The translations under genes were made by a program, and so were the position numbers. Source: Candidatus Hydrogenedens sp. (GTDB lineage: Bacteria; Hydrogenedentota; Hydrogenedentia; Hydrogenedentales; Hydrogenedentaceae). Taken from it: a DNA stretch of 56,029 nucleotides. The notes beneath the pieces are model-generated. The model had not been told where the DNA came from, searched no databases, and worked only from the letters and a program-made list of their open reading frames with translations. Shown here piece after piece: positions 1 to 56,029 of this stretch. The number at the start of each line of letters is the position of its first letter. The first letter of the stretch is position 1. Location of the stretch: positions 1-56,029 of the forward strand of contig JBMFRC010000021.1 in NCBI GenBank assembly GCA_049968235.1, in the 5' to 3' direction.

Positions 1-2560
1 GGGCTAAATAATAGGTCCCTTCCTGATTGCCCGGCACGGTAAAATTCGCTACGCCTCCGGACGGGTCTAAATTCATACCCATGTCTGTCCAACTACCTCC
101 TGCCCCCTGTTTATAATACATGCGATATGTCGCCACTCCACTCAAATTATCCGTCGCTGAACTATAACTAATTGGCACTGGTACCGCATTGGTATACGCA
201 GATACACTCACTACACCCAGCACCGGATTGGTTATATCGTATTTTGTGCTGGTTTTCCCATTTCCCGTAGGAGTATCGCTCCGATTACCGGCACCATCAA
301 TTACCACAACATCAAAGTAGTATGTATCTTCTCCCGATACGCCATTAAATGAAAAACTACCATTTGGTGAGGAAGAAGACCTTAAAGAACTATCTGTCCA
401 TGTGCCACTGGAGCCTTTTTTGTACCACAGTTCGACTGTATTGATTCCACTACTGGTATCCGAGGCTCCAGAATAGTTAATTGTAATTGGCAGTGTATTC
501 ACTGCGGAAGGTGCAGTAACTGTGGTAACGGAAGGTGCTTCAATATACATACCGCCACCGGTATGGGTTCCATTATTAGGTGTTCCAATCAGATTACCTG
601 CTACATCACGGACACCCGATACTGTAATGGTTACATCGCCTCCTTGCTTCATTTCACCGGAGGTCCAGATAAGACGATATGTATTCCCAGAAACATATTG
701 AACACTATTCGGATTTGTCGATAGAGTTCCTTTACCTGTGCCAGAGATACTGTAGTTTGTTGTAGTGGTTACACCCGAACCCATAGCCTCACTAAAAGTT
801 ACTTGTACCCAGCGTGCGGCTACTACTTGAACCGAGGAAACGGTAGGAGGAGTTGTATCTACTACAGTTATGGTAATGTCTTTTGCGTAACTCAGGTTAT
901 CCGGTCTCTGTCCATTATCCGTTGTGAGAATTCGGACAGGATAACTACCCGGTATCATATTTGCATTTACTGTCCTCAATATGTTCCCATCAATATAAAA
1001 GCCTGTTCCGGAAACGAGAGTGTAAGTATGAGTCTGAGCAGGGGATGCACCAGTTAAATTATCGATATCCGTAGTTGAAAGAGTTCCCACAGCATAACCT
1101 GCTGGCAGATTAGAGCCAATGGTAGAATTTGAAATAGAAATATCTGAAGGTGCTTCATTTAAAATAGGATAAAACACGGATTCAGGAATCATCTGCTTGC
1201 TTATCCCAGGACCAGACCAACTTACCTGGCAAACTGCACCACCAGTAAATTCGTCGTATTTCAACTCGAAGTAATATTTTCTTCCTCCAATTAAATTTAT
1301 GGTCCCTGAATATTCCGTAGGTGGTTGAGGTTGCCCCAATCGATTGATTATTCGAGTGCCGTTTACATATAAATCTGCACCGTCATCACTGTAAACATAG
1401 AAGGTGTAATTTCCGGTTGTTGGAATTTCAATTTTCCCAATCCAGCGACCTGCAAAGTTATCTGCGGTAACACCGAATTCCGGACTCCCTGTGCCCCAAT
1501 CGTTCCAGATACTATATTCTAAGCGTTCTGAAGCGAAGTTACTCGGAAGAGAAGTTCCTCCAGGGGGCCAGTTGGTATTGAAGTATTGTGCGATGACAAC
1601 TCCTTTAATAACTGCTATATTAAGTTGTGGAATGATTTGCTTAGTGACACCGGGACCTTCCCAACTGAGTCGTGCTACTGCCCCTCCTCCGTTTTCGTAG
1701 TATTGCATCTCTATGTTATGCCAGCCTGCGTCGAGATATATGACGCCGGAGGAGGCTTCAGTGACTCCCTGGTCTTGCCATTGATTTATTCTTTGAGTTC
1801 CATCAACCCAGAGTCTGGCTCCGTCATCTGTTATTGTATAGAAAGTCCAGTTCCCAGCAGTTGGAATATAAACATTTCCATGCCATATGACTGCAAATGT
1901 GTCAGCCCCCACATGATTATCAATATCCGGGTCTCCGGTTCCCCAGTCAAAGTTCACATTTGGGTCATAGCGATTCATCGACCAGTTCGCAAAAGTAAAT
2001 GGATTGGGAGGAGAACCACCGCTCCAGCGATAATATCTTGCGTGGATTCCTTGAAATTGGGTTACCCCTCTATTAATATCAAAGGCACTGGCAGGGATTA
2101 CTTGTTTTGAAACCCCGGGACCTTCATATAAGAAACGAGCAACAGCATTACCTGTATTCTCAAAGTAGTTCAATGCAAATTTGTTCCAACCTGGATTTAA
2201 ATTAATACTACCTGCCCATTCTATTGCCCCTTGATTACTCCAGTGGTCTATTATTAACTGGTCATTCACATATAACCGAACACCATCATCGGTAATTGTA
2301 TAAAAAGTCCAGGAGCCACTATTAGGAATATAAATCCAACCCCTCCAGCCAATCGAAAAACTATCTGCTCCAAGTCCTCCAATCCCGGGTCCACCCTCGC
2401 CCCAATCAAAATTAATATTAGCATCCAGTCGTTTTGCCCTATAATTGCTGATATTAATATCAGTACCTGTGTAATATTCCCCGAGGACATAAGCATTTGC
2501 ATATTCAGAAAGAAAAGAAAATAAAACAATTACAAGTATGAAGGGATAAAATCTTTTCAT
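1..2560 (-). CDS. secreted multi-PA14-domain adhesin-like protein (N-terminus in window; C-terminus runs off the left edge)
   Basis: Minus-strand ORF absent from the supplied track because it has no stop inside the window. The start is ATG at 2560 behind an RBS-like GGAGAGAAAT. It translates to MKRFYPFILVIVLFSFLSEYANA (signal peptide) followed by at least three tandem PA14-type repeats. A hand-translated stretch of 1560-1801 reads ...GTQRINQWQDQGVTEASSGVIYLDAGWHNIEMQYYENGGGAVARLSWEGPGVTKQIIPQ... Other repeats contain WTFYTITDDGVRLYVNDQ and YTFYVYSDDGADLYVNG, then Thr/Ser/Gly-rich Ig- or cadherin-like beta repeats. The frame was checked as still open at positions 1-58. Confidence 0.7.
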   Translation of the reverse strand, partial: MKRFYPFILVIVLFSFLSEYANAYVLGEYYTGTDINISNYRAKRLDANINFDWGEGGPGIGGLGADSFSIGWRGWIYIPNSGSWTFYTITDDGVRLYVNDQLIIDHWSNQGAIEWAGSINLNPGWNKFALNYFENTGNAVARFLYEGPGVSKQVIPASAFDINRGVTQFQGIHARYYRWSGGSPPNPFTFANWSMNRYDPNVNFDWGTGDPDIDNHVGADTFAVIWHGNVYIPTAGNWTFYTITDDGARLWVDGTQRINQWQDQGVTEASSGVIYLDAGWHNIEMQYYENGGGAVARLSWEGPGVTKQIIPQLNIAVIKGVVIAQYFNTNWPPGGTSLPSNFASERLEYSIWNDWGTGSPEFGVTADNFAGRWIGKIEIPTTGNYTFYVYSDDGADLYVNGTRIINRLGQPQPPTEYSGTINLIGGRKYYFELKYDEFTGGAVCQVSWSGPGISKQMIPESVFYPILNEAPSDISISNSTIGSNLPAGYAVGTLSTTDIDNLTGASPAQTHTYTLVSGTGFYIDGNILRTVNANMIPGSYPVRILTTDNGQRPDNLSYAKDITITVVDTTPPTVSSVQVVAARWVQVTFSEAMGSGVTTTTNYSISGTGKGTLSTNPNSVQYVSGNTYRLIWTSGEMKQGGDVTITVSGVRDVAGNLIGTPNNGTHTGGGMYIEAPSVTTVTAPSAVNTLPITINYSGASDTSSGINTVELWYKKGSSGTWTDSSLRSSSSPNGSFSFNGVSGEDTYYFDVVVIDGAGNRSDTPTGNGKTSTKYDITNPVLGVVSVSAYTNAVPVPISYSSATDNLSGVATYRMYYKQGAGGSWTDMGMNLDPSGGVANFTVPGNQEGTYYLA

Positions 2561-2700
2561 ATTTCTCTCCTTACATAATTTCCACAATGGTAGTATAATT
2601 GCTTTTATTGGTAGCTGATTTATATCTATATTATATATTTTCACATTTTAAGTGTCAAGTTTTAATTTAATCCAAAAACAATTTCATTCAAAAACCTTTA

Positions 2701-4161
2701 TTATTTACCTTTAAAATATCCATTTTTTTCAATCCATCTGGCAAGATGAGAACCTATAATGTCAGTTTTAACATCCAGTCCGAGGGGTGTCATGTGGCAA
2801 ACATCAAAGAAATGGTCGGTGCCTGCATTAAACTCTTCAGCCACAGGGATGTATAAGATTTTTTCCTGTTCACAGAATTTTTGTAATTCTTTGTTGTATA
2901 AATTGATTATTTTCAGGTATGTATCAAAGGTTACTATTATGTCTTCTAAAGGTACCCATACATTACGAAGATTAAAGTCATAATACAGTTTTGCAATTAT
3001 CTCATACCATTTTATTTTAGGATAGGCGAAACTGCAAATAGCCATTTGAACTCCTTCTTTTTTACAGGCACAATTCATCGCTCCTAAATTTCTAAAGATT
3101 GTTTTTTGCAAATAATCCGCTATGTAATCATCTGATGGTAGCAGTTTCCGATTGAAAATCTGATTCAGGAAAGCAGAGTGGGTAAGTATCCTTTTATATA
3201 TGTTCGGCAAGTTCAGCCAATAAGGGATATCATGGTAACAGATGTCGTTAAAGGCATTGTAATAGACTAATAAATCAGGTTGAAATTGAAGGAATTCATT
3301 AATCCTGCGGACTTCACCAAAGGAACGGATACCACATATCCCTGCATTGATAACATCAATATTATTGGAATGAAAATATTTGTTCAATTTTCTCTCCATA
3401 ATATTGGGATAAGTCATATCATTGGAATTCCCTTCTTCCGTCGTTGAACCTCCGATACAAACAATACGGAATACTCCTTCAGGCTTGGGCATAGTAATGT
3501 CATCATCACGAAAGCCAAAATTATTATACTGGGTAATACTGTCTGTTTTTTTCCAGTTAGGTTTATAGGAGAAGAAGGGGACAAGACAGGGACTGTCTTC
3601 AGCAATAGGTGTGTTCGGAGGTCTTAATGATAATGGGTAGTTATCTCTAATTTCCTTTGCTAATAAAATGCTTCCTTCGGGTTGTGGCAAAATTTCTACA
3701 TGATAATAATAAGTGTAGTAATATTCATATTTTAACTGCCTGGAAAACGGTAAATGTAATGGATTCTTTATTGCTTCCAGAACAGAATTCCATGAAGGTT
3801 CATAATAGCCTGATGGGATACCTTGAATAAGGTTATATATATACCTCTCTATAACAGGGTCGCCATGGGATTCTATAATGTCTCCCTTCTTATCAAATTT
3901 CATTTCGGCAATACCCTGCAAGGTAAGTTCATGGTCTTTTTTGCAGATATAATTTTGGGGAAGGATTGATGGGGTTTTCTCTCGTTTCGGGATATTAACA
4001 TTTGGTTCTGAAGGTGTGGACAAATCATTAGATAGGTTAGATTTTAATTCATCTGATAATTTTATCATCCTGTAAACTTTGAGAGTTTGTTTCTCAAATA
4101 GGGGTTTATAAAGGTAATTAGCAGTCCTTAGCAGAACTCGTGTCCCTAACTCTATGGACAA
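2701..4161 (-). CDS. SGNH/GDSL-family hydrolase (esterase or O-acyl/acetyl-transferase-like)
   Basis: 486-aa ORF. Contains block I-like IVCIGGSTTEEGNS and a C-terminal DHFFDVCHMTPLG, which looks like the Asp-x-x-His catalytic dyad of SGNH hydrolases. It starts on a TTG; no in-frame ATG lies between the upstream stop and that TTG. It sits 80 bp downstream of the membrane-TPR gene on the same strand. Confidence 0.55.
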   Translation of the reverse strand: MSIELGTRVLLRTANYLYKPLFEKQTLKVYRMIKLSDELKSNLSNDLSTPSEPNVNIPKREKTPSILPQNYICKKDHELTLQGIAEMKFDKKGDIIESHGDPVIERYIYNLIQGIPSGYYEPSWNSVLEAIKNPLHLPFSRQLKYEYYYTYYYHVEILPQPEGSILLAKEIRDNYPLSLRPPNTPIAEDSPCLVPFFSYKPNWKKTDSITQYNNFGFRDDDITMPKPEGVFRIVCIGGSTTEEGNSNDMTYPNIMERKLNKYFHSNNIDVINAGICGIRSFGEVRRINEFLQFQPDLLVYYNAFNDICYHDIPYWLNLPNIYKRILTHSAFLNQIFNRKLLPSDDYIADYLQKTIFRNLGAMNCACKKEGVQMAICSFAYPKIKWYEIIAKLYYDFNLRNVWVPLEDIIVTFDTYLKIINLYNKELQKFCEQEKILYIPVAEEFNAGTDHFFDVCHMTPLGLDVKTDIIGSHLARWIEKNGYFKGK

Positions 4162-4240
4162 ACAAAGAACTATCGTCCATATTAATAGAGAAATGATATA
4201 TAGAATACTTTAAAAATTGATTTCATAGACAATATATGAA

Positions 4241-7200
4241 TCATTCATATTCTTTCAGTAATTGCTGTAGTAAGATGTTATCCGGATATAATCGGATTGC
4301 CTTTTTGAGTAAGGAAATAGCCTCATTTCTATTTCCTGATAAGTATTCTAATTTGGCAAGGCGATAATATACCAACTGTGTGCATTCTTCCGATTTACGA
4401 GCATACCTGATAGCCTTTTTATATGTTTTTTCCGCTTCTTCTTTTTGTCGAGACAATTCATAAGCACGACCCAATCCACATAGGATACAGGGAGAATCTG
4501 GTGTTTTATCTCTCAGGTCAGACCATAAATCTATCCATTCCTTTTCGGAAAAATAATGGATATTGTCGTGTATATCTTCTATTTGGATTATTGGCTCGAG
4601 TTTATAAGGGATTATTGAAATTAAACTTGTAGAATAATAGAACATACCTTCGATATCTGTGCTATGTGATTTGAGCAGTGAGTTTACAATGGGAGGATAA
4701 ACAAGATGTAAATCAGGAGTGATTTTCAACAGGAACTTGAGTATATCTAAAGACTTCTGGTAGTCTTGATTATCCGCCGTATAAATACCTGCGGTAAGCA
4801 TATATGATATTTGTCTATGCAAAGGAAGAATTGGGCAGAGTGACTTATCAGATTCCTGTTCGTTTTTCATAGCCAGTGAAAATAGTTCTTTCAAGTTATA
4901 ATGTATGCTTGTGTAGGGGGTTGAAAGCGTAATATCTCTATTTAAGGAAATGGATTTAGAAAGTGCTTCTTTTGCAGTGCTAACATCTCCTACATTTTTT
5001 GAATAAAAAAGCCACGCCACAGAGGAATTCGGAAGTTTTGATATAATATCTTTCCAATAACTTTGTTTCTCTTCTTTTGAAAGAGTAGTCTGGGATAATA
5101 AGTTATTTAATTTAATAAACGGGATTGGGTCATGTGGTTTATTGGACATCAGTTGGAAATATACTTCCTTTGCTTGTTCAACTTGTCCCGTTTTTTCATA
5201 GATATTTGCTAATGCAAGTCCATATTCGAGAGAGTAAGGTTCTTCTTCCATAGATTTTTGTAGAATCTCATACGCTTTTGTTAGGTCTCCATTATAAAAA
5301 GCATTATTGGCATTATTGATACTCGTCCGTTTTGTAGATATTCCATACGGTTTCCAGCAGGGATTAATCATTTCTTTTGAGTACGTGGCTATTTTTTGAT
5401 ACAAATTAGGTAGTTCATCCTGCACGAGGTAATAATTTATGAATAAAGGGATATGTTCGGGATTGCATATTTTATATATTTTTTGAACTTGCAGATTATT
5501 CGTATCTTCAATTCGTATCCCTATAAAACGGTTCCAGTCAGATTTCAAATCCCTTAGGTGTTCGTAAACAGGGATAAAGTATCGAACATACATGGATTTG
5601 GTATCGGATGGTGTGTGGCGAGTTATTGTTAAATTGCAAGAAAAATCATCTAATCCATCGTATAAAACTTCGAAGCATGCAGGAAATTTGTTAACTAAAA
5701 AATCTACAACGACTATGTTCACTTCAAAAGAAGGAACTGCCATAAAACGGTCATCAAAACAGAGAGATAGAGGTTTTTCAAGAGAATAAACGGTTCCTGT
5801 TTGGGTCGTATAAGTGTTATAAGATATGGGAATTTGTTCTGCTGTTTCGTAGGAGCGAAATACTTGCGTAAGTTGATAACTCTGAATTTGTCGAGCAACA
5901 ATTAAAATACCGAGTGTAAAAAAAATCACGGTAAAAGCAATAATACAAAACCTTTTTATGATTTTCTTTATTTCATGTATATTCTCATCTAATTTTTCTT
6001 TGCCACCTTTCCATAAGTGATATAATCCGGATAAAAAGCCTTTCAAAGCTAAAAAATATAGCAGATACGGGACAAACGCAAGGTAAAAATTATGGCGAAA
6101 ATTGAATTGAAGCATCTGGATGCCCATAGCAAAAAGTAAAATCGTTGAGAAACAAATCCCTTTATGTAAGTCTATTGCCATGAAGATAACAAGAACAGCA
6201 ACTGAGAGTAATGTTCGATAGGTATTGATGGGTAAGGCACTGGTCAATATACGGTCTGAAATGCGTGCTATTGAGGAATAGGTTCGTATTATTATATCCG
6301 CAGGGAAATAGTAAAGATAGGTGAGAAATAAATTCCGTTTTTCCAGTTCTGGATTTTTTTTGATAAACAATTCGTAATCATTGAGAGATTCATGGTAATA
6401 ACTATGAACATCAGCAGTTGCAGAAACGAGCAGGTCATTATATTTAGGTATTCGTTCATAGTTTGTGCGTTGAAGTCCAGCAAGGTCATCATGTTCAGTT
6501 CCAAAGCCCATCAAGATATCATGCCAGCCTAATGTGCCAAATTTATGAAATGAATGCAAAATGGGATACGATGAAACTATGAATATCAGTATAGTGATGA
6601 TAATACCTGCTATACGGATAGGTATTTTGGGGACATTGCCTACCTTCGGGATTATTAATAGGATAAATAAAGATAAAGAGAAAAACATCATTAAATCACG
6701 ACGAAAACCTATCCCTATCCCACAGATTAGCCCTAATAATAAACAGGATACAAGGAACCGTTTGTTAGACCTTTTCCCCTGAATCAAATAGAAAAGAATG
6801 AGAATAACAGTCAGTATGAATGGAGCCCGCACAAAGTCACGAAGGATAGGGAGAATAATTAAAGTTATGTCTGATTTAACAAAATAATAACCAATAAAAA
6901 TGGCAAAATAGGAAGGAAGAAATGTCCTTGCTATGCCATAGACAATCAATACGGTCAACGCATATAAAAATACAAGGAACCAGCGCAGGATTTCCCATGA
7001 AACACCAAAAATTCGCCAGACCAGACCTACTGTGTATATTAAATAGCGGTGATACTGTTGATAAATATCTAATTCCTGTGCTTGAAATTGGGCTGGGATA
7101 TACTCTGGCGAAAATGTTTGCTCGTTGAAATCCAGAAATGAGCGAAGATGCGGGATATAAGATGGATTTGTATTTACAAAACCTTTTCCACAGGCAAAGA

Positions 7201-7363
7201 GGATAGACGGGATATATAAATCAGTGGATATACTCCCTCCGGGTCCGTGCCAACTACGCAAAAACTCCTCTGATTGTTTAGCGGGAAAAATAATTAAAAA
7301 TAGTATGAATATAATTTCAAGTAAATATTTATAATATTTTTTCAATATACGAAACAACAACAT
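4241..7363 (-). CDS. polytopic membrane protein with C-terminal TPR repeats (GT-C / PMT-like glycosyltransferase architecture, function unproven)
   Basis: 1040-aa ORF. About 12 hydrophobic helices lie in the first ~520 aa, for example LVFLYALTVLIVYGIA and ITLIILPILRDFVRAPFILTVILILFYLI. The C-terminal ~400 aa hold TPR-like repeats such as ...AYELSRQKEEAEKTYKKAIRYARKSEECTQLVYYRLAKLEYLSGNRNEAISLLKKAIRLYPDN. A membrane domain plus TPR resembles GT39/GT83-type proteins, but no diagnostic DE motif was verified. Confidence 0.5.
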   Translation of the reverse strand: MLLFRILKKYYKYLLEIIFILFLIIFPAKQSEEFLRSWHGPGGSISTDLYIPSILFACGKGFVNTNPSYIPHLRSFLDFNEQTFSPEYIPAQFQAQELDIYQQYHRYLIYTVGLVWRIFGVSWEILRWFLVFLYALTVLIVYGIARTFLPSYFAIFIGYYFVKSDITLIILPILRDFVRAPFILTVILILFYLIQGKRSNKRFLVSCLLLGLICGIGIGFRRDLMMFFSLSLFILLIIPKVGNVPKIPIRIAGIIITILIFIVSSYPILHSFHKFGTLGWHDILMGFGTEHDDLAGLQRTNYERIPKYNDLLVSATADVHSYYHESLNDYELFIKKNPELEKRNLFLTYLYYFPADIIIRTYSSIARISDRILTSALPINTYRTLLSVAVLVIFMAIDLHKGICFSTILLFAMGIQMLQFNFRHNFYLAFVPYLLYFLALKGFLSGLYHLWKGGKEKLDENIHEIKKIIKRFCIIAFTVIFFTLGILIVARQIQSYQLTQVFRSYETAEQIPISYNTYTTQTGTVYSLEKPLSLCFDDRFMAVPSFEVNIVVVDFLVNKFPACFEVLYDGLDDFSCNLTITRHTPSDTKSMYVRYFIPVYEHLRDLKSDWNRFIGIRIEDTNNLQVQKIYKICNPEHIPLFINYYLVQDELPNLYQKIATYSKEMINPCWKPYGISTKRTSINNANNAFYNGDLTKAYEILQKSMEEEPYSLEYGLALANIYEKTGQVEQAKEVYFQLMSNKPHDPIPFIKLNNLLSQTTLSKEEKQSYWKDIISKLPNSSVAWLFYSKNVGDVSTAKEALSKSISLNRDITLSTPYTSIHYNLKELFSLAMKNEQESDKSLCPILPLHRQISYMLTAGIYTADNQDYQKSLDILKFLLKITPDLHLVYPPIVNSLLKSHSTDIEGMFYYSTSLISIIPYKLEPIIQIEDIHDNIHYFSEKEWIDLWSDLRDKTPDSPCILCGLGRAYELSRQKEEAEKTYKKAIRYARKSEECTQLVYYRLAKLEYLSGNRNEAISLLKKAIRLYPDNILLQQLLKEYE

Positions 7364-7522
7364 TATTTTAACATAAAACCTTAGTTATCAGGTGGAAGTA
7401 TTATATACTTTTTTTGTGATTTCATATAACTCAAATTATTCTTCAAGAAATAAACGATAGGATAGTCTTACCGTAAGTTAAAACCTTTTAAAAAAAAACA
7501 AGCAGACATATATATTAGAAAC

Positions 7523-8175
7523 CTATGAATAAATCATACATGTAAGGTATAGAGGGGGTGTAAATTGATAGAATAAACGAGGGCTTATAAGGGGAAGGAT
7601 TTTTACTATACTTTGACCTATCGTCTCCGCCGGGCTTTTGTTATTTAACGCTCGTTGCTTATGAATATAATTATAGCAATAAATATACGGGTTCAATTTG
7701 TCCATCAATTTTCTATAATCTGTGAAGTAATGTTGTTTTAATAATTCTGTTCTTCTACCATTGAAGTATTGCACTAAGCCATTCGTTTTGAGTGTATAGA
7801 TGCTGTCAGTGTTCTATAACGAGTTCCTGATAGCGATGGTCGAAGATATGTTTACTGGATGGTTGTTTTTCTGCCCCGGCAGAAGCGGTCAGTAAATTCC
7901 TTTCCGTTTTCAGGCAAGACGGTGTAAATTGGATACGGGCAGACTGCCCTCACCTCATCTAAAAACGCTTTAGCACTCTTTGCACTATGGTCATACTTCA
8001 GATAGAACATTGTTTGTAGTTTATGGGGTCGTGATGATTTATCTCTCAAGTCTTCTCGCTTCTTCCATTTCCATATCGTCCTTGTGCTCAGATGCAACCG
8101 TTTTGTAAATGCTGTCATAGGTTTTTTCAATTCATTAATCATCTTTCGCATTTGTAGGGTAGTTCTTGCATACAT
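7523..8175 (-). mobile_element. degraded IS481-family-like (rve integrase) transposase remnant, fragmented into two ORFs (7852-8175 and 7523-7774)
   Basis: ORF 7852-8175 has an HTH-like N-terminus (...LSTRTIWKWKKREDLRDKSSRPHKL, compare IS481 ISRQTFYKWxxRY...DRSRRPH). It then jumps directly into the end of an rve core (...FLDEVRAVCPYPIYTVLPENGKEFTDRF). ORF 7523-7774 carries the transposase C-terminus (...YNYIHKQRALNNKSPAE, compare YNxxRPHsALggktP). The DDE core is mostly deleted and the reading frame is broken, so this is a pseudogenised IS copy. Confidence 0.55.
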
Positions 8176-8298
8176 TTAATACTAAATTGTAGGCATATCT
8201 TTACCCTTCTTACTTTTCTAATATTATCTGTTTTACCCTATTTTTTATCCCTTATTGGAACATATTTTACATACTATTGATATTGAACAAATAATGCT

Positions 8299-11200
8299 TT
8301 ATTTAATTTTTAGTGTTAGTAATTCACGGGGAGAGAGGGAACAGGATGTAAATGGTTCGGATTGGACCTGAAGGGACAATGTGGATGAGATTTTAACGGG
8401 TTTGGTAGTTGATGAGTTTTTGACTTGCACGGTAACGGATTCGGATGTCGGGTTGAATAATCGGACAATGTATGCCTTTTCATCCGGATTGTATTTGACA
8501 TGGTATATTACCCAATTGGGGGTTATCTGTATGGGAGGGGTCGGTAGTTTTGGTGTTTTATTTGTAGGAATTACCAGCAAATCAGAGATTATATGCTTTG
8601 CAAATGTATCCGGATTGGAGAAATCGTTCTTTTTATAGGGTTTTATGTAATATCGGAAAGTATGCCATCCGTCCTGAGAGGCTTTATAGTTTGTTTCCCA
8701 GTAGTTGTTCATCACATAAGAAAAGATGATTGGTTCAAGTATCAAACCTTTTTTCCAGCCAACGGTTATGGGGTCAACTGTAATTTTGCCTATCTCTATC
8801 ATAGGCGTATCCGGAGTGAAGAGGGTAATTCCTTTCTCGTCATTCTGGATGTCCACCCAGTCCTGGACGGTCAAATAATTTTTGCAAGAACCGGGCAACT
8901 GTTCTTCCGGTAAACGAATCGAAGCAAAAGGTGTTTGATAGCAATATTTAGGGTTATTAATATTAAATGTAAATGCATAATGAACTGCTTCCGGAGTGCG
9001 AATATCTTCTTTATCAATGGAGTTAATTATTTCAACAAACTTTGAACCTGCATATAAAATATATTCACAATGAATTTCTTTTGCACCCGGAACAGATGGA
9101 CTATGTACCACAATGCTTCCCATAACGGGACCTTTCTCTTTTACTTCTATCTGGATATTTTCGGCTTGTTTTGTGTTTTCAGGGTTTCTGCCTTCTGTAT
9201 AAAGATATTGATTTGTTTTATAGTGATTATCATCTTTTATAAATTCGTTTCCATCGGGTTGCATTTTTAATGATTTAATGGTGCCTGTTTTGGGGTCAAT
9301 AAGCAGTTCAATGTGTCCGTTCTGGATCATATTATCGCTGACAAGCACAGGATTTTCAGGAGGTGCCGGGTCTTCTTCTGTAATAGTAAAAACCGCATGT
9401 CCCCATGCAGGGATTTCATTGGCGATGAATACAAGGTCGTTGGATTGTAAGGTTTGTGAAGGGATAGGCACTCCCTCTTTTAATACACGATTGCCTTTTC
9501 GTCCCCATGATGCAGGGATAGTTATAACTTGTGTCAGGTTAATAGGCGTCGGATTGATAACTACAATTTGTGATACTTTCTGATAGTCGGGTTGAAAATT
9601 ATTGATAAAGAGGTTGAGCAGGTCTTTCTGAATCTTTTCTGCATTATCTGCAAAGGATTTTTTTATAGCCCATTGTTCTTTTACGAATGGACTATCCGGT
9701 TCCGAAATGCTGTTATGTGCTCCCCATGTATGTTCATCATACAGTATTGCATTTTCCCATGCTGATTGGAACTTATCCGCGGGATATTTATCAGGGAAAA
9801 ATAACGCCCATACTGTTTCCACTTTCATAAGATTCCGCACTGTATTTCTATTTAGTGCTGTTTCCCGTGCGGAGGATGCAGAACCATCTTCCCAGTAGGG
9901 AGTAATTTCCCCAGCATAAGCAGGAAGTTCCTGTCCATATTTCTCCTCAAAAGTTTTTAGTGCTTTCCGTGCTGTTGTAATTGCCAGTTTCGGGGTTTTA
10001 TGTTGTTCATTCCATTGTTTTACAAAATCCGGTAGTTTATCATCCGGTGGACCATTGTCACTGGCAATGCTATACCGTACAATCGTTATGTCATAGGGGA
10101 AATTCCGTTCCCCCAATTCTGCAAGGTAATTGCGAATTTGTTCTGGCATAGCATTGGTTCCGCCGAAGAACCAACTATATCCCGCAAAACCAATCCATGT
10201 AAGGACTTTATGCTTCCCACAGGGAGAAATCCAGTAGAAAGGCTTGTCTCCCCAAACTTCGAGAATATTTCCTATCCGCCAGGATAGGTTGGGACCGATA
10301 GAGAAATATTTTACACCCGCTTGAGCCAGAACCGGAATTAATCCCCATGTGTATCCCGGAACATCTGTTATAAGAGCGGAATCAATCGTTGTCCCCAATT
10401 CTTTTGATAAATAATGGGCTTCATCGAGAAGATGTGTAAGTTCTTCTCCATTACAAAGACCGGTGAGTTGATTTGAAAAAAGAGCCGGTAGTTCAAAGTA
10501 TCCTTCATGAACCGCTTTTTTAAATCGCTCTTTTGTGGCTTTATCTGCGAGTTGCCAAAAACTTTTTACTGCCCATAATACCTCTGCTGACCAATGAAAC
10601 TGTGCTTCCGGAGGATAGTCCTTTGTCTTCTCAATAAGGTCTAATGCTTTAGCAATATTCTCCTGTTGTATTTTTAATACATCCGTTTGTATATGAGTAT
10701 AACCAATGTCATTGTGAGAATGAGGGACAAGGTATAAAATTGTGGGTTTTGCAGGAGGGATAACAAAGTCACGGGTCGCAACCGTTTTGTCTTCTTTTTT
10801 AATTTCAATGGATGAAAAAGTATCCTTATCCACCTCTTTTATTTTGTAATATAGGGTATTCCAGCCAGGTTGAAGGCTTATATCAATAGGGTCGTTATTT
10901 GTTATCGACATTTTGCCCTCAAAAGATTGTCCATAACAACGAACAGGGACTTTTATCTCTCGCATTTCCTTATCCTCTACAGATTTAACAAGAGGAATGG
11001 GTATAGGTTTACCAATTCGCAATACAGTCTTTTGGGGTTCCGCTAACTCAAATTTATTCGGAGTAAATAACTGAACTGCATCATAAATGAACCAACTTCC
11101 ACCTGATACCGTAAACTGAATGACATTTTCTCCCAATCGTAATAATGAGGATGGAAATGGAATTTCTATTCTTCTCGCAGAAGGAACAGAACCATCAAAG

Positions 11201-11661
11201 GTATTTAAAAAATCATCCGTTCCATTCCCGGGAGGAAGACGAACCGGAAAATTTACTCCGTTCACATACACCGTTAAATTGGGCGGATAATTTCTATTAA
11301 ACTCCAATAAAAACAAATTTAACTGACTGTTCTCCCGGGTCTCTACAGATTTTAAGTAAAATAGAACTGTAAAAATATGGGGTATCGTTTGAGCCCATTC
11401 ATCTTTAGGTCCGGGGTGAATATAACACCAATCTTCCGCAGGATTGGAATGTCCGACCATGAAATAGGAATCTTCTCTATATTTACTATAATTTGTAGGT
11501 GCCAGAGCCAACTCCAAACACCTGTTATCCGGCGAACCTATCTCCCAGAGCAATTTCGGTGGAGATGTGGTGACAGGACCACTATCTTGTCCCATTGCAA
11601 CGATAGAAAAATGCAAGAAAAAAACAACAAAAAGAATTTGTAAAAAAAGTCGTTTTTTCAT
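8299..11661 (-). CDS. secreted glycoside hydrolase, GH38 (alpha-mannosidase-like) family candidate
   Basis: 1120-aa ORF with signal peptide MKKRLFLQILFVVFFLHFSIVAMG. An internal YLVPHSHNDIGYTHIQTD matches the GH38 N-terminal HSHxDxGW/Y signature. It has a long N-terminal beta-rich extension and is large like class II mannosidases. Confidence 0.5.
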   Translation of the reverse strand: MKKRLFLQILFVVFFLHFSIVAMGQDSGPVTTSPPKLLWEIGSPDNRCLELALAPTNYSKYREDSYFMVGHSNPAEDWCYIHPGPKDEWAQTIPHIFTVLFYLKSVETRENSQLNLFLLEFNRNYPPNLTVYVNGVNFPVRLPPGNGTDDFLNTFDGSVPSARRIEIPFPSSLLRLGENVIQFTVSGGSWFIYDAVQLFTPNKFELAEPQKTVLRIGKPIPIPLVKSVEDKEMREIKVPVRCYGQSFEGKMSITNNDPIDISLQPGWNTLYYKIKEVDKDTFSSIEIKKEDKTVATRDFVIPPAKPTILYLVPHSHNDIGYTHIQTDVLKIQQENIAKALDLIEKTKDYPPEAQFHWSAEVLWAVKSFWQLADKATKERFKKAVHEGYFELPALFSNQLTGLCNGEELTHLLDEAHYLSKELGTTIDSALITDVPGYTWGLIPVLAQAGVKYFSIGPNLSWRIGNILEVWGDKPFYWISPCGKHKVLTWIGFAGYSWFFGGTNAMPEQIRNYLAELGERNFPYDITIVRYSIASDNGPPDDKLPDFVKQWNEQHKTPKLAITTARKALKTFEEKYGQELPAYAGEITPYWEDGSASSARETALNRNTVRNLMKVETVWALFFPDKYPADKFQSAWENAILYDEHTWGAHNSISEPDSPFVKEQWAIKKSFADNAEKIQKDLLNLFINNFQPDYQKVSQIVVINPTPINLTQVITIPASWGRKGNRVLKEGVPIPSQTLQSNDLVFIANEIPAWGHAVFTITEEDPAPPENPVLVSDNMIQNGHIELLIDPKTGTIKSLKMQPDGNEFIKDDNHYKTNQYLYTEGRNPENTKQAENIQIEVKEKGPVMGSIVVHSPSVPGAKEIHCEYILYAGSKFVEIINSIDKEDIRTPEAVHYAFTFNINNPKYCYQTPFASIRLPEEQLPGSCKNYLTVQDWVDIQNDEKGITLFTPDTPMIEIGKITVDPITVGWKKGLILEPIIFSYVMNNYWETNYKASQDGWHTFRYYIKPYKKNDFSNPDTFAKHIISDLLVIPTNKTPKLPTPPIQITPNWVIYHVKYNPDEKAYIVRLFNPTSESVTVQVKNSSTTKPVKISSTLSLQVQSEPFTSCSLSPRELLTLKIK

Positions 11662-11959
11662 AGGGATACTCCACTAAATAGTAATACAAAATTACTGAAT
11701 AAATTTTATCAAAGGGCTACATAGAAAATATTATAGAAGAAGCAGACCGAAAAGATAAATCGAACTACAAAAGAATACGGGAAATAAATACAGACACATA
11801 AATGATATTACTGAAAAGATTAAATCTTGTATATGGCAGTAAAATAGAGCCAGTGAATAGAAGAAAATAGAGAGCAAGGACGAGTTACTGAAAGAGGTCA
11901 TGTATAAGAAAAATGGGGCGGAGTTTATCAGATTGTAATGAAGATTCTACTTGTAGATA

Positions 11960-14476
11960 CTAAATATTTTTCTTTTGTTGGTCTAAGACTTTCCGTATTC
12001 GACGGACAAGGTCTCGGGCTACAATGGGTTTCATAACAATTTCATCTATCCCCAATCGAGATAATTCTTCGGGTGAATATTCCCCGCTAAACCCGGTAAA
12101 AAGGATTACGGGGATGTCGGGACGGAGTTCTTTTACCCATCGTGCCAGAACTTCACCGGACATTTTGGGCATTGACTGGTCTGTTACGAGAAGATCAAAA
12201 CGGTCTGGATTCTGTGTAAAGACCGCTAAAGCGGACAGAGCATTCTGGCATACTTCAACATTATAGCCCCATTGGGTTAATACGCGTTTTCCCAATTTAC
12301 ATACAGATTCCTCATCATCTACAAACAGGATTCGCTCCTGTCCTTCTAAGGGTTCTTCATCTTGTTTCTTCTCAAGAATGATCGGATTATCAATTCGTGG
12401 GAAATAAGTGTAGAAAGTTGAACCCATTCCCGGTTTACTCTCCACAATGATAGTTCCACCATGTGCGGTTACAATGCCATGTACAACCGCCAATCCCATT
12501 CCCGTTCCTTCGCCCGGCTTTTTCGTGGTAAAGAACGGGTCAAAGATACGCTCTAAAATGGAAGGTTCCATTCCGTGTCCATTATCACGAACCGTTAATT
12601 TTACATAGGTTCCGGGTTTCAATTTGGGATGAATTTGAGAAGCATCGCTATCCAGGGTAACATCACGCACTTCTACTTCTAATTTTCCCCCTTTAGGCAT
12701 TGCTTGTATAGCATTGGTGCAGTAATTCATTACGACCTGATGTATTTGTGAGGGATTACCCATAATGGCACCGGAATGGACATCTATATTATCAATAATA
12801 TCAATGGTAGGTGAAGTAGTTGCTTTTAGAAGTTTTAAGGCTTCCCGTACAATTACATGCAAATATAAGGGGCTACTTTCCTCGCCTGTTTGCCGGCTAA
12901 ATGTAAGAATCTGTTTTACGAGGTCTTTAGCACGATGTGCTGCCTGTAAAACCTCTTTCAGGTCTTCATATAACGGCGTTTTTTTAGGAACTTCACTGAT
13001 TGCCATATCTGTAAGACCGATAATAACTGCCAATAAATTATTAAAATCGTGGGCTATCCCCCCTGCTAACACACCTAAACTTTCCAATCGCTGAGAATGC
13101 TGAACCTGTTGTTCTGCTCTTCTTCGTTCTTCTTCTTCCTGCTTTTGAATGGTAATGTCTTTTATAGAGCCTAATATTCTATAGGCTTCGCCGGTAGCAT
13201 CAGGTAAAACGACCCCCTGGTCTTCTACATACCGATATTCACCACTTTTATGTCGTAGTCGGTATTCTACTCGAAATTTTCCAATCTCCTGCTTGGCTAC
13301 TTCAATGTGTGCTTTAACTCGAGGCAAATCTTCTACATGGATATGGTCTGTCCATCGTTGTAAATTTATGGTATCTAACTCTCGCGGGAGATAGCCTGTT
13401 ACCTGAGTTACCGCTCCTCCCCATTTAACCTTACCGGTATGAAGGTTGCAATCATAAATCATCATACCGGTTTGAGCAGCTAAAATACGGTAACGGGAGA
13501 TACTTTCGGAGAGACGCTCTGATGTAATACTCTGCGTATCTTCCAGAGGTTCTCCTATGGCGATAATGCAGGGCTGATTATCGGTATTAAAACTCCGTGC
13601 TTGAACTTCTATCGGAATTTGTCTACCATCTTTGGCTAAAATTACAGTTTCAAAGGATACCTGTTGATGTTGGAGGATAGTCTCAATTCTACCCTGTATT
13701 CCTTCAATTCGATTTTTAGGAATAATATCTTTCAGACGTAATTGTAAAAACTCTTCTCGTGTAAAGCCGGTCATACGGAAAACAAAAGTATTGGCATCAA
13801 GGAAACGGCTTTCCTGTATATTATCATTCAGTTCAAAGATTATCACCGGATTACTGCAATTATCCAATAAAAAGCGGTTTAATGAGTCGTATACAAACAA
13901 GGCACGCGACCGTTCCTCTGCAAGTTCCATCAATCTGCGATTTGTTTCCCAGAGCCCTACTTCTGCCTGTTTCATTCGAAGTAAAATGCGAATACGGGTT
14001 ATTAATTCCGTTATATCGCATGGATACATTAAAAAATCATCTATTCCTGCTGCCATCAATTCCCATCGGCGGGAAGTAGGTATCTCATAGCTCGCTATAA
14101 GTAATACAGGAATTTTTGCAGTGTTTAATGAGGTCTTCCAATACCTGCATAATGTAAGACAGGCATCATCTCCCAGAGAACAATCAATAATCAAGCAATC
14201 CGGTACAAACACCTTAATATAATCCATTACCTCTTTTACGGAATTTACACGGTCAATATGACATTCCGGAAGATACTCTAAAATTGCCGGGAAAAGGGAT
14301 TGGTGCGGTCCCTGTTGAGATTGAACGGATAGAACACGATATAATTTAGATGGAAATATAATGTTTTTAGGAGGGACATCTTCAGAAGTTTCGTTTCTGT
14401 TTATCTCAGAATTTTCCGATTCTTCCAATGTTAATAATACTTCTTTTTCTGTTGGCACTTTCTTTTTCATAGGCAT
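11960..14476 (-). CDS. hybrid sensor histidine kinase / response regulator with PAS domains
   Basis: 838-aa ORF. It has an N-terminal receiver-like domain, PAS-like repeats, a HisKA block (GGIAHDFNNLLAVIIG), an HATPase_c block (GHGMEP...GTGMGLAVV) and a C-terminal receiver (ILFVDDEE...LLVTDQSMPKMSG). The stop is TAG. Confidence 0.8.
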   Translation of the reverse strand: MPMKKKVPTEKEVLLTLEESENSEINRNETSEDVPPKNIIFPSKLYRVLSVQSQQGPHQSLFPAILEYLPECHIDRVNSVKEVMDYIKVFVPDCLIIDCSLGDDACLTLCRYWKTSLNTAKIPVLLIASYEIPTSRRWELMAAGIDDFLMYPCDITELITRIRILLRMKQAEVGLWETNRRLMELAEERSRALFVYDSLNRFLLDNCSNPVIIFELNDNIQESRFLDANTFVFRMTGFTREEFLQLRLKDIIPKNRIEGIQGRIETILQHQQVSFETVILAKDGRQIPIEVQARSFNTDNQPCIIAIGEPLEDTQSITSERLSESISRYRILAAQTGMMIYDCNLHTGKVKWGGAVTQVTGYLPRELDTINLQRWTDHIHVEDLPRVKAHIEVAKQEIGKFRVEYRLRHKSGEYRYVEDQGVVLPDATGEAYRILGSIKDITIQKQEEEERRRAEQQVQHSQRLESLGVLAGGIAHDFNNLLAVIIGLTDMAISEVPKKTPLYEDLKEVLQAAHRAKDLVKQILTFSRQTGEESSPLYLHVIVREALKLLKATTSPTIDIIDNIDVHSGAIMGNPSQIHQVVMNYCTNAIQAMPKGGKLEVEVRDVTLDSDASQIHPKLKPGTYVKLTVRDNGHGMEPSILERIFDPFFTTKKPGEGTGMGLAVVHGIVTAHGGTIIVESKPGMGSTFYTYFPRIDNPIILEKKQDEEPLEGQERILFVDDEESVCKLGKRVLTQWGYNVEVCQNALSALAVFTQNPDRFDLLVTDQSMPKMSGEVLARWVKELRPDIPVILFTGFSGEYSPEELSRLGIDEIVMKPIVARDLVRRIRKVLDQQKKNI

Positions 14477-14535
14477 TCATGATTAAAATATAAATAATAA
14501 TAGTCTATATTAATATACCGTATAAAGGAAATACT

Positions 14536-17445
14536 GTGAGAAAAAAATTAATTCGAATAATAAAATATACCATCATCAGCATTGCAATCTTCATATTCAT
14601 CATCATTATATCTCTTTTCGTTATTTGGTCACTATTTCTAATAAAAGATTCTGTATCTTTCAACCCTACAAAAAATATTTCCATTACTCTATCCGGTTTT
14701 TCTGTTTTTCCGAAGATTTCTCTAAAAAATGTGGCTATTCAGGTGAACGATTATAACACAGATGTGGAGTTTCAGAATATCCAGTTACAATCCTTTATAA
14801 AAAACCGACATATTTATATCGAAGCATGTAATATCTATATTGACACAACATTTCAACCCTCCCATACAACGAAAGAAGAAAGAAAATCTAATCAAAAAAA
14901 GGATGTCTTCAATTTCCAATCTTTTTTTACCTATTTACCTCAAAAATTATTTGTCAAAAACATTTCTGTATTTATTAAAAATACCGAAAGAACATTTTTT
15001 ATATCAGGTATCCCGCTTACAATAGATAATGCACAAAACCTTATTTCCTTTTCTTCTACAGATGCTGTTATGGGAATTGTCTATAATGGACAGAAAAAAT
15101 CTATCACAGGGACAGTTGATATATATTACAAATTCCTGCAGGATTCTCAGGAAATTGGAAGCAATATCCAGTTTTCACCTTACATGCTTGCTCGTGCAAA
15201 AGTAACTTTTGATAACACAACACAAAAAATTAACATGGAGGATATATATTTATCTCTTGATGAAAATGTATCTCAATCTTTGTCTCCATTGCTTCGTTCC
15301 GTGTTTTCTTTCCCGGTAGACTGGCAAAAAATTCAAATAAATAATCTTCATGGCAGTTTTTATTATCAAAACGCTCGATGGATACCCAAAAATATCAATG
15401 GTTATCTCTCCTGCTCTTCTCTAAAAATAGGAGATAAAGAAAAACCATGGCTCCACTATACCTCAGAGATTCATATACATTCCCAATATATAGAAAACGA
15501 AAAAATAACAGAAGTGGTGATGAATACGGATAAAGACCCTTTATGGGAAATGAACTGGAAATATAATCATGGGAACCAAAATACCTTTCTGGATTTTTCC
15601 TGCAGAACTATACAAGGAAAAACCATTCAGAATATATCGCCTTTTTTATACCATACTTTCTTATTAAAACAAATAGAGCCCTTTTCCGCAGAATGTTCTT
15701 TGTCTCTACAAGGGCTTTTCCCTGCTCTGGGAGGGAATATTCGAGGGAAATTGTCCCTTTTTGATGTTAATAATATACAACTCAATAGCAGTCTAAAAAT
15801 TTCACCATCCAATAATGGCTCTAACTCAATGAAATGGTCTGGAGATGTAAACATTTTATCCAACCCCATTCATTTTTCTGCGGAATTTACACCTCCTACC
15901 TCTTTTATATCCCATATTCATACAGAAAATCTGCCAACAAAATTTATACAATCGTTGACACCTTCTTTAGTAAAAAATGTATTCGACAAATCGCTTGCAG
16001 ATATGGATATTACAATTAAGGGGACCGATTGGAAAAATATGGATTTGCAATTCAAAGGGGAATTAACATCGGGAAACGAGGACGAGGAATATCTACCTAT
16101 TGTGCCGTCACAATTTCATTTTCAGGGAACAATTCAAAATTTAGATACTCTTGTTGGTGCTTTTCATCTATCTTCAGAGAATTCTGCCGATTTCGAGTTA
16201 AATCCTTGCACATTACATCTTTTCCCTTTATCACTGGAAGGCGATGTAAAAACAAAAGTTTATCTTTCAACGATTGCTTTAGAATTCATTCCTTTTTATA
16301 TTCCGGGCAAAGCAAGTTTTGGGGGGAAACTCTATTGGAATGGCGATTGGGGAATTAAGATTCAGGGGTCAGGTTCAGGAGAAGGCTTAGGAATAAACGG
16401 ATATACGCTTCCGGAAGGAATTCCTTTATGTTTCAATACCAATCTAACCGGGGATTTTTTAGATTATACCTGTGCGTTTGAAAATTTAAAATTGGGATTT
16501 GCAAATTGTGAATTGGGAAATATTCAAAAATGCAAGATACTTCTGCCCAAGGATAACCAGAATTTTACCCTAAACATTCAAAATCTGGACATTAAAGGGA
16601 AATTTGAGGATTTACATGATTGGGGAATTTCACAAGATAGTCAGGGAACATTCTATCTCTCAGTAAAGAATTTTGAATATAAGGATAACACGATTAATAG
16701 TGGGGAGATAGAATGGGATGTAAATATTACAAATTTAAGCATACCTACATGGCAAATACAAATAAATCATTTGATAACGCAATCCCAGACTCAAAATTTA
16801 ACGAATACAGATTTGACAACGAACATTAAAATAGACGAATTTACTTTGCAGAAAATAAAAGTGGCTCAAATAGAAAATAGATTGAAATTTCAATTACTAC
16901 CGCTTAAAGTAGAGATAACAAACATGAATGGGAATTTATGGAATGGCACATTTAATACACGGGGAACTCTTCAAAAAATAGAAGATTCATTAGTGGGAAA
17001 TATTATCGGTGAATATAGAGGTATTGATTTATCTCAATTCACAACAGAACTTCGCCCACCCTGGGTAAATCTATCCGGACGAGGCAATGGAAATTTTGAT
17101 GCCAATATTAACTTCACCACAGGGCAACTTGTCGAGGGAAATTTTAGTCTCGCATGTCCAGAAGGATTAACTATTAACCGAGATGTCCTGCTCCAGTTAA
17201 TCCTATATTTACAAAATGTCAGTATCGTTCAGAAGCAACTTGAAAAATTATTGGGAGAAGAAGACCCAAAACCATTTACAAACGGAGAATTAACTATAGG
17301 ATTTAAAGATAGTCAGGCAACGGTTTCCTTACTCCTAACAACGCCAAACATTAATTTAGCACCTATCTTTTATATCAATGCAGATTGGAAAACACTTTGG
17401 TCCCTTTTAACAACCCAATCTGGTGTCCAGATAGAAATCAAATAA
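14536..17445 (+). CDS. large membrane-anchored hypothetical protein (AsmA-like architecture guess)
   Basis: 969-aa ORF with a GTG start. It has an N-terminal transmembrane anchor (IISIAIFIFIIIISLFVIWSLFLI), then an Asn/Ile/Thr-rich beta-prone sequence with no catalytic motif I recognise. It is divergently transcribed from the hybrid HK. Confidence 0.5.
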   Translation: MRKKLIRIIKYTIISIAIFIFIIIISLFVIWSLFLIKDSVSFNPTKNISITLSGFSVFPKISLKNVAIQVNDYNTDVEFQNIQLQSFIKNRHIYIEACNIYIDTTFQPSHTTKEERKSNQKKDVFNFQSFFTYLPQKLFVKNISVFIKNTERTFFISGIPLTIDNAQNLISFSSTDAVMGIVYNGQKKSITGTVDIYYKFLQDSQEIGSNIQFSPYMLARAKVTFDNTTQKINMEDIYLSLDENVSQSLSPLLRSVFSFPVDWQKIQINNLHGSFYYQNARWIPKNINGYLSCSSLKIGDKEKPWLHYTSEIHIHSQYIENEKITEVVMNTDKDPLWEMNWKYNHGNQNTFLDFSCRTIQGKTIQNISPFLYHTFLLKQIEPFSAECSLSLQGLFPALGGNIRGKLSLFDVNNIQLNSSLKISPSNNGSNSMKWSGDVNILSNPIHFSAEFTPPTSFISHIHTENLPTKFIQSLTPSLVKNVFDKSLADMDITIKGTDWKNMDLQFKGELTSGNEDEEYLPIVPSQFHFQGTIQNLDTLVGAFHLSSENSADFELNPCTLHLFPLSLEGDVKTKVYLSTIALEFIPFYIPGKASFGGKLYWNGDWGIKIQGSGSGEGLGINGYTLPEGIPLCFNTNLTGDFLDYTCAFENLKLGFANCELGNIQKCKILLPKDNQNFTLNIQNLDIKGKFEDLHDWGISQDSQGTFYLSVKNFEYKDNTINSGEIEWDVNITNLSIPTWQIQINHLITQSQTQNLTNTDLTTNIKIDEFTLQKIKVAQIENRLKFQLLPLKVEITNMNGNLWNGTFNTRGTLQKIEDSLVGNIIGEYRGIDLSQFTTELRPPWVNLSGRGNGNFDANINFTTGQLVEGNFSLACPEGLTINRDVLLQLILYLQNVSIVQKQLEKLLGEEDPKPFTNGELTIGFKDSQATVSLLLTTPNINLAPIFYINADWKTLWSLLTTQSGVQIEIK

Positions 17446-17617
17446 CACCTATTTGAGTTAAATAAATGTACTTCCTGTATATTTTTAACACAATGTAAGA
17501 TATGTGATAACTATAAGGTATATCAATGATAAGAATAGGGCAGAACCGAATTAAAAAGCAAGAAAATAAAACATAATCACATAATTATGCATTACCTGAA
17601 TAGTAAAACTACTGAAG

Positions 17618-18384
17618 AATGAGACCTCTGAACAATTCGTGTAAGATGTTATGGTATAAGTTATATATGTTTTTACGAGATAAAATCCCGATGAGAAATT
17701 AACATACAAAAGTCTGTATCTCTACTTTTATCCATTTTATTTGCTATTTTCTGTCAGGTTTTTTATTTTCTTATTACCTATGTATATCTTTCCTCTTGCA
17801 CCCTTAATTCCCCATACATCCGCTTCAAATTATATGCAATCGTTAACAGGAAATGATATACTCCTCTCTATATGCACCTCTGTATCCTCTGTGCTCCTCC
17901 GTGTCCTCCGTAGTGAAAAAGATATAATCAACCAGAGAGACACAGAGAAATTATAACTCACTGCTCAACAATACATACAATAGTAAGGACAAAAGCCTCC
18001 ATTATTCCCAGTTCGCTTTATATACTCCTTTCTCTATTATGCACCTCTGCTCAAATTTCCTTCCATTCCATCACTTCTTGCATCTGCCTCAAAAAATATC
18101 TACGACAGATCAGTTTCTGATAGAACATCTCGTAATCTACAAAATCTCTTTGTTCTATCTCTATCTATAAAACTTATTTCCTCCATCTCTTATATACCAT
18201 ACTGCGAGGACCTTTCTTCATTTTTAGTTTTTCCTTGCTTTGTTATTCAAACCAATACAATACCTCTACAATATGTATATGCTATATCCATACACTTCTT
18301 TTTCTCATCTCGTCTCATCTTTTCCTGCCTACTTCTCGTATAAAACATATCTCATTAACCATATGATTTATCCAGAGGTCTCAG
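17618..18384 (+). repeat. MITE-like non-coding element, copy A (~767 bp), with 16-bp terminal inverted repeats TGAGACCTCTGAACAA / TTATCCAGAGGTCTCA
   Basis: Left terminus aaTGAGACCTCTGAACAAttcgtg at 17618. Right terminus ttTATCCAGAGGTCTCAgat ends at 18384. The interior is roughly 80% identical, with indels, to the reverse complement of 37918-38618. For example, cactgctcaacaatacatacaatagtaaggac and ctcttgcatctgcctcaaaa are shared. No conserved ORF is present and the top strand is pyrimidine-rich. Confidence 0.75.
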
Positions 18385-18538
18385 ATATGGATTTTGCAAA
18401 TGAATGCGAAGGATTTTTTCATCTATTAATTCTTTTTTTTCTGTCTCTCTGGTCCCATAACACGGATACGATAGTTATACACATATTTGCCCCCATGGAG
18501 GACAGTATTAATTAAACCTTTGTTTCCTGTTTCCCCCC

Positions 18539-20395
18539 TTATAATCCAGGGCAGTAGCGGTCTTCGCCGTCTGGACAAGGATGGTAGCCACCTATGTTAA
18601 AGTACTGGATTAACCGCAATAATTCGGATAGGTTTATCATCCAATCCTGAGGATTATAGTCTGATGCATGCGGTATGCAACTCTTATCCCCTTCAAATCC
18701 AGGAATATAGCCATCCTCTGACTCCTCTCCCGGCAAGGCACAATGATACCCTTGCATATTGAAAAACTGTATCACGCGTAATAACTCGGGTAGATTTATC
18801 TGCCAATCTCCATTTTGGTCTGCACTATGTGATGGTGTTTCCCCCTCGCCTTCAGTCATTCCTTCGCCTTCTACTGCTCCTTCCACGATACCTTCGCCAT
18901 CAGCACTACCTTCGGATATCCCTTCCGTTGTACCTTCGACGGTGCCTTCAACTGTCCCTTCGCCATCAGGGGTTCCTTCGAGAGTCCCTTCTGCGATACC
19001 TTCGCCTTCCATTACTCCTTCACCCTCGATAATTCCTTCGCCTTCAAAACTACCTTCGGATATACCTTCTGTGGTGCCTTCAAATGTCCCTTCGCCATCA
19101 GGGGTTCCTTCGCCTTCGGGTAAGGCAAGACAATCTGTTGGAATTTCGTCCGTATTACGGTTATCAACTGGGTCTAAATAATTCGGAATACCATCATTAT
19201 CTGAATCCCATGGTAACGGGTCATATACATCCCGAATGAGGTCGCAATCGTCGTCTAAATCATCCGGGTCCATCCAACCATCTTCATCAAGGTCGTCATA
19301 AGGTCGCATATATGGTGTAATTCCGATATCTGTGGTAAATATAAACTGTCCATTAGAAAAGTTAATCTCAATAAAGTATGCTTTCCACCCTGTTTCAGGT
19401 GGTATTACTGTTGCAAGATATGTTTTTGAACCGGGTGATGTTTCGCTTAAATTAGAAGATGTCCATGTTGGTCCTGCTCCATCGTAATAGCGGAAATCAC
19501 GAGCATTTGGATTTAGAGCCTGCCATAACTTTACAGAAGTTGGATTTGTTGCCACCTGCACCTGAATACTCCCATCGGGTAAAAATTGCCAGGAATAGTT
19601 AGGTCTGCTTCCGCCACTTGTAACAGAGTTAAAATAGGTAATAAGAGCAATAATACTATTGTAATCACTGGTTAGATTTTCCAGACTATGCCCCGAATTG
19701 GGGACATATCTTAAACGCTTTTCGCCGGGCAGTTCATTGTAATAAAAACGGGAAGAATCGGGTAGGAAAAATTCATCTCCACTGGCATTGATTATAAATT
19801 TTGGCATTGTATAGTTATTCAGGTAAGAATAGGGGTCTACAATCTGTCTCAGGGCATATCCTCCGGGGGTACTCATTCGTTCAAATATATGCAATTCATT
19901 ATAAGGGGTTAATCTCTCTGAGAAGAAGCCATAACATTTGTATTGATGGTCCATCTGAACATTCATCTTAAGGACATCAATTACAATGGGGACAATGGCA
20001 ATGACTCGTGAATCAACCGCTCCCGTTAGCCAAGTAGTCCAACCTCGTTTGGATGCACCCCCAATGACAAAACCACTTATTGTTTTGCCATGATTATTTA
20101 ATACAATCTCTTCGATAGTGTCCATGGCACGGACAGCACTTTTTACCATCGGCAAAAGGACAGGCCAGTAAGGGTCTGGTGTCCCTGCATTATAAGTTTG
20201 CAAATATTTATCAAAACTGTAAGCAATAATTTGGTCCTCTGTCCGACTAAGAGTCTCGTCTTTGAAAAGAAGCGGTTGATTGGGAACCTGTTCAAGTAAT
20301 GCAACAGGAGCACCGGTTAATATTGCAACATACTGAGCATAATCCCGAAGGTTAGTGGCGGAGGAGCCGTTGTTTCCTCCGGATATTATCAACAA
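18539..20395 (-). CDS. PhoPQ-activated pathogenicity-related (PqaA-family, alpha/beta-hydrolase-like) secreted protein with TSP3-like Ca-binding repeats, an (EGx)n linker and two C-terminal dockerin-like repeats; main body downstream of an in-frame TGA
   Basis: VIGGASKRGWTTWLTGAVD is the PqaA-family signature. Then come DDLDEDGWMDPDDLDDDCDL...DSDNDGIPNYLDPVDN (thrombospondin-type-3-like). About 35 Glu-Gly-x triplets follow, encoded by a 9-nt periodic DNA repeat at 18840-19140. Two dockerin-like segments close the protein: DQNGDWQINLPELLRVIQFFN and DYNPQDWMINLSELLRLIQYFN. The same frame continues upstream through TGA at 20447-20449 into ORF 20447-20671. Confidence 0.6.
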   Translation of the reverse strand: MLIISGGNNGSSATNLRDYAQYVAILTGAPVALLEQVPNQPLLFKDETLSRTEDQIIAYSFDKYLQTYNAGTPDPYWPVLLPMVKSAVRAMDTIEEIVLNNHGKTISGFVIGGASKRGWTTWLTGAVDSRVIAIVPIVIDVLKMNVQMDHQYKCYGFFSERLTPYNELHIFERMSTPGGYALRQIVDPYSYLNNYTMPKFIINASGDEFFLPDSSRFYYNELPGEKRLRYVPNSGHSLENLTSDYNSIIALITYFNSVTSGGSRPNYSWQFLPDGSIQVQVATNPTSVKLWQALNPNARDFRYYDGAGPTWTSSNLSETSPGSKTYLATVIPPETGWKAYFIEINFSNGQFIFTTDIGITPYMRPYDDLDEDGWMDPDDLDDDCDLIRDVYDPLPWDSDNDGIPNYLDPVDNRNTDEIPTDCLALPEGEGTPDGEGTFEGTTEGISEGSFEGEGIIEGEGVMEGEGIAEGTLEGTPDGEGTVEGTVEGTTEGISEGSADGEGIVEGAVEGEGMTEGEGETPSHSADQNGDWQINLPELLRVIQFFNMQGYHCALPGEESEDGYIPGFEGDKSCIPHASDYNPQDWMINLSELLRLIQYFNIGGYHPCPDGEDRYCPGL

Positions 20396-20446
20396 ACCTT
20401 TTGTTTTTGTTATCGAAGTAGGGACAATGATTGTTAGCCAGTGTTT

Positions 20447-20671
20447 TCATAATGTCCTATTAACTTCAGAAGAACTTCGCCAGGTCTGAGATGTAAGGTC
20501 CACCACATAGTAAGTATGAGTTATAGTATTCTCCTGTGATGTAATGGTATAAGTGTAGGAAGAGTCAGGCATGTTTACATAATCTTCTAAAGGACCTGCG
20601 TAAGCACAATAAGAAAAAAGAAATGAAAAAATGACAAATGAAAAATAACTTGCGAGATGGCTTTTGCGCAT
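20447..20671 (-). CDS. N-terminal fragment (signal peptide plus first PqaA-family block) of the 18539-20395 gene, separated from it by a single in-frame TGA
   Basis: MRKSHLASYFSFVIFSFLFSYCAYA signal peptide, then GPLEDYVNMPDSSYTYTI, which is typical of the PqaA-family N-terminus. Reading through the TGA gives ...NRTL*KHWLTIIVPTSITKTKGLLIISGGNNGSS... with no frame change. Confidence 0.5.
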   Translation of the reverse strand: MRKSHLASYFSFVIFSFLFSYCAYAGPLEDYVNMPDSSYTYTITSQENTITHTYYVVDLTSQTWRSSSEVNRTL

Positions 20672-20753
20672 TGGTAAACACCCTTATGTTATTCAAAGCA
20701 TTTTTAATAATTATACTATAAAATTAAGTTATAATGTCTTTTTTTCTTTTTAT

Positions 20754-20783
20754 TTGATATAAGTCCTATGAATTTGTTATAAT
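20754..20783 (+). promoter_or_regulatory. candidate sigma-70 promoter of the rpsB operon (TTGATA-N18-TATAAT)
   Basis: TTGATA at 20754-20759 and TATAAT at 20778-20783, about 120 nt upstream of the rpsB ATG. An imperfect hairpin (GGAGCC...GGCTCC, 20819-20870) lies in the leader. Confidence 0.35.
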
Positions 20784-20904
20784 TTTAACTCTTTATGAGA
20801 TTTTTAACAAAAACACAGGAGCCTCCCGCCTTTGTTTTGGGTGCTCATAAAAAATGAGTTCCAGCGGGCTCCAAGGTTAAACCCAAACAGATAAGGATAT
20901 AACT

Positions 20905-21783
20905 ATGTCAGTTGTAACCCCTCGTGAATTGCTTGAAGTAGGAGCGCATTTTGGTCATCAAACTCGCCGTTGGAACCCTAAAATGGCACGGTTCATTTAT
21001 GGTGAAAAGAATGGTATTTACATTATTGACCTGAAGCATACCCTTAAGCAGTTATATAAGGCGTATGCACTGGTTAGCGAAACCGTTGCCAATGGGGGAA
21101 CGGTTCTTTTCGTAGGCACAAAACGGCAGGCACAGGAAGCCATTAAACGTGAAGCGGAACGTTGTGGTATGTTCTATGTCAATAGCCGGTGGTTAGGCGG
21201 AACATTAACCAATTTCCGCACCATTCGAAGCAGTATTTCGGAATTACTCCGATTGAAGGATTTGGAAGAAACGGGCAAGATTGACCAATATGGTAAAAAG
21301 GAAGGGATTCAATTAAGAAAACGCATTGCTAAATTGGAAAAAAATCTCTGTGGTATTGTCAATATGATAGAGCCACCGAGTATTGTTTTCGTTGTGGATA
21401 CCAATCATGAAGAAATAGCGGTTCGTGAATCGGCACGATTGAAAATTCCGTGTATTGGCATTGTTGATACCAATGCGGACCCTGACGCAGTTTCCCTTCC
21501 GATTCCGGGAAATGATGATGCCATACGCTCTGTATCTCTCTATTGCAAAGTAATTGCGGATGCGGTATTAGAGGGTAAGAATATTCAGGAAAAGGGGTCT
21601 GCGACAGAGGCAAAGGTTAAGCCTATTTCCCGAAGAGTAAAGCGTGTAACTGATGAAGAGATAAAGCCTGTTGTATCTGTTTCTGAAGAAGATATGAAAG
21701 AAAATGAAGTAGAAGATGAAAGCACATCCTCTGATGAATCAGAAGAAATTCAACAAGAAACATCTGTAGTTGAAGAAAATTAA
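20905..21783 (+). CDS. rpsB: 30S ribosomal protein S2 (with acidic C-terminal tail)
   Basis: [43 protein letters not shown] is a canonical S2 N-terminus. The acidic Glu/Ser-rich C-terminal extension is unusual but in frame. Confidence 0.95.
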
Positions 21784-21810
21784 TTATTAATAAATACAGG
21801 AGAAGAATAA

Positions 21811-22485
21811 ATGAGTATTAGTGCGAGTGATGTAAAAAAATTAAGAGAACAAACCAATGCACCCATGATGGATTGTAAAAAAGCACTTATGGAGTGCGGT
21901 GGTGATATGGATAAAGCGGTCAAATGGTTGCGTGAGCGTGGAATTATGAAAGCGGCATCACGTGCAAATCGTGTTGCGGCGGAAGGGTGTATAGCTTCTT
22001 ATGTACACATGGGCGGGAAAATTGGAGTGCTTGTAGAAGTAAACTCAGAAACCGATTTTGTGGCTCGTGGTGCAGAATTTCAAACCTTTGTAAAAGATAT
22101 TTGCCTGCAAATATGTTCTTCCGCACCGAAATGGATTGGCAAAGAGGACATTCCTGCGGAAGCATTAGAAGAAGAAAAACAATTATATGTAAAGCAGGCT
22201 CTGGACACAGGCAAACCTCAGAATGTTTGTGAGAAGATAGCAGAAGGCAAATTGAACAAATGGTTCGAAGAAGTTTGCTTATTAGAACAAGTTTCAGTAA
22301 AGCCTGAACATGATGGTAAAAAGATAAAAGATTTATTAGGCGAATTAACCGCTAAGTGCGGTGAAAAGATAGAAATCCGACGCTTTGTTCGTTGGATTCT
22401 CGGTGAAGGTATCGAAAAGAAACAAACCAATTTTGCAGAGGAAGTTGCCGCAGAATTAGCGAAATCCGCCAATAAAGAGGCATAA
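21811..22485 (+). CDS. tsf: elongation factor Ts (short form)
   Basis: MSISASDVKKLREQTNAPMMDCKKALMECGGDMDKAVKWLRERG is a UBA-like EF-Ts N-terminus. It sits immediately downstream of rpsB, in conserved synteny. Confidence 0.9.
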   Translation: MSISASDVKKLREQTNAPMMDCKKALMECGGDMDKAVKWLRERGIMKAASRANRVAAEGCIASYVHMGGKIGVLVEVNSETDFVARGAEFQTFVKDICLQICSSAPKWIGKEDIPAEALEEEKQLYVKQALDTGKPQNVCEKIAEGKLNKWFEEVCLLEQVSVKPEHDGKKIKDLLGELTAKCGEKIEIRRFVRWILGEGIEKKQTNFAEEVAAELAKSANKEA

Positions 22486-22488
22486 AGA

Positions 22489-23208
22489 GTGAGTATTCCA
22501 ATTTACAAACGGGTATTATTAAAACTCAGTGGAAATGCTTTATCCTCAGATGGGGAGAATATAGGCTCAAAAGCATTAAGTCATCTATGTGATGAAGTTG
22601 CATCGGCATATAAGACCGGTGCTCAGATAGGATTGGTCGTAGGGGGTGGAAATATCCTTCGCGGAAATCAATGGTCAAAAGCATCTGGCGTCGACCGTGC
22701 TACCGCAGATTACATGGGAATGCTTGCTACCGTAATAAATGCTCTTGCCCTTCAATCTGCACTGGAAAAACATGGGCTTGAGACCAGGGTGCTTAGTGCT
22801 ATAGAGATGAGACCGGTGGCAGAACCTTACATAAGACGACGTGCTTTGCGACATTTAGAAAAAGGGCGAATTGTGATTTTTGCTGCAGGGACCGGAAATC
22901 CTTTCCTCACCACTGATACTGCTGCAGCATTACGTGCCAGTGAAATAGATGCAGATATATTGATGAAAGCCACGCGGGTAGATGGGGTTTATTCTGCGGA
23001 CCCGGAAAAAGACCCTACTGCCAGAAGATATGACCATTTAACTTATCAACAGGTTCTTTCACAGGACCTGAAAGTGATGGATGCAGCAGCAATATCTATT
23101 TGTCGTGAAAAGAACATACCTATTTTGGTATTCTCTTTCTTAGAAAAGAACTGTATTGTTCATGCGGTTTGTGGGAACTCTATTGGAACTATAGTTAAGG
23201 GAGATTAA
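22489..23208 (+). CDS. pyrH: UMP kinase
   Basis: [31 protein letters not shown]...[10 protein letters not shown] is the UMP kinase signature. The rpsB-tsf-pyrH-frr order is conserved. Confidence 0.9.
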
Positions 23209-23211
23209 CCT

Positions 23212-23769
23212 ATGTCACACCCACTTATTAAAGAAGCCGAACAAAAAATGGATAAAAGTGTGGAAAGTTTGCAACAAGAACTCTCTGGCTTTCGCACAGG
23301 AAGAGCTACACCTACCTTATTAGATGTTGTTCATGTGGATGCGTATGGCAGTAAAATGAAGATTAATCAATTAGGAAATGTAACTGTCCCGGATTCTCAT
23401 CTTATCGTTATTGACCTCTGGGATAAATCACTTATCGGTGCTGTGGAAAAAGCGATTATGGCTTCACCGCTTGGTGTAAATCCATCGAATGATGGCAGAT
23501 TAATTCGCATACCTATTCCTCCTCTGAGTGAAGAGCGTCGTAAAGAACTTACAAAGGTTGCCAATAAAATGGCAGAAGAAGCCCGTGTTGCTGTTCGCAA
23601 TATTCGCCGTCATATTTTAGAAACCCTGAAAAAAGAGCAGAAAGACGGCAAGATAACCGAAGATGACCTGCATCGCCTTTCAGATGAAGTCCAGAAACTC
23701 ACCGATAAACATATTGAAAAAATAGACCAGGTTCTTAAAGCCAAAGAAAAAGACATAATGGAAGGCTGA
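23212..23769 (+). CDS. frr: ribosome recycling factor
   Basis: 185 aa with ...SGFRTGRATPTLLDVVHVDAYGSKMKINQLGNVTVPD... as the RRF fold signature. The stop is TGA. Confidence 0.9.
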   Translation: MSHPLIKEAEQKMDKSVESLQQELSGFRTGRATPTLLDVVHVDAYGSKMKINQLGNVTVPDSHLIVIDLWDKSLIGAVEKAIMASPLGVNPSNDGRLIRIPIPPLSEERRKELTKVANKMAEEARVAVRNIRRHILETLKKEQKDGKITEDDLHRLSDEVQKLTDKHIEKIDQVLKAKEKDIMEG

Positions 23770-23834
23770 ACTTCTATTTATCCTCTGACAATTTTACAGT
23801 TATTATCTGAACATTCAAATCAGGTTTTATATCC

Positions 23835-24614
23835 ATGCGAAAACTTCCTGCGGACTTAGACCCCCGAGTTAATGTAGAGCGGTTACCCCGACATATTGCT
23901 GTTATTATGGATGGCAATGGTCGCTGGGCAAAACGTCACGGGAAGAAAACGACCGAAGGGCATGAAGCAGGAACAGAAGGGGTGCGGGAAGTATTAAAGG
24001 GTTGCCGTGAGTTAGAGATTCCGTGCCTTTCTCTATATGCTTTTTCAACAGAAAATTGGTCTCGTCCCAAGGAAGAAGTAGATTCCCTCTTCCAATTAAT
24101 GAGTAAATATATCCGCAAAGAAATTGATGAGATAAATAAATATGGTATCCGTGTATTGTTTATGGGCGAATGGAGAGAATTACCTTCAACCGCTGTGCGG
24201 GACCTCGAATATTGTCTGGAACAAACCCGAGATAATAGAGATATGACCGTTGTCGTAGGATTAAATTACGGGGGAAGGCAGGAAATACTTCGCTGTGCCA
24301 AAATAATGGCAGAAAAAGTTCAAAAAGGCGAATTGCTACCAGAGGAAATTACTGAAAGTCTTTTTAATCAACATTTATATATACCTGAATTTCCCGATGT
24401 TGACCTTTTAATCCGCACCAGTGGAGAACAACGGGTTAGTAATTTTATGCTATGGCAGTTATCTTATGCGGAGATGGTCTTTTTGCCTGTTCTCTGGCCA
24501 GACTTTCGGCGAAAACATCTCTGGGAAGCCATAGTTCATTACCAGCAAAGGGAACGACGATTTGGCTCCCGTACAGATGAAACAGACCCTGGTGCATCGG
24601 AAATTCATACCTGA
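23835..24614 (+). CDS. uppS: isoprenyl transferase / undecaprenyl-diphosphate synthase
   Basis: HIAVIMDGNGRWAKRHG...YAFSTENWSRPKEEV...LIRTSGEQRVSNFMLWQLSYAEMVF are cis-prenyltransferase motifs. The stop is TGA. Confidence 0.9.
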   Translation: MRKLPADLDPRVNVERLPRHIAVIMDGNGRWAKRHGKKTTEGHEAGTEGVREVLKGCRELEIPCLSLYAFSTENWSRPKEEVDSLFQLMSKYIRKEIDEINKYGIRVLFMGEWRELPSTAVRDLEYCLEQTRDNRDMTVVVGLNYGGRQEILRCAKIMAEKVQKGELLPEEITESLFNQHLYIPEFPDVDLLIRTSGEQRVSNFMLWQLSYAEMVFLPVLWPDFRRKHLWEAIVHYQQRERRFGSRTDETDPGASEIHT

Positions 24615-24637
24615 ACATCGAAGAGAGGAAGCCCCCT

Positions 24638-25444
24638 GTGTTTCAGCGAATTATTACAGGAAGTATTTTAGTTATACTCACCGCCATCCTCATCTGGGTG
24701 CCGGGCTTGCATATTCCTTTGGGTATTTTTATCGCCTGTTTAACCACAATTGCTGTCCGTGAATACTTCCACATCGTTGAACCTGCTAATAAAAATATTC
24801 TCAGTATCCTAACTTTAGGGCTCGTTCCTCTCACTGTACTAACAGGAATTTTGCATACTCTTATTATGCTACATCTGTTTTTTATTCTTTCTTTTGGGCT
24901 TTTATCCATTATCTATACATTCAACAGAACTACTTCTATAAATAAATTTGCACATTCATTCTTCGGGCTATTTTATTTTGGTTGGGTCCCTGCACATCTG
25001 TTAATACTTCATAAGACACCCGGAGGTCCCGGACTAATAACCCTGTTTATTACCGCAGTGGCTCTATGCGATTCAGGTGCGTATTGTATTGGAAAACTTT
25101 TTGGGAAACACGCCCTTGCTCCGGAGATTAGTCCTAATAAGACCTGGGAAGGAAGTATGGGTGGGATTATTTTCAGTACCGTTGGGACTTTTGTTCTCTG
25201 GATATTGCATAAAGCCATTTTTACACAATTCTTGCCTGTTCGGAGTATTGGTTTTTATCTCCAATGGGGTATAATACTTGCCATATTAAGCCAATTCGGT
25301 GATTTGTTAGAATCACGATGGAAACGGGAAGTAGGTATTAAAGACTCCGGAACTATTTTCCCGGGACATGGGGGTGTTCTTGACCGCTGTGATGGGATGT
25401 TATTTGCCTTTCCGTTCTTCTTTTATTTAATAAAATTTTTATAA
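24638..25444 (+). CDS. cdsA: phosphatidate cytidylyltransferase
   Basis: Multi-TM protein with the C-terminal CdsA signature ...SQFGDLLESRWKREVGIKDSGTIFPGHGGVLDRCDGMLFAFP. Confidence 0.85.
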   Translation: MFQRIITGSILVILTAILIWVPGLHIPLGIFIACLTTIAVREYFHIVEPANKNILSILTLGLVPLTVLTGILHTLIMLHLFFILSFGLLSIIYTFNRTTSINKFAHSFFGLFYFGWVPAHLLILHKTPGGPGLITLFITAVALCDSGAYCIGKLFGKHALAPEISPNKTWEGSMGGIIFSTVGTFVLWILHKAIFTQFLPVRSIGFYLQWGIILAILSQFGDLLESRWKREVGIKDSGTIFPGHGGVLDRCDGMLFAFPFFFYLIKFL

Positions 25445-25479
25445 CATTGTTTTGAGGATTAAGGAATTTTGAATTTGTT

Positions 25480-26595
25480 ATGTATGAATTAGAAATACAA
25501 GCGATAGAAAACTTAAAACAGCGATTGGTAGAACTCCGTACCTGCTTGAATGTAGAAGGGATACAGGAACGAATTGCGAAGTTGGAACGGAGTATGGAAG
25601 ATTCGGAGTTCTGGAATGACCCCGAACAGGCACAAAAAGTTTTGCAGGAGATTAAGAATTTAAAAACAGTTATAGAAACCCCGGAAACACTTCAGAAAGA
25701 ACTGGAAGATGCGGAAGCATTTGTTCGTATGGCTGAAGAGGAAGCGGATATATCCCTTCAATTGGAAATACAGCAGTTGAAAGATAGGTTAGAAAAAGAA
25801 GTTCATCAATTGGAAATCAAAAGCCTATTCATAGACCCGCGAGATACCAAACCCGCTATTGTTAGTTTTCATCCGGGGGCAGGTGGAACGGAATCTTGCG
25901 ATTGGGCACAAATGCTTTATCGCATGATTACACGATACTGTGAAGAGAAAGGTTTTACCGTTGAATTAATAGATTATCAACCGGGGGAAGAGGCGGGTAT
26001 TAAAAGTGCCACGCTACGGGTGTCTGGTCTTTATGCATACGGTTTATTAAAATCCGAAAGTGGTGTGCATCGTCTCGTCCGTATTTCCCCATTCGATGCA
26101 AATAAGAGACGGCATACCTCTTTTACTGCCATTGAGGTGCTTTCAGAGGTAGATGACGATATAAAGATAGAAATTCGTGAAGAAGATATAAAAATGGATA
26201 CTTTCCGTTCCAGTGGTGCAGGCGGACAGAAAGTAAATAAAACCAGTTCAGCTGTCCGACTAACACATGTGCCCACAGGTTTCGTCGTTACCTGTCAAAT
26301 TGAGCGTTCACAACACCGCAATCGTGCTACTGCACTACAAATGCTCAAAGCGAAGTTGTATGATATTGAGATGAAAAAAAAGGAAGCAGAAGTTTTCGCT
26401 CAAAGAGAAGGACAAACGGAAGTTGCCTGGGGTAATCAGATTCGAAGTTATATCCTTCAACCTTATCAACTGGTTAAAGACCATAGAACCGGTGCGGAAA
26501 CCAGTAATGTAGATAGGGTTTTGGATGGAGATTTAGATATATTTGTAGAAGCTTACTTAAAATGGAATTTAGAAAAGAAAGGTGTGGGAATCTAA
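25480..26595 (+). CDS. prfB: peptide chain release factor 2, encoded in a single continuous frame (no programmed +1 frameshift site)
   Basis: SPF tripeptide (RISPFDANKRRHTSF) and GGQ (SSGAGGQKVNKTSSAVRLTHVPTG). The N-terminus MYELEIQAIENLKQRLVELRTCLNVEG is contiguous with the body. No CTT-TGA-C shifty site is present. Confidence 0.9.
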   Translation: MYELEIQAIENLKQRLVELRTCLNVEGIQERIAKLERSMEDSEFWNDPEQAQKVLQEIKNLKTVIETPETLQKELEDAEAFVRMAEEEADISLQLEIQQLKDRLEKEVHQLEIKSLFIDPRDTKPAIVSFHPGAGGTESCDWAQMLYRMITRYCEEKGFTVELIDYQPGEEAGIKSATLRVSGLYAYGLLKSESGVHRLVRISPFDANKRRHTSFTAIEVLSEVDDDIKIEIREEDIKMDTFRSSGAGGQKVNKTSSAVRLTHVPTGFVVTCQIERSQHRNRATALQMLKAKLYDIEMKKKEAEVFAQREGQTEVAWGNQIRSYILQPYQLVKDHRTGAETSNVDRVLDGDLDIFVEAYLKWNLEKKGVGI

Positions 26596-26597
26596 CT

Positions 26598-28103
26598 ATG
26601 GATGAACAATTCAAAGAACACTCTACTTTACAGGAATTACGCGAAAATCGTATTCGCAAAATGAACCATTTCCGTGAACGCGGAGATAATCCTTATAAAT
26701 ATATCTTTCACCGAAGTGCTATCGTATCAACAATTCGAGAACAATTTGAAAAGGTAGAACAGGAACAACCCGAACAGGCACAGGAGGGAATCCCGGCAAT
26801 GCTGGCGGGTCGTATTACTGCACGAAGAGAGCAAGGGAAAAGCACTTTTATGGACCTGCGTGATGAAAGCGGTCGCATCCAATTATTCTTCGGTGAAAAA
26901 CAGGTAGGTGAAGATAAGTATGAATTTTTGAAAGATTTTGATTTAGGTGATTTTATCGGTGTCGAGGGTCTTGTCCGAAGAACAAAACGGGGGGAAATAA
27001 CTCTTTTTGTAAAAGAATTCCAGATTTTAACCAAGTCCTTACGCTCTTTACCGGAAAAGTTTCATGGTTTAACAGATGTAGAGACCCGCTATCGTCAACG
27101 GTATCTTGACCTCGTAGCCAATCCCGAAGTGATGAAAATCTTCCAAAAGCGCACAAAGATGATTGATGCTATTCGCACCTATCTGAAAGAACGCAATTTT
27201 TTAGAGGTCGAGACACCTATGCTTCATCCGATACCGGGAGGTGCTACAGCACGACCGTTTATCACACATCATAACGCATACGATACGGACCTCTATTTAC
27301 GCATTGCTCCTGAACTTTATTTGAAACGACTTATTGTAGGTGGATTTGAGCGTGTATTTGAGATTAACCGCTGCTTCCGTAATGAAGGTGTGGATACAAA
27401 ACATAATCCGGAATTTACCATCATGGAACTCTATGAAGCGTATCAAGATTACTTAGGATTAATGGAAGAAACGGAAGATTTGTTCTACACTGTAATGACT
27501 CAGATTATTGGAGCAGAGAATTTTACCTATCAAGAACAAGAAATTTCATTGACCCGTCCCTGGAAGCGTATTCCTTTGCATGAAGCCATTCGTCAATTTG
27601 CAGGAATTGACCTGGAAGCAACAAGAGACCGTGATAAAGCCAAACAGTTAGCAGAAGAAGTCGGTGTAGAGATTCGTCCCGAAATGGGTTATGGTAAAAT
27701 TGTTGACGAAGTAATGTCTGTTAAAGTGAAACCCCATCTTATTCAACCGACTTTCCTTTATGATTATCCTATTGAAATATCTCCGCTGGCAAAGAGAAAA
27801 CGTGATAACCCAGCATTGACAGAACGCTACCAGTTATTTATCGGTGGATTAGAAGTATGTAATGCCTTTTCAGAATTGAACGACCCCTTAGACCAGAGAG
27901 AACGATTCATGGAACAGGTACGCCTGCGCGAAGCAGGAGACGATGAAGCCCAATACCTCGATGAGGATTTCCTGACCGCATTGGAAGTGGGTATGCCTCC
28001 AACAGCGGGATTAGGTATCGGAATTGACCGACTGGCTATGCTTTGCACGAACTCGTCATCCATTCGTGATGTAATTCTGTTTCCCTTACTTAGAAAACTG
28101 TAA
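26598..28103 (+). CDS. lysS: lysine--tRNA ligase (class II)
   Basis: Anticodon-binding OB fold, then class-II motifs (...FLEVETPMLHPIPGGATARPF..., ...CFRNEGVDTKHNPEFTIMELY..., ...GMPPTAGLGIGIDRLAML...). ATG 26598, directly after the prfB TAA, is preferred over the track start 26562, which would overlap prfB. Confidence 0.9.
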   Translation: MDEQFKEHSTLQELRENRIRKMNHFRERGDNPYKYIFHRSAIVSTIREQFEKVEQEQPEQAQEGIPAMLAGRITARREQGKSTFMDLRDESGRIQLFFGEKQVGEDKYEFLKDFDLGDFIGVEGLVRRTKRGEITLFVKEFQILTKSLRSLPEKFHGLTDVETRYRQRYLDLVANPEVMKIFQKRTKMIDAIRTYLKERNFLEVETPMLHPIPGGATARPFITHHNAYDTDLYLRIAPELYLKRLIVGGFERVFEINRCFRNEGVDTKHNPEFTIMELYEAYQDYLGLMEETEDLFYTVMTQIIGAENFTYQEQEISLTRPWKRIPLHEAIRQFAGIDLEATRDRDKAKQLAEEVGVEIRPEMGYGKIVDEVMSVKVKPHLIQPTFLYDYPIEISPLAKRKRDNPALTERYQLFIGGLEVCNAFSELNDPLDQRERFMEQVRLREAGDDEAQYLDEDFLTALEVGMPPTAGLGIGIDRLAMLCTNSSSIRDVILFPLLRKL

Positions 28104-28125
28104 ATCGCAATATAGGAAGATCCCC

Positions 28126-29379
28126 TTGAAATTCGAAACCTTTGTAGCCCTGCGATATTTGAGAAGCAAGCGGAGAAACCGCTTCATTAGTCTTATCTCG
28201 ATTATATCTATTGCAGGCGTCAGTGTCGGTGTTATAACACTAATTATTGTCATGAGTGTGATGACAGGTTTCGATATTGCCCTTCGAGAAACGATTATCG
28301 GGAATCGCTCTCATTTGAGTATTTATGAAATAGGGGGAAAAATTCAGGATTACGAAAGTATTATAGAAAAGATAGAAGCAATATGCCCAGAAATTGTTGC
28401 CAGTGGACCAATTATTCAGGTGGAGGCTTTGTTTAAGAATGGGGAATACACCACCGGCGGACTTATTTTAGGTGTAGACCCGGAGCGAGAAAGTAAAGTA
28501 ACAGACCTTGCAAAGAATTTGACCGAAGAAGGAGGGCGTCTTTTTGGAAAAGGGAAACTCCCCAAAGAAAAAGAAATTGTTTTAGGGTATCGATTAGCAA
28601 ATCGCATTTCTGCACGATTGGGTTCGCAATTGCAGATAGTAACAGCACGTGCTATTATTCGTCCTTTCCTGGGTAGACAGTTGGGGTCGCAACTTTGGCT
28701 TACCGTAAGTGGTATATCCCATGCACGAATGTCAGAGTTTGATGAAGTGTATGCCTTTGTAGATTTGCCCACCGCCTACATGCTAACCGGTGAAAAAGGA
28801 GTGGATGCTATCCATGTAAAATTAACAAATCCATTTCTTGCGGATGTTGTAGCACGACGCATTCGGGAAAATTTAGGCTACCAAACGAAAACATGGTATG
28901 AGGACCAGCAGGCATTTTTTGACGCACTACGACAGGAAAAATTAGCCATGTTTATCATTTTAGCGTTCATTATTCTTGTTGCTGCATTCAATATTACCAG
29001 CACACTCATTATGATTGTTATGGAGAAACGACGGGACATCGGTATCCTTCGCACCTTAGGTGCCAGTACTAACTCTATATTATTAACTTTCATACTTCAG
29101 GGGTTATTCATCGGAGTTATCGGCACAGTTATAGGATTGTGCATAGGTATCGTTCTTGCATGGAACATAAACCCAATAGCCCAATTTATTGCAAAATTAC
29201 TCGGTTGGGACTTATTCAACAGCACTATTTATTACTTTGAAGGGATACCTGTTGCAATTGTTCCTTTTGATGTCATGTGTATAGCCATTTCTGCTGTATT
29301 ATTAACTTTCCTTTCAACCTTATATCCTGCATACAGCGCAGCGAGGATTAATCCGGTGGATGCAATACGATATGAATAA
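28126..29379 (+). CDS. lolC: lipoprotein-releasing system permease (LolC/LolE family, FtsX-like)
   Basis: MKFETFVALRYLRSKRRNRFISLISIISIAGVSVGVITLIIVMSVMTGFD is the LolC/E N-terminus. It has four TM segments with a large periplasmic loop. TTG start with AGGAAG RBS. Confidence 0.8.
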   Translation: MKFETFVALRYLRSKRRNRFISLISIISIAGVSVGVITLIIVMSVMTGFDIALRETIIGNRSHLSIYEIGGKIQDYESIIEKIEAICPEIVASGPIIQVEALFKNGEYTTGGLILGVDPERESKVTDLAKNLTEEGGRLFGKGKLPKEKEIVLGYRLANRISARLGSQLQIVTARAIIRPFLGRQLGSQLWLTVSGISHARMSEFDEVYAFVDLPTAYMLTGEKGVDAIHVKLTNPFLADVVARRIRENLGYQTKTWYEDQQAFFDALRQEKLAMFIILAFIILVAAFNITSTLIMIVMEKRRDIGILRTLGASTNSILLTFILQGLFIGVIGTVIGLCIGIVLAWNINPIAQFIAKLLGWDLFNSTIYYFEGIPVAIVPFDVMCIAISAVLLTFLSTLYPAYSAARINPVDAIRYE

Positions 29380-30052
29380 TGTCATTATTTGTGAAAATAT
29401 TCATAAGAAATTCTATGACGGCTCAAGAACACTACATATCCTGCGTGGGGTTAATTTTGAGGTTCCGGAGGGGAAAATTATGGCTATTAGCGGGCCCTCA
29501 GGAGTCGGAAAAAGCACATTACTGCATATTGTAGGGACATTAGACACACCAACCGATGGAAAAGTTATTATCAGTGGGAAAGAAATACAAAAATTATCAA
29601 GACATGAAATCAATCAATTAAGAAATAACGATATCGGCTTTGTTTTCCAATTCTATCATTTACTCCCGGAATTTACTGCATTAGAGAATGTGATGATGCC
29701 CGCCTTATGCAAAGGGAAAAGTAAAAAGGAATGTATCCCTCGCGCGGAGGAATTATTATACAAGGTGGGACTTAAAGAGCGAACAACGCACAAACCCGGC
29801 GAATTAAGCGGAGGAGAACAACAACGAGTCGCTATCGCCCGTGCTTTATTCAATTCACCACGAGTGGTCCTTACCGACGAGCCCACAGGAAATTTAGATG
29901 AGGAAACAAGTGCCGACGTTATTGATTTATTATGGAAATTGCATGAAGAGGATAAGATTACTATCGTCATCGTTACGCATGATGAAAGTCTTGCACAAAA
30001 GGCACACCATTGGATTTATCTCCATGATGGACAGGCTCATATCCGCAAATAA
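29360..30052 (+). CDS. lolD: lipoprotein-releasing system ATP-binding protein (ABC ATPase)
   Basis: Walker A GPSGVGKST, ABC signature LSGGEQQRVAIARAL and Walker B VVLTDEPTGNLD. It overlaps the lolC stop. An alternative ATG at 29372 (ATGA overlap) is equally plausible. Confidence 0.85.
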   Translation: MQYDMNNVIICENIHKKFYDGSRTLHILRGVNFEVPEGKIMAISGPSGVGKSTLLHIVGTLDTPTDGKVIISGKEIQKLSRHEINQLRNNDIGFVFQFYHLLPEFTALENVMMPALCKGKSKKECIPRAEELLYKVGLKERTTHKPGELSGGEQQRVAIARALFNSPRVVLTDEPTGNLDEETSADVIDLLWKLHEEDKITIVIVTHDESLAQKAHHWIYLHDGQAHIRK

Positions 30053-30338
30053 TGTGGAGATTCTGTTTAATCGCTTACTCATTTACCTACCTGAACAATA
30101 GATAAATACACACCTGATACATTTAGAGGAAAATAATGCTTCTCCCCTACAAAACTATAATTTGTTTTTAGCAAATAAACAGAAAGGTATGTATCTGTAA
30201 CAATGCAATTTTTCCTACCGAAGTAAAAACACCTTTGTCGTAGGCAAAATTAAGTGCGTAATCTGTTGAAGAGGATTGGTGGATTTATTTATTTCATTTC
30301 CATACTGTCCTATGGAGACTACCTACGGGTTCTTCTTT

Positions 30339-32225
30339 TTACTCAACAACGAAACCTTCCTTTTCGAGAAGTGCTTTAATTTCAGATAGTAGCATACCCC
30401 GCGAATAGACTGTATGGTTAGGAGAAATGGGGTGAAGTATCTCGGAAAGTTTCTTGCGGTGCATTAAATCGGCAATTATGACAGAATCCTGTGCCTCTAT
30501 TAAAATAACCGGGCGTACCTTTACTCGTTTAACCGTATGCATCCAATCTTCCATTGTGGAGATAACTATATCCGGAATTTGTTGCTTACGGGTATTCTGG
30601 AATAAGTATTGTATGAATTGGTTCGGGTCTGCACCACTCTGCACTCCCTTCAGGAAGGATTCCTTAGTAATTGAATATATTGAAACAGGTCCACCATTAC
30701 TTTTCTTTTGAGCAAAAAGTTCTATCCAGATTAATTGTAACGGGTCTACTTTAATTGTGGGAACAATAATTTCAAAGTTAGGCTGGACTATCCATTCCTG
30801 TTTTTTGTTGTATTTTTCTTTCAACTTCTTTGTAGGTTCTGAAGAGAATAAAAGATATTCCCCAATTTCACTGATACGGAAATAACGGTCTTTTTTGGCA
30901 TAACCAAATTCAATAATGCCAAACCAGAAGAAAGTATTATCTATAAAATGTATATAGTTCTTCTCATCACAATTGTCTTCGGAAGGTAAATATTCCCAGA
31001 AATTGTCTTTCGTTTGTTTTAATTCATAACGGGATAACTCACAATGTCGAGCGTAAACTCTTTTCCCAAACTCATTCAGAGAATACCATGTGTAAGGTTT
31101 TAATCCCTGTAACTCCGAAAGAGTTGCCGATAAAGATAAATTTGTTTCTTCCGCTTTGATGGCTGTTTCATAAATCTTTTTAAGTCTCTCCGGAAACGAC
31201 ATATTTACAAGTTCTTCAAGGTTTACAATACGGAGTGTGTTATCCACCTGTGCAAGCAAACCTGCTTTCTCAGCCAGCCGGACCAGTGTCTCGATAGGTG
31301 GATATGCATTTTCAGGCTCATCACGGGAAATGCGTTGTTCATCGGCACGAGTAATTTGTCCCGATGAGGTTATGCGTAAGGGAGATACTGCAATTTTGCC
31401 AAGAAGATGAGATATGCGTTCTGCCAATGAAACACCACAACTCTCAATACGGCTGATTTTAATATTTGTAGGTGTGATTTGTTGTTTCAATATCTCTTTC
31501 GATTCTTTTCTCTTTTCTCTATAATGCCGAATTTCGGATAGGATACTAATAAAACGGTTAAGTCTGTTTTGCCCATTGAAACGGAAAAGTTCAAAGAGAA
31601 CAAACTGATTGAGTAATTCATCTAATGCTTCTTCAATTTCTGTATTATTATATTTAGGAAACCTTTGCCGTATTTGCTGAACAGGGACAACCCCAGTCTT
31701 GCTTTGCCATAAGAAATCAAATATTTCCCTGGCTAATCCGGAAAAAGAATAACCCGCAACATATTCCAGAACAGATTCGGGGGTTTTATATAAATTTTCT
31801 ATGATTTCATTGGCTAATGACATCCACCCAATTACACGATTTATCTTTAATTTTTGTTCCAATTCCCTGCGTTCAGAATTGGAATAATTTTGTAACGATT
31901 TATAAATAGAATTAATGTCCCCCAGACTGTTCAAGTTATCCTGAACTCTACGAATAATAGGAAGAGCTTCCGGAACTACTTTAACGCGGTTTAAATCAAA
32001 AAAGAAAAGTTTTGGGTAAAGTTTGTAAATGTAATTAATCGTTTCTTCTGAGGTTTCAAGTTTTGCGGATAAATACCGGCTCGTTAGCCCTCCCCGGCTA
32101 TTCGCAGACAACTCAAGAGCCATATAAAACGATGTTAAGTCCATCCCTTCAAAGGCGGACAATAGACTATAACTATAACGCATTATCTCGCGGACCTTTT
32201 CAAAATACAGTTTACCTTGCACCAA
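30339..32225 (-). CDS. orphan hypothetical protein (628 aa) with a C-terminal segment reminiscent of the XPB damage-recognition / helicase-associated (PF13625-like) domain
   Basis: No catalytic motif was recognised. The C-terminal ~110 aa (...DWMHTVKRVKVRPVILIEAQDSVIIADLMHRKKLSEILHPISPNHTVYSRGMLLSEIKALLEKEGFVV) resemble the small alpha/beta domain found N-terminal to XPB-type helicases. It is convergent with lolD. Confidence 0.5.
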   Translation of the reverse strand: MVQGKLYFEKVREIMRYSYSLLSAFEGMDLTSFYMALELSANSRGGLTSRYLSAKLETSEETINYIYKLYPKLFFFDLNRVKVVPEALPIIRRVQDNLNSLGDINSIYKSLQNYSNSERRELEQKLKINRVIGWMSLANEIIENLYKTPESVLEYVAGYSFSGLAREIFDFLWQSKTGVVPVQQIRQRFPKYNNTEIEEALDELLNQFVLFELFRFNGQNRLNRFISILSEIRHYREKRKESKEILKQQITPTNIKISRIESCGVSLAERISHLLGKIAVSPLRITSSGQITRADEQRISRDEPENAYPPIETLVRLAEKAGLLAQVDNTLRIVNLEELVNMSFPERLKKIYETAIKAEETNLSLSATLSELQGLKPYTWYSLNEFGKRVYARHCELSRYELKQTKDNFWEYLPSEDNCDEKNYIHFIDNTFFWFGIIEFGYAKKDRYFRISEIGEYLLFSSEPTKKLKEKYNKKQEWIVQPNFEIIVPTIKVDPLQLIWIELFAQKKSNGGPVSIYSITKESFLKGVQSGADPNQFIQYLFQNTRKQQIPDIVISTMEDWMHTVKRVKVRPVILIEAQDSVIIADLMHRKKLSEILHPISPNHTVYSRGMLLSEIKALLEKEGFVVE

Positions 32226-32325
32226 TTGAACATAACATTATATAGGAAATGCTGTGCGAGTTCAAATCGCAAAGAAGGATAATGAAAAGCCATACCTGCT
32301 CATGAAATTGGTCTTTATTCCTGTG

Positions 32326-32379
32326 CTATGCAAAAATTGCAGAGTAATTGGTGAAAAGTGCAGGTTTTGCATAGAAATT
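32326..32379 (+). promoter_or_regulatory. pair of inverted enhancer-like dyads (ATGCAAAAATTGCAG and its near-reverse-complement GTGCAGGTTTTGCAT; TGCA-N5-TGCA cores), candidate UAS for the adjacent NtrC-type activator
   Basis: 32329-32341 tgcaaaaattgca and 32360-32372 tgcaggttttgca lie about 31 bp apart (three helical turns). They sit 45-90 bp upstream of the sigma-54 -24/-12 element. Confidence 0.4.
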
Positions 32380-32402
32380 TGCGATAAGTCGTTTATAATA
32401 CA

Positions 32403-32420
32403 TTGGCATAAGTATTGCTT
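32403..32420 (+). promoter_or_regulatory. sigma-54 (RpoN) -24/-12 promoter: TGGCAT-N5-TTGCT
   Basis: GG at 32405-32406 and GC at 32417-32418 have exactly 10 nt between them, matching the consensus TGGCAC-N5-TTGCW. It lies ~45 nt upstream of ATG 32467 and an AGGAGA RBS. An NtrC-family activator is encoded 1.5 kb downstream. Confidence 0.6.
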
Positions 32421-32466
32421 ATTTATTATAGGAAAACAAAAAACCTTAACAATAAGGAGAAAGAAG

Positions 32467-32820
32467 ATGAAACAGAGATTCGTATTCACACTAAGTTTAC
32501 TGGCAGTCGTCCTGATGCTGAGTGGGATTACTATGGCACAAGGAAATGGACAGGGTGCTCAGCGAGGTTATTGCAAAACCAATTGCTATGTGGACAAAAA
32601 TGGCGATGGTGTCTGCGATAACTTCAAAGACGCCAACAATGATGGTAGATGTGATAATTGCACATGCCCGGCATCCTGCGGGAAAGGTAAAGGAAACTGC
32701 TGTAGCAATTTTGTAGATTCCAATAATGATGGCAGATGCGATAATTGCCAAAATTCTAATGCCTACTATGGTAATGGTAGGGGAAAATGCAATAGAAGAT
32801 GTTGCCCTGTAAACAAATAA
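32467..32820 (+). CDS. small secreted Cys-rich protein with three tandem Ca-loop-like repeats (D-x-N-x-D-G-x-C-D-N)
   Basis: MKQRFVFTLSLLAVVLMLSGITMAQG is a Sec signal peptide. The mature ~91 aa carry 14 Cys and the repeats VDKNGDGVCDNF, DANNDGRCDNC and DSNNDGRCDNC. The RBS is AGGAGAAAGAAG. The real start is 32467, not the track start 32254. Confidence 0.65.
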   Translation: MKQRFVFTLSLLAVVLMLSGITMAQGNGQGAQRGYCKTNCYVDKNGDGVCDNFKDANNDGRCDNCTCPASCGKGKGNCCSNFVDSNNDGRCDNCQNSNAYYGNGRGKCNRRCCPVNK

Positions 32821-32839
32821 GAAACAAAGGAAAATCATT

Positions 32840-32878
32840 GGCTTGCTCTTTAATAAAAAGGGCAAGCCTTTATTTTAT
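32840..32878 (+). terminator. rho-independent terminator after the Cys-rich protein gene
   Basis: GGCTTGC (32840-32846), a 15-nt loop, then GCAAGCC (32862-32868) followed by TTTATTTTAT. Confidence 0.6.
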
Positions 32879-32908
32879 AATATAATTATGATACATTAAA
32901 GAAAATAT

Positions 32909-34246
32909 ATGTTCTGGCAAAATAGAAAATTACTTTTTGTTTTTACAGCAATTATTGTCGGCGTAATTATTTTTATTCTTCTGGTTTCTTTTTTACGAGA
33001 GCGACAGCATAACCAACAGGTCTTTGTAGAACGAGGACAAACACTATTGCAAATTCTTTCCTCCTCTTTATCACTTCAAACACGCATGGGCTGTTATCGT
33101 GCCCAGCGAGTTGTGGAAATAATAAATAGTGTTTCGTTATCCCCGGGTATTTTGTATGTAGCGTTATTAAATCATGAAGGGAAAATAATTGCCAGTGCAG
33201 GTGAAACATCCGTCTCCCCAATAAATAAAATTGCAAAAGGAAAACATATTTATTGGGATAACGAATGTGTTTGTTTATCACAAACGATTTCTATGGACGA
33301 ACTTCAAAAAGGTCGTCAACACCGATATGGAATGGCAGTATGTCCTGACCCAACATGTGCAAATGAAAGTATGATTCCCTGGAGTGAATGGGGAACGGGT
33401 CCTTTTCTTCTGATGGTTTGTCTGAATACTCAAGAATTGAAAGGAATGAACAAATCAACCTCTATTCGGTTTGGGATATTTGCCCTGTTGAGTATGGGCA
33501 TAAGTATATTGGGCTTTGTTGTTCTGGAATTGTATCAACGAAAAGAATTGTATGCTTATGACCTAAAATTAACCCGGGAAAAAGCAAGATATAACGAACA
33601 TTTAGCACAAATAGGGGCAGGACTGGCACATGAGACAAAAAACCCATTAAGCATTGTTCGTGGGCTTGCTCAGGCAATACAGGAGGAAGTGGAGCCAATT
33701 TCAGATGCATATAAATATGCCAGTAAAATAATTGATGAGACAGACCGTTCTGTCCGGCAGATAAACAATTTTTTGGAACTGACACATCCTCATACTCCCG
33801 AAAAGAAACCTATCTCTTTACAATCTATCATTGAACAGTTGTTGAATTTGACAGATACAGATATAAAAAATAAAGGCATTTCCATTGAAGTAAAAGGAAC
33901 AGATATAACCATAGAAGCAGACCCCGAATATCTTCGTCGTGCTTTGTTAAATCTCCTTCTGAATGCAATACAGGCATGTTCCGCAGGAGATAAAATTACC
34001 CTTCAAATAGAACCCCTCGGCGATTGGATAGCCCTTCACATTATAGATACAGGAGTCGGTATTTCAGCAGAAGATTTACCTCATGTAGTAAAGCCGTATT
34101 ATTCCAAACGGAAAGGAGGCACAGGGCTTGGTTTGAGTATTGTAAATGAAATAGTTCTATTGCATGGATGGGAATTTTCTATCCAATCTCAAAAGGGAGA
34201 AGGAACAAAGGTAACTATTTCCCATATCCGCCGAATTAACAGTTGA
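32909..34246 (+). CDS. sensor histidine kinase with Cys-containing periplasmic sensing domain
   Basis: TM1 LLFVFTAIIVGVIIFILLVSF. The periplasmic ~150 aa include ...DNECVCLSQ...MAVCPDPTCANES.... TM2 IRFGIFALLSMGISILGFVVL. HisKA LAHETKNPLSIVRG. HATPase ...GVGISAEDLPHVVKPYYS...GGTGLGLSIVNEIV. Confidence 0.8.
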   Translation: MFWQNRKLLFVFTAIIVGVIIFILLVSFLRERQHNQQVFVERGQTLLQILSSSLSLQTRMGCYRAQRVVEIINSVSLSPGILYVALLNHEGKIIASAGETSVSPINKIAKGKHIYWDNECVCLSQTISMDELQKGRQHRYGMAVCPDPTCANESMIPWSEWGTGPFLLMVCLNTQELKGMNKSTSIRFGIFALLSMGISILGFVVLELYQRKELYAYDLKLTREKARYNEHLAQIGAGLAHETKNPLSIVRGLAQAIQEEVEPISDAYKYASKIIDETDRSVRQINNFLELTHPHTPEKKPISLQSIIEQLLNLTDTDIKNKGISIEVKGTDITIEADPEYLRRALLNLLLNAIQACSAGDKITLQIEPLGDWIALHIIDTGVGISAEDLPHVVKPYYSKRKGGTGLGLSIVNEIVLLHGWEFSIQSQKGEGTKVTISHIRRINS

Positions 34247-34303
34247 GGTATGTTTATAGTATGATGAATAAAATATAGAGATGAAATACCCTTTGTTAAT
34301 TCC

Positions 34304-35614
34304 ATGAAAAAAGAAAACGCAGAAAAAGTAATTCTACTTGTTGATGATGATAATGCTCAGAGAGAATTACTCTCTCGCTATCTAACTCGGGCAGGCTTTT
34401 CTGTCCTTGCTGTTGCTAATTACAAAGATGCAAAGCCCCTTTTCGGACATGCACATCTTATTCTTCTGGATGTTCGTCTGCCGGATGCCAATGGGGTGGA
34501 GAAAATACCGGAGATAAAGGAACAGTTTCCGGGAATTCCTGTGATTTTGCTCACCGCTTTTATTGATGTCCGCGATGCCGTTCAGGCAATTAGACAGGGT
34601 GCTGTGGATTACCTTGAAAAGCCTGTAGATTTAGATGAGTTAATTGAAGTAATCCAAGAACAGCTGGGAACACTTCCGACAGATAGGACAGAAGATAGCG
34701 AATTGCCGGAAGACTTTATCTGTTATAGCACATCCATGCAAAAAGTGGTGCAGGATTGCCTTCGTGTATCTCCCACCAAAGCCACAGTGCTTATTACCGG
34801 AGAAAGTGGTGCAGGGAAAGAATGGATAGCAAGACTTATTCACCAATTTAGTGAGCGTAAAAATAAACCTCTTGTTGTTATAGATTGCACACATCTGCCA
34901 GAAACACTTGCAGAAAGTATTTTGTTTGGTCATGAACCCGGCGCTTTCACAGGGGCTATAACACAACAAAAAGGGCAACTTGAAGAGGCTAATGGAGGAA
35001 CTCTTTTTTTGGATGAAGTAGGAGAATTGCCCCTATCAGTGCAACCAAAACTATTGCGTGTTCTGGAAGGGTCACCTTTCCGAAGGATTGGTGGGACAAA
35101 AGATATACATGTTGACCTGCGTATTATTTCTGCGACCAATCGGAATTTAGAAACAGAGGTGCAGGAAGGAAAATTTCGTCAGGATTTGTTCTATCGCCTT
35201 CATGTAATCACCATTCATGTCCCTCCTTTACGAGAACGAGTAGATGATATTCTACCTCTGGCAGAATTTTTTTTGAAGCCGTATAACAAAACTTTATCAC
35301 CATCCGTACAGAGATTACTCCTCCGCTATCCGTGGTTCGGAAATGTTCGCGAATTAAGAAATGCTATGGAACGTTCTGCTATTCTTGCTAATGGTCCCAT
35401 GATTATGCCCGAAGACCTTCCAGAGATTATTCAAAATTATTCACCTTCCGATGAATCCCATCAGCCCCCTTCTTCATTACGATTGGATGAGTTAGAACGG
35501 GAGGCGATTCTTAACGCATTAAAAGAAGCAGGGGGAAATCGAACACGAACTGCGGAAATTTTAGGAATTAGTAGACGTACACTTATATATAAATTGCGGG
35601 CATACGGGTTATAA
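34304..35614 (+). CDS. sigma-54-dependent response regulator (NtrC family bacterial enhancer-binding protein)
   Basis: Receiver domain (ILLVDDDNAQRELL...LILLDVRLPDANG). AAA+ sigma-54 activation domain with Walker A GESGAGKE, the GAFTGA loop (HEPGAFTGA) and ESELFGHE-like ESILFGHE. C-terminal Fis-type HTH (GGNRTRTAEILGISRRTLIYKLRAYGL). Confidence 0.85.
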   Translation: MKKENAEKVILLVDDDNAQRELLSRYLTRAGFSVLAVANYKDAKPLFGHAHLILLDVRLPDANGVEKIPEIKEQFPGIPVILLTAFIDVRDAVQAIRQGAVDYLEKPVDLDELIEVIQEQLGTLPTDRTEDSELPEDFICYSTSMQKVVQDCLRVSPTKATVLITGESGAGKEWIARLIHQFSERKNKPLVVIDCTHLPETLAESILFGHEPGAFTGAITQQKGQLEEANGGTLFLDEVGELPLSVQPKLLRVLEGSPFRRIGGTKDIHVDLRIISATNRNLETEVQEGKFRQDLFYRLHVITIHVPPLRERVDDILPLAEFFLKPYNKTLSPSVQRLLLRYPWFGNVRELRNAMERSAILANGPMIMPEDLPEIIQNYSPSDESHQPPSSLRLDELEREAILNALKEAGGNRTRTAEILGISRRTLIYKLRAYGL

Positions 35615-35660
35615 TTTGTTTTATAATGAGGATAGGTAAATTACTTTTGTAGGACATTGT

Positions 35661-36908
35661 ATGAATATCCATGAACACCAACCATACCCTCCTTTAAGAA
35701 ATATCGAGGCATTCCCCATTCATCATCAAGGACAAACACTTATCTGCCTTCATGACCCACTGGGATATGTAAACACCGAAATTACACTCTCACCCGCTGC
35801 ATTCTTTATTGCCGCATGTCTGGATGGAAATCATACCTCGCGGGATATTCAACTGGAATTTGCTCGTGAATTTCAAGGGGCTTTAATCCCTCGTGAACAG
35901 ATAGAAAAAATAGTTGAGTTCCTGGATGAACATGGCTTCCTCCTAAATGAACGCTTCGAGGAAATTAAAAGCAAAACAGAAAAGGATTTTTTACAGCAAG
36001 TTGTTCGCCTTCCTTATCATGCAGGGCAATCTTATTCTTCTGCAAAGCATGAATTGGGTGCCTTTTTATCCACAATTTTTACACGAACAGGGGGACCGGG
36101 ACCTTTGCCCGATAAACAACAATCTTCTGAGGATTGTATGGTCGGTTTAATTGTTCCACATATTGATTTTCAACGGGGTGCTCTGGGTTATGCCCATGCC
36201 TACTATCGACTTTATCAATGTAAAAAACCGGATACAGTTATTATCTTTGGGGTAAGTCATCAAGGGGGAGAAACACCTTATATCTTAACACGCAAACATT
36301 ACAGCACACCTTTAGGAACTATTAAAACACATCAGGATTGTGTTGAGTATTTAGCCCAGAATTCACAATTCGACCCGTTCAAATCTGAAATTATGCATCG
36401 TATGGAACATTCCATTGAATTTCAGGTGCTAATGTTGAATTATCTCTTTGGCACAGATATTCAGATAGTCCCTGTGTTATGTACCTCTATTTCAGAAGAT
36501 AGAGAACTCTCCCCAGAGGATATTCCGGAAATCCAACAATTTCTGCAAACATGTATCCAATATATCGAACATAGTGGAGAGCGAGTATTGGTCTTGTCTG
36601 CATCAGATTGGGCACATGTCGGAAAACGATTCGGTGACTCGTTTGATATTACCGAAGATATTCAAATTCAGATAAAAAACCGCGATGACGAAGACATAAA
36701 AGTAGCTTTAAATATAAACCCGGAGCATTTTTTCCATTCTGTTATGAAAGACAAAAACAGCCGTCGAGTATGTGGATTATACTCTATTTATTCTACATTG
36801 AAAGTCATAAAAGGAACCGCACACCGTGCTGAATTTCTGCATTATGGACAAGCCCCTGACCCTATTGGCGGGATTGTCTCCTTTTCAAGTATTGCCTACT
36901 TTAAGTAA
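35661..36908 (+). CDS. fusion protein with an N-terminal PqqD-like (RiPP-recognition-element-like) domain and a C-terminal MEMO1 / AmmeMemoRadiSam-protein-B-like domain
   Basis: MEMO signatures: MVGLIVPHIDFQRGALGYAHAY (compare GxIxPHAGYxYSG), MEHSIEFQVLMLNYLF (compare EHSxExQLPFL) and LSASDWAHVGKRFGD (compare SsDfSHyG). The N-terminal residues ~30-95, EITLSPAAFFIAACLDGNHTSRDIQLEFAREFQGALIPREQIEKIVEFLDEHGFLL, align by eye with PqqD ([29 protein letters not shown]...DDVVEFLQ...WI). Confidence 0.6.
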   Translation: MNIHEHQPYPPLRNIEAFPIHHQGQTLICLHDPLGYVNTEITLSPAAFFIAACLDGNHTSRDIQLEFAREFQGALIPREQIEKIVEFLDEHGFLLNERFEEIKSKTEKDFLQQVVRLPYHAGQSYSSAKHELGAFLSTIFTRTGGPGPLPDKQQSSEDCMVGLIVPHIDFQRGALGYAHAYYRLYQCKKPDTVIIFGVSHQGGETPYILTRKHYSTPLGTIKTHQDCVEYLAQNSQFDPFKSEIMHRMEHSIEFQVLMLNYLFGTDIQIVPVLCTSISEDRELSPEDIPEIQQFLQTCIQYIEHSGERVLVLSASDWAHVGKRFGDSFDITEDIQIQIKNRDDEDIKVALNINPEHFFHSVMKDKNSRRVCGLYSIYSTLKVIKGTAHRAEFLHYGQAPDPIGGIVSFSSIAYFK

Positions 36909-36917
36909 GGTGTAAAG

Positions 36918-37916
36918 ATGAATAGGAATACTATTTTGCTTATATTATTCTTCGGAATTATTTGTAATTTGCCCTGCCAATCGTATCATACCTTGATCGA
37001 CTTACATACCGCACCGGGATGGGCTTCGGAAAATGGTGGGACAACAGGCGGAGGAAAATCAAAACCTACTACAATTAAAACGATAGAAGAACTTCAAACT
37101 CTGGTCTCTACAGAAGAACCACAAACAATACTTGTAAGTGGGACCATGGGAGCAGGACTTTCTACAAAAATAAAAGTAAACTCAAACAAGACTATCATGG
37201 GTTTAGACAAGGCACTTATAAAAGGCAGTTTTACCATTAAAGATGCAAAAAACATTATCATCCGGAATTTGACGATTGAGGGTCCCGGTGCCATTGATGT
37301 GAATGCTCCATACTGTATTACAATAGATAATTCAACAAATATATGGTTAGACCATCTTGATATATACGATGGTTAGGATGGAAATGTTGATATTGTTAAT
37401 GGTTCTAACTACATTACCATATCATGGTGCAAGTTCCATTATACTTCTGCTTCGAAAAATCATAAATTGTCAACACTCATTGGTAATTCAGATGAAAAAA
37501 TATCCGACAGAGGAAAATTGAAAACTACAATGGTATATAACTGATGGGCAGAAGGCGTTGATTCGCGTACGCCAAGAGTTCGCTTTGGACAGGTGCATGT
37601 CATAAACAATCTCTACACATGCACAGAAAATGATTACTGCATTCTGGCAGGCATGGAAGCAAACTTGAGAATCGAATATAATTTATTTGTAAATGTAAGA
37701 GAACCTATCAATTTATCTCAAAAAACATTTACTGCTGTTAGCGACTCAAACAATAAATTCCTATCAGTCAAAGGGAACACTGAGGGAAAAGGAGACGCCT
37801 TTAAGCCCCCCTATAATATAACCATTATCCCATTAAATAAATTAGAAATGATTATAAAAAAGTATGCAGGAGCCAATCTTCCTCATATTAAAAACGAAAT
37901 ATTCTGTGAACAATAG
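36918..37916 (+). pseudogene. pectate lyase (polysaccharide lyase family 1) with two in-frame nonsense codons (TAG 37374-37376, TGA 37542-37544) and no frameshift
   Basis: Signal peptide, then GWASENGGTTGGGKS...ILVSGTM...IKVNSNKTIMGL...IIRNLTIEG...IWLDHLDIYDG*DGNVDIVNGSNYITISWCKFHYTSASKNHKLSTLIGNSDEKISDRGKLKTTMVYN*WAEGVDSRTPRVRFGQVHVINNLYT.... This closely parallels Bacillus or Erwinia PL1 motifs (GYASxNGGTTGG, vWIDHxxfs...DGxxDIkxgSdyVTvSwn.F..HdKxmLiGhSD, RMPRVRFGqvHvyNNYY). The track reports only the flanking pieces 36918-37376 and 37593-37916. Confidence 0.7.
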
Positions 37917-37917
37917 A

Positions 37918-38618
37918 ATGAGACCTCTGAATAAGTCATTCGAGTTAAGTAGTATATTTATATAGGGGAAGAGGATGGGTGGAAAATGAAACGAGAAGAG
38001 GGAAAAGTGGTATATATATAGCAGAAGTATTGGGGGATGAATGACAAAACAAGGAAGAACTAAAAATAAAGAAAGGTCAACGCAGTATGGTATATAAGGG
38101 ATGGAGGGAATAAGTTTTATAGATAGAGATAGAGCAAATAGATTTTATATATTATGTGATGTCCTATCATAAACCGCCCCGTCGTAGACGTCTTTTGAGG
38201 CAGATGCAAGAGGTAATACCATAAAGGAATTTTGAGCAGAGGTGCGTATAGAGAAGAGTATATAAAGTAAACTGGGAAGAACGGAGACTTCCATCTTTAC
38301 TATTGTGTGCATTGTTGAGCAGTGAGTGATGATTTCTTTATATTCTCTTTGCAGGGAATTTAATCGGTGGCGGTAAAACGATTTTTTTCTACGTTTCTCT
38401 ATGTCTTCTATGGTGATTATATTTTTAATTCCAAAGGGAGCAAAAGGAGAAATATGCATAGACAAAAAAGATAGAAAAATAGACAGAAAATAACAAATAA
38501 AATGGGTAATTTTAGAGATACAGAATTTTGTATTTTAATTTCTCACCGTGATTTTATCTCATAAAAACATATATAACTTATACCCTTACCTCTTACACCA
38601 CTTGTTCAGAGGTCTCAG
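37918..38618 (-). repeat. MITE-like non-coding element, copy B (~701 bp), inverted relative to copy A; same TIRs TGAGACCTCTGAAYAA
   Basis: Left terminus aaTGAGACCTCTGAATAAgtc at 37918, 1 bp after the PL1 stop. Right terminus cttgTTCAGAGGTCTCAgtt at 38603-38618. The reverse complement aligns with 17618-18384, for example gtataagttatatatgtttttatgagataaaatcacggtgagaaatt versus gtataagttatatatgtttttacgagataaaatcccgatgagaaatt. Confidence 0.75.
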
Positions 38619-38710
38619 TTGCATAAAAAGATATTTTTTAATTAATTTAAATTTGACATTTGCGGAAATAAGTTATAAAATAAAAGTAATATAAAATAGC
38701 AAAATATGTT

Positions 38711-39733
38711 ATGCAAAACAAGGGGTTTACGCTGATTGAGTTGTTGGTAGTCATCGGGATTATTGCAATTTTGGGTGCTATTCTTTTACCGGCATTGGCA
38801 AGGGCACGTGAAGCAAGTCGTCGTGCAAGTTGTCAAAATAATCTTAAACAATGGGGTAGCATTTTTAAGATGTATGCTAATGAGAATAAAGCGGAACGCT
38901 ATCCACCTGTTCAGATAGAAATTATGCCTTTATCTGACCGTCCTAATCGTATGGATGCTTTTGCTGCACCGGGTCCGATGGTTCATTGTATTTATCCGGA
39001 ATACCTTACAGACCCTTCAATTATTATCTGTCCTTCGGATGCTCAGGACTCTATTCGGGATTTAAAATTTACTGAGGATACTTCTTTTGCTCGTGCAGGC
39101 GATTGGAAGTTTCCCTATTATCTCTGGGAGAAGGGTTGTGTTACAGCCATATCTGCAAGCTATATCTATTATGGATGGGTTCTGGACCGAATGGGTTCGA
39201 GACCGGAAGAAGTTGCGGTATTAAATACATTGCCGGAGATTAGTATTCTTATTAGCCTCTTAGGAGCGGATTTTTATGCAGAATATACTTTTCCGATACA
39301 GTTTATTATGTCTGCTTATCAGTTAGCATCGAACAATCTGGTTGCTGTGGAAGGATTATTAGACCCGGCATCGGCTACGGAGGAACAACGAAAAGCAATC
39401 CGTGATGCCCTTGACCAGGATATAACCGGTCCTTCAATTCAACAATATCATTGTGGGAATGGTGGTGGGAATACGGTGTATCGAATGCGGGAAGGTATCG
39501 AGCGATTTATGATAACGGACATTAATAATCCGGGTGTTGGAGCACTTGCGCAGAGTGAGATTATAGTTATGTTTGACCAGATAGGTTCTCAGCAGGGAAT
39601 ATCTTTGTATAATCATATTCCCGGTGGTTGCAATGTATTGTATATGGATGGGCATGTGGAATTTATCCGATATCCAACAAAAGCCCCTGCTATTGAACCT
39701 GTAGTTAATACACTATTGTTATTGTTTTACTAA
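38711..39733 (+). CDS. DUF1559-family protein with prepilin-type N-terminal cleavage/methylation domain (pseudopilin-like)
   Basis: [49 protein letters not shown] is a type IV prepilin leader plus the hydrophobic helix and SCxNNLKQ motif typical of DUF1559. C-terminal ...[15 protein letters not shown]. Confidence 0.85.
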
Positions 39734-39739
39734 ATTGTC

Positions 39740-39773
39740 TCCGGAAAAAAGGAGGTTATTTTTTTTGTTCAAG
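39740..39773. terminator. weak bidirectional terminator-like hairpin between convergent genes
   Basis: tCTCCggaaaaaaGGAGgttattttttttg. The stem is only 4-5 bp, flanked by T8 on the plus strand and an A-run upstream. Confidence 0.25.
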
Positions 39774-42665
39774 TAGTTGAAGGAATTGGGGGTTAACGGG
39801 ATGATTCCCTTTCTGACAGGTTTGAATAATTTCGCGAGCACGGTCAAAATCTCCTAAATAGTAATACACAATTGCCATTTGCTCTTTTACAAAATAGTTC
39901 TGGGGTTGGATTTGTTCTAATTGTGTGAGTGCCTTTAATGATTCGTTCCATTTTCCCTGTGCAAAATATAATGAAGCTAAATTTGACAATATTGTAGGTT
40001 CTAATGCAGGTTCTTTTCCCTGAACAGTTTTTAATATTTTTTCTGCCCGTTCGAATTGTTTCTGCTGGATTAGCATACTAGAAAGGTTCACCTGAATATT
40101 AATTAGATTGGGGTCTTTTGCGAGGGCTTTTTCCCATGTTTCTATGGCAGATGTATTGTTGCCGGACTGAGCATAAGCCATGCCTAAAAGGATGTATCCT
40201 TTCACCTCATTGGGCATCCGTTCTACTAATTTCTTTGACCAGACGACTGCTTCCGCGAATCGTTTTTCCTGTATGAGCAATTGTGCCAATATAACATAAG
40301 CATCATTAAAATGAGGTCGTTGCTGAATAATATTCAGTAAGGCCTGTATTGCTTGCTGGTTTTGTCCCTTTTCTGCTTTTTGAATGATTCTTGTTAAACG
40401 ACGGATATAGGGGGTCTCTTCGGTAAGCGAGACCATAGGTGCTAATAAATTTTCTACCGGAGCATACTGGTCTGTAAGTATCGGTGCATGATTGTAAGCA
40501 TGAAGTTGTTTCATTTTTTCTTCGGGGATATAATACCCATTTGAACCATACTTTGTAGAGACCCAGTCTTTTATCTCTTCCGCAGGTATTGGATTTTTTG
40601 AACAGATAAGAATGAATGTATCCCTTACCATAGGGTCGTTCATGGTGGAATAAACATATACATGTGGAAACACTTCTCTGAGAGTTTTATACATGGAAGT
40701 AATAAATTGAGCAAATTGTAGGCAATCTATCATATTACACATATAAATACCCCGGGGTGATAAAATTGTATAGATATCTTCTACGAACTCTTTTGTAGTT
40801 AAATGAAATGGAACGGTATAGTCGCTGAAAGAGTCATTAATAACGCAATCGTAATAACTTTTCTGTTCCCCTTTCTTTATCTGCTTCACTAAATCTTCCA
40901 CACGATTTCGACCATCCTGATGGTAAATAGATAGATGTGTAGTGTCAGGTAATCCGAATGCAATATGGGCTGTTTTTGTAACCTCTGGGTCTATTTCTGC
41001 TACTTCGATATTACTTTCTGGATATTCTACTTCTAAGAAATGGCAAAAAGTATATCCCCCTCCGCCGATAACAAGAATATTTTTAGGACCGGTATCTTGA
41101 AAAGCAAACCGAAGCCCTGCATCAAAGAAATGTTCATAGATACCCATTAATTTTAATGGCTGGCTCATATCTTTGCGGTTATGAATCATTTTATCCAAAA
41201 TAAGGTCTCTAATATAAGGGCGTTCGGGGTCTGGAATTCGAACTTTGATATAGTTGTAATGGCTTTCTTTCTCAAGGACAACATCAGGCGTATGATAGGT
41301 TTTTAGTGCCAATTGTATGGCGAGGGTATCCCATGGGAAACGAGGAGACACAGCACTGAAAAGCAGAAGAAGGCTGAACCCGAAATAAGGAATGGCAAGC
41401 CACCTGTTCTTTGCCATCCATAAAAAGAGTAGTGCCGATACCAATACGATAAACATCAGCGTTAAATTAGAACCCCAATGTGCAATGGTATAATATCCGG
41501 TTATCAAAACACCGATTATTCCCCCGACTGCATTCATTGCATAAATCTTACCAATTTTCTCCCCCTGAATTTCTTCACTTACCTCAGAATGAATTATACA
41601 TACTAAAAGGGGAGGTAAGGCTCCGAAAGCAATACTTGCGGGTCCAAAAACGATGATGGAATGTATAAATATTTGAACAGGCCAGGAAAGGTCCCAAAAT
41701 AAAGAATTCCACGGCAATAGTAAATGGGACAGAGGAATAAGTAATGTGGACACACTTGTCAAAAATAAAAAAAAGGTTATTACCTTTCGTGGGTTGAAAT
41801 GTTGACCTAAATATCCACCTATATATCCACCTGCGGAAAGAGAACCTAATACTACACCGATTATTGTTGTCCATGTGTATAATGAATTACCGAAATTTTG
41901 TGCCAAAAGTCTACCGGCTACAATCTCCAGTATCATTATTCCTGAACCTGCCCAGAAAGAGAGTAGAAGTAATTTATAAAAAGGTTGTGCATCTTCCCCC
42001 TGTGAATAGTCCTTTGTTTTCACTTGATTATTAGATGGTTCATTATCTAATTTTAAAATAGGTATAGATATGCTCCCCACTAAAAAATAGGCTATAGAAA
42101 TAACAAACAGAATACCTGAGGATATAGAAAGTAAGGTTGTATAAGAAAAGTGGGCAAGTAAAATATATCCTGTTGTAAAAGTTCCGATAAGACTTCCCAA
42201 TAAAGAAAAAGCAAAGAAAATACCTATACGGGTCCCTGCCGGGGAATTAATCTGTATTAGTAAATGGGTCAGGACAGGGGATATCGTACCTAACAGGAAA
42301 AAAGGGATTATAAATAGCAGAAAAATATGGGTAAAAATACGCCACTTCCATGGCATATTAAGAAGTAATCCGAAACTCCCAAGAAGTTGGTTTCCATAAA
42401 AAATAAGAAGAATAAATATAGATGCGGAAAGGAACTGAATCGGGATTGTGCGATGGTTTGGAAACTTATCAGCCAGTATCCCACCTATATGATTACCCAG
42501 AGCAATACCTGCAAGTGTTGTAGCAATAATTCCCGTCCAGGTGAATAAACTTTGTCCTAAATATTGGGCTATTACCCTGCCTGCAACCAGTTGCAAAAAC
42601 ATAATCGCCATACTGGAAGCAAACACTGTGAAATAAATTATTAAGGGCAGGGTTTTTAATTTCAT
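39756..42665 (-). CDS. fused MFS-like membrane domain / spermidine-synthase-like domain protein with C-terminal TPR repeats
   Basis: Two repeats of a multi-TM module (…VIAQYLGQSLFTWTGIIATTLAGIALGNHIGGILADKF… and …LLAQNFGNSLYTWTTIIGVVLGSLSAGGYIGGYLGQHF…). A SpeE-like methyltransferase-fold block follows (NILVIGGGGYTFCHFLEVEYPESNIEVAEIDPEVTKTAHIAFGL...YDCVINDSFSD). About 250 aa of TPR repeats close the protein. Confidence 0.65.
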   Translation of the reverse strand: MKLKTLPLIIYFTVFASSMAIMFLQLVAGRVIAQYLGQSLFTWTGIIATTLAGIALGNHIGGILADKFPNHRTIPIQFLSASIFILLIFYGNQLLGSFGLLLNMPWKWRIFTHIFLLFIIPFFLLGTISPVLTHLLIQINSPAGTRIGIFFAFSLLGSLIGTFTTGYILLAHFSYTTLLSISSGILFVISIAYFLVGSISIPILKLDNEPSNNQVKTKDYSQGEDAQPFYKLLLLSFWAGSGIMILEIVAGRLLAQNFGNSLYTWTTIIGVVLGSLSAGGYIGGYLGQHFNPRKVITFFLFLTSVSTLLIPLSHLLLPWNSLFWDLSWPVQIFIHSIIVFGPASIAFGALPPLLVCIIHSEVSEEIQGEKIGKIYAMNAVGGIIGVLITGYYTIAHWGSNLTLMFIVLVSALLFLWMAKNRWLAIPYFGFSLLLLFSAVSPRFPWDTLAIQLALKTYHTPDVVLEKESHYNYIKVRIPDPERPYIRDLILDKMIHNRKDMSQPLKLMGIYEHFFDAGLRFAFQDTGPKNILVIGGGGYTFCHFLEVEYPESNIEVAEIDPEVTKTAHIAFGLPDTTHLSIYHQDGRNRVEDLVKQIKKGEQKSYYDCVINDSFSDYTVPFHLTTKEFVEDIYTILSPRGIYMCNMIDCLQFAQFITSMYKTLREVFPHVYVYSTMNDPMVRDTFILICSKNPIPAEEIKDWVSTKYGSNGYYIPEEKMKQLHAYNHAPILTDQYAPVENLLAPMVSLTEETPYIRRLTRIIQKAEKGQNQQAIQALLNIIQQRPHFNDAYVILAQLLIQEKRFAEAVVWSKKLVERMPNEVKGYILLGMAYAQSGNNTSAIETWEKALAKDPNLINIQVNLSSMLIQQKQFERAEKILKTVQGKEPALEPTILSNLASLYFAQGKWNESLKALTQLEQIQPQNYFVKEQMAIVYYYLGDFDRAREIIQTCQKGNHPVNPQFLQLLEQKK

Positions 42666-42708
42666 AAAGATATTTAATATATTGTTTTATTAATCGCTAC
42701 CGTTAGTT

Positions 42709-44415
42709 TTAAGCATTATCACCGTTACGGTCTCTACGGATAATAAATATTGTCCCTGCAATGAAATATGCTAATGTGGGATAAATCAAGATGCGATGAA
42801 ACGATTGAAGATTTTGGATGAACCCATTTGTGCCTTTTAAGAACACCGAAATTGCCAGTACTAAACAAACCACCAATGATAAGCCGGCAATAATACCTGA
42901 CAGAACTAATATAGAGTCTATTTGAGAAGAAGATACTTTGTTCTTTTGTGTTTCTGACACAACTTTGGCTTCCCGATTTTCCGCTGTAGGAATAATTTCC
43001 TTTGCATCTGCAGGCACATCCCGGGCCCCCATAAGTATAGACAGCACGATATATAATATAGATGTCATAACCCACACAGGGACAAATAAGAAGAATAAGT
43101 GTAAAGTGCCCGTTTTTTCTAAAGTTATGGCAACAGCAATAGAGATTAACCAACTTAATAAAGCAGGCCAATTCATTAGCAATCGTTTCTTCTCTGCCCA
43201 GTAACGGGTAAGTCCTATTTTAGGGAATATCCAGTATTCTGTAAATGCTACGGCACCTAAGGGCATAAGGAGTAAACCATAATAACCTACAAAATCGAGT
43301 AATTTTGTAAATACAAAAGGAGAACAGGCTATAACCGTTGTTCCTGCTCCCGCTAATAAGGTTACCAACCAACGAGGCCAGCCGGGAGTAACAGCTTGTA
43401 ACGCTAATCCTGCGCGATACAAGGTGGGGTTTGATGTTGTCCAGCCTGCTAATACCACGGCAATTAATCCAGAGATGCCTAATGCCTCTGTTGCCACAGC
43501 ACCGGAATCCAATTGAGTAATACTTTTTTGCAGTAATAAAGCAGACATGGCTCCCATTATACCTGCACATATCCACGCTAAATAATGACCTAAGAACATA
43601 CCAAAAGCAGAAAACAAACCATAAGCGGATGACCTGGCATAACGGAAAATTGCCATATCTGATAACCCACCATGCATTGCCAGATTACAAATCCATGCAA
43701 AGGCGGAAACATGCCAGAAAGAAATCGGTTCTTTCCCATCCGGACGAACTCCGGTCCATATCTTTTGTGTGGCAATCTGCCAGAAATCGTTCCAGTTGCG
43801 AATATCAATGCCCGCTGCTGGTAATAAGGCAATTGCTCCTGCGATAAACATCAAGAACATCCATGGTGAACATACAACAGAAAATTGGGATAGTCGTTTA
43901 AATCCCAATATTGCGAGAGTAACCACAACAGCACCTACCACAAGAACAACCAGAACAAATCGGAAATCTGTTGGTATCCACTCTGTCTGGGCTGGTATTC
44001 CCAAAGGGACACGAACCGCCGAAGCAGAAACGGTTATCATGCAACCTGCCAATATACAGAATAAGAAAGCATTGAGGACATTGTATATTGTTGTTACCAC
44101 AGGTCCTGCAACTTTTCTTAAAAACCAGTATAATGTTAGTCGTGTTCGAACAGCAATTGGGGCACATATCAAAGTCCATGTCAATACTGCCATCAGATTT
44201 CCGAGCAATAAACCGACAAAAATATCATAAGCATTAACACCCCAACTAACAAACAAAGCACCGATAACGAATTCCGTCCCTGCAACATGCTCACCTGCAA
44301 ATAGCCCTGCAAAATATCTACCTGGCTGAAGTTTATCTTCGGTTACAGGTTCTCGCTCAAATTCGTATAACAAATCCAGTGCTTCTGTTGCTTTTATAAC
44401 TTTCTCTTCACTCAA
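42709..44415 (-). CDS. NCS1-family-like nucleobase/cation symporter (cytosine/purine/allantoin permease-type) with extra C-terminal TM helices
   Basis: 568 aa with 12 or more TM helices. The N-terminal region ...GRYFAGLFAGEHVAGTEFVIGALFVSWGVNAYDIFVGLLLGNLMAVLTW... parallels the CodB/NCS1 TM1-3 pattern (…LIGNLLLG…). The assignment is a motif-level judgement only. Confidence 0.5.
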   Translation of the reverse strand: MSEEKVIKATEALDLLYEFEREPVTEDKLQPGRYFAGLFAGEHVAGTEFVIGALFVSWGVNAYDIFVGLLLGNLMAVLTWTLICAPIAVRTRLTLYWFLRKVAGPVVTTIYNVLNAFLFCILAGCMITVSASAVRVPLGIPAQTEWIPTDFRFVLVVLVVGAVVVTLAILGFKRLSQFSVVCSPWMFLMFIAGAIALLPAAGIDIRNWNDFWQIATQKIWTGVRPDGKEPISFWHVSAFAWICNLAMHGGLSDMAIFRYARSSAYGLFSAFGMFLGHYLAWICAGIMGAMSALLLQKSITQLDSGAVATEALGISGLIAVVLAGWTTSNPTLYRAGLALQAVTPGWPRWLVTLLAGAGTTVIACSPFVFTKLLDFVGYYGLLLMPLGAVAFTEYWIFPKIGLTRYWAEKKRLLMNWPALLSWLISIAVAITLEKTGTLHLFFLFVPVWVMTSILYIVLSILMGARDVPADAKEIIPTAENREAKVVSETQKNKVSSSQIDSILVLSGIIAGLSLVVCLVLAISVFLKGTNGFIQNLQSFHRILIYPTLAYFIAGTIFIIRRDRNGDNA

Positions 44416-44504
44416 AGTAGGACCCTTTCTTTTAATAGATTTAATTGCTTACCATCCAAAGAATAAATATATAAAACGATATAAGAATTAGATACCCATT
44501 TTCA

Positions 44505-44540
44505 AATAGTAACCCCGCAGGGAACATATACCCTGCGGGG
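44505..44540 (-). terminator. rho-independent terminator downstream of the outer-membrane beta-barrel gene
   Basis: Perfect 10-bp inverted repeat CCCCGCAGGG-aacatata-CCCTGCGGGG at 44513-44540. On the minus-strand transcript it is followed by UUACUAUUUG. It lies ~45 nt after the stop at 44582. Confidence 0.5.
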
Positions 44541-44581
44541 CTATAAGGGATTTAACCCTTAAATTTCAAGCAATGTGTGAA

Positions 44582-45811
44582 TTAGAAGCTGATTTCGGTT
44601 TCTGCGAACAGGTAATTGAAATCCTGGTCTTCAAGAAGTTCTTGACCGAAGAAGTGGGAATAACCAGCACGGATAACTAAATCTTCACTGTAATTGTAAG
44701 CACCCGTTAACTGAATTTCCCAACCTAATTCATCATCACCACCCATGTCTTCATCAAGTACATAGTATTGTCCTTCAAGACCAAGTTTCACTGCTTCGGT
44801 CGGCTGGACACCTAAACCAAGGCGATAGACAAATACATTGGTGATTTGAGTATTGTCTAAGAAATCACTGTATTCCCAGTTAGAGAATAAGCGATTGAAG
44901 GCTAAATCAAGGTCATCTTTGGCAAACCAGTTCCTGTCATAATCCGGTCCTTTAAGATATGCAAAACCGGCATAAATACGAGGTTGCCAGGAGATGTCAA
45001 AGGTGTAACCGGCTTCTAAGTTAACACCCCATGCATTATAGTCACGGTCAACACCGAAAATCCACCAACCGGTGTCATTGGCATCGCCTAACTGATAAGC
45101 AACTTCCGCTTCAAAGTCGAAGGCACCGACTTTGCCAGCACCACGAAGACCTAAAGTATGAAGGTCGGATTCAAGGGCTGTAGCATCATCGCGGATATAC
45201 ATCCAGTAGGCATCAATAACGATGTCTTCAAGACCTGTGTAACTTCCATAAATGGCATACAGATCAACATCATCTTCAGCAAAATCGCCCATGGATTCGA
45301 CTAATTTAGCTGCTATGGCATCGACACTGACCATGTCAGTAACATAGCTCAAACGAAGTGCATCAAAGGAAAGACCGGTGAATCTCCAACGTTTGTCATT
45401 TGTGCCAACAAGCCAGCCACTGCCTAATGTGATTTCCTGGCGACCAACACGGGCACGAAGCGGTGTTCCCCACATCTCGCGTGCTTCGATGTAGGCTTGA
45501 TAAACTTCTACATCATCAACGCTCGCCTGACGAGCATCTACACCCGTGATGTAGTTCTGGGAACGAAAATCTTCGCCCCAAATGTCATAACTATCTAATT
45601 CGATAAATGCAGTTACTTCATCTGTGAAGTCTGCTTTCACATTTAATCTGGTTCTCTGTTCGATGAAGCTGGATTCTCCCCTATCATCATAATCTAACCA
45701 GTTCGCACGAATACGAATTTTACCACCGACTTCTACATTTTGAAGTTCGGCATAAGCCATAGTACCAAGAATTACTAAAGATACTGCGATAATTAACATG
45801 CTTTTACGCAT
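44582..45811 (-). CDS. outer-membrane beta-barrel protein (porin / alginate-export-like)
   Basis: Signal peptide MRKSMLIIAVSLVILGTMAYA. The sequence has alternating amphipathic beta strands rich in Tyr/Gly/Asp and ends in the aromatic C-terminus ...AETEISF, an OMP beta-signal. Confidence 0.65.
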   Translation of the reverse strand: MRKSMLIIAVSLVILGTMAYAELQNVEVGGKIRIRANWLDYDDRGESSFIEQRTRLNVKADFTDEVTAFIELDSYDIWGEDFRSQNYITGVDARQASVDDVEVYQAYIEAREMWGTPLRARVGRQEITLGSGWLVGTNDKRWRFTGLSFDALRLSYVTDMVSVDAIAAKLVESMGDFAEDDVDLYAIYGSYTGLEDIVIDAYWMYIRDDATALESDLHTLGLRGAGKVGAFDFEAEVAYQLGDANDTGWWIFGVDRDYNAWGVNLEAGYTFDISWQPRIYAGFAYLKGPDYDRNWFAKDDLDLAFNRLFSNWEYSDFLDNTQITNVFVYRLGLGVQPTEAVKLGLEGQYYVLDEDMGGDDELGWEIQLTGAYNYSEDLVIRAGYSHFFGQELLEDQDFNYLFAETEISF

Positions 45812-46319
45812 AGTTTTTACTCCTTACAGTTTAATTTAATATGAGGTAATTTTGTTTTTTTTCTGTGTCTGCCCTCACAGACACAAGGATGTTCTAATTT
45901 TATCGGACACATCGCTCTTCCCAACTCCAGCGAGTTATCTCGTTATTATTCATTCCTCCTTTCTGCTCGCAGATTTCGGAATTGGTGACGATGAACTTTC
46001 ATATTAAATTTGAAGTATGTTATCACATAATAAAACCCTTTGTCAAGTAAAAATATTCAAATTTTTAAAAAATATTTAAAAAATCTTTTTTTTTCTAAAA
46101 CACAATATTTTGTGCGAATTATTAATTTTAATCACTATATAACAGCCTGAAGAGAGAATAGTCCATATAAATTCCATTTAATACTTAAACTTAACTTTTC
46201 AGCCACACAAAGAAAAAATATAAAAAAAATAAATGATATTCAAAATATTTCCCCGCCTATCTCTTAATAAAATCTTATCGTGTTTTTTACCCATAGATAA
46301 AAATATAAGGAGTAAAAAA

Positions 46320-46763
46320 ATGGAAAAAGATGTAATGAGAACTAATCATTGCAAATCCAAACCAGTAGACATCAAATCCCCGGATAATTTTCGGAATACG
46401 ATTTTTGTATCATCGCAATTCTTAGAAGAAATTTCTGAAACGCAATCTTTATGGTATGAGACACCTGAAGAAATTGAGAGGAAAATTCAATGGGGGAAAG
46501 AAAAAGCCCATCTACTTAATTGGGTAAAGAAGCAAATGGAAAGGAAGTTAACTTTAAAAGAAAAGAAATATATTGAGTGTTATTACTTGCAAGGAGAAAC
46601 ACTTGAGGTTATATCTAAACGATTTCACAGTCATCCTGCCAATATTCACCGAACCATACGACGCGGGATAAAAAAACTTATTCAATTAACAAAAAATGAA
46701 AATCTCCATTTTCATTTAGTTCGTATGAAGCGTTCAAGGAAATCTCTTCATAAAGACAAATAA
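46320..46763 (+). CDS. small sigma-70 region-4-type HTH protein (sigma-factor-like / transcription regulator)
   Basis: C-terminal LTLKEKKYIECYYLQGETLEVISKRFHSHPANIHRTIRRGIKKL matches the sigma-70 region 4 / ECF HTH pattern (LpxRxRxVfxLxxxeGlSxxEIAxxLgxsxxtVKsrlxRArkkL). ATG 46320 with RBS AAGGAG is preferred over the track start 46233. Confidence 0.55.
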   Translation: MEKDVMRTNHCKSKPVDIKSPDNFRNTIFVSSQFLEEISETQSLWYETPEEIERKIQWGKEKAHLLNWVKKQMERKLTLKEKKYIECYYLQGETLEVISKRFHSHPANIHRTIRRGIKKLIQLTKNENLHFHLVRMKRSRKSLHKDK

Positions 46764-46835
46764 AATTTTATTTTTCTAATCACTCAATATAAAATATCTA
46801 TAAAATTTGATTTAAACACGAATGTGGAGTAGAAA

Positions 46836-47345
46836 ATGAAGAATAATATTGTACTTATTGGTATGCCCTGGTCTGGAAAAAGTACCCTTGGAGTGTTATT
46901 AGCGAAATCATTGCGATGGAATTTTATCGATACCGATTTATTAATCCAATCGGACATGGGTAAATCTCTTCAACAAATCATTGATGAACAGGGTGTCGAG
47001 GTATTCCGCCACATCGAAGAAAAGTATGTTTTATCTATTCATCCAGAAAAATGTGTCATTGCTACGGGTGGAAGTGTCGTATATAGCGATAAATCTATGG
47101 AACACTTAAAAAATCTCGGGATAATTATTTATTTAAAATATCCTTTTGAAGAAATCAACCGACGGGCAAAAAGTGTAGAAGAACGAGGTTTAGTTCGGAT
47201 GAAAGGGCAGACATTGTTCGACTTATATCAAGAAAGAACCCCACTGTACGAACGATGGGCAGAAATTTCTATTGAATGTAACCAACAGAATCACGAACAG
47301 GTGGTTGAGAAAATCCTCTCCGCTATCAAAACAAATTGTTCGTAA
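46836..47345 (+). CDS. aroK: shikimate kinase
   Basis: NIVLIGMPWSGKSTLGVLLA is the P-loop. ...FIDTDLLIQ is the shikimate-binding Asp-Thr-Asp region. ...IATGGSVV is the GGG-like lid motif. Confidence 0.8.
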   Translation: MKNNIVLIGMPWSGKSTLGVLLAKSLRWNFIDTDLLIQSDMGKSLQQIIDEQGVEVFRHIEEKYVLSIHPEKCVIATGGSVVYSDKSMEHLKNLGIIIYLKYPFEEINRRAKSVEERGLVRMKGQTLFDLYQERTPLYERWAEISIECNQQNHEQVVEKILSAIKTNCS

Positions 47346-47455
47346 AATATACAAAAAATCTTTGCATGGTTTTTAACCTTTTGATATACTTACTTTCAAA
47401 GAGAATGAACGATATACGCAAATAAAAAACATATAAAACAAAGAGGATACATGTA

Positions 47456-47545
47456 TGATTGAATTTTTAACAGTTATATTTATTTTTCTGATGGATGCAG
47501 TTCTTCTTTTACTTGCTATTTTCGGTTATAACGAACTCTTTTAAC
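47456..47545 (+). CDS. candidate small hydrophobic peptide (29 aa) MIEFLTVIFIFLMDAVLLLLAIFGYNELF
   Basis: ATG with an AAGAGGA RBS 8 nt upstream. A single TM-helix peptide, below the size cut-off of the ORF track. The evidence is weak: no homology, only RBS and hydrophobicity. Confidence 0.25.
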
Positions 47546-47570
47546 TTTTCAGGAATAGGAGTGTAAAACT

Positions 47571-47672
47571 GTGGAAATTTTAGATGACCTTGCATATATT
47601 GGTTTATGGATAATGGGTTTCCTTATAAAAGTTCTTGCGATACTCTCAGGAATATATCTCTTTTCTTTATAG
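47571..47672 (+). CDS. candidate small hydrophobic peptide (33 aa, GTG start) VEILDDLAYIGLWIMGFLIKVLAILSGIYLFSL
   Basis: GTG with an AGGAGTG RBS 7 nt upstream. It sits in tandem with the preceding mini-ORF, between aroK and the SDR gene. The evidence is weak. Confidence 0.2.
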   Translation: MEILDDLAYIGLWIMGFLIKVLAILSGIYLFSL

Positions 47673-47714
47673 TACAAACGAATTGAGATACTTTATCCAT
47701 TAGGAGAAATTTCA

Positions 47715-48539
47715 ATGCCTCAAACTTTCTTTTTAACAGGTTGTGCCAGTGGGATGGGTCGGCACATGACCACTGTCTTCGTAAGGCAGGGGCATCGCGT
47801 AGTTGCAACGGACATTGCTGGTGAACGATTGGAACAAATAGCCAGTGAAGAAGGGTGGTCTCCATCACAGGTTCGGCTTTTTCAATTAGATGTTACAAAG
47901 TATGAGGTATGGGAAGAGGTTTTTAATAAAGCAATAAAGGAATGGGAGGGGATTGATGTTACCATTAATTTTGCTGGGTTACTCCTTTCCTCCTGGGTAA
48001 CAGAGACGCCTCTGAAAGAAATTCATTCACAAATTGATGTAAATCTCAAAGGAACGATTTTCGGAACACAAATATCTGCACGACACATGGCCGAACGCGG
48101 ACACGGACATATTATCAATATTTCATCTATAGCGGGTATTGTGCCTGTTCCTGGATTATCCATTTATTCCGCAAGTAAACATGCTGTTCGGGCTTATTCC
48201 CTCTCGGCAGGTATGGAACTTCGTAAGAAAGGGGTATTTGTTACTGTGATTTGTCCTGCCACTGTTCAGACACCCATGCTGGATAATCAACTGGATGTGG
48301 ATGCGGCAGAACTTTACTTCTCCGGACTACGAATTTTAACTGTCCATGACATTGAAAAGGCAATTGTAAAACGGGCACTTCGCAAAAAACCTATGGAAAT
48401 TTTTTTGCCTCGATTTAAGGTCAAACTCCTCCAAATTGTATCCCTTATGCCATGGTTAGGACCTTATATCTCACCCATATATCAATGGGCGGGTAGATGG
48501 AGACAGAACCGTAGACGCAAAAATTTATCTAAACAATAA
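47715..48539 (+). CDS. SDR-family NAD(P)-dependent oxidoreductase
   Basis: TGCASGMGRHM is the Rossmann TGxxxGxG. NISSIAG...YSASKHAV is the catalytic Ser and YxxxK. The RBS is TTAGGAGAAAT. Confidence 0.8.
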   Translation: MPQTFFLTGCASGMGRHMTTVFVRQGHRVVATDIAGERLEQIASEEGWSPSQVRLFQLDVTKYEVWEEVFNKAIKEWEGIDVTINFAGLLLSSWVTETPLKEIHSQIDVNLKGTIFGTQISARHMAERGHGHIINISSIAGIVPVPGLSIYSASKHAVRAYSLSAGMELRKKGVFVTVICPATVQTPMLDNQLDVDAAELYFSGLRILTVHDIEKAIVKRALRKKPMEIFLPRFKVKLLQIVSLMPWLGPYISPIYQWAGRWRQNRRRKNLSKQ

Positions 48540-48708
48540 CCATCTCTCCTCTTTTTACAATTTAATGGAAGCATATCAATTTATTTATCCTTTTCTTTGT
48601 ATCCCTGTAATGAAAAATTTTTCCTTTTCGACTACTCATTAGATATCCTTTTTCGTTATAATAAATATCATATTATCAGCACACTAAATCTTATCAGAGG
48701 GAAATTTA

Positions 48709-49371
48709 ATGAAACAGATTTTTTTCTCACTAATACTATTACTTTTTTCCTGTTCTATTTTTTGTTCCTGTATCCCCAGTCAACCAACACCGCCCCCCCC
48801 CCCTGAAATGGCTGAACCTGGCTCTTCATCCGTCCCCAATTCTCCCCCACAAAATACCCCCGACTCAACAACTACCCCTGTTCCGGAAAACAAATCGAAT
48901 CCGGATATTTCAAAAAAGGCATCGGAAACATCCGCATCTATAGACAAGAAATCTAAAGCCACAGTGCGTTTTGGGGTAGCGGGAGCAGGATTTCCTTTCT
49001 CCATTCAACAAACACCCCTCGTTGGACAGGAAGGATTTTCTATAAAAGGTTCTTTTGGGCTCAATGGCACCATAACCCGTCCGGACAAAACCAAAGATTT
49101 ATGGGTATTTTCCGGACAATTTGAACTCCCTTCTGAAGATTATAAAATTGGTGAAGTAACTTATGATGTTCTCAATGCACCCATAGAATACTATACACAA
49201 AAGAAGCCTTTACCCCCCACGCTCATTCCTCAGGTCATGATAACTATACCCGTAAAATTACCGCCTAACGCAAAAGATGAAAAGGGAAATGTAAAAGTTC
49301 CTTTTCATCTTGAAATTCCTGTCTCTGCAAAAGCCCAGTTCCTTTTCACACTGGTAGATAAATCTTCTTAA
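48709..49371 (+). CDS. putative lipoprotein with Pro-rich linker
   Basis: MKQIFFSLILLLFSCSIF is a signal peptide with a lipobox-like LFSC. A Pro/Ser/Thr-rich linker follows, then a beta-rich domain. The coding sequence contains a C11 homopolymer at 48793-48803. Confidence 0.55.
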   Translation: MKQIFFSLILLLFSCSIFCSCIPSQPTPPPPPEMAEPGSSSVPNSPPQNTPDSTTTPVPENKSNPDISKKASETSASIDKKSKATVRFGVAGAGFPFSIQQTPLVGQEGFSIKGSFGLNGTITRPDKTKDLWVFSGQFELPSEDYKIGEVTYDVLNAPIEYYTQKKPLPPTLIPQVMITIPVKLPPNAKDEKGNVKVPFHLEIPVSAKAQFLFTLVDKSS

Positions 49372-49377
49372 CCCGAT

Positions 49378-50307
49378 ATGGAACATCCTAAAGAAGAAAA
49401 GAGAATTGATTCTTATATCCGCACATCAGAGGGACTGCGATTGGAAAAACCTTCCTTAAAAGAGTTATGTCAGAGATATAATATTCGTTTCAAAAAACGA
49501 TTGGGACAGAATCTTCTCCTCGATGATAATATCCACCGTATTATGGTGGAATCATCTTATCTGAGCCGGGATGATGCAGTAATTGAAGTAGGTGCCGGAT
49601 TGGGTGCTCTTACCTGGCACCTGGTCCAACATGCAGGGCAAGTACTGGCTGTGGAAATAGACCCCTCTTTTATCCCTTGTTTACAGGACCGATTTGGACA
49701 CTTGCCTTATGTAAAATTATTCCGCGGGGATATATTAAATCACAAATTAGAAGAACTTGTTCGTGAATTTATCCCTGATGCACAACATTACAAGATGCTT
49801 TCAAATTTGCCCTACTATATTACTACCCCTATTCTATTCCAATTTTTAGAATCTGCAGTAAATTTTGAATTGATTGTCATCATGGTCCAATATGAAGTTG
49901 GGTTAAGAATGTCCGCAAGATTTGGTACTAAAGATTATGGGGTATTAAGTCTTGCTGTGCAGTCTTTATATCATGTAGATTTGGTGCATTCTGTTCCACG
50001 AACCTGTTTTATTCCGCGTCCCGAGGTTGACAGCTGCATTGTTCGACTGCGAAAAATTGTGCCTCCTCTCATGTCTGAAGATAAAAGGAAAAAAGTACTT
50101 CGGATTGTTCACTCCGCTTTTTCCCAACGGAGAAAAAGTCTCAAAAATGCGTTGAGTAAATCTCCTCTGTTGCACTATTCGCCTGCACAGGTGTTATCCG
50201 CATTGCAAGATACAGGCATTGACCCATCTCGTCGCGCGGAAACATTAACATGGCAGGATTTTGTTCTACTCACGGAAGCCTTAGAAAAGATTGAACCGAA
50301 ACCTTAA
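49378..50307 (+). CDS. rsmA: 16S rRNA (adenine1518/1519-N6)-dimethyltransferase
   Basis: KRLGQNLLLDDNIHRIM matches the KsgA GQNFLxD motif. VIEVGAGLGALT is the SAM-binding motif I. It carries an N-terminal extension of ~33 aa. Confidence 0.85.
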   Translation: MEHPKEEKRIDSYIRTSEGLRLEKPSLKELCQRYNIRFKKRLGQNLLLDDNIHRIMVESSYLSRDDAVIEVGAGLGALTWHLVQHAGQVLAVEIDPSFIPCLQDRFGHLPYVKLFRGDILNHKLEELVREFIPDAQHYKMLSNLPYYITTPILFQFLESAVNFELIVIMVQYEVGLRMSARFGTKDYGVLSLAVQSLYHVDLVHSVPRTCFIPRPEVDSCIVRLRKIVPPLMSEDKRKKVLRIVHSAFSQRRKSLKNALSKSPLLHYSPAQVLSALQDTGIDPSRRAETLTWQDFVLLTEALEKIEPKP

Positions 50308-50345
50308 AAAATTATAATCTAAGTATAGTTATTGAAAGTAAATTT

Positions 50346-51437
50346 ATGAATAATCCTGTTGATTACATAGCCCATAGTGTAATACAAAATCTGGAAAGTG
50401 GTGTTCTTGTTATTAATGATGAAGGTAAAATTTTAATTATTAATTCTTCCGCTCTGAAACATCTCAAAATAAAACCTCAAATATTACATCCGGGAGAAAC
50501 TATCTATAATATTAAAGAATTAGCCCCTTTTATAGAGATTTATAACGAACTACTTGATAAGAAAGAATCTATATCCCGAAGGAAGATAACATTAGACATA
50601 GAAGGAGAAAAAATCTTAGGTCTAACCAGTTCTTTAATTAAAGAAGGAGAGAAGATTCTCGGGGCGGTATTTTTATTCACAGACCTTACACAGATAAAAA
50701 AACTACAACATGAAGCGGAAGTTAACAAGCAATTAGCACAAATAGGGACTTTAACTGCAAGTATTGTCCATGAGTTTCGCAATCCTTTAGGTGTTATCTC
50801 GGGTATGACAGAGTTTTTGATTCAAAAATCAGCAGATAAACCGGAACTTGTAAAAAACCTGAATCTTATATTAAAGGAAACGGAACAATTGAACCTTCTG
50901 GTAAATCAATTCCTTAGTTTTGCCAGACCTCAGGAAGTATATATTCAAAAACAAACCACAGACTTTATTATTCAGGAAGCAATCCATATTTGCTCGCACA
51001 TTATTGAAAAATACTCCGCAACTATAGAAGTAGAACAAATCCCCAAAAATCTCCAATTCATATTTGCTGATGCGGATAAACTATCCACCGCTATTGCCAA
51101 TCTGATTCGCAATGCTATTGAGGTACAAATTGAACAGGATAAAAAATGGGTACGAATTTCTGTTGATTCAGATGGCGAATGTATGATTATCCGTGTAGAG
51201 GATAAGGGCCCTGGCTTACCGGAGAAAATAAAAAAGCATGAATTATTTAAGCCATTCATTACAAAGAAAAAAGGTGGAACAGGGCTGGGGCTATCTATTG
51301 TTCAGCGAATTGTTATGGGGCATCGCGGTTGGGTAAATTGCCATAACCGACAGCCCAAAGGTGCCGTTTTTGAAATAGGTATCCCTCTGGAACCTTCTGC
51401 AGATTTCCCGAATCCAATGCCTCTACAATCCGTATAA
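50346..51437 (+). CDS. cytoplasmic PAS-domain sensor histidine kinase
   Basis: No TM segments. PAS-like N-terminus, HisKA VHEFRNPLGVISG, and HATPase_c ...DKGPGLPE...GGTGLGLSIVQRIV. Confidence 0.8.
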   Translation: MNNPVDYIAHSVIQNLESGVLVINDEGKILIINSSALKHLKIKPQILHPGETIYNIKELAPFIEIYNELLDKKESISRRKITLDIEGEKILGLTSSLIKEGEKILGAVFLFTDLTQIKKLQHEAEVNKQLAQIGTLTASIVHEFRNPLGVISGMTEFLIQKSADKPELVKNLNLILKETEQLNLLVNQFLSFARPQEVYIQKQTTDFIIQEAIHICSHIIEKYSATIEVEQIPKNLQFIFADADKLSTAIANLIRNAIEVQIEQDKKWVRISVDSDGECMIIRVEDKGPGLPEKIKKHELFKPFITKKKGGTGLGLSIVQRIVMGHRGWVNCHNRQPKGAVFEIGIPLEPSADFPNPMPLQSV

Positions 51438-51453
51438 GGGGAACCGCAGTTTT

Positions 51454-52119
51454 ATGTTTGAAGTTTTCATTTATAAGAATTTACAAAATTATGAAACGAT
51501 TTACCGACAACAAACAAAACGAAGGGAACAATTACAAAACAGCATGGCAGAAGAATGCCTTTTTCTTCTTGAACATACCCCTGTTTTTACCGCAGGACGA
51601 CAGTTCCAACAGCAACATCTCCTTATTTCACCCGAAATTTGCAAACAACGAGGCATCTCTTTTATACACACGGACCGCGGAGGAGATATAACCTATCACG
51701 GACCTGGACAATTGGTAGGTTATCCTATTCTTAATCTTGCATCTCACAAAATGTCTGTTCATCAGTATATTCGAAAATTAGAAGAAACGATAATGGATAC
51801 ACTCGCTTGCTATAACATTTCATCACAAACGATAAAGTCTCTTACAGGCGTCTGGGTTGAGGATAAAAAAATTTCTGCAATTGGAATTGGAGTAAAAAAT
51901 AGTATTACCTGGCATGGTTTTAGTATTAATATAAATCTTGACTTAACTCCTTTCCAATGGATTATCCCTTGCGGAATATCGAATAAAAAAGTTACCTCAC
52001 TCAAGAACGAAATAAATGGACATCTACCCTGCCCTACCTGCGAAGAATTTATTCATACTTTCCTCCCTATTTTCTCTAAACATTTTTGCATACCGGAAAT
52101 ATCCATAATCGAAATCTGA
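51454..52119 (+). CDS. lipB: lipoyl(octanoyl) transferase
   Basis: RGGDITYHGPGQLVGYPILNL matches LipB RGGxxTYHGPGQ. ISAIGIGVKNSITWHGFSINI is the catalytic Lys region. Confidence 0.85.
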   Translation: MFEVFIYKNLQNYETIYRQQTKRREQLQNSMAEECLFLLEHTPVFTAGRQFQQQHLLISPEICKQRGISFIHTDRGGDITYHGPGQLVGYPILNLASHKMSVHQYIRKLEETIMDTLACYNISSQTIKSLTGVWVEDKKISAIGIGVKNSITWHGFSININLDLTPFQWIIPCGISNKKVTSLKNEINGHLPCPTCEEFIHTFLPIFSKHFCIPEISIIEI

Positions 52120-52156
52120 TATTTCAATAGAACAAGACATGCCCCTGTTTTTCACC

Positions 52157-52588
52157 TCACAGTTCTATCTCGCCGATTTTGTAAAAAGTTCCCTTTCCAT
52201 ATCCAATTATATCTTTTCCGGAATAAACCTTACCTTCTGCAAATAACACATGTTTCCCTGCATGAACTACTTTACCTTCCGCATATAAAGTCGTATCAAA
52301 TGCTCCACCTTTTGGAAATGCTATGGATATATCAACCGTTACAGACTTAATACCTAAACTTCGTACCGCATTACCCATAACCGCATCCAATAGGGACATA
52401 ACCAAACCCCCATGAACAAATCCCATAGGGTTAGCATGTTTTGTCTCCGGCACAGCATACATTACCACTTCGCCCTTCGATAATGAATCCAGGTGAATTC
52501 CTAACAAATTATAATAGGGAGTAGTTTCAATTGATTGATGTAGATACTCAAATAATTTTTTATCAATTCCTTTATTTTTAATTTCCAT
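52157..52588 (-). CDS. PaaI-family hotdog-fold thioesterase
   Basis: 143 aa with NPMGFVHGGLVMSLLDAVMGNAV, the PaaI/4HBT HGG motif region. Confidence 0.7.
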   Translation of the reverse strand: MEIKNKGIDKKLFEYLHQSIETTPYYNLLGIHLDSLSKGEVVMYAVPETKHANPMGFVHGGLVMSLLDAVMGNAVRSLGIKSVTVDISIAFPKGGAFDTTLYAEGKVVHAGKHVLFAEGKVYSGKDIIGYGKGTFYKIGEIEL

Positions 52589-52668
52589 TATTTCTTTCCA
52601 TAATGATTGTATAAATTGAAATCATGCCCCAGTTATATATTTCTAAACATTAATATATAACATCTGCT

Positions 52669-55665
52669 TTACTTTGAATTATCATGCTTTTCTTCTGAAG
52701 GTTCAACTGCCTGTATAGTATTATCCTTTTCCGAATGCTCACCGGGTAATGCAACAATGGGCTCATTAACATAGTCATATTCGATACTCAAACCGCATTT
52801 TTCAATAATCTCTTTTATATCATTGAAAACACTGTCGGGTGTGCGAAGTGATTTTCTCAACAATACCTTTTTCTTCCCTTTCCCTTTCTCTTTTTCAAGT
52901 AATTGAGGCAATTCGGATAGACTAACTTTTTGTCCACCTATAAATAGCGTTCCATTATTTCCCACAGAAACGCGTACTTCTGATTTTCGGTCAGGATATG
53001 CCTGTTCATGAAGTTTACCCCAGAGATTACGGGATTCATAACGAACATCCTCTGAAATTTTGTCCTCAGCACGTGTAAGCATTTCTGCTTCCGGATGGGT
53101 ATATTCATCAACAACCGTCGTAGTTATAAAAATAAGTAAATTGTTATTCCCTGCTGTCCTCGATGGATTTCGGAATAACTTCCCTAAAAGAGGAATGTCT
53201 CCTAATAAAGGTGTTTTCGTTACCAGATGCGAACTCCGACTTCTCCGCAATCCTCCTAAAACAACGGTTTCACCACTTTTTACCCGAAGTTGTGTTTCTG
53301 CATGGCGTATCGTTTTTTCCGGAACGGTCGATGTTTGGTCATATGCTTTGATTTCCTTATCCTTATAGGAACTATCCTCAGCACTAATATCCAGCAAAAT
53401 ACTGTTTTCTTCTGTAATACGAGGAACAACGGATAAGATGGTTCCTACATCAATAAATTCAACTCGATTGTATCCACCATAATAACCGCCATAATAGGGA
53501 TAACTATAGTATGGGTTATATTGATTGTTCGTAGTGGTTCCGCTTGTAGTTTGACGGTAATTATAAGTATATGGAGAATATCCTCCTGCAGTTCCGGAGA
53601 TATATGGGACACGTGTGGCGTTCTCAAAAATGGCTTCTTCACCATCCTGAACTACAACCCGCGGAGATGAGAGAATGGTTGCCTTATTCTGGCGGTCAAG
53701 ATAATTTAAGGCTACGGAAAGATTATTCCCGAGGAAATGGTCAATCACAGGCTTATTCTGAAGTGTTTGAAGTTGAGGTCGTGTAATATTTCCACTATTG
53801 TCCACAGTCAAAGGACCAAAACGCGGAACCAATGAGGGCAATTGTCCAACACTCATTGATTCTCCACTGCCGGAAGGAGATGCTATATCTTTTACGCCGG
53901 AACCTCCATGAATAACGATTGGCACATTACCTGAAGTACCATAATATGACCAGTTGATACCTAAAGAACGCTCTAACTCCGTATCCATTTCTACAATAAA
54001 GGCTTCTATCAATACCTGCTTCCGTTTTATATCCCATGTTTTTATCAATTCATCAATTTCTGCAATACGACTTGGTAAAGCGGTAACCGTTATTTGATGG
54101 GTCATATCATCAACCACAACCTGTCCCATATCGGAAGGAACTAGATTTTCTATCTGGTCGGCAATAAAATCAATATCTGCATACTTAATTACCCATGTGC
54201 GGGTTTCAAGCCGTATATCTAATGTCTTTATAAATTCACCGATACGGTCTAATCGCGAGGGCAAATCTGTTACGATGATTACATTGGTTCGTGGGTCTAC
54301 CTGCACGACCCCTCTCTGTGAAATCATTTCCCCGAGGGAATCGGCTATATTCTCAACATCTACATATTGAATAGAAAAACTTCTCGTCTCCATCGGGACA
54401 TCCAGACGGGCAACCACTTCTTCCATTTTTTCTAATGAAGTAGGGGAATCCCAAACAAAGATATTTCCACTTCGTGTATCCACCAGAAGGCTTCCATTTG
54501 AAGTCAACATAGAAGTTAAAACAGTTTCTACATCGGATACATCAGCATGTTTAATAGTGAAAATTTTCTTCTCCAGTGGGACGTCCAGTTCTTTCACTGT
54601 TTTCTCCATTTGATTGATATTATCTTCAATATCCCACACATAGATAACACCGGTTCGTGTATCCGTTATCATTTTCCCGATACCGGATAAAAGAGAGGAT
54701 ATAATGGCTTCCATATAGGATATATCTGCGTTTTTAATCTTAAATTCATGCGGTTTCAAATCCCCAAATGTTTTTATTAACCATTCCTCCTTTGTAAAAA
54801 CACGCATAAAATTTGTCTTTTCATCAAATTCATAGAAAATATCATAAAATTTTAATACTTCCAATGCCTCTTTCGGTTTTTTATCTACAATCCAGAAATT
54901 CATCTGCAAATCTTTGGCACCATCAGAGACAATAATATTCCAGTTCGTTGCTAAATGAATGGCTTCCAAAAATTCTCCCACAGTCATCGGACCCGGTAAA
55001 GTTAATGGCTCCCCCACATCAGGCAATTCGGAGTATTTTAATTTTCTACTAAATAAAATATCAAAGAAACCGGGGACAGTCCCCCCCTGTTGTGTTCCTG
55101 TAGTTCCAGTGGCTCCCACAGCTTGTCCTATACTGGATAATAAACCTTTGAATCCCGGTGCAGGGGGCGTTGTTCCAGATGAAGTACCACCTCCGGAAAG
55201 CATAGAGGGAGTTCGAGGTCCCGGGGGGGTAGGTGGGGTTGTCCCTCCTGCAGGTGGGGCAGGTGTTAAGGTTTGCTGAGCACCTTGACCCTCTTTCTTT
55301 CCCGAAGAACCTGTTATTGTTTTTGTTCCTGTACGTTTTTCTTTTTGAGATGTAGTTTCTTCTTTGGGTTTCTCTTCCTTAGGTTTTGTTTCTGATGTTT
55401 TTGTTTTATCCGATTCTTCTTTTTGTTTCATACCTTGACTTCTCAAAGAAGAACCTTGTTGTGTCATATCACTACCGAATCCACCACCTGGACTATTTAA
55501 ATTAAATCGTGTGGGTTGTTTTCGAACAGAAGATGATGTTTTACCGGTATTCCTTGTTGAAGGACGGGCAACGGGACTGGTCGGTGACTGTTGCGCAAAA
55601 GAGAGAAAATCCATTAATAGAAATATGGAAAAAAGAATTATCATCTGTAAAATAATTTTTTTCAT
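52669..55665 (-). CDS. type IV pilus / type II secretion secretin (PilQ/GspD family), long form with multiple N domains
   Basis: Signal peptide MKKIILQMIILFSIFLLMDFLSFAQQ, with the start set at 55665 (RBS GGAAG) rather than the track start 55719. A Pro/Thr/Gly-rich low-complexity region is followed by repeated secretin-N (NolW-like) modules. C-terminal secretin domain: ...KATILSSPRVVVQDGEEAIFENATRVPYIS... and ...GETVVLGGLRRSRSSHLVTKTPLLGDIPLLGKLFRN. Confidence 0.85.
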   Translation of the reverse strand: MKKIILQMIILFSIFLLMDFLSFAQQSPTSPVARPSTRNTGKTSSSVRKQPTRFNLNSPGGGFGSDMTQQGSSLRSQGMKQKEESDKTKTSETKPKEEKPKEETTSQKEKRTGTKTITGSSGKKEGQGAQQTLTPAPPAGGTTPPTPPGPRTPSMLSGGGTSSGTTPPAPGFKGLLSSIGQAVGATGTTGTQQGGTVPGFFDILFSRKLKYSELPDVGEPLTLPGPMTVGEFLEAIHLATNWNIIVSDGAKDLQMNFWIVDKKPKEALEVLKFYDIFYEFDEKTNFMRVFTKEEWLIKTFGDLKPHEFKIKNADISYMEAIISSLLSGIGKMITDTRTGVIYVWDIEDNINQMEKTVKELDVPLEKKIFTIKHADVSDVETVLTSMLTSNGSLLVDTRSGNIFVWDSPTSLEKMEEVVARLDVPMETRSFSIQYVDVENIADSLGEMISQRGVVQVDPRTNVIIVTDLPSRLDRIGEFIKTLDIRLETRTWVIKYADIDFIADQIENLVPSDMGQVVVDDMTHQITVTALPSRIAEIDELIKTWDIKRKQVLIEAFIVEMDTELERSLGINWSYYGTSGNVPIVIHGGSGVKDIASPSGSGESMSVGQLPSLVPRFGPLTVDNSGNITRPQLQTLQNKPVIDHFLGNNLSVALNYLDRQNKATILSSPRVVVQDGEEAIFENATRVPYISGTAGGYSPYTYNYRQTTSGTTTNNQYNPYYSYPYYGGYYGGYNRVEFIDVGTILSVVPRITEENSILLDISAEDSSYKDKEIKAYDQTSTVPEKTIRHAETQLRVKSGETVVLGGLRRSRSSHLVTKTPLLGDIPLLGKLFRNPSRTAGNNNLLIFITTTVVDEYTHPEAEMLTRAEDKISEDVRYESRNLWGKLHEQAYPDRKSEVRVSVGNNGTLFIGGQKVSLSELPQLLEKEKGKGKKKVLLRKSLRTPDSVFNDIKEIIEKCGLSIEYDYVNEPIVALPGEHSEKDNTIQAVEPSEEKHDNSK

Positions 55666-55786
55666 AGAAGTTTTTCTTCCTATAACTCTTCGGAGACGAA
55701 ACATATTTGCAATCATCATTCTGTCCTTGATGTTATACTTTTTCCTATGTATGATACATAGAGTGAGTGTTGTTTCACAAGATAAA

Positions 55787-56029
55787 TTATTCGCGATTTA
55801 TGGTATAGGGGATTTCTTCCTTTCCTTCTGCCCAGAAATATACAAATGTTACCGTGCTTCGGTCAAAGGATTGTAATTTACAACCTTTTACAGTATCTCC
55901 AACTCCAACCAATACTCCACGAGGTTCTTCCGGTGTAAATATCTTTATTTTTTGTCCAATTTGTTGCCGAGAAGCCTTTACTCCTTGCAACATTTGAGCC
56001 ACATCCGGTTTTTTAGGTGGCGGCGGTGG
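55787..56029 (-). CDS. PilP-like pilus assembly / secretin-interacting protein, C-terminal part (N-terminus beyond right edge)
   Basis: The ORF continues through the window end (…PPPPPKKPDVAQMLQGVKASRQQIGQKIKIFTPEEPRGVLVGVGDTVKGCKLQSFDRSTVTFVYFWAEGKEEIPYTINRE). A Pro-rich linker plus a C-terminal beta domain immediately upstream of the secretin matches the pilP/gspC position and pattern. Confidence 0.5.
   Translation of the reverse strand, partial: PPPPPKKPDVAQMLQGVKASRQQIGQKIKIFTPEEPRGVLVGVGDTVKGCKLQSFDRSTVTFVYFWAEGKEEIPYTINRE

What the first reader, a model, noticed from the sequence alone, without database searches (positions are those of the whole stretch)
17618..18384. Undescribed ~0.7-0.8 kb non-coding element with 16-bp terminal inverted repeats (TGAGACCTCTGAAYAA), copy A
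All four termini in the window share TGAGACCTCTGAA(C/T)AA. These are 17618 (aaTGAGACCTCTGAACAA), the end at 18384 (reverse complement tcTGAGACCTCTGGATAA), 37918 and 38618. The interior is roughly 80% conserved between the two copies but with many indels. It has no conserved ORF; the track ORFs 17741-17956 and 18240-18515 versus 38145-38465 are non-homologous. One strand is strongly pyrimidine-rich. This looks like a miniature inverted-repeat transposable element (MITE), or a mobile structured RNA, whose autonomous partner is not in the window. The decayed IS481-like transposase at 7.5-8.2 kb is the only transposase nearby. No target-site duplication is obvious.
Basis: seen in the sequence. Interest (0 to 1): 0.75.

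Follow-up and report, generated by a model that had tools for sequence, protein, structure and literature searches.

The report
Two decayed IS5-family insertion sequence relics
The two 0.7-kb repeats are worn-out copies of an ordinary IS5-family jumping gene that lost the middle of its transposase gene but kept its 16-bp ends, so this is a routine transposon relic and not a new kind of element.

Summary
Copy A (17620-18383) and copy B (37919-38617) are about 83% identical and lie in opposite orientation. Both are bounded by TGAGACCTCTGRAYAA inverted repeats, and similarity stops at those repeats.

The element is not undescribed. The same 16-nt terminus bounds intact IS5-family insertion sequences of about 1.2 kb. 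Examples are a 1202-bp copy in a complete Planctomycetota genome and multicopy elements in Spirochaetota MAGs, whose transposase matches NCBIfam IS5_4 and Pfam DUF772 + DDE_Tnp_1. The same terminus also bounds short 123-279-bp MITEs in several phyla.

The purine-rich strand of both window copies still carries a decayed transposase N-terminus: hhalign P 5e-7 and 2.5e-6, and 0 of 1000 shuffles reach the real HMM score. Copy A also keeps the C-terminal AYNLKRM motif. Roughly residues 73-300, which include the DDE catalytic domain, are missing from both copies. The deleted derivative was therefore itself copied, presumably by a transposase supplied in trans.

There is no Rfam match and no unusual internal RNA folding. 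No clean target-site duplication was found (A 2 of 3 bases, B none). No further copies or empty sites could be retrieved.

Verdict: non-autonomous, internally deleted IS5-family relics in a Candidatus Hydrogenedens MAG. This is a new member of a known kind and of low interest.

The parts
17620..18383 (-). Copy A: internally deleted, decayed IS5-family element (764 bp). The transposase-sense strand is the minus strand.
   Evidence: TIR search; alignment to copy B; 100% identical in same-species MAG contig L065
18368..18383 (-). Copy A left (transposase-proximal) terminal inverted repeat, TGAGACCTCTGGATAA
   Evidence: The first 21-22 nt are 91-95% identical to the left end of the intact IS in L018.
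17620..17635 (+). Copy A right (transposase-distal) terminal inverted repeat, TGAGACCTCTGAACAA
17954..18152 (-). Copy A remnant of the transposase N-terminus (about aa 2-72), with a frameshift and stop codons: QRDFVDYEMFYQKLICRRYFLRQMQEVMEWKEI / FEQRCIIEKGVYKANWE / WRLLSLLLYVLLSSEL
   Evidence: tblastn; HMM; hhalign prob 88.8%, P 2.5e-6; coordinates
17817..17855 (-). Copy A remnant of the transposase C-terminal motif HFLLTIAYNLKRM. Compare ...YLLAAAYNLKRM in P0076 and IAAAYNIKR in L018.
   Evidence: tblastn E 0.05-0.3 taken singly but colinear with the N-terminal remnant; motif comparison
37919..38617 (+). Copy B: internally deleted, decayed IS5-family element (699 bp). The transposase-sense strand is the plus strand.
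   Evidence: Same-species MAG contigs L001 and L002 are identical over the parts they cover and begin inside it.
37919..37934 (+). Copy B left terminal inverted repeat, TGAGACCTCTGAATAA
   Evidence: identical to the left end of the Spirochaetota IS (L025) and of L018
38602..38617 (-). Copy B right terminal inverted repeat, TGAGACCTCTGAACAA
38135..38326 (+). Copy B remnant of the transposase N-terminus (about aa 2-72) with in-frame stops: QIDFIYYVMSYHKPPRRRRLLRQMQEVIP*RNFEQRCV*RRVYKVNWEERRLPSLLLCALLSSE
   Evidence: tblastn best E 5e-5; HMM; hhalign prob 92.5%, P 4.9e-7; coordinates
17618..17620 (.). Candidate decayed 3-bp target-site duplication of copy A. AAT here and GAT at 18384-18386 match at 2 of 3 bases. 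AAT is the preferred target of intact relatives.
   Evidence: inconclusive

Best explanation
Both repeats are relics of one IS5-family (IS5-group) insertion sequence in a Candidatus Hydrogenedens genome.

The ancestor was an IS of about 1.2 kb. It had 16-bp terminal inverted repeats, (T)GAGACCTCTGAAYAA, and a DDE transposase of about 325 aa.

An internal deletion removed roughly codons 73-300, which include the whole DDE catalytic domain. What remained was the two ends, the 5' leader, the first ~70 codons, the last ~20 codons and the 3' untranslated part.

That defective derivative kept both transposase-binding ends. It was therefore still a substrate for a full-length relative's transposase acting in trans, by cut-and-paste with a 3-bp duplication as in the intact relatives. 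It was copied to at least two intergenic sites.

The copies have since diverged by about 17%, acquired private stops, frameshifts and indels, and are most likely inert today.

The 'pyrimidine-rich strand' is simply the antisense strand of the former transposase gene.

Shown here: the repeat itself, the identity of its ends with those of intact IS5-family elements, the transposase remnants and the shared deletion. Inferred: mobilisation in trans, the 3-bp duplication at these two sites, and present inactivity.
For: 1. TIR identity with autonomous elements.
- A genome-collection scan with the terminus found 11 contig ends in one Spirochaetota MAG and 4 in another carrying the same end.
- In L025 the end is followed at +103 by an ORF that is an IS5-family transposase (PF05598 + PF01609). 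Its relative P0001 scores 232 bits against NCBIfam NF033581 transpos_IS5_4, whose cutoff is 140.
- A complete 1202-bp IS in Planctomycetota strain ZRK32 (L018 2200-3401) has TGAGACCTCTGAATAA at one end and TGAGACCTCTGAATAG at the other, and an intact IS5 transposase.
- Seven insertions of a 1211-bp relative (L072-L078) show TGAGCCCTCTGAACAA ends and AAT...AAT flanks.

2. Transposase remnants inside the window copies.
- tblastn with 120 relatives hits aa 2-47 at homologous positions of both copies, on the strand expected from the TIR polarity.
- A subfamily HMM run against the six-frame translation of the whole window hits only these two places at i-E below 0.03.
- Real scores are 9.2 and 10.3 bits. 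The best of 1000 dinucleotide shuffles reached 7.7 and 4.4.
- hhalign gives P 2.5e-6 and 4.9e-7.
- The C-terminal AYNLKRM motif is colinear in copy A.

3. Both copies align colinearly across the deletion junction, so the deletion predates their separation.

4. Similarity ends exactly at the TIRs and the flanks are unrelated.

5. The TIRs are better conserved than the interior: 1 difference in 32 positions against 17% overall, binomial p 0.02.

6. The sense strand is 0.59-0.61 purine, matching intact relatives at 0.55-0.62.

7. Short MITEs with the same TIR pair and 3-bp TSDs exist in other phyla, so this IS subgroup does spawn non-autonomous derivatives.
Against: - No clean target-site duplication. 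A matches 2 of 3 bases (AAT/GAT) and B has none.
- Only two copies were seen.
- No autonomous partner from the same genome could be retrieved, because the genome is not in the searchable genome collection.
- A metagenome scan with the right-end pattern gave only a chance hit. A protein search with spurious-ORF translations of the element gave nothing.
- No clean empty site was found. Related species lack copy B upstream of the DUF1559 gene, but the upstream context differs.
- The transposase remnants are weak, at 27-33% identity over about 50 aa. General family models (Pfam, NCBIfam) do not detect them.
- The 5' leader is about 215 nt, against 83-94 nt in intact relatives. This is unexplained.
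Confidence: 0.85

Rival explanations
1. The 0.7-kb unit is a still-active non-autonomous family (an oversized MITE) in Hydrogenedentota. It would have many more copies in the genome and be currently mobilised by a resident IS5-family transposase.
For: - The internal deletion is shared, so the derivative has transposed at least once.
- The TIRs are nearly perfect while the interior has diverged 17%.
- Contigs of two same-species short-read MAGs begin inside copy B or end 21 nt after copy A, as happens at multicopy repeats.
Against: - The two copies differ by 17%, with no near-identical pair, which points to old insertions.
- The same-species MAG carries copy A at the same site with 100% identity, so there is no polymorphism.
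- Those MAGs are highly fragmented, with contigs of 4-9 kb, so contig breaks are weak evidence.
- No further copies turned up in the metagenome scan or the protein-word search.
Confidence: 0.1
2. It is a structured non-coding RNA gene, or a mobile RNA element, that happens to be flanked by inverted repeats.
For: - The full-length purine-rich strand of copy A folds with z = -8.
- Several blocks of 23-26 nt are identical between the copies.
- RNAalifold lists 8 pairs that changed on both sides.
Against: - There are no Rfam matches at gathering threshold or at E<=1.
- The strong z-score comes from pairing of the terminal and subterminal inverted repeats. The interiors score z -4.4 and -2.5, against -3.0 and -3.5 for coding controls.
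- With two sequences the covariation count is not informative.
- The interior is demonstrably a decayed protein-coding gene.
- There is no promoter-like enrichment.
Confidence: 0.03
3. The two regions are a plain segmental duplication or recombination product and not a transposition product.
For: Only two copies are known, and there is no convincing TSD.
Against: - Homology ends to the base at 16-bp inverted repeats.
- Those repeats are the ends of a known IS family.
- The copies are inverted and lie in unrelated intergenic contexts 20 kb apart.
- Swapping flanks, as an inversion between the copies would do, does not restore TSDs either (worked out by hand from the flanks).
Confidence: 0.02

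Closest known systems
IS5 family insertion sequences, IS5 group (NCBIfam NF033581 transpos_IS5_4 type). Intact relatives: the 1202-bp IS in Planctomycetota bacterium ZRK32 (CP066225.1; L018 2200-3401) and the ~1.21-1.26-kb elements of Spirochaetota MAGs (L025, L058, L061, L072-L078). The nearest named element found in plasmids is ISPa41, at 34% aa identity to P0001.
   Same: - The 16-nt termini are identical or nearly so, (T)GAGACCTCTGAAYAA.
- The 3' half, GAATAAG, is also shared with E. coli IS5's GGAAGGTGCGAATAAG (from memory, not tested here).
- The polarity is the same: left end, leader, transposase.
- Remnants of the same transposase N-terminus and C-terminal AYNLKRM motif are present.
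- The 3' untranslated length is similar.
- The sense strand is purine-rich in both.
   Different: - The window copies lack about 230 codons, including the DUF772 core and the DDE domain.
- They have no start codon and carry stops and frameshifts.
- They are 699 and 764 bp, against about 1.2 kb.
- The leader is about 130 nt longer.
- The 3-bp AAT duplication of intact relatives is not cleanly present.
Prokaryotic MITEs derived from insertion sequences. Examples with this same TIR pair: 123-279-bp elements at L013 2418-2581, L029 823-1049, L033 1565-1706, L036 7035-7195 and L049 7016-7138.
   Same: Terminal inverted repeats of an IS family, no transposase, intergenic location and dependence on a transposase supplied in trans.
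   Different: - Size is 699-764 bp, against the usual 50-500 bp (PMC10969869).
- The interior is still recognisable as a transposase pseudogene, whereas those short MITEs retain little more than the TIRs.
- Only two diverged copies are known.
- TSDs are not preserved.

Membership tests
IS5 family insertion sequence (autonomous) | Terminal inverted repeats of the family or subgroup | tested here: met
   All four termini match the ends of intact IS5-family elements at 15-16 of 16 positions (L018, L025, L061).
IS5 family insertion sequence (autonomous) | Encodes an intact DDE transposase (DUF772 + DDE_Tnp_1) | tested here: not met
   No ORF is conserved. Pfam and NCBIfam find nothing in the frame-repaired peptides. 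Only remnants of the N-terminal ~70 aa and a C-terminal motif survive.
IS5 family insertion sequence (autonomous) | Interior homologous to IS5-family transposase genes (descent from the family) | tested here: met
   hhalign P 2.5e-6 and 4.9e-7. 0 of 1000 shuffles reach the real HMM scores. These are the only two HMM hits below i-E 0.03 in the six-frame window.
IS5 family insertion sequence (autonomous) | Short target-site duplication (3 bp, mostly AAT, in this subgroup) | tested here: inconclusive
   In relatives, 6 of 7 P0135 insertions and 7 of 9 paired elements show 3-bp TSDs. In the window, A has AAT/GAT (2 of 3) and B has none.
MITE (miniature inverted-repeat transposable element) | TIRs matching an autonomous IS, with no transposase of its own | tested here: met
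MITE (miniature inverted-repeat transposable element) | Small size (about 50-500 bp, PMC10969869) | tested here: not met
   699 and 764 bp
MITE (miniature inverted-repeat transposable element) | Multiple dispersed copies with TSDs; empty sites in relatives | tested here: inconclusive
   Two dispersed copies share one deletion. No more were found in the metagenome or protein searches. No clean empty site was found. The source genome is not in the searchable collection.
MITE (miniature inverted-repeat transposable element) | An autonomous partner in the same genome | not testable with these tools
   The window has no IS5 transposase. Partners with identical ends exist in other phyla.
Known structured RNA family (Rfam) | Match to a covariance model, or folding beyond background | tested here: not met
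   No hits at gathering threshold or at E<=1. Interior z-scores are comparable to coding controls.

The most novel reading that the evidence does not exclude
The 0.7-kb deletion derivative may be a living, lineage-specific non-autonomous family in Hydrogenedentota, larger than classical MITEs. Under this reading its conserved blocks reflect selection for trans-mobilisation or a co-opted regulatory or RNA role near host genes such as the DUF1559 pilin-like gene downstream of copy B. Those blocks are the extended subterminal inverted repeats and a 25-nt leader block complementary to the right subterminal region.
Probability: 0.08. Interest if true: 0.3.

Novelty: new member of a known kind. Interest (0 to 1): 0.1.

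Why it matters
It matters little beyond annotation.

- These two intergenic stretches should be labelled as IS5-family relics and not as unknown non-coding elements.
- They explain why short-read assemblies of this species may break here.
- The analysis documents that the (T)GAGACCTCTGAAYAA IS5 subgroup is spread across Planctomycetota, Spirochaetota, Hydrogenedentota and other phyla. It spawns both short MITEs and larger deletion derivatives, and prefers a 3-bp AAT target.
- The copies are potential substrates for homologous recombination, which would invert the 20-kb segment between them.

Tried and rejected
- Rfam at gathering threshold on the whole window and at E<=1 on copy A: nothing.
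- Metagenome scan with the right-end pattern TGAGACCTCTGAAYAANTNGTGT: one chance hit inside a coding gene.
- Protein-database search with concatenated stop-free translations of the element, hoping to catch spurious ORFs called on other copies: no hit.
- Viral-contig scan with the TIR: 8 single matches consistent with chance; not inspected further.
- Search for an empty site through close homologues of the DUF1559 gene: relatives at 82-86% nt identity lack copy B, but their upstream region is not syntenic or alignable.
- Pfam and NCBIfam on frame-repaired pseudo-peptides: no hit, because the general models do not cover the N-terminal 50 aa.
- A possible third, solo left end at 7517-7540 (18 of 21 identical to copy A's left terminus): not significant in a local-alignment shuffle test, 18 and 35 of 300.
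- The relic at 7.5-8.2 kb as partner: rejected, because it is rve-type.
- An inversion between the two copies as an explanation for the missing TSDs: swapped flanks do not match either.
- RNA-structure reading: rejected after interior-only z-scores.

Full report
**Observation**

The pattern TGAGACCTCTGAAYAA occurs with 0-1 mismatch at exactly four places: 17620-17635 (+), 18368-18383 (-), 37919-37934 (+) and 38602-38617 (-). None of 100 dinucleotide-preserving shuffles gave as many matches. These sites delimit copy A (17620-18383, 764 bp) and copy B (37919-38617, 699 bp).

Copy A aligns with the reverse complement of copy B at 83% mean column identity, with several indels. Similarity begins and ends at the inverted repeats and the flanks are unrelated. 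No ORF is shared. The plus strand of A and the minus strand of B are pyrimidine-rich; the opposite strands are 59-61% purine.

**Context**

The window is an entire 56,029-bp contig of a Candidatus Hydrogenedens sp. MAG.

- Copy A lies between the 3' ends of two convergent genes: a 969-aa hypothetical protein and a PhoPQ_related protein.
- Copy B lies between a pectate-lyase pseudogene and a DUF1559 / prepilin-type gene.
- The best sigma-70-like promoter for the DUF1559 gene lies outside the element.

Two same-species short-read MAGs carry the same insertions with 100% identity. Their contigs start inside copy B (L001, L002) or end 21 nt after copy A (L065).

**Whose ends are these?**

A scan of one genome per species with TGAGACCTCTGRAYAANTNNT returned 47 loci. 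Most are single matches, close to the roughly 70 I estimated by hand from the collection size. The informative hits were:

- Eleven contig ends of one Spirochaetota MAG and four of another carry the same terminus followed by identical sequence. These are the classic signature of a collapsed multicopy repeat.
- In L025 the terminus is followed at +103 by an ORF whose relatives carry PF05598 (DUF772) and PF01609 (DDE_Tnp_1).
- The relative P0001 scores 232 bits on NCBIfam NF033581 'IS5 family transposase', whose cutoff is 140.
- The nearest named element in plasmids is ISPa41, IS5 family, at 34% identity.
- A complete 1202-bp IS with TGAGACCTCTGAATAA and TGAGACCTCTGAATAG ends and an intact IS5-type transposase sits in the finished genome of Planctomycetota strain ZRK32 (L018 2200-3401).
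- Seven insertions of a 1211-bp relative (P0135) have TGAGCCCTCTGAACAA ends and AAT...AAT flanks.
- Short 123-279-bp elements with the same TIR pair and 3-bp duplications (GAT, TTA, AAT, TCA, AAG) occur in Gammaproteobacteria, Ignavibacteria-like and other MAGs.

The termini are therefore those of a widespread IS5-family subgroup with a 3-bp, mostly AAT, target duplication. That subgroup is known to shed non-autonomous derivatives.

**What is the interior?**

tblastn with 120 relatives of the Spirochaetota transposase against the whole window gave its best hits at 38135-38272 (+) and 18143-18005 (-). These are homologous positions of the two copies, on the strand predicted by the left-end/right-end polarity, and they match residues 2-47 (best E 5e-5). 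A second colinear patch at 17858-17817 matches the C-terminal ...AYNLKRM motif.

Four further tests support this:

- An HMM of 43 near-full-length relatives, run against the six-frame translation of the window, reported only these two sites at i-E below 0.03.
- The real best-domain scores are 9.2 and 10.3 bits. They exceed all 1000 dinucleotide shuffles of each element, whose maxima were 7.7 and 4.4 with a mean of -2.8.
- Profile-sequence comparison (hhalign) of 14 intact transposases with frame-repaired peptides gave probabilities of 88.8% and 92.5%, with P 2.5e-6 and 4.9e-7 over residues 1-55.
- By eye the similarity continues to about residue 72: RRLPSLLLCALLSSE against GRP....LLGALFLQS.

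General Pfam and NCBIfam models do not detect the remnants. This is expected, because they start after residue 20-50 and the catalytic part is gone.

From the N-terminal remnant to the C-terminal motif there are only about 100-150 nt, where about 680 nt would be expected. Roughly residues 73-300 are therefore deleted, including DUF772 and the DDE domain.

Both copies align colinearly across this junction, so the deletion predates their separation. Each copy also has private lesions. The ATG is lost in both, and the stops and the frameshift differ between them.

The purine bias equals that of intact relatives on the coding strand, 0.55-0.62. This explains the 'pyrimidine-rich strand'.

**Mechanism**

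Shown:
- the ends are IS5-family ends;
- the interior is a decayed IS5 transposase gene lacking the catalytic domain;
- the deleted form exists at two unrelated loci.

Inferred:
- The derivative was mobilised in trans by a full-length relative, through DDE cut-and-paste at the 16-bp ends.
- The better conservation of the TIRs fits selection for transposability during the family's history. There is 1 difference in 32 homologous positions against 17% overall, binomial p 0.02.
- The copies are now probably inert, given 17% divergence, no clean TSD and identical occupancy in same-species MAGs.

**Target-site duplication**

Taking the relatives' model (AAT | TGAG...CTC | AAT), copy A has AAT (17618-17620) and GAT (18384-18386), a 2-of-3 match. 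Copy B has GAA on one side and AGT on the other, with no match. The result is inconclusive.

**Rival readings**

Structured RNA:
- There are no Rfam hits at gathering threshold or at E<=1.
- The z = -8 fold of the full purine strand of A is produced by pairing of the terminal and subterminal inverted repeats.
- The interiors score z -4.4 (A) and -2.5 (B), against -3.5 and -3.0 for two coding controls.
- RNAalifold on two sequences is uninformative.

Segmental duplication: excluded by the exact coincidence of the homology borders with the ends of a known IS family.

The relic at 7.5-8.2 kb: it is rve-type (rve_3 E 2.6e-4) and unrelated.

**Limits**

- The source genome is not in the searchable genome collection, since none of the window's own four termini were returned.
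- The single metagenome scan gave only a chance hit.
- A protein-word search for spurious ORFs of other copies found nothing.
- Relatives at 82-86% nt identity lack copy B, but their upstream region is not comparable.

Copy number, the resident partner and true empty sites therefore remain untested.

**Comparison and verdict**

The elements work like, and descend from, IS5-family insertion sequences. They fail the membership test for an autonomous IS because they have no transposase. They fail the size criterion for a MITE, 50-500 bp (PMC10969869). They are best described as internally deleted, non-autonomous IS5-family derivatives, now relics.

This is a new member of a well-known kind in a poorly studied phylum. 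It is useful for annotation but not surprising. Interest 0.1.

Noticed in passing
window 36918-37916 (+): The pectate-lyase gene immediately upstream of copy B is one continuous reading frame interrupted by two in-frame stops: TAG at 37375-37377 (..DIYDG*DGNVD..) and TGA at 37544-37546 (..MVYN*WAEG..). It is likely a pseudogene. A same-species MAG contig (L066) ends at about 37362.
   Followed up: partly
window 7560-8200 (-), and 7517-7540 (+): A decayed rve-type (IS3/IS481-like) integrase remnant with stops and frameshifts (rve_3 E 2.6e-4, below cutoff). Next to it, AGAAACCTATGAATAAATCATA resembles copy A's left terminus at 18 of 21 positions, but this is not significant in a shuffle test. 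It could be a solo end of a third IS5-type relic.
   Followed up: partly
L013 2418-2581; L029 823-1049; L033 1565-1706; L036 7035-7195; L049 7016-7138; L035 128-406; L012 7173-7307: Short (123-279 bp) elements bounded by the same TGAGACCTCTG... inverted repeats, mostly with 3-bp direct duplications. They occur in Oceanospirillales, Marinicella, Melioribacter, Alcanivoracaceae and other MAGs. They are genuine MITEs of this IS5 subgroup.
   Followed up: partly
L072-L078 (IS at e.g. L072 1118-2328): Seven insertions of a 1211-bp IS5-family element (transposase P0135, indexed in 116 blocks of the collection). All are flanked by AAT, and the first base of the 'TIR' varies (T, A or C). Several contigs share one flank but not the other, which suggests chimeric assembly across the repeat.
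   Followed up: partly
window 18154-18178 (A) / 38109-38134 (B), versus 17653-17675 / 38560-38585: The 5' leader of both copies is about 130 nt longer than in intact relatives (about 215 nt against 83-94 nt). It contains a ~25-nt block, identical in A and B, that is complementary to the right subterminal region (GGTATAAGTTATATATG...). Imperfect subterminal inverted repeats also extend to about 60 nt from each end. The origin is unexplained.
   Followed up: no
window 17856-17950: Copy A has a private insertion of about 50 nt containing a hairpin (CTCTGTG...CACAGAG) and a 27-nt internal direct repeat of the TATGCACCTCTG block at about 18030-18056.
   Followed up: no
window 18830-19117 (-): The PhoPQ_related protein gene (18539-20395) carries 18-nt tandem repeats encoding an EG(E/T)-rich low-complexity C-terminal region.
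   Followed up: no

Follow-up and report, generated by a model that had tools for sequence, protein, structure and literature searches.

Genes and features at the locus

The window, i.e., the entire 56,029-nucleotide stretch of DNA analyzed here, contains two copies of one element in opposite orientation. Copy A is located at 17620-18383 on the + strand (764 bp; TIRs at 17620-17640 and 18363-18383), while copy B is located at 37919-38617 on the - strand and is, therefore, inverted relative to A (699 bp; TIRs at 37919-37939 and 38597-38617). Based on within-window blastn, A and B align in two parts (E = 6e-94 and 1e-52), and this match is far beyond chance; no third copy was found by blastn within the 56-kb window. 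The first-pass annotation had described two inverted copies of an element about 19.5 kb apart, and we measured an inner distance of 19,535 bp and an outer span of 20,998 bp. Of the bounds that it had given, 17618 and 38618, both lie at the copies, but they are 2 bp and 1 bp off the true ends at 17620 and 38617, respectively.

The bracketed DNA (18384-37918, 19,535 bp) is ordinary chromosome that corresponds to two synteny blocks in relatives. Using Pfam and NCBIfam, we recovered all of the gene content ascribed to it previously, including the rpsB-lolD run, the sigma-54 module, and the PqaA-like gene. The latter encodes a PhoPQ_related surface protein (18539-20395, - strand; Pfam PF10142, E = 5e-99) with Gly/Glu-rich tandem repeats (18861-19093) and a shared C-terminal module. 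It is followed by rpsB-tsf-pyrH-frr-uppS-cdsA-prfB-lysS-lolC/E-lolD (20905-30052, + strand), the intergenic stretch in which block 1 meets block 2 (30053-30338), and a group comprising Helicase_C_3 (- strand), a 188-aa ORF, a histidine kinase, a sigma-54 response regulator, and Memo/AmmeMemoRadiSam B (+ strand) at 30339-36908. Copy B is directly preceded by a pectate lyase pseudogene (36918-37916, + strand), which ends 2 bp short of B. Its reading frame is interrupted by a TAG at 37374 and a TGA at 37542, and 1 bp is deleted near 37891; two relatives (L065 and L067) have an intact gene of 330 aa. Thus, the geometry is as originally proposed, i.e., inverted repeats surround a block dominated by translation genes on the + strand.

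The left outer flank is a lineage-specific 969-aa protein (14536-17445, + strand), and homology to relatives stops at its stop codon. The right outer flank is a DUF1559/N-terminal methylation-motif protein (38711-39733, + strand), the start codon of which is 94 bp from the end of copy B. Two ORFs flanking the copies are both exactly 969 aa, as a larger inverted duplication might produce; however, the two proteins are unrelated, and we rejected this possibility.

A non-coding element with IS5-type termini

Both copies have TIRs of the TG...CA type (TGAGACCTCTGRAYAA), which are perfect over 11-13 nt and extend to ~21 nt with mismatches; those of copy A read TGAGACCTCTG...CAGAGGTCTCA, and all four ends of the two copies satisfy the consensus TGAGACCTCTGRAYAANTNNT. 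The likeness between A and B ends at the TIRs, which defines discrete element boundaries. Between these boundaries, the copies are 77% identical over aligned columns and 69% identical counting gaps, differ by one 49-bp indel, and have an unalignable middle. The longest perfect run is 25 bp. Conservation is patchy, reaching 90% at the left end and in columns 551-600 and falling below 50% in the middle, with identical blocks of 17-25 bases; this pattern could reflect functional constraint instead of neutral decay. Both copies are AT-rich (34% G+C) and strongly asymmetric, one strand having only 10-12% G; in copy A, the forward strand is G-poor.

We found no evidence that the element is coding. 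The A/B mismatches are spread evenly across codon positions (25/21/24) with no frame conserved, tblastn revealed no transposase remnant in the copies, and the copies had no Pfam matches. Stop-free stretches of 118 and 129 aa had made a coding element a candidate, but these stretches are a product of the G-poor strand and their frames are not conserved. A transposase was not found in the window either, and no tRNA that could mark an integration site is present. A and B have the discrete TIRs, the size between 50 and 1000 bp, the AT-richness, and the lack of transposase coding capacity that characterize MITEs; flanking TSDs, also a MITE feature, are absent. Copy A is immediately flanked by GAA/GAT and copy B by AAC/TTC, and the search for TSDs was also blank after a 1-nt boundary shift and after swapping flanks into the postinversion configuration. 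The missing TSDs could be explained by erosion in old copies.

The termini connect the element to the IS5 family in two ways. First, two Spirochaetota MAGs (JBBFLA01 and DAOLVF01) contain a multicopy element (L021 7005-7617) that the terminus pattern matches precisely at its outer end, and it does so at 17 contig ends. The ORF of this element contains DUF772 and matches the NCBIfam IS5 transposase model NF033581, and the transposase shares 40% identity with transposases annotated as IS5-like ISXfu1. Counted from the exact end, its terminus is identical to those of A and B over the first 16-18 nt (TGAGACCTCTGAAYAA), a match that is partly forced by the search pattern and in which the independent evidence is the position at the exact IS terminus only. 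In contrast to A and B, the Spirochaetota IS encodes a DUF772/IS5 transposase, is multicopy, breaks contigs, and resides in another phylum; internally, it has nothing in common with A and B. Second, the A/B terminus GAGACCTCTGAA resembles published TIRs of the IS5 family, i.e., GAGACCTTTGCAAAA of ISNme1 and ISPg1/9 (PMC4596501), and is identical in 10 of 12 positions to the TIR of the IS5-type MITE BrickBuilt, GAGACCTTTGCA (PMC4596501). In BrickBuilt, too, no remnant of a transposase is present and TSDs are inconsistent, and the IS5-type MITEs of P. gingivalis are also without consistent TSDs (PMC4596501).

Like BrickBuilt, MITE239, and MITE464 of Porphyromonas gingivalis and the Neisseria ATR, the parent of which is ISNme1, A and B are non-coding, AT-rich, shorter than 1 kb, and intergenic (PMC4596501). 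They also share with BrickBuilt-type MITEs short TIRs of the GAGACC... type, the lack of a transposase remnant, and absent or inconsistent TSDs (PMC4596501). However, they have no sequence similarity to these MITEs beyond the TIR, contain no internal minisatellite, and have a host in the Hydrogenedentota. The copy number also differs, with two known copies of our element compared with 10-20 per genome for BrickBuilt-type MITEs, and a cognate IS was not found for A and B. Because they are non-coding and their termini match those of the Spirochaetota IS5-family IS and resemble published termini, A and B are probably MITE-like, non-autonomous relics of an IS5-type element.

The search for further copies covered several sequence collections. 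None was found in the 11 relative loci and four other same-species loci searched; in two same-species contigs (L070 and L071), the only element sequence is part of copy B itself. Copy A had no match among 72,556 plasmids, and a metagenome scan with the internal 19-mer TCTTGCATCTGCCTCAAAA returned just chance matches of 19-24 bp. Scanning genome contigs with the four-end TIR consensus revealed no Hydrogenedentota copy, and the matches were mostly single and scattered across unrelated genomes; from the information content of the pattern, we estimate that ~70 chance matches are expected in 596 Gb. Single-pattern genome and metagenome scans also did not detect a cognate transposase in the Hydrogenedentota. 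Altogether, the window and these single-pattern scans have so far yielded two known copies.

The identical blocks of 17-25 bases, the strong strand asymmetry, and the position of the end of copy B upstream of the DUF1559 start codon would also be consistent with a duplicated functional non-coding module, either a regulatory region or a long non-coding RNA gene, rather than a transposon relic. We regard this as highly improbable. The perfect TIRs match IS5-family termini; Rfam gave no match for the whole window at the gathering score or for either copy at E <= 1; relatives with the same neighboring genes have no counterpart; and the contexts of the two copies differ, A lying between convergent genes.

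Synteny breakpoints in relatives

In relatives, the bracketed DNA forms two synteny blocks in different neighborhoods, block 1 at 18596-30051 and block 2 at 30333-37920. By blastn, block 1 is colinear with L063, L064, and L068 and block 2 with L065, L066, and L067, and gene tables place the blocks in separate contexts (L063, L068, and L072 versus L065, L066, and L067). The order within each is stable: the rpsB-lolD core order is kept in all relatives examined (L063, L064, L068, L069, L072, and L073), and the order from Helicase_C_3 to Memo is the same in L065, L066, and L067. On one 201,893-bp contig, a distance of 32 kb separates rpsB from Memo, with both genes on the same strand and their order reversed. 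The gene following lolD is DUF4838 in L063, PAP2 in L068, an ARMT1-like gene in L072, and Helicase_C_3 here.

Homology to relatives stops at 37920, in the first bases of copy B, and around copy A, it stops at the genes flanking the intergenic region (17445 and 18596). The two blocks have different neighborhoods, and the element and both outer junctions are absent from all of the relatives examined; both copies, therefore, are located at evolutionary breakpoints of synteny in a lineage prone to rearrangement. The comparison of gene order proposed in the first-pass annotation, thus, placed breakpoints at both copies; however, the relatives are unable to show an inversion because neither outer junction occurs in them and the bracketed DNA is split into two blocks there. 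For the same reason, i.e., that none shares either junction, the relatives provide no empty site. Two candidate traces of older arrangements were rejected. In the distant relative L074, Memo is followed by DUF1559, as if it preserved an ancestral junction across B, but orthology is unproven, with DUF1559 being 36% identical compared with 69% for Memo. Similarly, the helicase of L065 is adjoined by a gene that is similar to the PhoPQ C-terminus, as expected for a trace of an inversion of block 1, but this C-terminal module is common to several paralogous surface proteins.

IS and MITE copies are well-known substrates for rearrangement. This general knowledge, together with the homology endpoints at B and at the genes around A, raises the possibility that the elements caused the breakpoints by ectopic recombination or transposase events with copies elsewhere and diverged afterwards. 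We consider this unlikely. The third breakpoint, between blocks 1 and 2 (30052-30333), has no element, and a TIR scan of the gap at 30053-30338 revealed neither element nor TIR. Moreover, relatives without the element differ among themselves at the same junctions, with four different genes after lolD, and no other copies were found in the loci and scans searched. A composite transposon-like unit, in which A, B, and the intervening DNA moved as a whole, would account for a discrete segment flanked by two inverted copies with intact TIRs and for outer flanks unrelated to the neighbors of these genes in relatives. We regard such a unit as extremely improbable, as its outer ends lack a TSD, the window lacks a transposase, and its cargo would consist of essential single-copy housekeeping genes that are split into two separate blocks in relatives.

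Recombination between the copies and origin of the arrangement

Recombination between inverted repeats inverts the intervening DNA. Known chromosomal inversions of this type involve IS481 in Bordetella pertussis, IS elements in Yersinia pestis, and rrn operons. A and B share with these systems that inverted repeats flank a segment with housekeeping genes; however, the repeats in the IS481, Yersinia, and rrn inversions are near-identical and at least 1 kb, while the 0.7-kb copies A and B share 77% identity, and an inverted isomer was not observed. In B. subtilis, RecA-dependent exchange decreases log-linearly with divergence and is ~45,000-fold lower at 20.8%, and the MEPS is >40 bp of identity (PMC4824099). 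A and B are ~23% divergent with indels, and their longest run of identity falls short of this reported MEPS. Because they have 77% identity and at most 25 bp of uninterrupted identity, A and B are poor recombination substrates, and they are expected to undergo homologous recombination with each other very rarely. The earlier proposal that such recombination flips the block is, therefore, poorly supported.

Same-species contigs bear on the same question. L070 and L071, both from MAGs, reproduce 38029-38617 and 38415-38617 at 100% and contain the same B-DUF1559 junction with pure B sequence; neither an A/B hybrid nor an alternative orientation was seen in these contigs, which cover the B-DUF1559 junction only. 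None of the same-species short-read contigs crosses copy A or B, but the MAG is fragmented every ~4-11 kb anyway. The description of the locus as a hotspot has some support in that both copies coincide exactly with synteny breakpoints and are crossed by no same-species short-read contig; however, the MAG is fragmented in general, and the third breakpoint is without an element. A regression of third-codon-position GC/AT skew gave a replication term of 0.03 +/- 0.04 inside and outside the bracket, i.e., no measurable signal anywhere, and consequently has no power to reveal a flipped replication strand. In a Pfam scan of 40 ORFs of the window, no recombinase or invertase domain of a Hin/Gin/Fim-type switch was found.

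An active or recently active invertible region, in which A and B recombine in a RecA-dependent manner, the 19.5 kb between them are flipped, and two orientations coexist in the population, would agree with the confirmed inverted-repeat geometry, the breakpoints at both copies, and the lack of short-read contigs spanning them. Nevertheless, we consider it very unlikely, given a divergence at which exchange is reduced in the range of ~10^4-10^5-fold (PMC4824099), same-species contigs that are pure B up to DUF1559, and flanks without swapped TSDs. In addition, a flip of essential, highly expressed genes would probably be counterselected. Quite unlikely, too, is a scenario in which the copies are relics of rearrangements mediated by an IS5-type element that placed rpsB-lolD and sigma-54/Memo between unrelated flanks and in which natural populations continue to undergo inversion of the block at a low frequency.

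Rather, we suggest that A and B are probably ancient, independently decaying, non-autonomous MITE-like copies of ~0.7 kb and that their inverted arrangement is a by-product rather than an inversion system. According to this model, the element would have derived from, or been mobilized by, an IS5-family insertion sequence, and we speculate that a DDE transposase made elsewhere binds the TIRs and thereby moves the element. Each copy is intergenic and borders a conserved gene block, and the host, Candidatus Hydrogenedens, has a gene order that is heavily shuffled compared with its relatives. The intervening 19.5 kb would be neither a mobile nor a switchable unit, and the inverted arrangement most likely arose from two insertions or older rearrangements.

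The bracketed segment is, thus, an ordinary feature with little importance beyond annotation. It does caution against predicting an invertible segment from nothing but the inverted-repeat geometry when the repeats are ~23% divergent. For assembly curation, A and B are too different for a mis-join between each other because they share words of at most 25 bp. Finally, the analysis documents an undescribed element, probably of IS5-type MITE-like nature, in the candidate phylum Hydrogenedentota and shows that, in this lineage, the conserved rpsB-lolD cluster has surroundings with a highly fluid gene order.

Two inverted copies of a non-coding element with IS5-type ends

A repeat search of the window joined 17620-18249 and 38038-38617 by three colinear inverted-repeat segments. 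Based on pairwise alignment, these segments are parts of a single element, in which similarity starts and stops at the terminal inverted repeats (TIRs) TGAGACCTCTG...CAGAGGTCTCA. Copy A (17620-18383, + strand, 764 bp) and copy B (37919-38617, inverted, 699 bp) match each other with E = 6e-94 and 1e-52 by blastn inside the window, which found no third copy, and their inner distance is 19,535 bp. The coordinates, the opposite orientation and the spacing of 19.5 kb in the first-pass annotation are therefore correct. With 0-2 mismatches, the terminus motif occurs in exactly four places in the window, the four ends of A and B; with ≤3 mismatches, it has nine matches, more than in any of 100 shuffles. 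The G+C content of both copies is 34%, and strand composition is strongly asymmetric, with 10-12% G and 22-24% C on the element forward strand. Conservation between A and B is patchy along the element length.

Because the forward strand is G-poor, the element contains stop-free stretches, reaching 129 aa in A and B, and long spurious ORFs such as the 106-aa ORF at 38145-38465 (− strand). We rejected the stop-free stretches as genes because similar stretches occur in all three frames and the frame switches between copies; a coding element was also rejected, as A/B mismatches are even over codon positions (25/21/24). The element ORFs had no Pfam match. A non-coding element might also be a functional non-coding module, a reading that we regard as very improbable; there was no Rfam match at the gathering score or at E ≤ 1, and no tRNA near the copies.

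All four ends of A and B fit the consensus TGAGACCTCTGRAYAANTNNT. In a scan of 185,579 reference genomes, 47 stretches matched this consensus, and most are single and scattered over unrelated genomes, as expected by chance. Two Spirochaetota MAGs hold 17 of the 47, nearly all directed outward at a distance of 50-75 bp from the end of a contig, which is the signature of a multicopy repeat breaking assemblies. L021 is the sole contig that reads further into this repeat, into a transposase gene with an ORF that begins ~100 bp inside the terminus, contains a DUF772 domain, has the IS5-family transposase NF033581 as its best NCBIfam match and shares 40% identity with annotated IS5-like ISXfu1 transposases. 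The search pattern forced the sequence match to this IS; what counts as independent evidence is that the match falls precisely on the terminus of a genuine IS. The multicopy IS5-family IS, with the terminus TGAGACCTCTGAAYAAAT, lies at many contig ends of the Spirochaetota MAGs JBBFLA01 and DAOLVF01 (loci L015-L018, L021, L022, L028, L030, L033, L046-L049 and L051); it is mostly bordered directly by AAT or ATT, suggesting a 3-bp target of the form A(N)T.

The IS5-family elements ISNme1 and ISPg1/9 have the ends GAGACCTTTGCAAAA, and the Porphyromonas gingivalis MITE BrickBuilt, which has no transposase remnant and inconsistent target-site duplications (TSDs), has the ends GAGACCTTTGCA (PMC4596501). 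The A/B ends, (T)GAGACCTCTGAA, are in agreement with both, whereas A and B have nothing in common with the Spirochaetota IS beyond the terminus. We found no transposase remnant in the window, no TSDs in any configuration of the A and B flanks examined, no further copies in pattern scans of reference genomes and metagenomes, relatives' loci or plasmids, and no parent IS in the window or among the Hydrogenedentota in the collection scans. Because the copies are non-coding, have IS5-type termini found at the exact end of an IS and resemble the published IS5 and BrickBuilt ends, we assign A and B to the MITE-like, non-autonomous elements with ends of the IS5 type. This assignment is weakened by the negative results for TSDs, further copies and a parent IS, and by the patchy conservation between A and B. 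The expected parent IS would carry TGAGACCTCTGAA termini around an IS5-family transposase gene. Elsewhere in the window, a 176-aa ORF (46233-46763), unrelated to the A/B element, has a weak, sub-threshold match (E = 1.9e-4) to HTH_38, a helix-turn-helix domain associated with IS30-type transposases; this ORF may represent a regulator or a transposase fragment.

Genes between the copies and gene order in relatives

Pfam and NCBIfam searches bore out the gene list of the first-pass annotation. Between the copies lie a PhoPQ_related (PqaA-like) gene (− strand); rpsB, tsf, pyrH, frr, uppS, cdsA, prfB, lysS, lolC/E and lolD (+ strand); a Helicase_C_3 gene (− strand); and genes for a histidine kinase, a sigma-54-dependent response regulator, a Memo/AmmeMemoRadiSam-B protein and a pectate lyase remnant. 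The pectate lyase gene (36918-37916) ends 2 bp before copy B and is a pseudogene, its reading frame interrupted by TAG at 37374 and TGA at 37542 and having lost 1 bp near 37891; these lesions aside, it aligns colinearly with the intact 330-aa ortholog of each of two relatives (L065 and L067). The same-species contig L002 stops at 37362, just ahead of the first of these stops. prfB (25480-26595) is a single uninterrupted 371-aa ORF with a full-length match to TIGR00020 (516 bits), and therefore lacks the programmed +1 frameshift that occurs in many bacteria. The C-terminus of the PhoPQ_related protein (18542-19093, − strand) contains two copies of a HSAD..D..I.L.ELLRVIQFFN..GYHC module, preceded by Gly/Glu-rich tandem repeats. 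This module is common to PASTA-domain surface proteins in relatives (L063, 966-3428 and 7077-9755; L065, 2057-4498). The copy in the window has 82% identity with the C-terminus of the helicase-abutting PASTA gene in L065 versus 74% with its positional ortholog. In addition, the window protein is shorter (618 versus 892 aa) and without PASTA repeats; the pattern may reflect domain shuffling or gene conversion.

On the left outer flank, homologs of the 969-aa protein (73% and 57% identity) lie on long contigs of two relatives. Both keep the upstream hybrid kinase; downstream, one has NiFe hydrogenase/Hdr genes and the other DUF1318 and flagellin genes. DNA homology ends at the stop codon of the 969-aa gene (17445). 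For the rpsB-lolD side of the bracketed DNA, the relative with 87% RpsB identity has the order PilZ, PhoPQ (− strand), rpsB to lolD and DUF4838, with homology over 18596-30051; in a second (RpsB 90%), another ORF lies upstream and lolD is followed by PAP2, and in a third (RpsB 76%), a GH2 gene precedes the cluster and an ARMT1-like gene follows it. For the helicase-to-pectate-lyase side, relatives with 89-90% Memo identity have a PASTA protein gene, the helicase gene (− strand), the histidine kinase-response regulator-Memo genes, the intact pectate lyase gene and DUF4411/Peptidase_M78/PIG-L, with homology over 30333-37920, ending at the first bases of B. A more distant relative has both rpsB and Memo on one contig (201,893 bp), on the same strand but 32 kb apart and in the opposite order. 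The two sides thus have different neighborhoods in relatives, and therefore the bracketed DNA comprises two independent synteny blocks; the 21-kb block does not form a coherent unit. A composite-transposon-like unit, in which the copies would delimit one mobile segment, is the least probable reading that we considered.

Both A and B lie at synteny breakpoints. This location would fit a scenario in which the elements caused the breakpoints by recombination with other copies. However, a third breakpoint (30052-30338), between lolD and the convergent Helicase_C_3 gene, has neither element nor TIR; the gene after lolD differs in all four genomes (helicase, DUF4838, PAP2 and ARMT1-like). Moreover, none of the relatives' loci compared carries the A/B element, yet what adjoins these junctions varies from one relative to another. 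We therefore consider such a causal role unlikely. The gene-order comparison proposed in the first-pass annotation thus identified the segment edges as breakpoints; because no relative shares either outer junction, it neither shows nor excludes inversion between A and B.

The ORFs just outside A and B (14536-17445, + strand; 39756-42665, − strand) have an identical length of 969 aa and lie in opposite orientation. The former has no known domain, and the latter is an MFS/spermidine-synthase/TPR fusion; we rejected them as a related pair because their sequences are unrelated and the equal length is a coincidence. In a distant relative (L074, 10001-12706; Logan SRR27730023_3504), Memo is directly followed by a co-oriented DUF1559/N_methyl protein gene, the same pair that flanks copy B. 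This adjacency hints that the junction across B may be old, a possible but unproven reading; with the DUF1559 proteins only 36% identical versus 69% for Memo, the L074 protein may be a paralog.

Recombination between the copies

Raw GC skew has a negative excursion at 17-19 kb and a positive excursion at 37-40 kb, coinciding with the oppositely oriented G-poor copies and the repeat-rich PhoPQ gene. The spikes at A and B are of opposite sign because the strand composition of the element is asymmetric. We regressed third-position skew on orientation gene by gene. The term for replication strand was 0.03 ± 0.04 within the segment and 0.03 ± 0.05 beyond it, providing no usable replication signal; therefore, orientation relative to replication is not assessable, and a past inversion is not datable by skew.

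Based on exact-protein look-ups, the window belongs to a Candidatus Hydrogenedens sp. population. Its representatives are two fragmented MAGs, GCA_049971155.1 and GCA_049969095.1, the contigs of which are 99.86-99.96% identical to the window and end at 16323, 19035, 29708, 32994, 37362, 38029, 38415, 42873 and 47283. None of the contigs retrieved crosses A or B; because breaks are so dense (one per ~4-11 kb), this is weak evidence that the repeat itself induced a break. Coming from the side of DUF1559, two contigs extend 589 bp and 203 bp into B and are 100% identical to B without a switch to A-like sequence, and therefore the right outer junction has the same configuration in three assemblies.

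Known chromosomal inversions are driven by near-identical IS copies. Based on global alignment, A and B are 77% identical over aligned columns and 69% with gaps counted, with a 49-bp indel, an essentially unalignable middle and a longest perfect run of 25 bp. As no longer word is shared, a mis-join of the two copies during assembly is unlikely. In Bacillus subtilis, RecA-dependent exchange falls log-linearly with divergence, about 45,000-fold at 20.8%, and the minimal efficient processing segment is reported to be >40 bp (PMC4824099). By this yardstick, applied to Hydrogenedentota by inference, A and B would recombine less often than near-identical IS copies by several orders of magnitude.

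Thus, of the inversion hotspot envisaged in the first-pass annotation, the edges hold as breakpoints uncrossed by the retrieved same-species short-read contigs; however, the copies are poor substrates and no instance of inversion was observed, making active inversion between A and B highly improbable. Rather, A and B are most likely two fossil insertions of an IS5-type MITE-like element in a genome prone to rearrangement.

What the first reader, a model, noticed from the sequence alone, without database searches (positions are those of the whole stretch)
20395..20671. Single in-frame TGA splits a PqaA-family secreted hydrolase gene into signal-peptide and body ORFs
Translation from ATG 20671 gives a signal peptide and the conserved N-terminal block. 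Then comes TGA (20447-20449) followed by A. The same frame runs on as KHWLTIIVPTSITKTKGLLIISGG... into the 618-aa body. TGA is a genuine stop elsewhere in this window (frr, uppS and the sensor HK end in TGA). An intact non-frameshifted prfB (RF2, which reads UGA) is present. Code reassignment is therefore unlikely. Either this is a fresh nonsense mutation or it is context-dependent readthrough of a leaky UGA-A.
Basis: partly seen in the sequence, partly recalled or inferred. Interest (0 to 1): 0.5.

Follow-up and report, generated by a model that had tools for sequence, protein, structure and literature searches.

The report
Fresh nonsense mutation in PqaA hydrolase gene
A single G-to-A change has turned an invariant tryptophan codon (TGG) into a TGA stop in a secreted hydrolase gene of one Candidatus Hydrogenedens strain, while a 99.9%-identical sister genome still has TGG, so this is an ordinary recent gene-breaking variant and not a recoding signal.

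Summary
On the minus strand, ATG 20671 opens a 74-codon ORF that ends at TGA 20449..20447. The same frame runs 635 more codons to TAA 18539. Joined, the two pieces match Pfam PF10142 (PhoPQ_related/PqaA) end to end (E 1e-118).

The TGA replaces a Trp that is invariant in 120 of 120 homologues. A sister MAG (GCA_049971155.1), 99.86% identical over 10.7 kb, has TGG there.

TGA is a real stop in this organism:
- frr and uppS end on TGA-A at their natural ends.
- RF2 is intact (SPF and GGQ motifs).
- No other gene in the window is split by TGA.
- No SECIS-like structure follows the stop.

The gene was under strong purifying selection until recently (dN/dS 0.06-0.09 on both sides of the stop). Across about 28 kb, the window differs from two near-clonal MAGs at 12 sites, 9 of them nonsynonymous. 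That is the signature of young, unpurged variants.

Best reading: a recent strain-level TGG>TGA nonsense allele, either loss of function or strongly reduced function. A consensus error cannot be excluded without reads.

One twist: the tRNA-Trp(CCA) of 67/67 Hydrogenedentota-type loci retrieved carries a G27/A43 mismatch, giving a 4-bp anticodon stem. Unpairing of that pair has been reported to raise UGA readthrough. Some wild-type protein could therefore still be made, but this is untested.

The parts
20450..20671 (-). N-terminal fragment ORF of pqaA, codons 1-74. It holds the signal peptide and the first two beta-strands of the hydrolase domain.
   Evidence: ORF list and translation. It matches Pfam PF10142 positions 1-44. 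Strands 40-48 and 52-63 appear in the AlphaFold2 model of the intact sister protein.
20597..20671 (-). Predicted Sec signal peptide, residues 1-25: MRK n-region, hydrophobic core, AYA|G cleavage motif.
   Evidence: Read directly from the translation. Homologues carry comparable N-terminal signal sequences. No signal-peptide predictor was available, so this is inference.
20681..20685 (-). Shine-Dalgarno-like AAGGG, 9 nt upstream of ATG 20671.
   Evidence: Sequence. The 235 nt upstream of the start are identical in the sister MAG.
20447..20449 (-). In-frame TGA at codon 75. It derives from TGG (Trp) by a G>A transition at 20447 on the coding strand.
   Evidence: The sister MAG L001 has TGG, as do L002, L003 and L004. 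Trp is invariant in 120/120 homologues.
18539..20446 (-). Rest of pqaA in the same frame: codons 76-710 plus the TAA stop. It holds the remainder of the alpha/beta-hydrolase domain and the C-terminal acidic and repeat region.
19490..20590 (-). PF10142 (PhoPQ_related) domain, residues 28-394 of the joined protein. It spans the stop codon.
   Evidence: hmmscan: 396.3 bits, profile positions 1-367/367.
20051..20053 (-). Codon for Ser207 in the invariant G-x-S-K-R-G-W motif, the likely nucleophile. It lies downstream of the stop.
   Evidence: Invariant columns S207, D299 and H328. The alpha/beta-hydrolase fold is nearest to CE7 esterases. The catalytic role is inferred from the fold and was not tested.
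19403..19405 (-). Second derived change in the same gene: codon 423 ACA>ATA (Thr>Ile), at a variable position of the family.
   Evidence: P0001, P0002 and P0003 have Thr.
18542..19309 (-). C-terminal extension, residues about 455-710. It has Asp-rich DxDxDG-like stretches, a low-complexity (E/T)G(E/T)G linker and two Cys-containing repeats of about 45 aa (DWxINL.ELLR.IQ.FN.GGYH.C). It has no Pfam match.
   Evidence: Translation. Pfam reports only PF10142. pLDDT is below 50 from residue 460. A 12-bp repeat-unit indel relative to L001 lies at about 19082.
25480..26595 (+). Context only: intact prfB (RF2) as a single ORF without the programmed +1 frameshift.
   Evidence: TIGR00020 515.7 bits (cut-off 370), profile positions 1-353/353. 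SPF and GGQ motifs are present.

Best explanation
The gene encodes a secreted PqaA-family (PF10142) alpha/beta-hydrolase of a Candidatus Hydrogenedens strain. In this strain one G>A transition has changed the invariant Trp75 codon TGG to TGA.

Shown:
- UGA is read as stop by an intact RF2 in this organism.
- The change is strain-specific and very recent.

Inferred:
- Translation from ATG 20671 mostly ends after 74 residues. The product is a signal peptide plus two beta-strands. It lacks the third core strand and the Ser207/Asp299/His328 residues.
- The downstream 635 codons have no signal peptide and no credible start of their own, so they are essentially not expressed as a working enzyme.
- The allele is therefore a null or strong hypomorph. 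It is one of several young, mostly nonsynonymous variants that selection has not yet removed from a near-clonal population.
- Any residual full-length protein would come from unprogrammed near-cognate decoding of UGA by tRNA-Trp(CCA). That would restore the exact wild-type sequence.
For: - Anatomy and domain continuity across the stop are established.
- The sister MAG contig L001 (GCA_049971155.1) is 99.86% identical over 10,686 bp, with 3 substitutions. One of them is TGG/TGA at 20447.
- L002, L003 and L004, at 83-85% DNA identity, also have TGG.
- Trp is invariant in 120/120 homologues.
- dN/dS against L002 and L004 is 0.06-0.09, both upstream and downstream of the stop.
- TGA is a genuine stop. 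It ends 7/39 long ORFs. frr matches its profile to position 175/176 and ends on TGA-A.
- RF2 is intact.
- No other gene in the window is split by TGA.
- No structured RNA follows the stop.
- The model places W75 at the start of strand 74-84, with the invariant S207, D299 and H328 downstream.
- Population context: 12 substitution sites lie in about 28 kb shared with two near-clonal MAGs. Nine are nonsynonymous, 2 synonymous and 1 intergenic. Three alleles are shared between the window and one sister MAG, so real segregating variation exists.
Against: - No reads are available, so a consensus or sequencing error at 20447 cannot be excluded.
- The TGA allele was found in no other public contig.
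- At 10 of the 12 sites the window carries A/T. This fits natural AT-biased mutation, but it also fits deamination-type errors.
- Loss of function is inferred from the structure model and was not measured.
- The phylum's 4-bp anticodon-stem tRNA-Trp could make UGA leakier than assumed.
Confidence: 0.66

Rival explanations
1. Assembly or sequencing artefact. The organism really has TGG, and the A at 20447 is a consensus error or a minority allele picked up by the assembler.
For: - It is a single-base substitution seen in one assembly only. Exact-pattern scans for either allele found no other copy.
- At 10 of 12 differences from the sister MAGs the window carries A/T, a spectrum also produced by cytosine deamination damage.
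- 9 of 11 coding differences are nonsynonymous, as expected for random errors.
Against: - Several variant alleles are shared between the window and one of two independent sister assemblies (23307, 38701, 41594). The population therefore carries real SNPs at this density, about 1 per 2-4 kb.
- One window-unique change is A>G and one is a transversion, so the spectrum is not purely deamination-like.
- No common sequence motif surrounds the sites.
- High N/S ratios are normal among near-clonal genomes (established knowledge).
Confidence: 0.2
2. Tolerated leaky stop. UGA75 is decoded as Trp at a physiologically useful rate by the native tRNA-Trp(CCA). In Hydrogenedentota this tRNA has an unpaired G27/A43 at the top of the anticodon stem. 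The strain would then still secrete a reduced amount of exactly wild-type enzyme, and the allele would be nearly neutral.
For: - PMC13092985 reports that only the 4-bp anticodon-stem tRNA-Trp(CCA) was found in Hydrogenedentota. It also reports that an unpinned 27:43 pair raises UGA readthrough in E. coli reporters.
- Here, 67 of 68 loci retrieved with a pattern that left positions 27 and 43 free carry G27/A43. Among them are Ca. Hydrogenedens terephthalaticus (L021) and the low-GC, Hydrogenedens-like loci L057, L014 and L037.
- The lost residue is Trp, so readthrough would restore the native protein.
- UGA is the leakiest bacterial stop, at about 6% in B. subtilis according to PMC7918605.
Against: - RF2 is intact, and UGA-A terminates essential genes such as frr and uppS here.
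- PMC13092985 itself concludes that RF2 must outcompete this tRNA in such genomes.
- There is no stimulatory context or structure.
- No second in-frame TGA at a conserved Trp turned up in about 100 kb of low-GC Hydrogenedens-like DNA (a weak test).
- TGG>TGA is the commonest transition route to a TGA nonsense codon, so 'stop at a Trp codon' is not itself evidence.
- The tRNA-Trp of this very genome was not seen, because the window holds no tRNA.
Confidence: 0.11
3. Programmed recoding or an altered code: selenocysteine insertion, UGA=Trp or Gly reassignment, or a conserved regulatory readthrough site. A related alternative is two genuinely separate genes.
For: Only that the reading frame stays open for 635 codons after the TGA.
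Against: - The homologous residue is Trp, not Cys or Sec, in 120/120 sequences.
- There is no hairpin after the UGA.
- RF2 is present, and TGA ends genes at their natural ends.
- Only one split gene occurs in 56 kb.
- The stop is absent from the 99.86%-identical sister and from all orthologues.
- One Pfam domain spans both pieces, and the body ORF lacks a signal peptide.
Confidence: 0.03

Closest known systems
PqaA / PhoPQ_related family (Pfam PF10142), secreted alpha/beta-hydrolases of unknown substrate
   Same: The joined protein gives a full-length profile match (1-367/367, E 1e-118). It has a signal peptide and all the invariant motifs: SQxWR, W-x-HWL, GxSKRGWTTW, GDxFF and N-x-x-H. Gene order next to rpsB-tsf-pyrH-frr is conserved in its Hydrogenedens orthologues.
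   Different: The reading frame is interrupted at codon 75. It also carries a long C-terminal acidic and repeat extension that has no Pfam match. The extension differs from its closest orthologues, which have a PASTA domain there.
Ordinary nonsense-mutation pseudogenes and strain-level loss-of-function polymorphisms in bacteria
   Same: It is a single transition from a sense codon that is retained in the nearest relatives. There is no other damage to the gene. It is accompanied by other young nonsynonymous variants.
   Different: Nothing essential differs. The only unusual point is the host's tRNA-Trp architecture.
Near-cognate UGA suppression by tRNA-Trp(CCA) with a 4-bp anticodon stem (PMC13092985; Hirsh-suppressor-like behaviour)
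   Same: The host phylum carries tRNA-Trp(CCA) with an unpaired 27:43 (G/A) in 67/67 Hydrogenedentota-type loci retrieved. The affected codon was Trp.
   Different: Those cases concern genome-wide UGA=Trp reassignment or reporter assays. Here UGA is a normal stop, RF2 is present, and there is a single, non-conserved in-frame UGA. No readthrough has been shown.
CE7 acetyl-xylan esterases / cephalosporin C deacetylases (e.g. TM0077, PDB 5fdf, 1vlq, 1ods)
   Same: These are the best fold matches of the model of the intact protein: Foldseek E about 2e-11, TM about 0.6 on the target. They share the Ser-Asp-His alpha/beta-hydrolase core.
   Different: Identity is only about 14%. The sequence search finds only weak carboxylesterase hits (E about 5e-4). 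PqaA proteins have an extra C-terminal beta-sandwich (residues about 359-452) and are secreted. Substrate and oligomeric state are unknown.

Membership tests
PF10142 PhoPQ_related / PqaA family | Match to the family profile above the gathering threshold over the whole domain | tested here: met
   396.3 bits against a cut-off of 20.3, profile positions 1-367/367 for the joined translation. 7976 homologues were found.
PF10142 PhoPQ_related / PqaA family | Uninterrupted reading frame encoding the domain (a functional member) | tested here: not met
   TGA at codon 75 lies inside the domain. All 120 listed homologues have Trp there.
Recent nonsense-mutation allele (pseudogene or hypomorph) | The sense codon is retained at the same site in the closest relatives and is one substitution away | tested here: met
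   TGG in L001 (99.86% identical) and in L002, L003 and L004.
Recent nonsense-mutation allele (pseudogene or hypomorph) | The truncated product lacks essential parts, and the downstream piece has no start or export signal of its own | tested here: met
   Only strands 40-48 and 52-63 precede the stop. S207, D299 and H328 follow it. The first in-frame start, TTG 20395, lies inside core strand 91-98, and no signal peptide follows it. That function is actually lost is inference.
Recent nonsense-mutation allele (pseudogene or hypomorph) | The variant is real in the DNA of the organism (read support) | not testable with these tools
   No reads are available. No second contig with the TGA allele was found.
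Programmed stop-codon readthrough | The stop codon is conserved at the site among orthologues | tested here: not met
   0 of 120 homologues and 0 of 4 orthologous loci carry a stop there.
Programmed stop-codon readthrough | A distinctive 3' context or stimulatory RNA structure | tested here: not met
   The fold of 20370..20470 gives z = -0.34. TGA-A is also the context of the genuine stops of frr, uppS and ORF 1586..2110.
Selenoprotein gene (bacterial UGA-Sec) | A SECIS hairpin directly downstream of the UGA, and Cys or Sec at the homologous position | tested here: not met
   No significant structure. The homologous residue is always Trp. No tRNA-Sec lies in the window.
UGA reassignment (genetic codes 4 or 25) | Loss of RF2, and many in-frame UGAs at conserved positions | tested here: not met
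   RF2 is intact. 7/39 long ORFs end on TGA. Only one gene is split.
Near-cognate UGA suppression by 4-bp anticodon-stem tRNA-Trp(CCA) | tRNA-Trp(CCA) with an unpaired 27:43 in the organism | tested here: inconclusive
   G27/A43 is present in 67/67 Hydrogenedentota-type loci. They include Ca. Hydrogenedens terephthalaticus (L021) and three other loci of about 38-40% GC, like the window: L057, L014 and L037. The window itself has no tRNA gene, so this genome's own tRNA-Trp was not seen.
Near-cognate UGA suppression by 4-bp anticodon-stem tRNA-Trp(CCA) | Measurable insertion of Trp at the UGA | not testable with these tools
   This needs proteomics, ribosome profiling or a reporter assay.

The most novel reading that the evidence does not exclude
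In Hydrogenedentota, the phylum-wide G27/A43 (4-bp anticodon stem) tRNA-Trp(CCA) may make UGA noticeably leaky for Trp. TGG>TGA changes such as this one would then be only mildly deleterious and could segregate in populations as hypomorphic alleles rather than nulls. That would be a natural intermediate on the road to UGA=Trp reassignment, caught in a free-living lineage that still has RF2.
Probability: 0.12. Interest if true: 0.55.

Novelty: already known. Interest (0 to 1): 0.17.

Why it matters
Taken at face value, it matters little. One strain of an uncultured Hydrogenedens population has probably lost, or strongly reduced, one secreted hydrolase of unknown substrate. The practical lesson is for annotation: the two ORFs should be reported as one disrupted pqaA gene, not as two genes and not as a recoding event.

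The finding gains some value only as a pointer. It lies in the one phylum reported to have exclusively 4-bp anticodon-stem tRNA-Trp. A systematic count of TGA-at-Trp against TAG-at-Trp variants across Hydrogenedentota genomes would be a cheap natural test of whether that tRNA really leaks on UGA in vivo.

Tried and rejected
**Searches for another copy of either allele**
- Exact-pattern scans for the 33-mer around the stop, with R at the variable base, found nothing in genome contigs or metagenome contigs.
- Exact-product look-ups of the 74-aa and 618-aa fragments found nothing.
- Look-ups of rpsB, the 838-aa kinase and a 309-aa protein also found nothing. The rpsB failure is odd, because L001 encodes the same 292-aa product.

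**The third near-clonal MAG**
- I tried to obtain the pqaA allele of GCA_049969095.1. Its contig L077 ends inside rpsB, about 940 bp short of the pqaA start codon, so its allele stays unknown.

**RNA genes and structures**
- Rfam at gathering threshold on the whole window found nothing.
- Rfam by E-value on 17400..18600 found nothing.
- ARAGORN found no tRNA in the window or in L001-L004.

**Selenocysteine, readthrough structure and context**
- The RNA fold is not different from shuffled sequence.
- The promoter and terminator scan is no better than shuffled sequence.

**A wider test for in-frame stops aligned to sense codons**
- I scanned about 480 kb of Hydrogenedentota loci.
- The result is dominated by spurious alternative-frame ORFs in high-GC, syntenic DNA, so it cannot be used quantitatively.
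- Among the low-GC, Hydrogenedens-like loci, only the window's pqaA showed TGA aligned to Trp.

**SNP clustering and spectrum**
- Two of two window-derived changes in the L001 overlap fall in pqaA. The naive p is about 0.02, but the test is post hoc.
- With more overlap the variants spread over several genes, so I do not claim special relaxation or targeting of pqaA.
- An apparent 6/6 GC>AT bias weakened to 10/12 with more data.
Full report
**1. The observation**

On the minus strand, ATG 20671 opens an ORF of 74 codons. It is preceded by AAGGG 9 nt upstream. The ORF encodes MRKSHLASYFSFVIFSFLFSYCAYA|GPLEDY...NRTL and ends at TGA 20449..20447, followed by A. The same frame continues as KHWLTIIVPTSITKTKGLLIISGG... 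for 635 codons to TAA 18539. The first possible in-frame start of this second piece is TTG 20395.

With the stop masked, the 710-residue translation matches Pfam PF10142 (PhoPQ_related, the PqaA family) over the whole profile: positions 1-367 of 367, 396 bits, E 1.4e-118. The 74-residue piece alone covers profile positions 1-44.

**2. What the codon was**

A search of the large protein collection returned 7976 homologues. Three are close:
- P0001, a partial protein of a Candidatus Hydrogenedens sp. MAG, 100% identical to the query.
- P0002, 84% identical.
- P0003, 81% identical.

All of them read ...NRTLWKHWLTII.... In a MAFFT alignment of the 120 listed homologues the column is Trp in 120 of 120. 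It sits in a block of invariant residues: S-Q-x-W-R ... E-V-D/N-R-x-x-W-x-H-W-L.

At DNA level, contig L001 (GCA_049971155.1, JBMFLO010000059.1) aligns to window 29708..19035 at 99.86% identity. There are three substitutions and one 12-bp repeat-unit indel. One substitution is TGG in L001 against TGA in the window, at 20447. L002, L003 and L004 (83-85% DNA identity) also have TGG. The 235 nt upstream of the start codon are identical in L001.

The event is a single G>A transition on the coding strand at the third base of the only Trp codon.

**3. Is UGA a stop in this organism?**

Yes, on four counts.
- Seven of 39 long ORFs end in TGA. They include frr, whose product matches TIGR00496 to position 175 of 176, as well as uppS, lipB and a ZraS-like sensor kinase.
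- The gene at 25480..26595 is RF2: TIGR00020 515.7 bits against a cut-off of 370, profile positions 1-353 of 353 in one frame. It carries the SPF tripeptide and GGQ.
- When TGA is treated as sense, the only real gene that fuses is pqaA, as segments of 78 and 636 codons. The other fusions are antisense frames or neighbouring genes.
- The window holds no tRNA or Rfam feature.

Code reassignment is excluded as far as a 56-kb window allows.

**4. Is the stop programmed?**

No sign of it.
- The 101 nt around and after the UGA fold no better than shuffled sequence (-14.3 kcal/mol, z = -0.34), so there is no SECIS-like hairpin.
- The homologous residue is never Cys.
- The 3' context A is shared by three of the seven genuine TGA stops, including frr and uppS. 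'UGA-A' is therefore an ordinary terminator context here.
- The stop is absent from every relative examined.

**5. How old is it?**

Nei-Gojobori estimates against L002 and L004 give dN/dS of 0.06-0.09. For codons 1-74 the value is 0.089, and for codons 76-470 it is 0.057-0.060. The gene was under strong purifying selection along the lineage leading to the window, and both halves still look like a working gene. The disruption is very recent.

**6. Population context**

Exact-product look-ups recovered further contigs of two near-clonal MAGs whose accession prefixes are adjacent:
- GCA_049971155.1: L001, L073 and L075.
- GCA_049969095.1: L074 and L077.

Together they cover about 28 kb of the window. 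The window differs from one or both at 12 sites. Nine are nonsynonymous: W75*, T423I in pqaA, S214L and G248S in a sensor kinase, D129N, V358I, S329P, D86N and S44R. Two are synonymous and one is intergenic.

Three alleles (23307, 38701, 41594) are shared between the window and only one of the two sisters. Real variation therefore segregates at about one site per 2-4 kb. At 10 of the 12 sites the window carries A or T.

A high nonsynonymous fraction and an AT-directed spectrum are what one expects of very young variants that selection has not yet purged in an AT-rich genome (38% GC). The same pattern is also compatible with some consensus errors. The nonsense codon is one member of this class and not an isolated oddity.

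The contig of the second sister MAG ends inside rpsB, so its pqaA allele is unknown.

**7. What the truncation does (inference)**

An AlphaFold2 model of the intact sister protein has mean pLDDT 76, and most 10-residue blocks of the domain reach 85-97. It shows an alpha/beta-hydrolase core followed by a beta-sandwich.

Foldseek against the PDB puts it nearest to CE7 acetyl-xylan esterases and cephalosporin C deacetylases: E about 2e-11, TM about 0.6 on the target, about 14% identity. Sequence-only comparison gives just weak carboxylesterase hits.

Strands 40-48 and 52-63 precede the stop, and Trp75 opens strand 74-84. The invariant Ser207 (in G-A-S-K-R-G-W), Asp299 and His328 all lie downstream.

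The 74-residue product is a signal peptide plus a beta-hairpin. A restart at TTG 20395 would begin inside core strand 91-98, without an export signal and without three strands of the sheet. I therefore expect a null or near-null allele.

**8. The one interesting wrinkle**

The close relatives are labelled Candidatus Hydrogenedens. A 2026 survey (PMC13092985) states that in Hydrogenedentota only tRNA-Trp(CCA) with a 4-bp anticodon stem was found. It also reports that unpairing the 27:43 pair raises UGA readthrough in E. coli reporters, while noting that RF2 must normally outcompete this tRNA.

I checked this independently. A scan of one genome per species used the anticodon arm plus T arm, leaving position 43 free and position 27 outside the pattern. 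It returned 68 loci.
- 67 have G27/A43.
- The single T27:A43 locus (L066) is labelled Acidobacteriota.
- The 67 include Ca. Hydrogenedens terephthalaticus (L021) and three other loci of about 38-40% GC, like the window: L057, L014 and L037.
- ARAGORN calls these four tRNA-Trp(cca).

Near-cognate decoding of UGA75 would insert Trp and so give the exact wild-type protein. It may also be more frequent here than in typical bacteria.

This remains a possibility only, for four reasons.
- This genome's own tRNA-Trp was not seen.
- UGA-A terminates essential genes in the same window.
- TGG>TGA is the commonest transition route to a TGA nonsense codon, so the coincidence with Trp carries no weight.
- I found no second TGA-at-Trp case in the roughly 100 kb of low-GC, Hydrogenedens-like DNA in hand. 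The broader scan was too noisy to use.

**9. Verdict**

The best explanation is a recent, strain-level TGG>TGA nonsense allele of a secreted PqaA-family hydrolase (confidence about 0.66). The rivals are:
- a consensus or sequencing artefact (about 0.20);
- a tolerated leaky stop read by the phylum's unusual tRNA-Trp (about 0.11);
- programmed recoding, selenocysteine, an altered code or two separate genes, all effectively excluded (about 0.03).

This is a known kind of event and of low intrinsic interest. Its only wider use is as a prompt for a phylum-wide comparison of TGA-at-Trp and TAG-at-Trp variants.

Noticed in passing
L005-L072 (tRNA-Trp loci), e.g. L021 6539-6614, L057 7347-7422: 67 of 68 loci retrieved with a Hydrogenedentota tRNA-Trp pattern carry a G27/A43 mismatch (4-bp anticodon stem), with 44 nt of the anticodon arm, variable loop and T arm almost invariant. 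The single T27:A43 exception (L066) is labelled Acidobacteriota. This independently confirms the claim of PMC13092985 for the phylum.
   Followed up: yes
L007, L018, L026, L028, L037, L039, L041, L045, L062-L064, L068: Several 'binchicken' and SRP co-assembly MAGs titled uncultured Nitrospirales or Nitrospiraceae carry the Hydrogenedentota-type tRNA-Trp. One MAG titled Verrucomicrobia (L013) does too. These could be mislabelled bins or contaminating contigs.
   Followed up: no
window 25480-26595 (+): prfB (RF2) is a single uninterrupted ORF. It lacks the programmed +1 frameshift site with an in-frame UGA that autoregulates RF2 in many bacteria. The orthologues in L001 and L002 are also called as single 371-aa genes.
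   Followed up: partly
window 19035-47283 compared with L001, L073, L074, L075 and L077: The window and two near-clonal MAGs (GCA_049971155.1, GCA_049969095.1) differ at 12 sites in about 28 kb. Nine are nonsynonymous, and at 10 of 12 the window carries A/T. Three alleles are shared between the window and only one of the two sister MAGs, which suggests segregating variation or recombination within one population.
   Followed up: partly
window 18542-19309 (-): The C-terminal 250 residues of the PqaA protein have no Pfam match. They consist of Asp-rich DxDxDG-like stretches, a long (E/T)G(E/T)G low-complexity linker and two Cys-containing repeats of about 45 residues (DWxINL.ELLR.IQ.FN.GGYH.C). 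The 81-84%-identical orthologues P0002 and P0003 have a PASTA domain inserted here. A 12-bp repeat-unit indel relative to L001 lies near 19082.
   Followed up: no
window 17446-18538: A 1.1-kb stretch between the convergent 969-aa ORF (14536..17445) and the end of pqaA has no ORF of 100 aa or more and no Rfam match (E up to 0.1). Synteny with L002 ends at the 3' end of pqaA.
   Followed up: partly
window 14536-17445 (+): This 969-aa ORF next to pqaA has no NCBIfam match at E up to 1e-5.
   Followed up: no
window 32909-35614 (+): A ZraS-like sensor kinase and a sigma-54-dependent response regulator lie in the same frame. The kinase ends in TGA, and two more in-frame TGAs follow within 7 codons. 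This is a run of tandem UGA stops and not a fused gene.
   Followed up: partly
window 20905-21783 (+) / L001 7926-8804: The exact-product look-up of the 292-aa RpsB returned 'not on record', although L001 encodes the same product from identical DNA. The look-up index appears to be incomplete, so negative look-ups should not be over-read.
   Followed up: no

What the first reader, a model, noticed from the sequence alone, without database searches (positions are those of the whole stretch)
32326..32420. Complete sigma-54 regulatory module upstream of the Cys-rich protein gene
A near-consensus -24/-12 element TGGCATaagtaTTGCT (32404-32419, 10-nt GG-GC spacing) is preceded by two mutually inverted dyads. 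ATGCAAAAATTGCAG sits at 32327-32343, and GTGCAGGTTTTGCAT at 32359-32373 is its near reverse complement. They are spaced three helical turns apart. This is the expected architecture for activation by the NtrC-type bEBP encoded at 34304-35614. It implies the secreted Cys-rich protein is the regulated output, or an autoregulatory signal, of this two-component system.
Basis: seen in the sequence. Interest (0 to 1): 0.6.

Follow-up and report, generated by a model that had tools for sequence, protein, structure and literature searches.

The report
Sigma-54 enhancer-promoter for secreted Cys-rich protein
A textbook sigma-54 promoter with two upstream activator-binding sites really does sit in front of a small secreted cysteine-rich protein gene next to its sensor kinase and activator genes; the layout is conserved across phyla and resembles the E. 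coli ZraPSR envelope and zinc stress system, with an unrelated small protein in ZraP's place.

Summary
TGGCATaagtaTTGCT (32404-32419) is the only exact TGGCAY-N5-TTGCW in 56 kb, against 0.08 expected by chance.

In seven orthologous loci (Cys-rich protein down to about 53% identity; one high-GC locus with a longer repeat protein) the dyads, the -24/-12 element and all spacings are invariant, while the rest of the intergenic DNA and even the upstream gene differ. A scan of 185,579 species genomes gave 44 hits against about 0.3 expected. A deltaproteobacterial hit has the same dyads, promoter, repeat-family protein, kinase and activator. Another places the module before a ZraP-family (LTXXQ) protein.

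The kinase is ZraS-like. The regulator has an intact GAFTGA motif and an AtoC-like helix-turn-helix, and AtoC's mapped site also uses TGCA half-sites. E. coli ZraR's site has the same layout, two inverted sites 31 bp apart.

A conserved terminator follows the Cys-rich gene. This is an ordinary sigma-54/bEBP module and a new variant of the ZraPSR kind. rpoN was not seen directly, and the signal and the protein's role remain inferred.

The parts
32329..32341 (.). Distal enhancer site (UAS1), TGCAAAAATTGCA. The extended arm is CTATGCAAAAATTGCAG, 32326-32342. Its centre is at about -94 from the predicted transcription start.
   Evidence: It is conserved in all 8 orthologous sequences, with one half-site TGTA in L006.
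32359..32371 (.). Proximal enhancer site (UAS2), TGCAGGTTTTGCA. It is the inverted copy of UAS1, 30 bp centre to centre. Its centre is at about -64 from the predicted start.
   Evidence: TGCA...T.TGCA is invariant in alignment A4.
32384..32399 (.). Conserved AT-rich block TAAGTCGTTTATAAT between UAS2 and the promoter. It is IHF-like: on the complement it has one mismatch to WATCAANNNNTTR, and L006 and L030 match perfectly. It overlaps a sigma-70-like -10 hexamer, TATAAT at 32394-32399. Its role is uncertain.
   Evidence: Alignments A1 and A4 and the sigma-70 scan. It is not kept in high-GC L022.
32404..32419 (+). Sigma-54 -24/-12 promoter element TGGCAT-N5-TTGCT. The transcription start is predicted at about 32429-32431.
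   Evidence: It is the only exact consensus match in the window. TGGCA and TTGCT are invariant in 8 orthologous sequences. It is the only such match in each orthologous locus.
32454..32459 (+). Shine-Dalgarno sequence AAGGAG, 7 nt before the ATG.
   Evidence: conserved in A1 and A4.
32467..32820 (+). Gene for a 117-aa secreted protein rich in Cys and Asp. It has a signal peptide and three (N)FVDxNxDGxCDN repeats. It matches no Pfam or NCBIfam model in the copies searched.
   Evidence: The family has 2445 50%-identity clusters at E<=1e-3.
32840..32878 (+). Intrinsic terminator: a 12-bp G+C-rich hairpin followed by a U-run, between the Cys-rich gene and the kinase gene.
   Evidence: The fold has z = -4.95, and the hairpin is kept with compensatory changes in L003 and L006.
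32909..34246 (+). Membrane sensor histidine kinase, ZraS-like over its full length. It has two transmembrane segments, a periplasmic domain with a conserved CPDPxC motif, and HisKA plus HATPase_c domains.
   Evidence: best model ZraS, 203 bits; 27% identity over 439 aa to E. coli ZraS.
34304..35614 (+). NtrC-family response regulator and bacterial enhancer-binding protein: receiver domain, AAA+ domain with GAFTGA, and a Fis-type helix-turn-helix resembling AtoC's.
   Evidence: best model AtoC, 424 bits; GAFTGA at residue 213; HTH GISRRTLIYKL against AtoC GISRRALMYKL.
35661..36908 (+). Memo-family protein with an unannotated N-terminal domain that looks PqqD-like. It is syntenic downstream of the regulator in the low-GC Hydrogenedentes clade only. 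It is probably in the kinase-regulator operon and is not part of the cross-phylum core.

Best explanation
The 242-bp intergenic region upstream of the Cys-rich gene carries a functional sigma-54 promoter (-24/-12 at 32404-32419). It is driven by two enhancer sites (TGCA-N5-TGCA, mutually inverted, 30 bp apart, centred near -64 and -94).

The proposed mechanism runs as follows.
1. The membrane kinase (32909-34246), which resembles ZraS, senses a periplasmic cue and phosphorylates the adjacent AtoC/ZraR-like regulator (34304-35614).
2. Regulator dimers on the two dyads assemble into the active AAA+ ring. DNA bending at the conserved AT-rich block between enhancer and promoter may help.
3. The GAFTGA loops contact sigma-54 holoenzyme bound at -24/-12 and drive open-complex formation.
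4. The result is a short, terminator-bounded, monocistronic mRNA for a small secreted Cys/Asp-repeat protein.

By analogy with ZraP in ZraPSR, this protein is most likely the periplasmic effector of the system, a metal- or envelope-related binder that may also feed back on the kinase.

Shown by computation: the sequence elements, their cross-species and cross-phylum conservation and phasing, the domain content of kinase and regulator, and the terminator.

Inferred: that the local regulator binds these dyads, that sigma-54 is present, the nature of the signal, and the role of the Cys-rich protein.
For: - The consensus -24/-12 element is unique in 56 kb.
- The dyad pair is far above chance.
- Footprint: the dyads, TGGCA, TTGCT and every spacing are invariant across 8 orthologous sequences. 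This holds at about 53% protein identity and across a G+C shift, while the flanks diverge.
- The module stays with the Cys-rich gene when the upstream neighbour changes, from a Helicase_C_3 gene to an OEP-MFP-ABC2 efflux operon.
- In each orthologous locus it is the only sigma-54 consensus and the only TGCA-N5-TGCA pair.
- The genome-wide scan gave 44 hits against about 0.3 expected. The distance from UAS2 to GG clusters at 40, 49-53 and 60-63 bp, which is helical phasing.
- Deltaproteobacterial L048 has the same dyads, promoter, family protein (E 1.5e-11), kinase and bEBP.
- L036 has a bEBP, the module and an LTXXQ (ZraP/CpxP-family) protein.
- A metagenome scan with this geometry returned only this operon plus 4 loci unrelated to it (3 distinct sequences).
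- The regulator has an intact GAFTGA, and its HTH matches AtoC's. AtoC's verified site in E. coli is built from TGCA half-sites (PMC3118216).
- The E. coli ZraR enhancer is two inverted sites 31 bp apart beside sigma-54 promoters (PMC4987338).
- The kinase's best model is ZraS, end to end.
- The terminator is conserved.
Against: - There are no experimental data: no mapped transcription start and no binding assay.
- rpoN was not found in the window or in any held locus, so its presence is only inferred from the GAFTGA-bearing bEBP and the conserved promoter.
- A sigma-70-like TAGAAA-16-TATAAT (10 of 12 positions) lies just upstream at 32372-32399 and could give sigma-54-independent transcription.
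- The enhancer is unusually close to the promoter (centres near -64 and -94).
- The IHF-like site has a mismatch in the window, and no IHF/HU gene was seen in the window.
- Many TGCA-N5-TGCA modules in other phyla have no bEBP gene within 8 kb, so adjacency is not a general rule.
- The Cys-rich protein has no detectable similarity to ZraP, and its structure model is poor (pLDDT 48).
Confidence: 0.8

Rival explanations
1. The gene is transcribed by sigma-70 holoenzyme from TAGAAA-16-TATAAT (32372-32399). The dyads would then be operators for an ordinary activator or repressor, and the -24/-12 match would be incidental.
For: The sigma-70 scan gives a 10 of 12 match at 32372-32399. GATAAT or TATAAT is kept at that position in the low-GC orthologues.
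Against: Sigma-70-like matches in this AT-rich region are near chance (6 found, 3.6 expected). The -35 hexamer is poor and variable. The element is absent in high-GC L022 and L048, whereas TGGCA-N6-TTGC is invariant. A basal sigma-70 promoter alongside the sigma-54 promoter is not excluded.
Confidence: 0.05
2. The promoter is sigma-54 dependent, but the dyads are bound by a different bEBP encoded elsewhere. The adjacent kinase-regulator pair would control other genes.
For: Many modules of this type in Methylophilaceae, Acidobacteria and Sphaerochaeta have no bEBP gene within the 8-kb locus. L022 carries two bEBP genes. Binding specificity was not tested.
Against: Every locus where the module precedes a repeat-family protein has a kinase and a bEBP immediately downstream. 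This holds for the window, L003, L006/L018/L064, L030, L059, L060, L062, L067, L022 and L048, across two phyla. The HTH matches AtoC, which binds TGCA half-sites.
Confidence: 0.1
3. The dyads regulate the divergently transcribed gene (30339-32225, minus strand) rather than the Cys-rich gene.
For: The dyads lie in a shared intergenic region, 100-140 bp from the divergent gene's start. In E. coli, ZraR sites serve both directions.
Against: In L006, L030 and L059 the divergent gene is replaced by an unrelated efflux operon, yet the dyads keep their exact distance to the -24/-12 element. No sigma-54 consensus exists on the minus strand. The divergent gene has its own conserved sigma-70-like promoter at 32265-32237.
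Confidence: 0.03
4. The motifs coincide by chance in AT-rich intergenic DNA.
For: One exact -24/-12 match appears in 8 of 100 shuffles of the window.
Against: The consensus co-occurs with a rare dyad pair. All elements are invariant across 8 orthologous sequences and recur across phyla.
Confidence: 0.01

Closest known systems
ZraPSR of E. coli and Salmonella (zinc-associated envelope stress system)
   Same: - The kinase's best NCBIfam model is ZraS over its full length, with 27% identity to E. coli ZraS including the periplasmic part.
- The regulator is a receiver-AAA+-HTH_8 bEBP.
- A small periplasmic protein gene sits next to the kinase-regulator genes and is driven by a sigma-54 promoter.
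- The enhancer consists of two mutually inverted ~15-bp sites with an A5T/AT5 core, 30 bp (here) or 31 bp (E. coli) centre to centre.
- Modules of the same TGCA type drive a true LTXXQ (ZraP-family) protein in deltaproteobacterial L036.
   Different: - The small protein is not LTXXQ/CpxP/ZraP family. It is a Cys/Asp-repeat protein with no Pfam or NCBIfam match.
- The half-site letters differ: TGCA...TGCA here, GAGT...ACTC in E. coli.
- The small gene is co-directional and upstream of the kinase, separated from it by a terminator, rather than divergent.
- No second sigma-54 promoter precedes the kinase-regulator genes.
- The enhancer is closer to the promoter.
- Scores are far below the ZraS and ZraR equivalog cut-offs.
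- Metal responsiveness is untested.
AtoSC-atoDAEB of E. coli
   Same: - The regulator's best NCBIfam model is AtoC (424 bits).
- The recognition helices are nearly identical: GISRRTLIYKL here, GISRRALMYKL in AtoC.
- The AtoC site is an inverted pair of sites built on TGCA half-sites upstream of a sigma-54 promoter (PMC3118216).
   Different: - The AtoC half-sites are spaced N6 rather than N5, and its two 20-bp sites abut (about 21 bp) instead of lying 30 bp apart.
- The score is below the AtoC cut-off of 714.
- The kinase resembles ZraS more than AtoS.
- The target is a secreted small protein, not a catabolic operon.
NtrBC-glnAp2 (the paradigm sigma-54 enhancer)
   Same: Tandem dyad enhancer sites about three helical turns apart activate a GG-N10-GC promoter through a phosphorylated receiver-AAA+-Fis-HTH regulator (established knowledge).
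   Different: - The kinase is a membrane sensor, not cytoplasmic NtrB.
- NtrC sites are 17-bp TGCACC-N5-GGTGCA dyads (established knowledge, not tested here).
- The target gene is unrelated to nitrogen assimilation.

Membership tests
Sigma-54-dependent promoter with bEBP enhancer | GG at -24 and GC at -12, 10-nt spacing, match to TGGCAC-N5-TTGCW | tested here: met
   TGGCATaagtaTTGCT at 32404-32419 is the only exact match in the window. It is invariant in orthologues.
Sigma-54-dependent promoter with bEBP enhancer | Upstream dyad-symmetric activator sites, conserved and phased with the promoter | tested here: met
   Two TGCA-N5-TGCA sites lie 30 bp apart and are conserved. Distances to GG across phyla fall at 40, about 51 and about 61 bp.
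Sigma-54-dependent promoter with bEBP enhancer | A bEBP with an AAA+ domain, a GAFTGA loop and a DNA-binding domain is available | tested here: met
   Sigma54_activat at E 2e-67, plus HTH_8. GAFTGA is present.
Sigma-54-dependent promoter with bEBP enhancer | rpoN present in the genome | not testable with these tools
   No RpoN-box ORF was found in the window or in any held locus.
Sigma-54-dependent promoter with bEBP enhancer | Transcription start about 12 nt downstream of the GC, dependent on sigma-54 and on the activator | not testable with these tools
   This needs 5'-end mapping or genetics.
ZraPSR three-component system | ZraS-type membrane kinase with a periplasmic sensor domain | tested here: inconclusive
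   The best model is ZraS, end to end, but at 203 bits against a cut-off of 479. Identity to E. coli ZraS is 27%.
ZraPSR three-component system | ZraR-type bEBP binding two inverted repeats between sigma-54 promoters | tested here: inconclusive
   The layout is the same (30 against 31 bp), but the half-sites differ and there is a single promoter. The ZraR model scores 348 bits against a cut-off of 760.
ZraPSR three-component system | Accessory periplasmic protein of the LTXXQ (ZraP/CpxP/Spy) family | tested here: not met
   The Cys-rich protein has no Pfam or NCBIfam hit. It is a repeat protein of another family.
ZraPSR three-component system | Induction by zinc, lead or envelope stress, and repression by the accessory protein | not testable with these tools
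   This is an experimental property (PMC4987338).
AtoSC-atoDAEB | AtoC equivalog, AtoS kinase, ato catabolic target genes | tested here: not met
   AtoC scores 424 bits against a cut-off of 714. The kinase is closer to ZraS than to AtoS. The target is a secreted small protein.

The most novel reading that the evidence does not exclude
The (N)FVDxNxDGxCDN-repeat proteins may be a new class of periplasmic accessory or effector protein for ZraS-like kinase and bEBP systems, standing where ZraP stands in ZraPSR. Possible roles are binding of a metal or divalent cation, redox buffering, and feedback on the kinase.

This large uncharacterized family of small secreted proteins has more than 2,400 clusters at 50% identity. 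The association recurs in Hydrogenedentes and Deltaproteobacteria. Distant family members sit next to CDF metal exporters in Kapaibacteria.

A more speculative reading is that the protein is a substrate of the downstream PqqD-like/Memo fusion and acts as a secreted autoinducing signal.
Probability: 0.3. Interest if true: 0.55.

Novelty: new variant of a known kind. Interest (0 to 1): 0.35.

Why it matters
The regulatory logic itself is textbook, so confirming it mainly gives a clean, testable annotation for an uncultured phylum (Hydrogenedentes).

The added value is twofold. First, TGCA-N5-TGCA double dyads at helically phased distances emerge as a cross-phylum enhancer type for AtoC/ZraR-like activators, which can be used to predict regulons.

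Second, a very large family of small secreted Cys/Asp-repeat proteins with no known function gets its first regulatory context. It is a ZraPSR-like envelope- or metal-sensing circuit, and that context points to concrete experiments: metal induction and binding, and feedback on the kinase.

Tried and rejected
- Pfam and NCBIfam scans of the Cys-rich protein found nothing.
- A profile search of the family against PDB sequences found nothing.
- The AlphaFold2 model built on the 13-sequence alignment was unusable (pLDDT 48), so no fold search was run.
- The precomputed label 'PF27309 MJ0753_N (faint)' on distant homologues could not be interpreted. The model is absent from the local Pfam copy, and no paper mentions MJ0753.
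- Direct evidence for rpoN was sought and not found. There is no RpoN-box ORF in the window or in any fetched locus, and no paper links Hydrogenedentes with sigma-54.
- An IHF/HU gene was sought in the window by signature and not found.
- Rfam found no known RNA in the window or in the Sphaerochaeta loci.
- A minus-strand sigma-54 promoter serving the divergent gene or efflux operon was considered and rejected, because no match exists.
- Distant Kapaibacteria homologues and the homologue next to an ECF sigma factor gene have no sigma-54 consensus. The promoter therefore belongs to the kinase-bEBP-linked subset, not to the whole family.
- My first attempt at the collection scan failed on pattern syntax. 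It was rerun as the reverse complement.

Full report
**Observation.**
The window is a contig of a Candidatus Hydrogenedens MAG. Reading 31800-33000 confirms TGGCATaagtaTTGCT at 32404-32419. It is the only exact TGGCAY-N5-TTGCW in 56 kb on either strand, against 0.08 expected. With one mismatch allowed there are three matches, which is the chance level.

The two dyads are real but 1-2 nt off the stated coordinates. ATGCAAAAATTGCAG is at 32328-32342 and GTGCAGGTTTTGCAT at 32358-32372. The cores TGCA-N5-TGCA are at 32329-32341 and 32359-32371, with centres 30 bp apart. The repeat finder gives 16-nt arms that are 88% complementary. TGCA-N5-TGCA occurs 4 times in the window against 0.6 expected, and two of the four are this pair.

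With GC at -13/-12, the predicted start is near 32429. That places the dyad centres at about -64 and -94. The Shine-Dalgarno AAGGAG is at 32454-32459 and the ATG at 32467.

**Genes.**
The downstream ORF (32467-32820) encodes a 117-aa protein. It has a Sec-type signal peptide and three (N)FVDxNxDGxCDN repeats separated by Gly-rich and Cys-rich linkers. It has no Pfam or NCBIfam match.

A 12-bp G+C-rich hairpin plus U-run follows at 32840-32878 (z = -4.95). It is kept with compensatory changes in orthologues. The Cys-rich gene therefore looks like a terminator-bounded monocistronic unit.

Four further genes follow.
- A membrane histidine kinase lies at 32909-34246.
- A receiver/Sigma54_activat/HTH_8 regulator lies at 34304-35614. 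It has an intact GAFTGA.
- A Memo-family gene lies at 35661-36908.
- A pectate-lyase-like gene follows.

NCBIfam places the kinase nearest ZraS over its whole length (203 bits). It places the regulator nearest AtoC (424 bits), then NtrC and ZraR. All scores are below the equivalog cut-offs. BLASTP of the kinase against E. coli ZraS gives 27% identity over 439 residues, including the periplasmic part.

**Comparative evidence for the module.**
Homologues of the Cys-rich protein at 76% and 53% identity lie on metagenome contigs with the same gene order: Cys-rich, kinase, bEBP, Memo, pectate lyase. Pattern scans added further orthologous loci: L030 and L022 (genomes) and L059, L060, L062, L064 and L067 (metagenomes).

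I aligned eight distinct upstream regions, including one high-GC Hydrogenedentes genome. The invariant columns are essentially both dyads, TGGCA, TTGCT and their spacing. The rest of the intergenic DNA diverges.

The upstream neighbour differs between lineages. It is a Helicase_C_3 gene in the window and L003, and an OEP-MFP-ABC2 efflux operon in L006, L030 and L059. The dyads therefore travel with the Cys-rich gene, not with the divergent gene. In each orthologous locus this is the only sigma-54 consensus and the only TGCA-N5-TGCA pair.

**Cross-phylum recurrence.**
I scanned one genome from each of 185,579 species for two TGCA-N5-TGCA dyads 15-19 nt apart followed 25-55 nt later by TGGCA-N6-TTGC. 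The scan gave 44 hits where about 0.3 are expected (my estimate from base counts). A handful are coding-sequence coincidences, for example MCP genes.

The intergenic hits fall into clades: Hydrogenedentes, Deltaproteobacteria, Acidobacteria, Methylophilaceae, Spirochaetes and Poribacteria. Their UAS2-to-GG distances cluster at 40, 49-53 and 60-63 bp, that is, steps of one helical turn.

- In deltaproteobacterial L048 the module precedes a secreted VDxDGDGxCD-repeat protein that matches the family profile (E 1.5e-11), followed by a kinase and a bEBP.
- In L022 it precedes a 310-aa lipoprotein made of the same repeats, a second family member, a kinase and two bEBPs.
- In L036 a bEBP gene is followed by the module and by a Gly/Met/His-rich protein of the LTXXQ (ZraP/CpxP/Spy) family.
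- In Acidobacteria it precedes small Gly-rich secreted proteins.

The metagenome scan used the Hydrogenedentes geometry. It returned this operon plus four loci unrelated to it (three distinct sequences: two coding-sequence matches and one sequence seen on two soil contigs). This suggests a single-target regulon at this stringency.

**Link between regulator and site.**
The regulator's helix-turn-helix is GGNRTRTAEILGISRRTLIYKLRAYGL. AtoC's is EGNRTRTALMLGISRRALMYKLQEYGI, which is almost identical. ZraR's differs (GITRKTLLAKL).

The experimentally verified AtoC site is an inverted 40-bp palindrome of two 20-bp sites (PMC3118216). In the E. coli sequence it reads GCTATGCAGAAATTTGCACA / TGCGCAATTTTCTGCATAGC, that is, TGCA half-sites with N6 spacing.

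The E. coli zraP-zraS intergenic region shows two mutually inverted sites, GAGTAAAAATGACTC and GAGTCATTTTTACTC. They lie 31 bp centre to centre between two sigma-54 promoters. ZraR is known to drive zraP and zraSR from sigma-54 promoters (PMC4987338).

The window therefore combines AtoC-like half-sites with a ZraR-like layout, alongside a ZraS-like kinase.

**Mechanism.**
The best-supported reading has four steps.
1. The kinase senses a periplasmic cue. Its sensor domain carries a conserved CPDPxC and further Cys residues in the low-GC clade.
2. The kinase phosphorylates the regulator, which occupies the two dyads and oligomerises.
3. The regulator activates sigma-54 holoenzyme at -24/-12.
4. 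The cell then makes a burst of the small secreted protein.

The conserved block TAAGTCGTTTATAAT (32384-32399) lies between enhancer and promoter. It matches the IHF consensus perfectly in L006 and L030 and with one mismatch in the window. It also overlaps a sigma-70-like -10 hexamer, and it is absent in high-GC L022. Its role is open.

The kinase-regulator genes have no sigma-54 promoter. They are presumably expressed by read-through or from a weak constitutive promoter downstream of the terminator.

The function of the Cys-rich protein is inferred from three points. It occupies ZraP's position. Its repeats resemble DxDxDG-type cation-binding loops with added cysteines (my reading, not tested). 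Distant family members in Kapaibacteria sit directly upstream of CDF cation-efflux genes. The family is large, with 2445 clusters at E<=1e-3, and is uncharacterised.

**Rivals.**
- A sigma-70 promoter at 32372-32399 cannot be excluded as a basal promoter. It is at chance level for this AT-rich DNA and is not conserved in GC-rich orthologues.
- Control by a distant bEBP is possible, but kinase-bEBP synteny in every family-protein locus, across two phyla, argues against it.
- Regulation of the divergent gene is contradicted by the change of neighbour.
- Chance is excluded by conservation.

**What is missing.**
rpoN was not seen. No literature links Hydrogenedentes with sigma-54. There are no expression or binding data.

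**Verdict.**
The regulatory module is an ordinary sigma-54/bEBP enhancer-promoter. The three-gene system is best described as a variant of the ZraPSR kind with an unrelated, uncharacterised accessory protein. It is not a member of ZraPSR, because the LTXXQ criterion fails and scores are below the equivalog cut-offs. Interest is modest.

Noticed in passing
L013, L028, L031, L032, L041, L042, L046, L054 (Sphaerochaeta/Spirochaetales), e.g. reverse complement of L042 at 2295-2700: The same double-dyad plus sigma-54 module is followed by no ORF. Instead there are 2-3 tandem sigma-54-type promoters, 180-260 bp apart in most loci. Each is followed by a conserved ACAGAGCAACAnTTTTTTCAnACnTCCTCCTT with an anti-Shine-Dalgarno-like CCUCC. 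These look like tandem sigma-54-dependent small RNAs with Qrr-like logic. No Rfam family matches.
   Followed up: partly
window 35661-36020: The Memo-family protein has an extra N-terminal domain of about 115 aa. Its only family hits, all sub-threshold, are PqqD-type peptide chaperones (Pfam PqqD E 0.063; NCBIfam ScmD E 5e-4). A fusion of a RiPP-recognition-like domain to a Memo enzyme next to a small Cys-rich protein gene may be worth a structural check.
   Followed up: partly
window 36918-37916: The pectate-lyase-like gene aligns in a single frame with the 330-aa orthologues. It carries two in-frame stops: CAG(Q) to TAG at 37374-37376, and a Trp codon changed to a stop in the YNWWAEG motif. 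It is either a pseudogene in this MAG or contains sequence errors.
   Followed up: yes
L007 6001-7568; L012 1279-2805: Distant homologues of the Cys-rich protein in Kapaibacteria carry a T9SS sorting domain. They sit immediately upstream of a Cation_efflux (CDF) transporter gene, which hints at a metal link for the family. They have no sigma-54 consensus.
   Followed up: partly
L036 (reoriented 86-1168): A deltaproteobacterial locus has a bEBP gene, then the same TGCA-N5-TGCA x2 plus sigma-54 module, then a Gly/Met/His-rich LTXXQ (ZraP/CpxP-family) protein. It is a bona fide ZraP-like arrangement that uses the TGCA enhancer type.
   Followed up: yes
Genome-contig hits L013-L056: The distance from the proximal dyad centre to the -24 GG clusters at 40, 49-53 and 60-63 bp across phyla. 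These are one-helical-turn steps, as expected if the activator must sit on one face of the DNA relative to the promoter.
   Followed up: yes
L019, L021, L024, L026, L034, L038, L039, L043, L049; L015, L025, L033, L044, L055, L056 (Methylophilaceae): In Methylophilus and Methylotenera the same module precedes one of two genes. One encodes a 560-580-aa polytopic membrane protein. The other encodes a ~215-236-aa protein, with a kinase and bEBP nearby in L055 and L056. Neither protein was identified.
   Followed up: no
window 33300-33390 (kinase residues ~140-170); alignment: The periplasmic domain of the kinase carries a strictly conserved CPDPxC motif and further conserved Cys residues in the low-GC Hydrogenedentes clade. 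These are absent from L022, L048 and ZraS, and could be a thiol/disulfide or soft-metal sensing site.
   Followed up: no
window 32237-32265 (minus strand): A sigma-70-like promoter, TTGAAC-17-TATAAT (10 of 12), serves the divergent Helicase_C_3 gene. It is conserved in L003-L005.
   Followed up: no
L006 905-5732; L030 1373-5006; L059 8977-12611: In three Hydrogenedentes lineages an OEP / CzcB-like MFP / two ABC-2 permease efflux operon is transcribed divergently from the Cys-rich gene. No sigma-54 promoter was found for it.
   Followed up: partly
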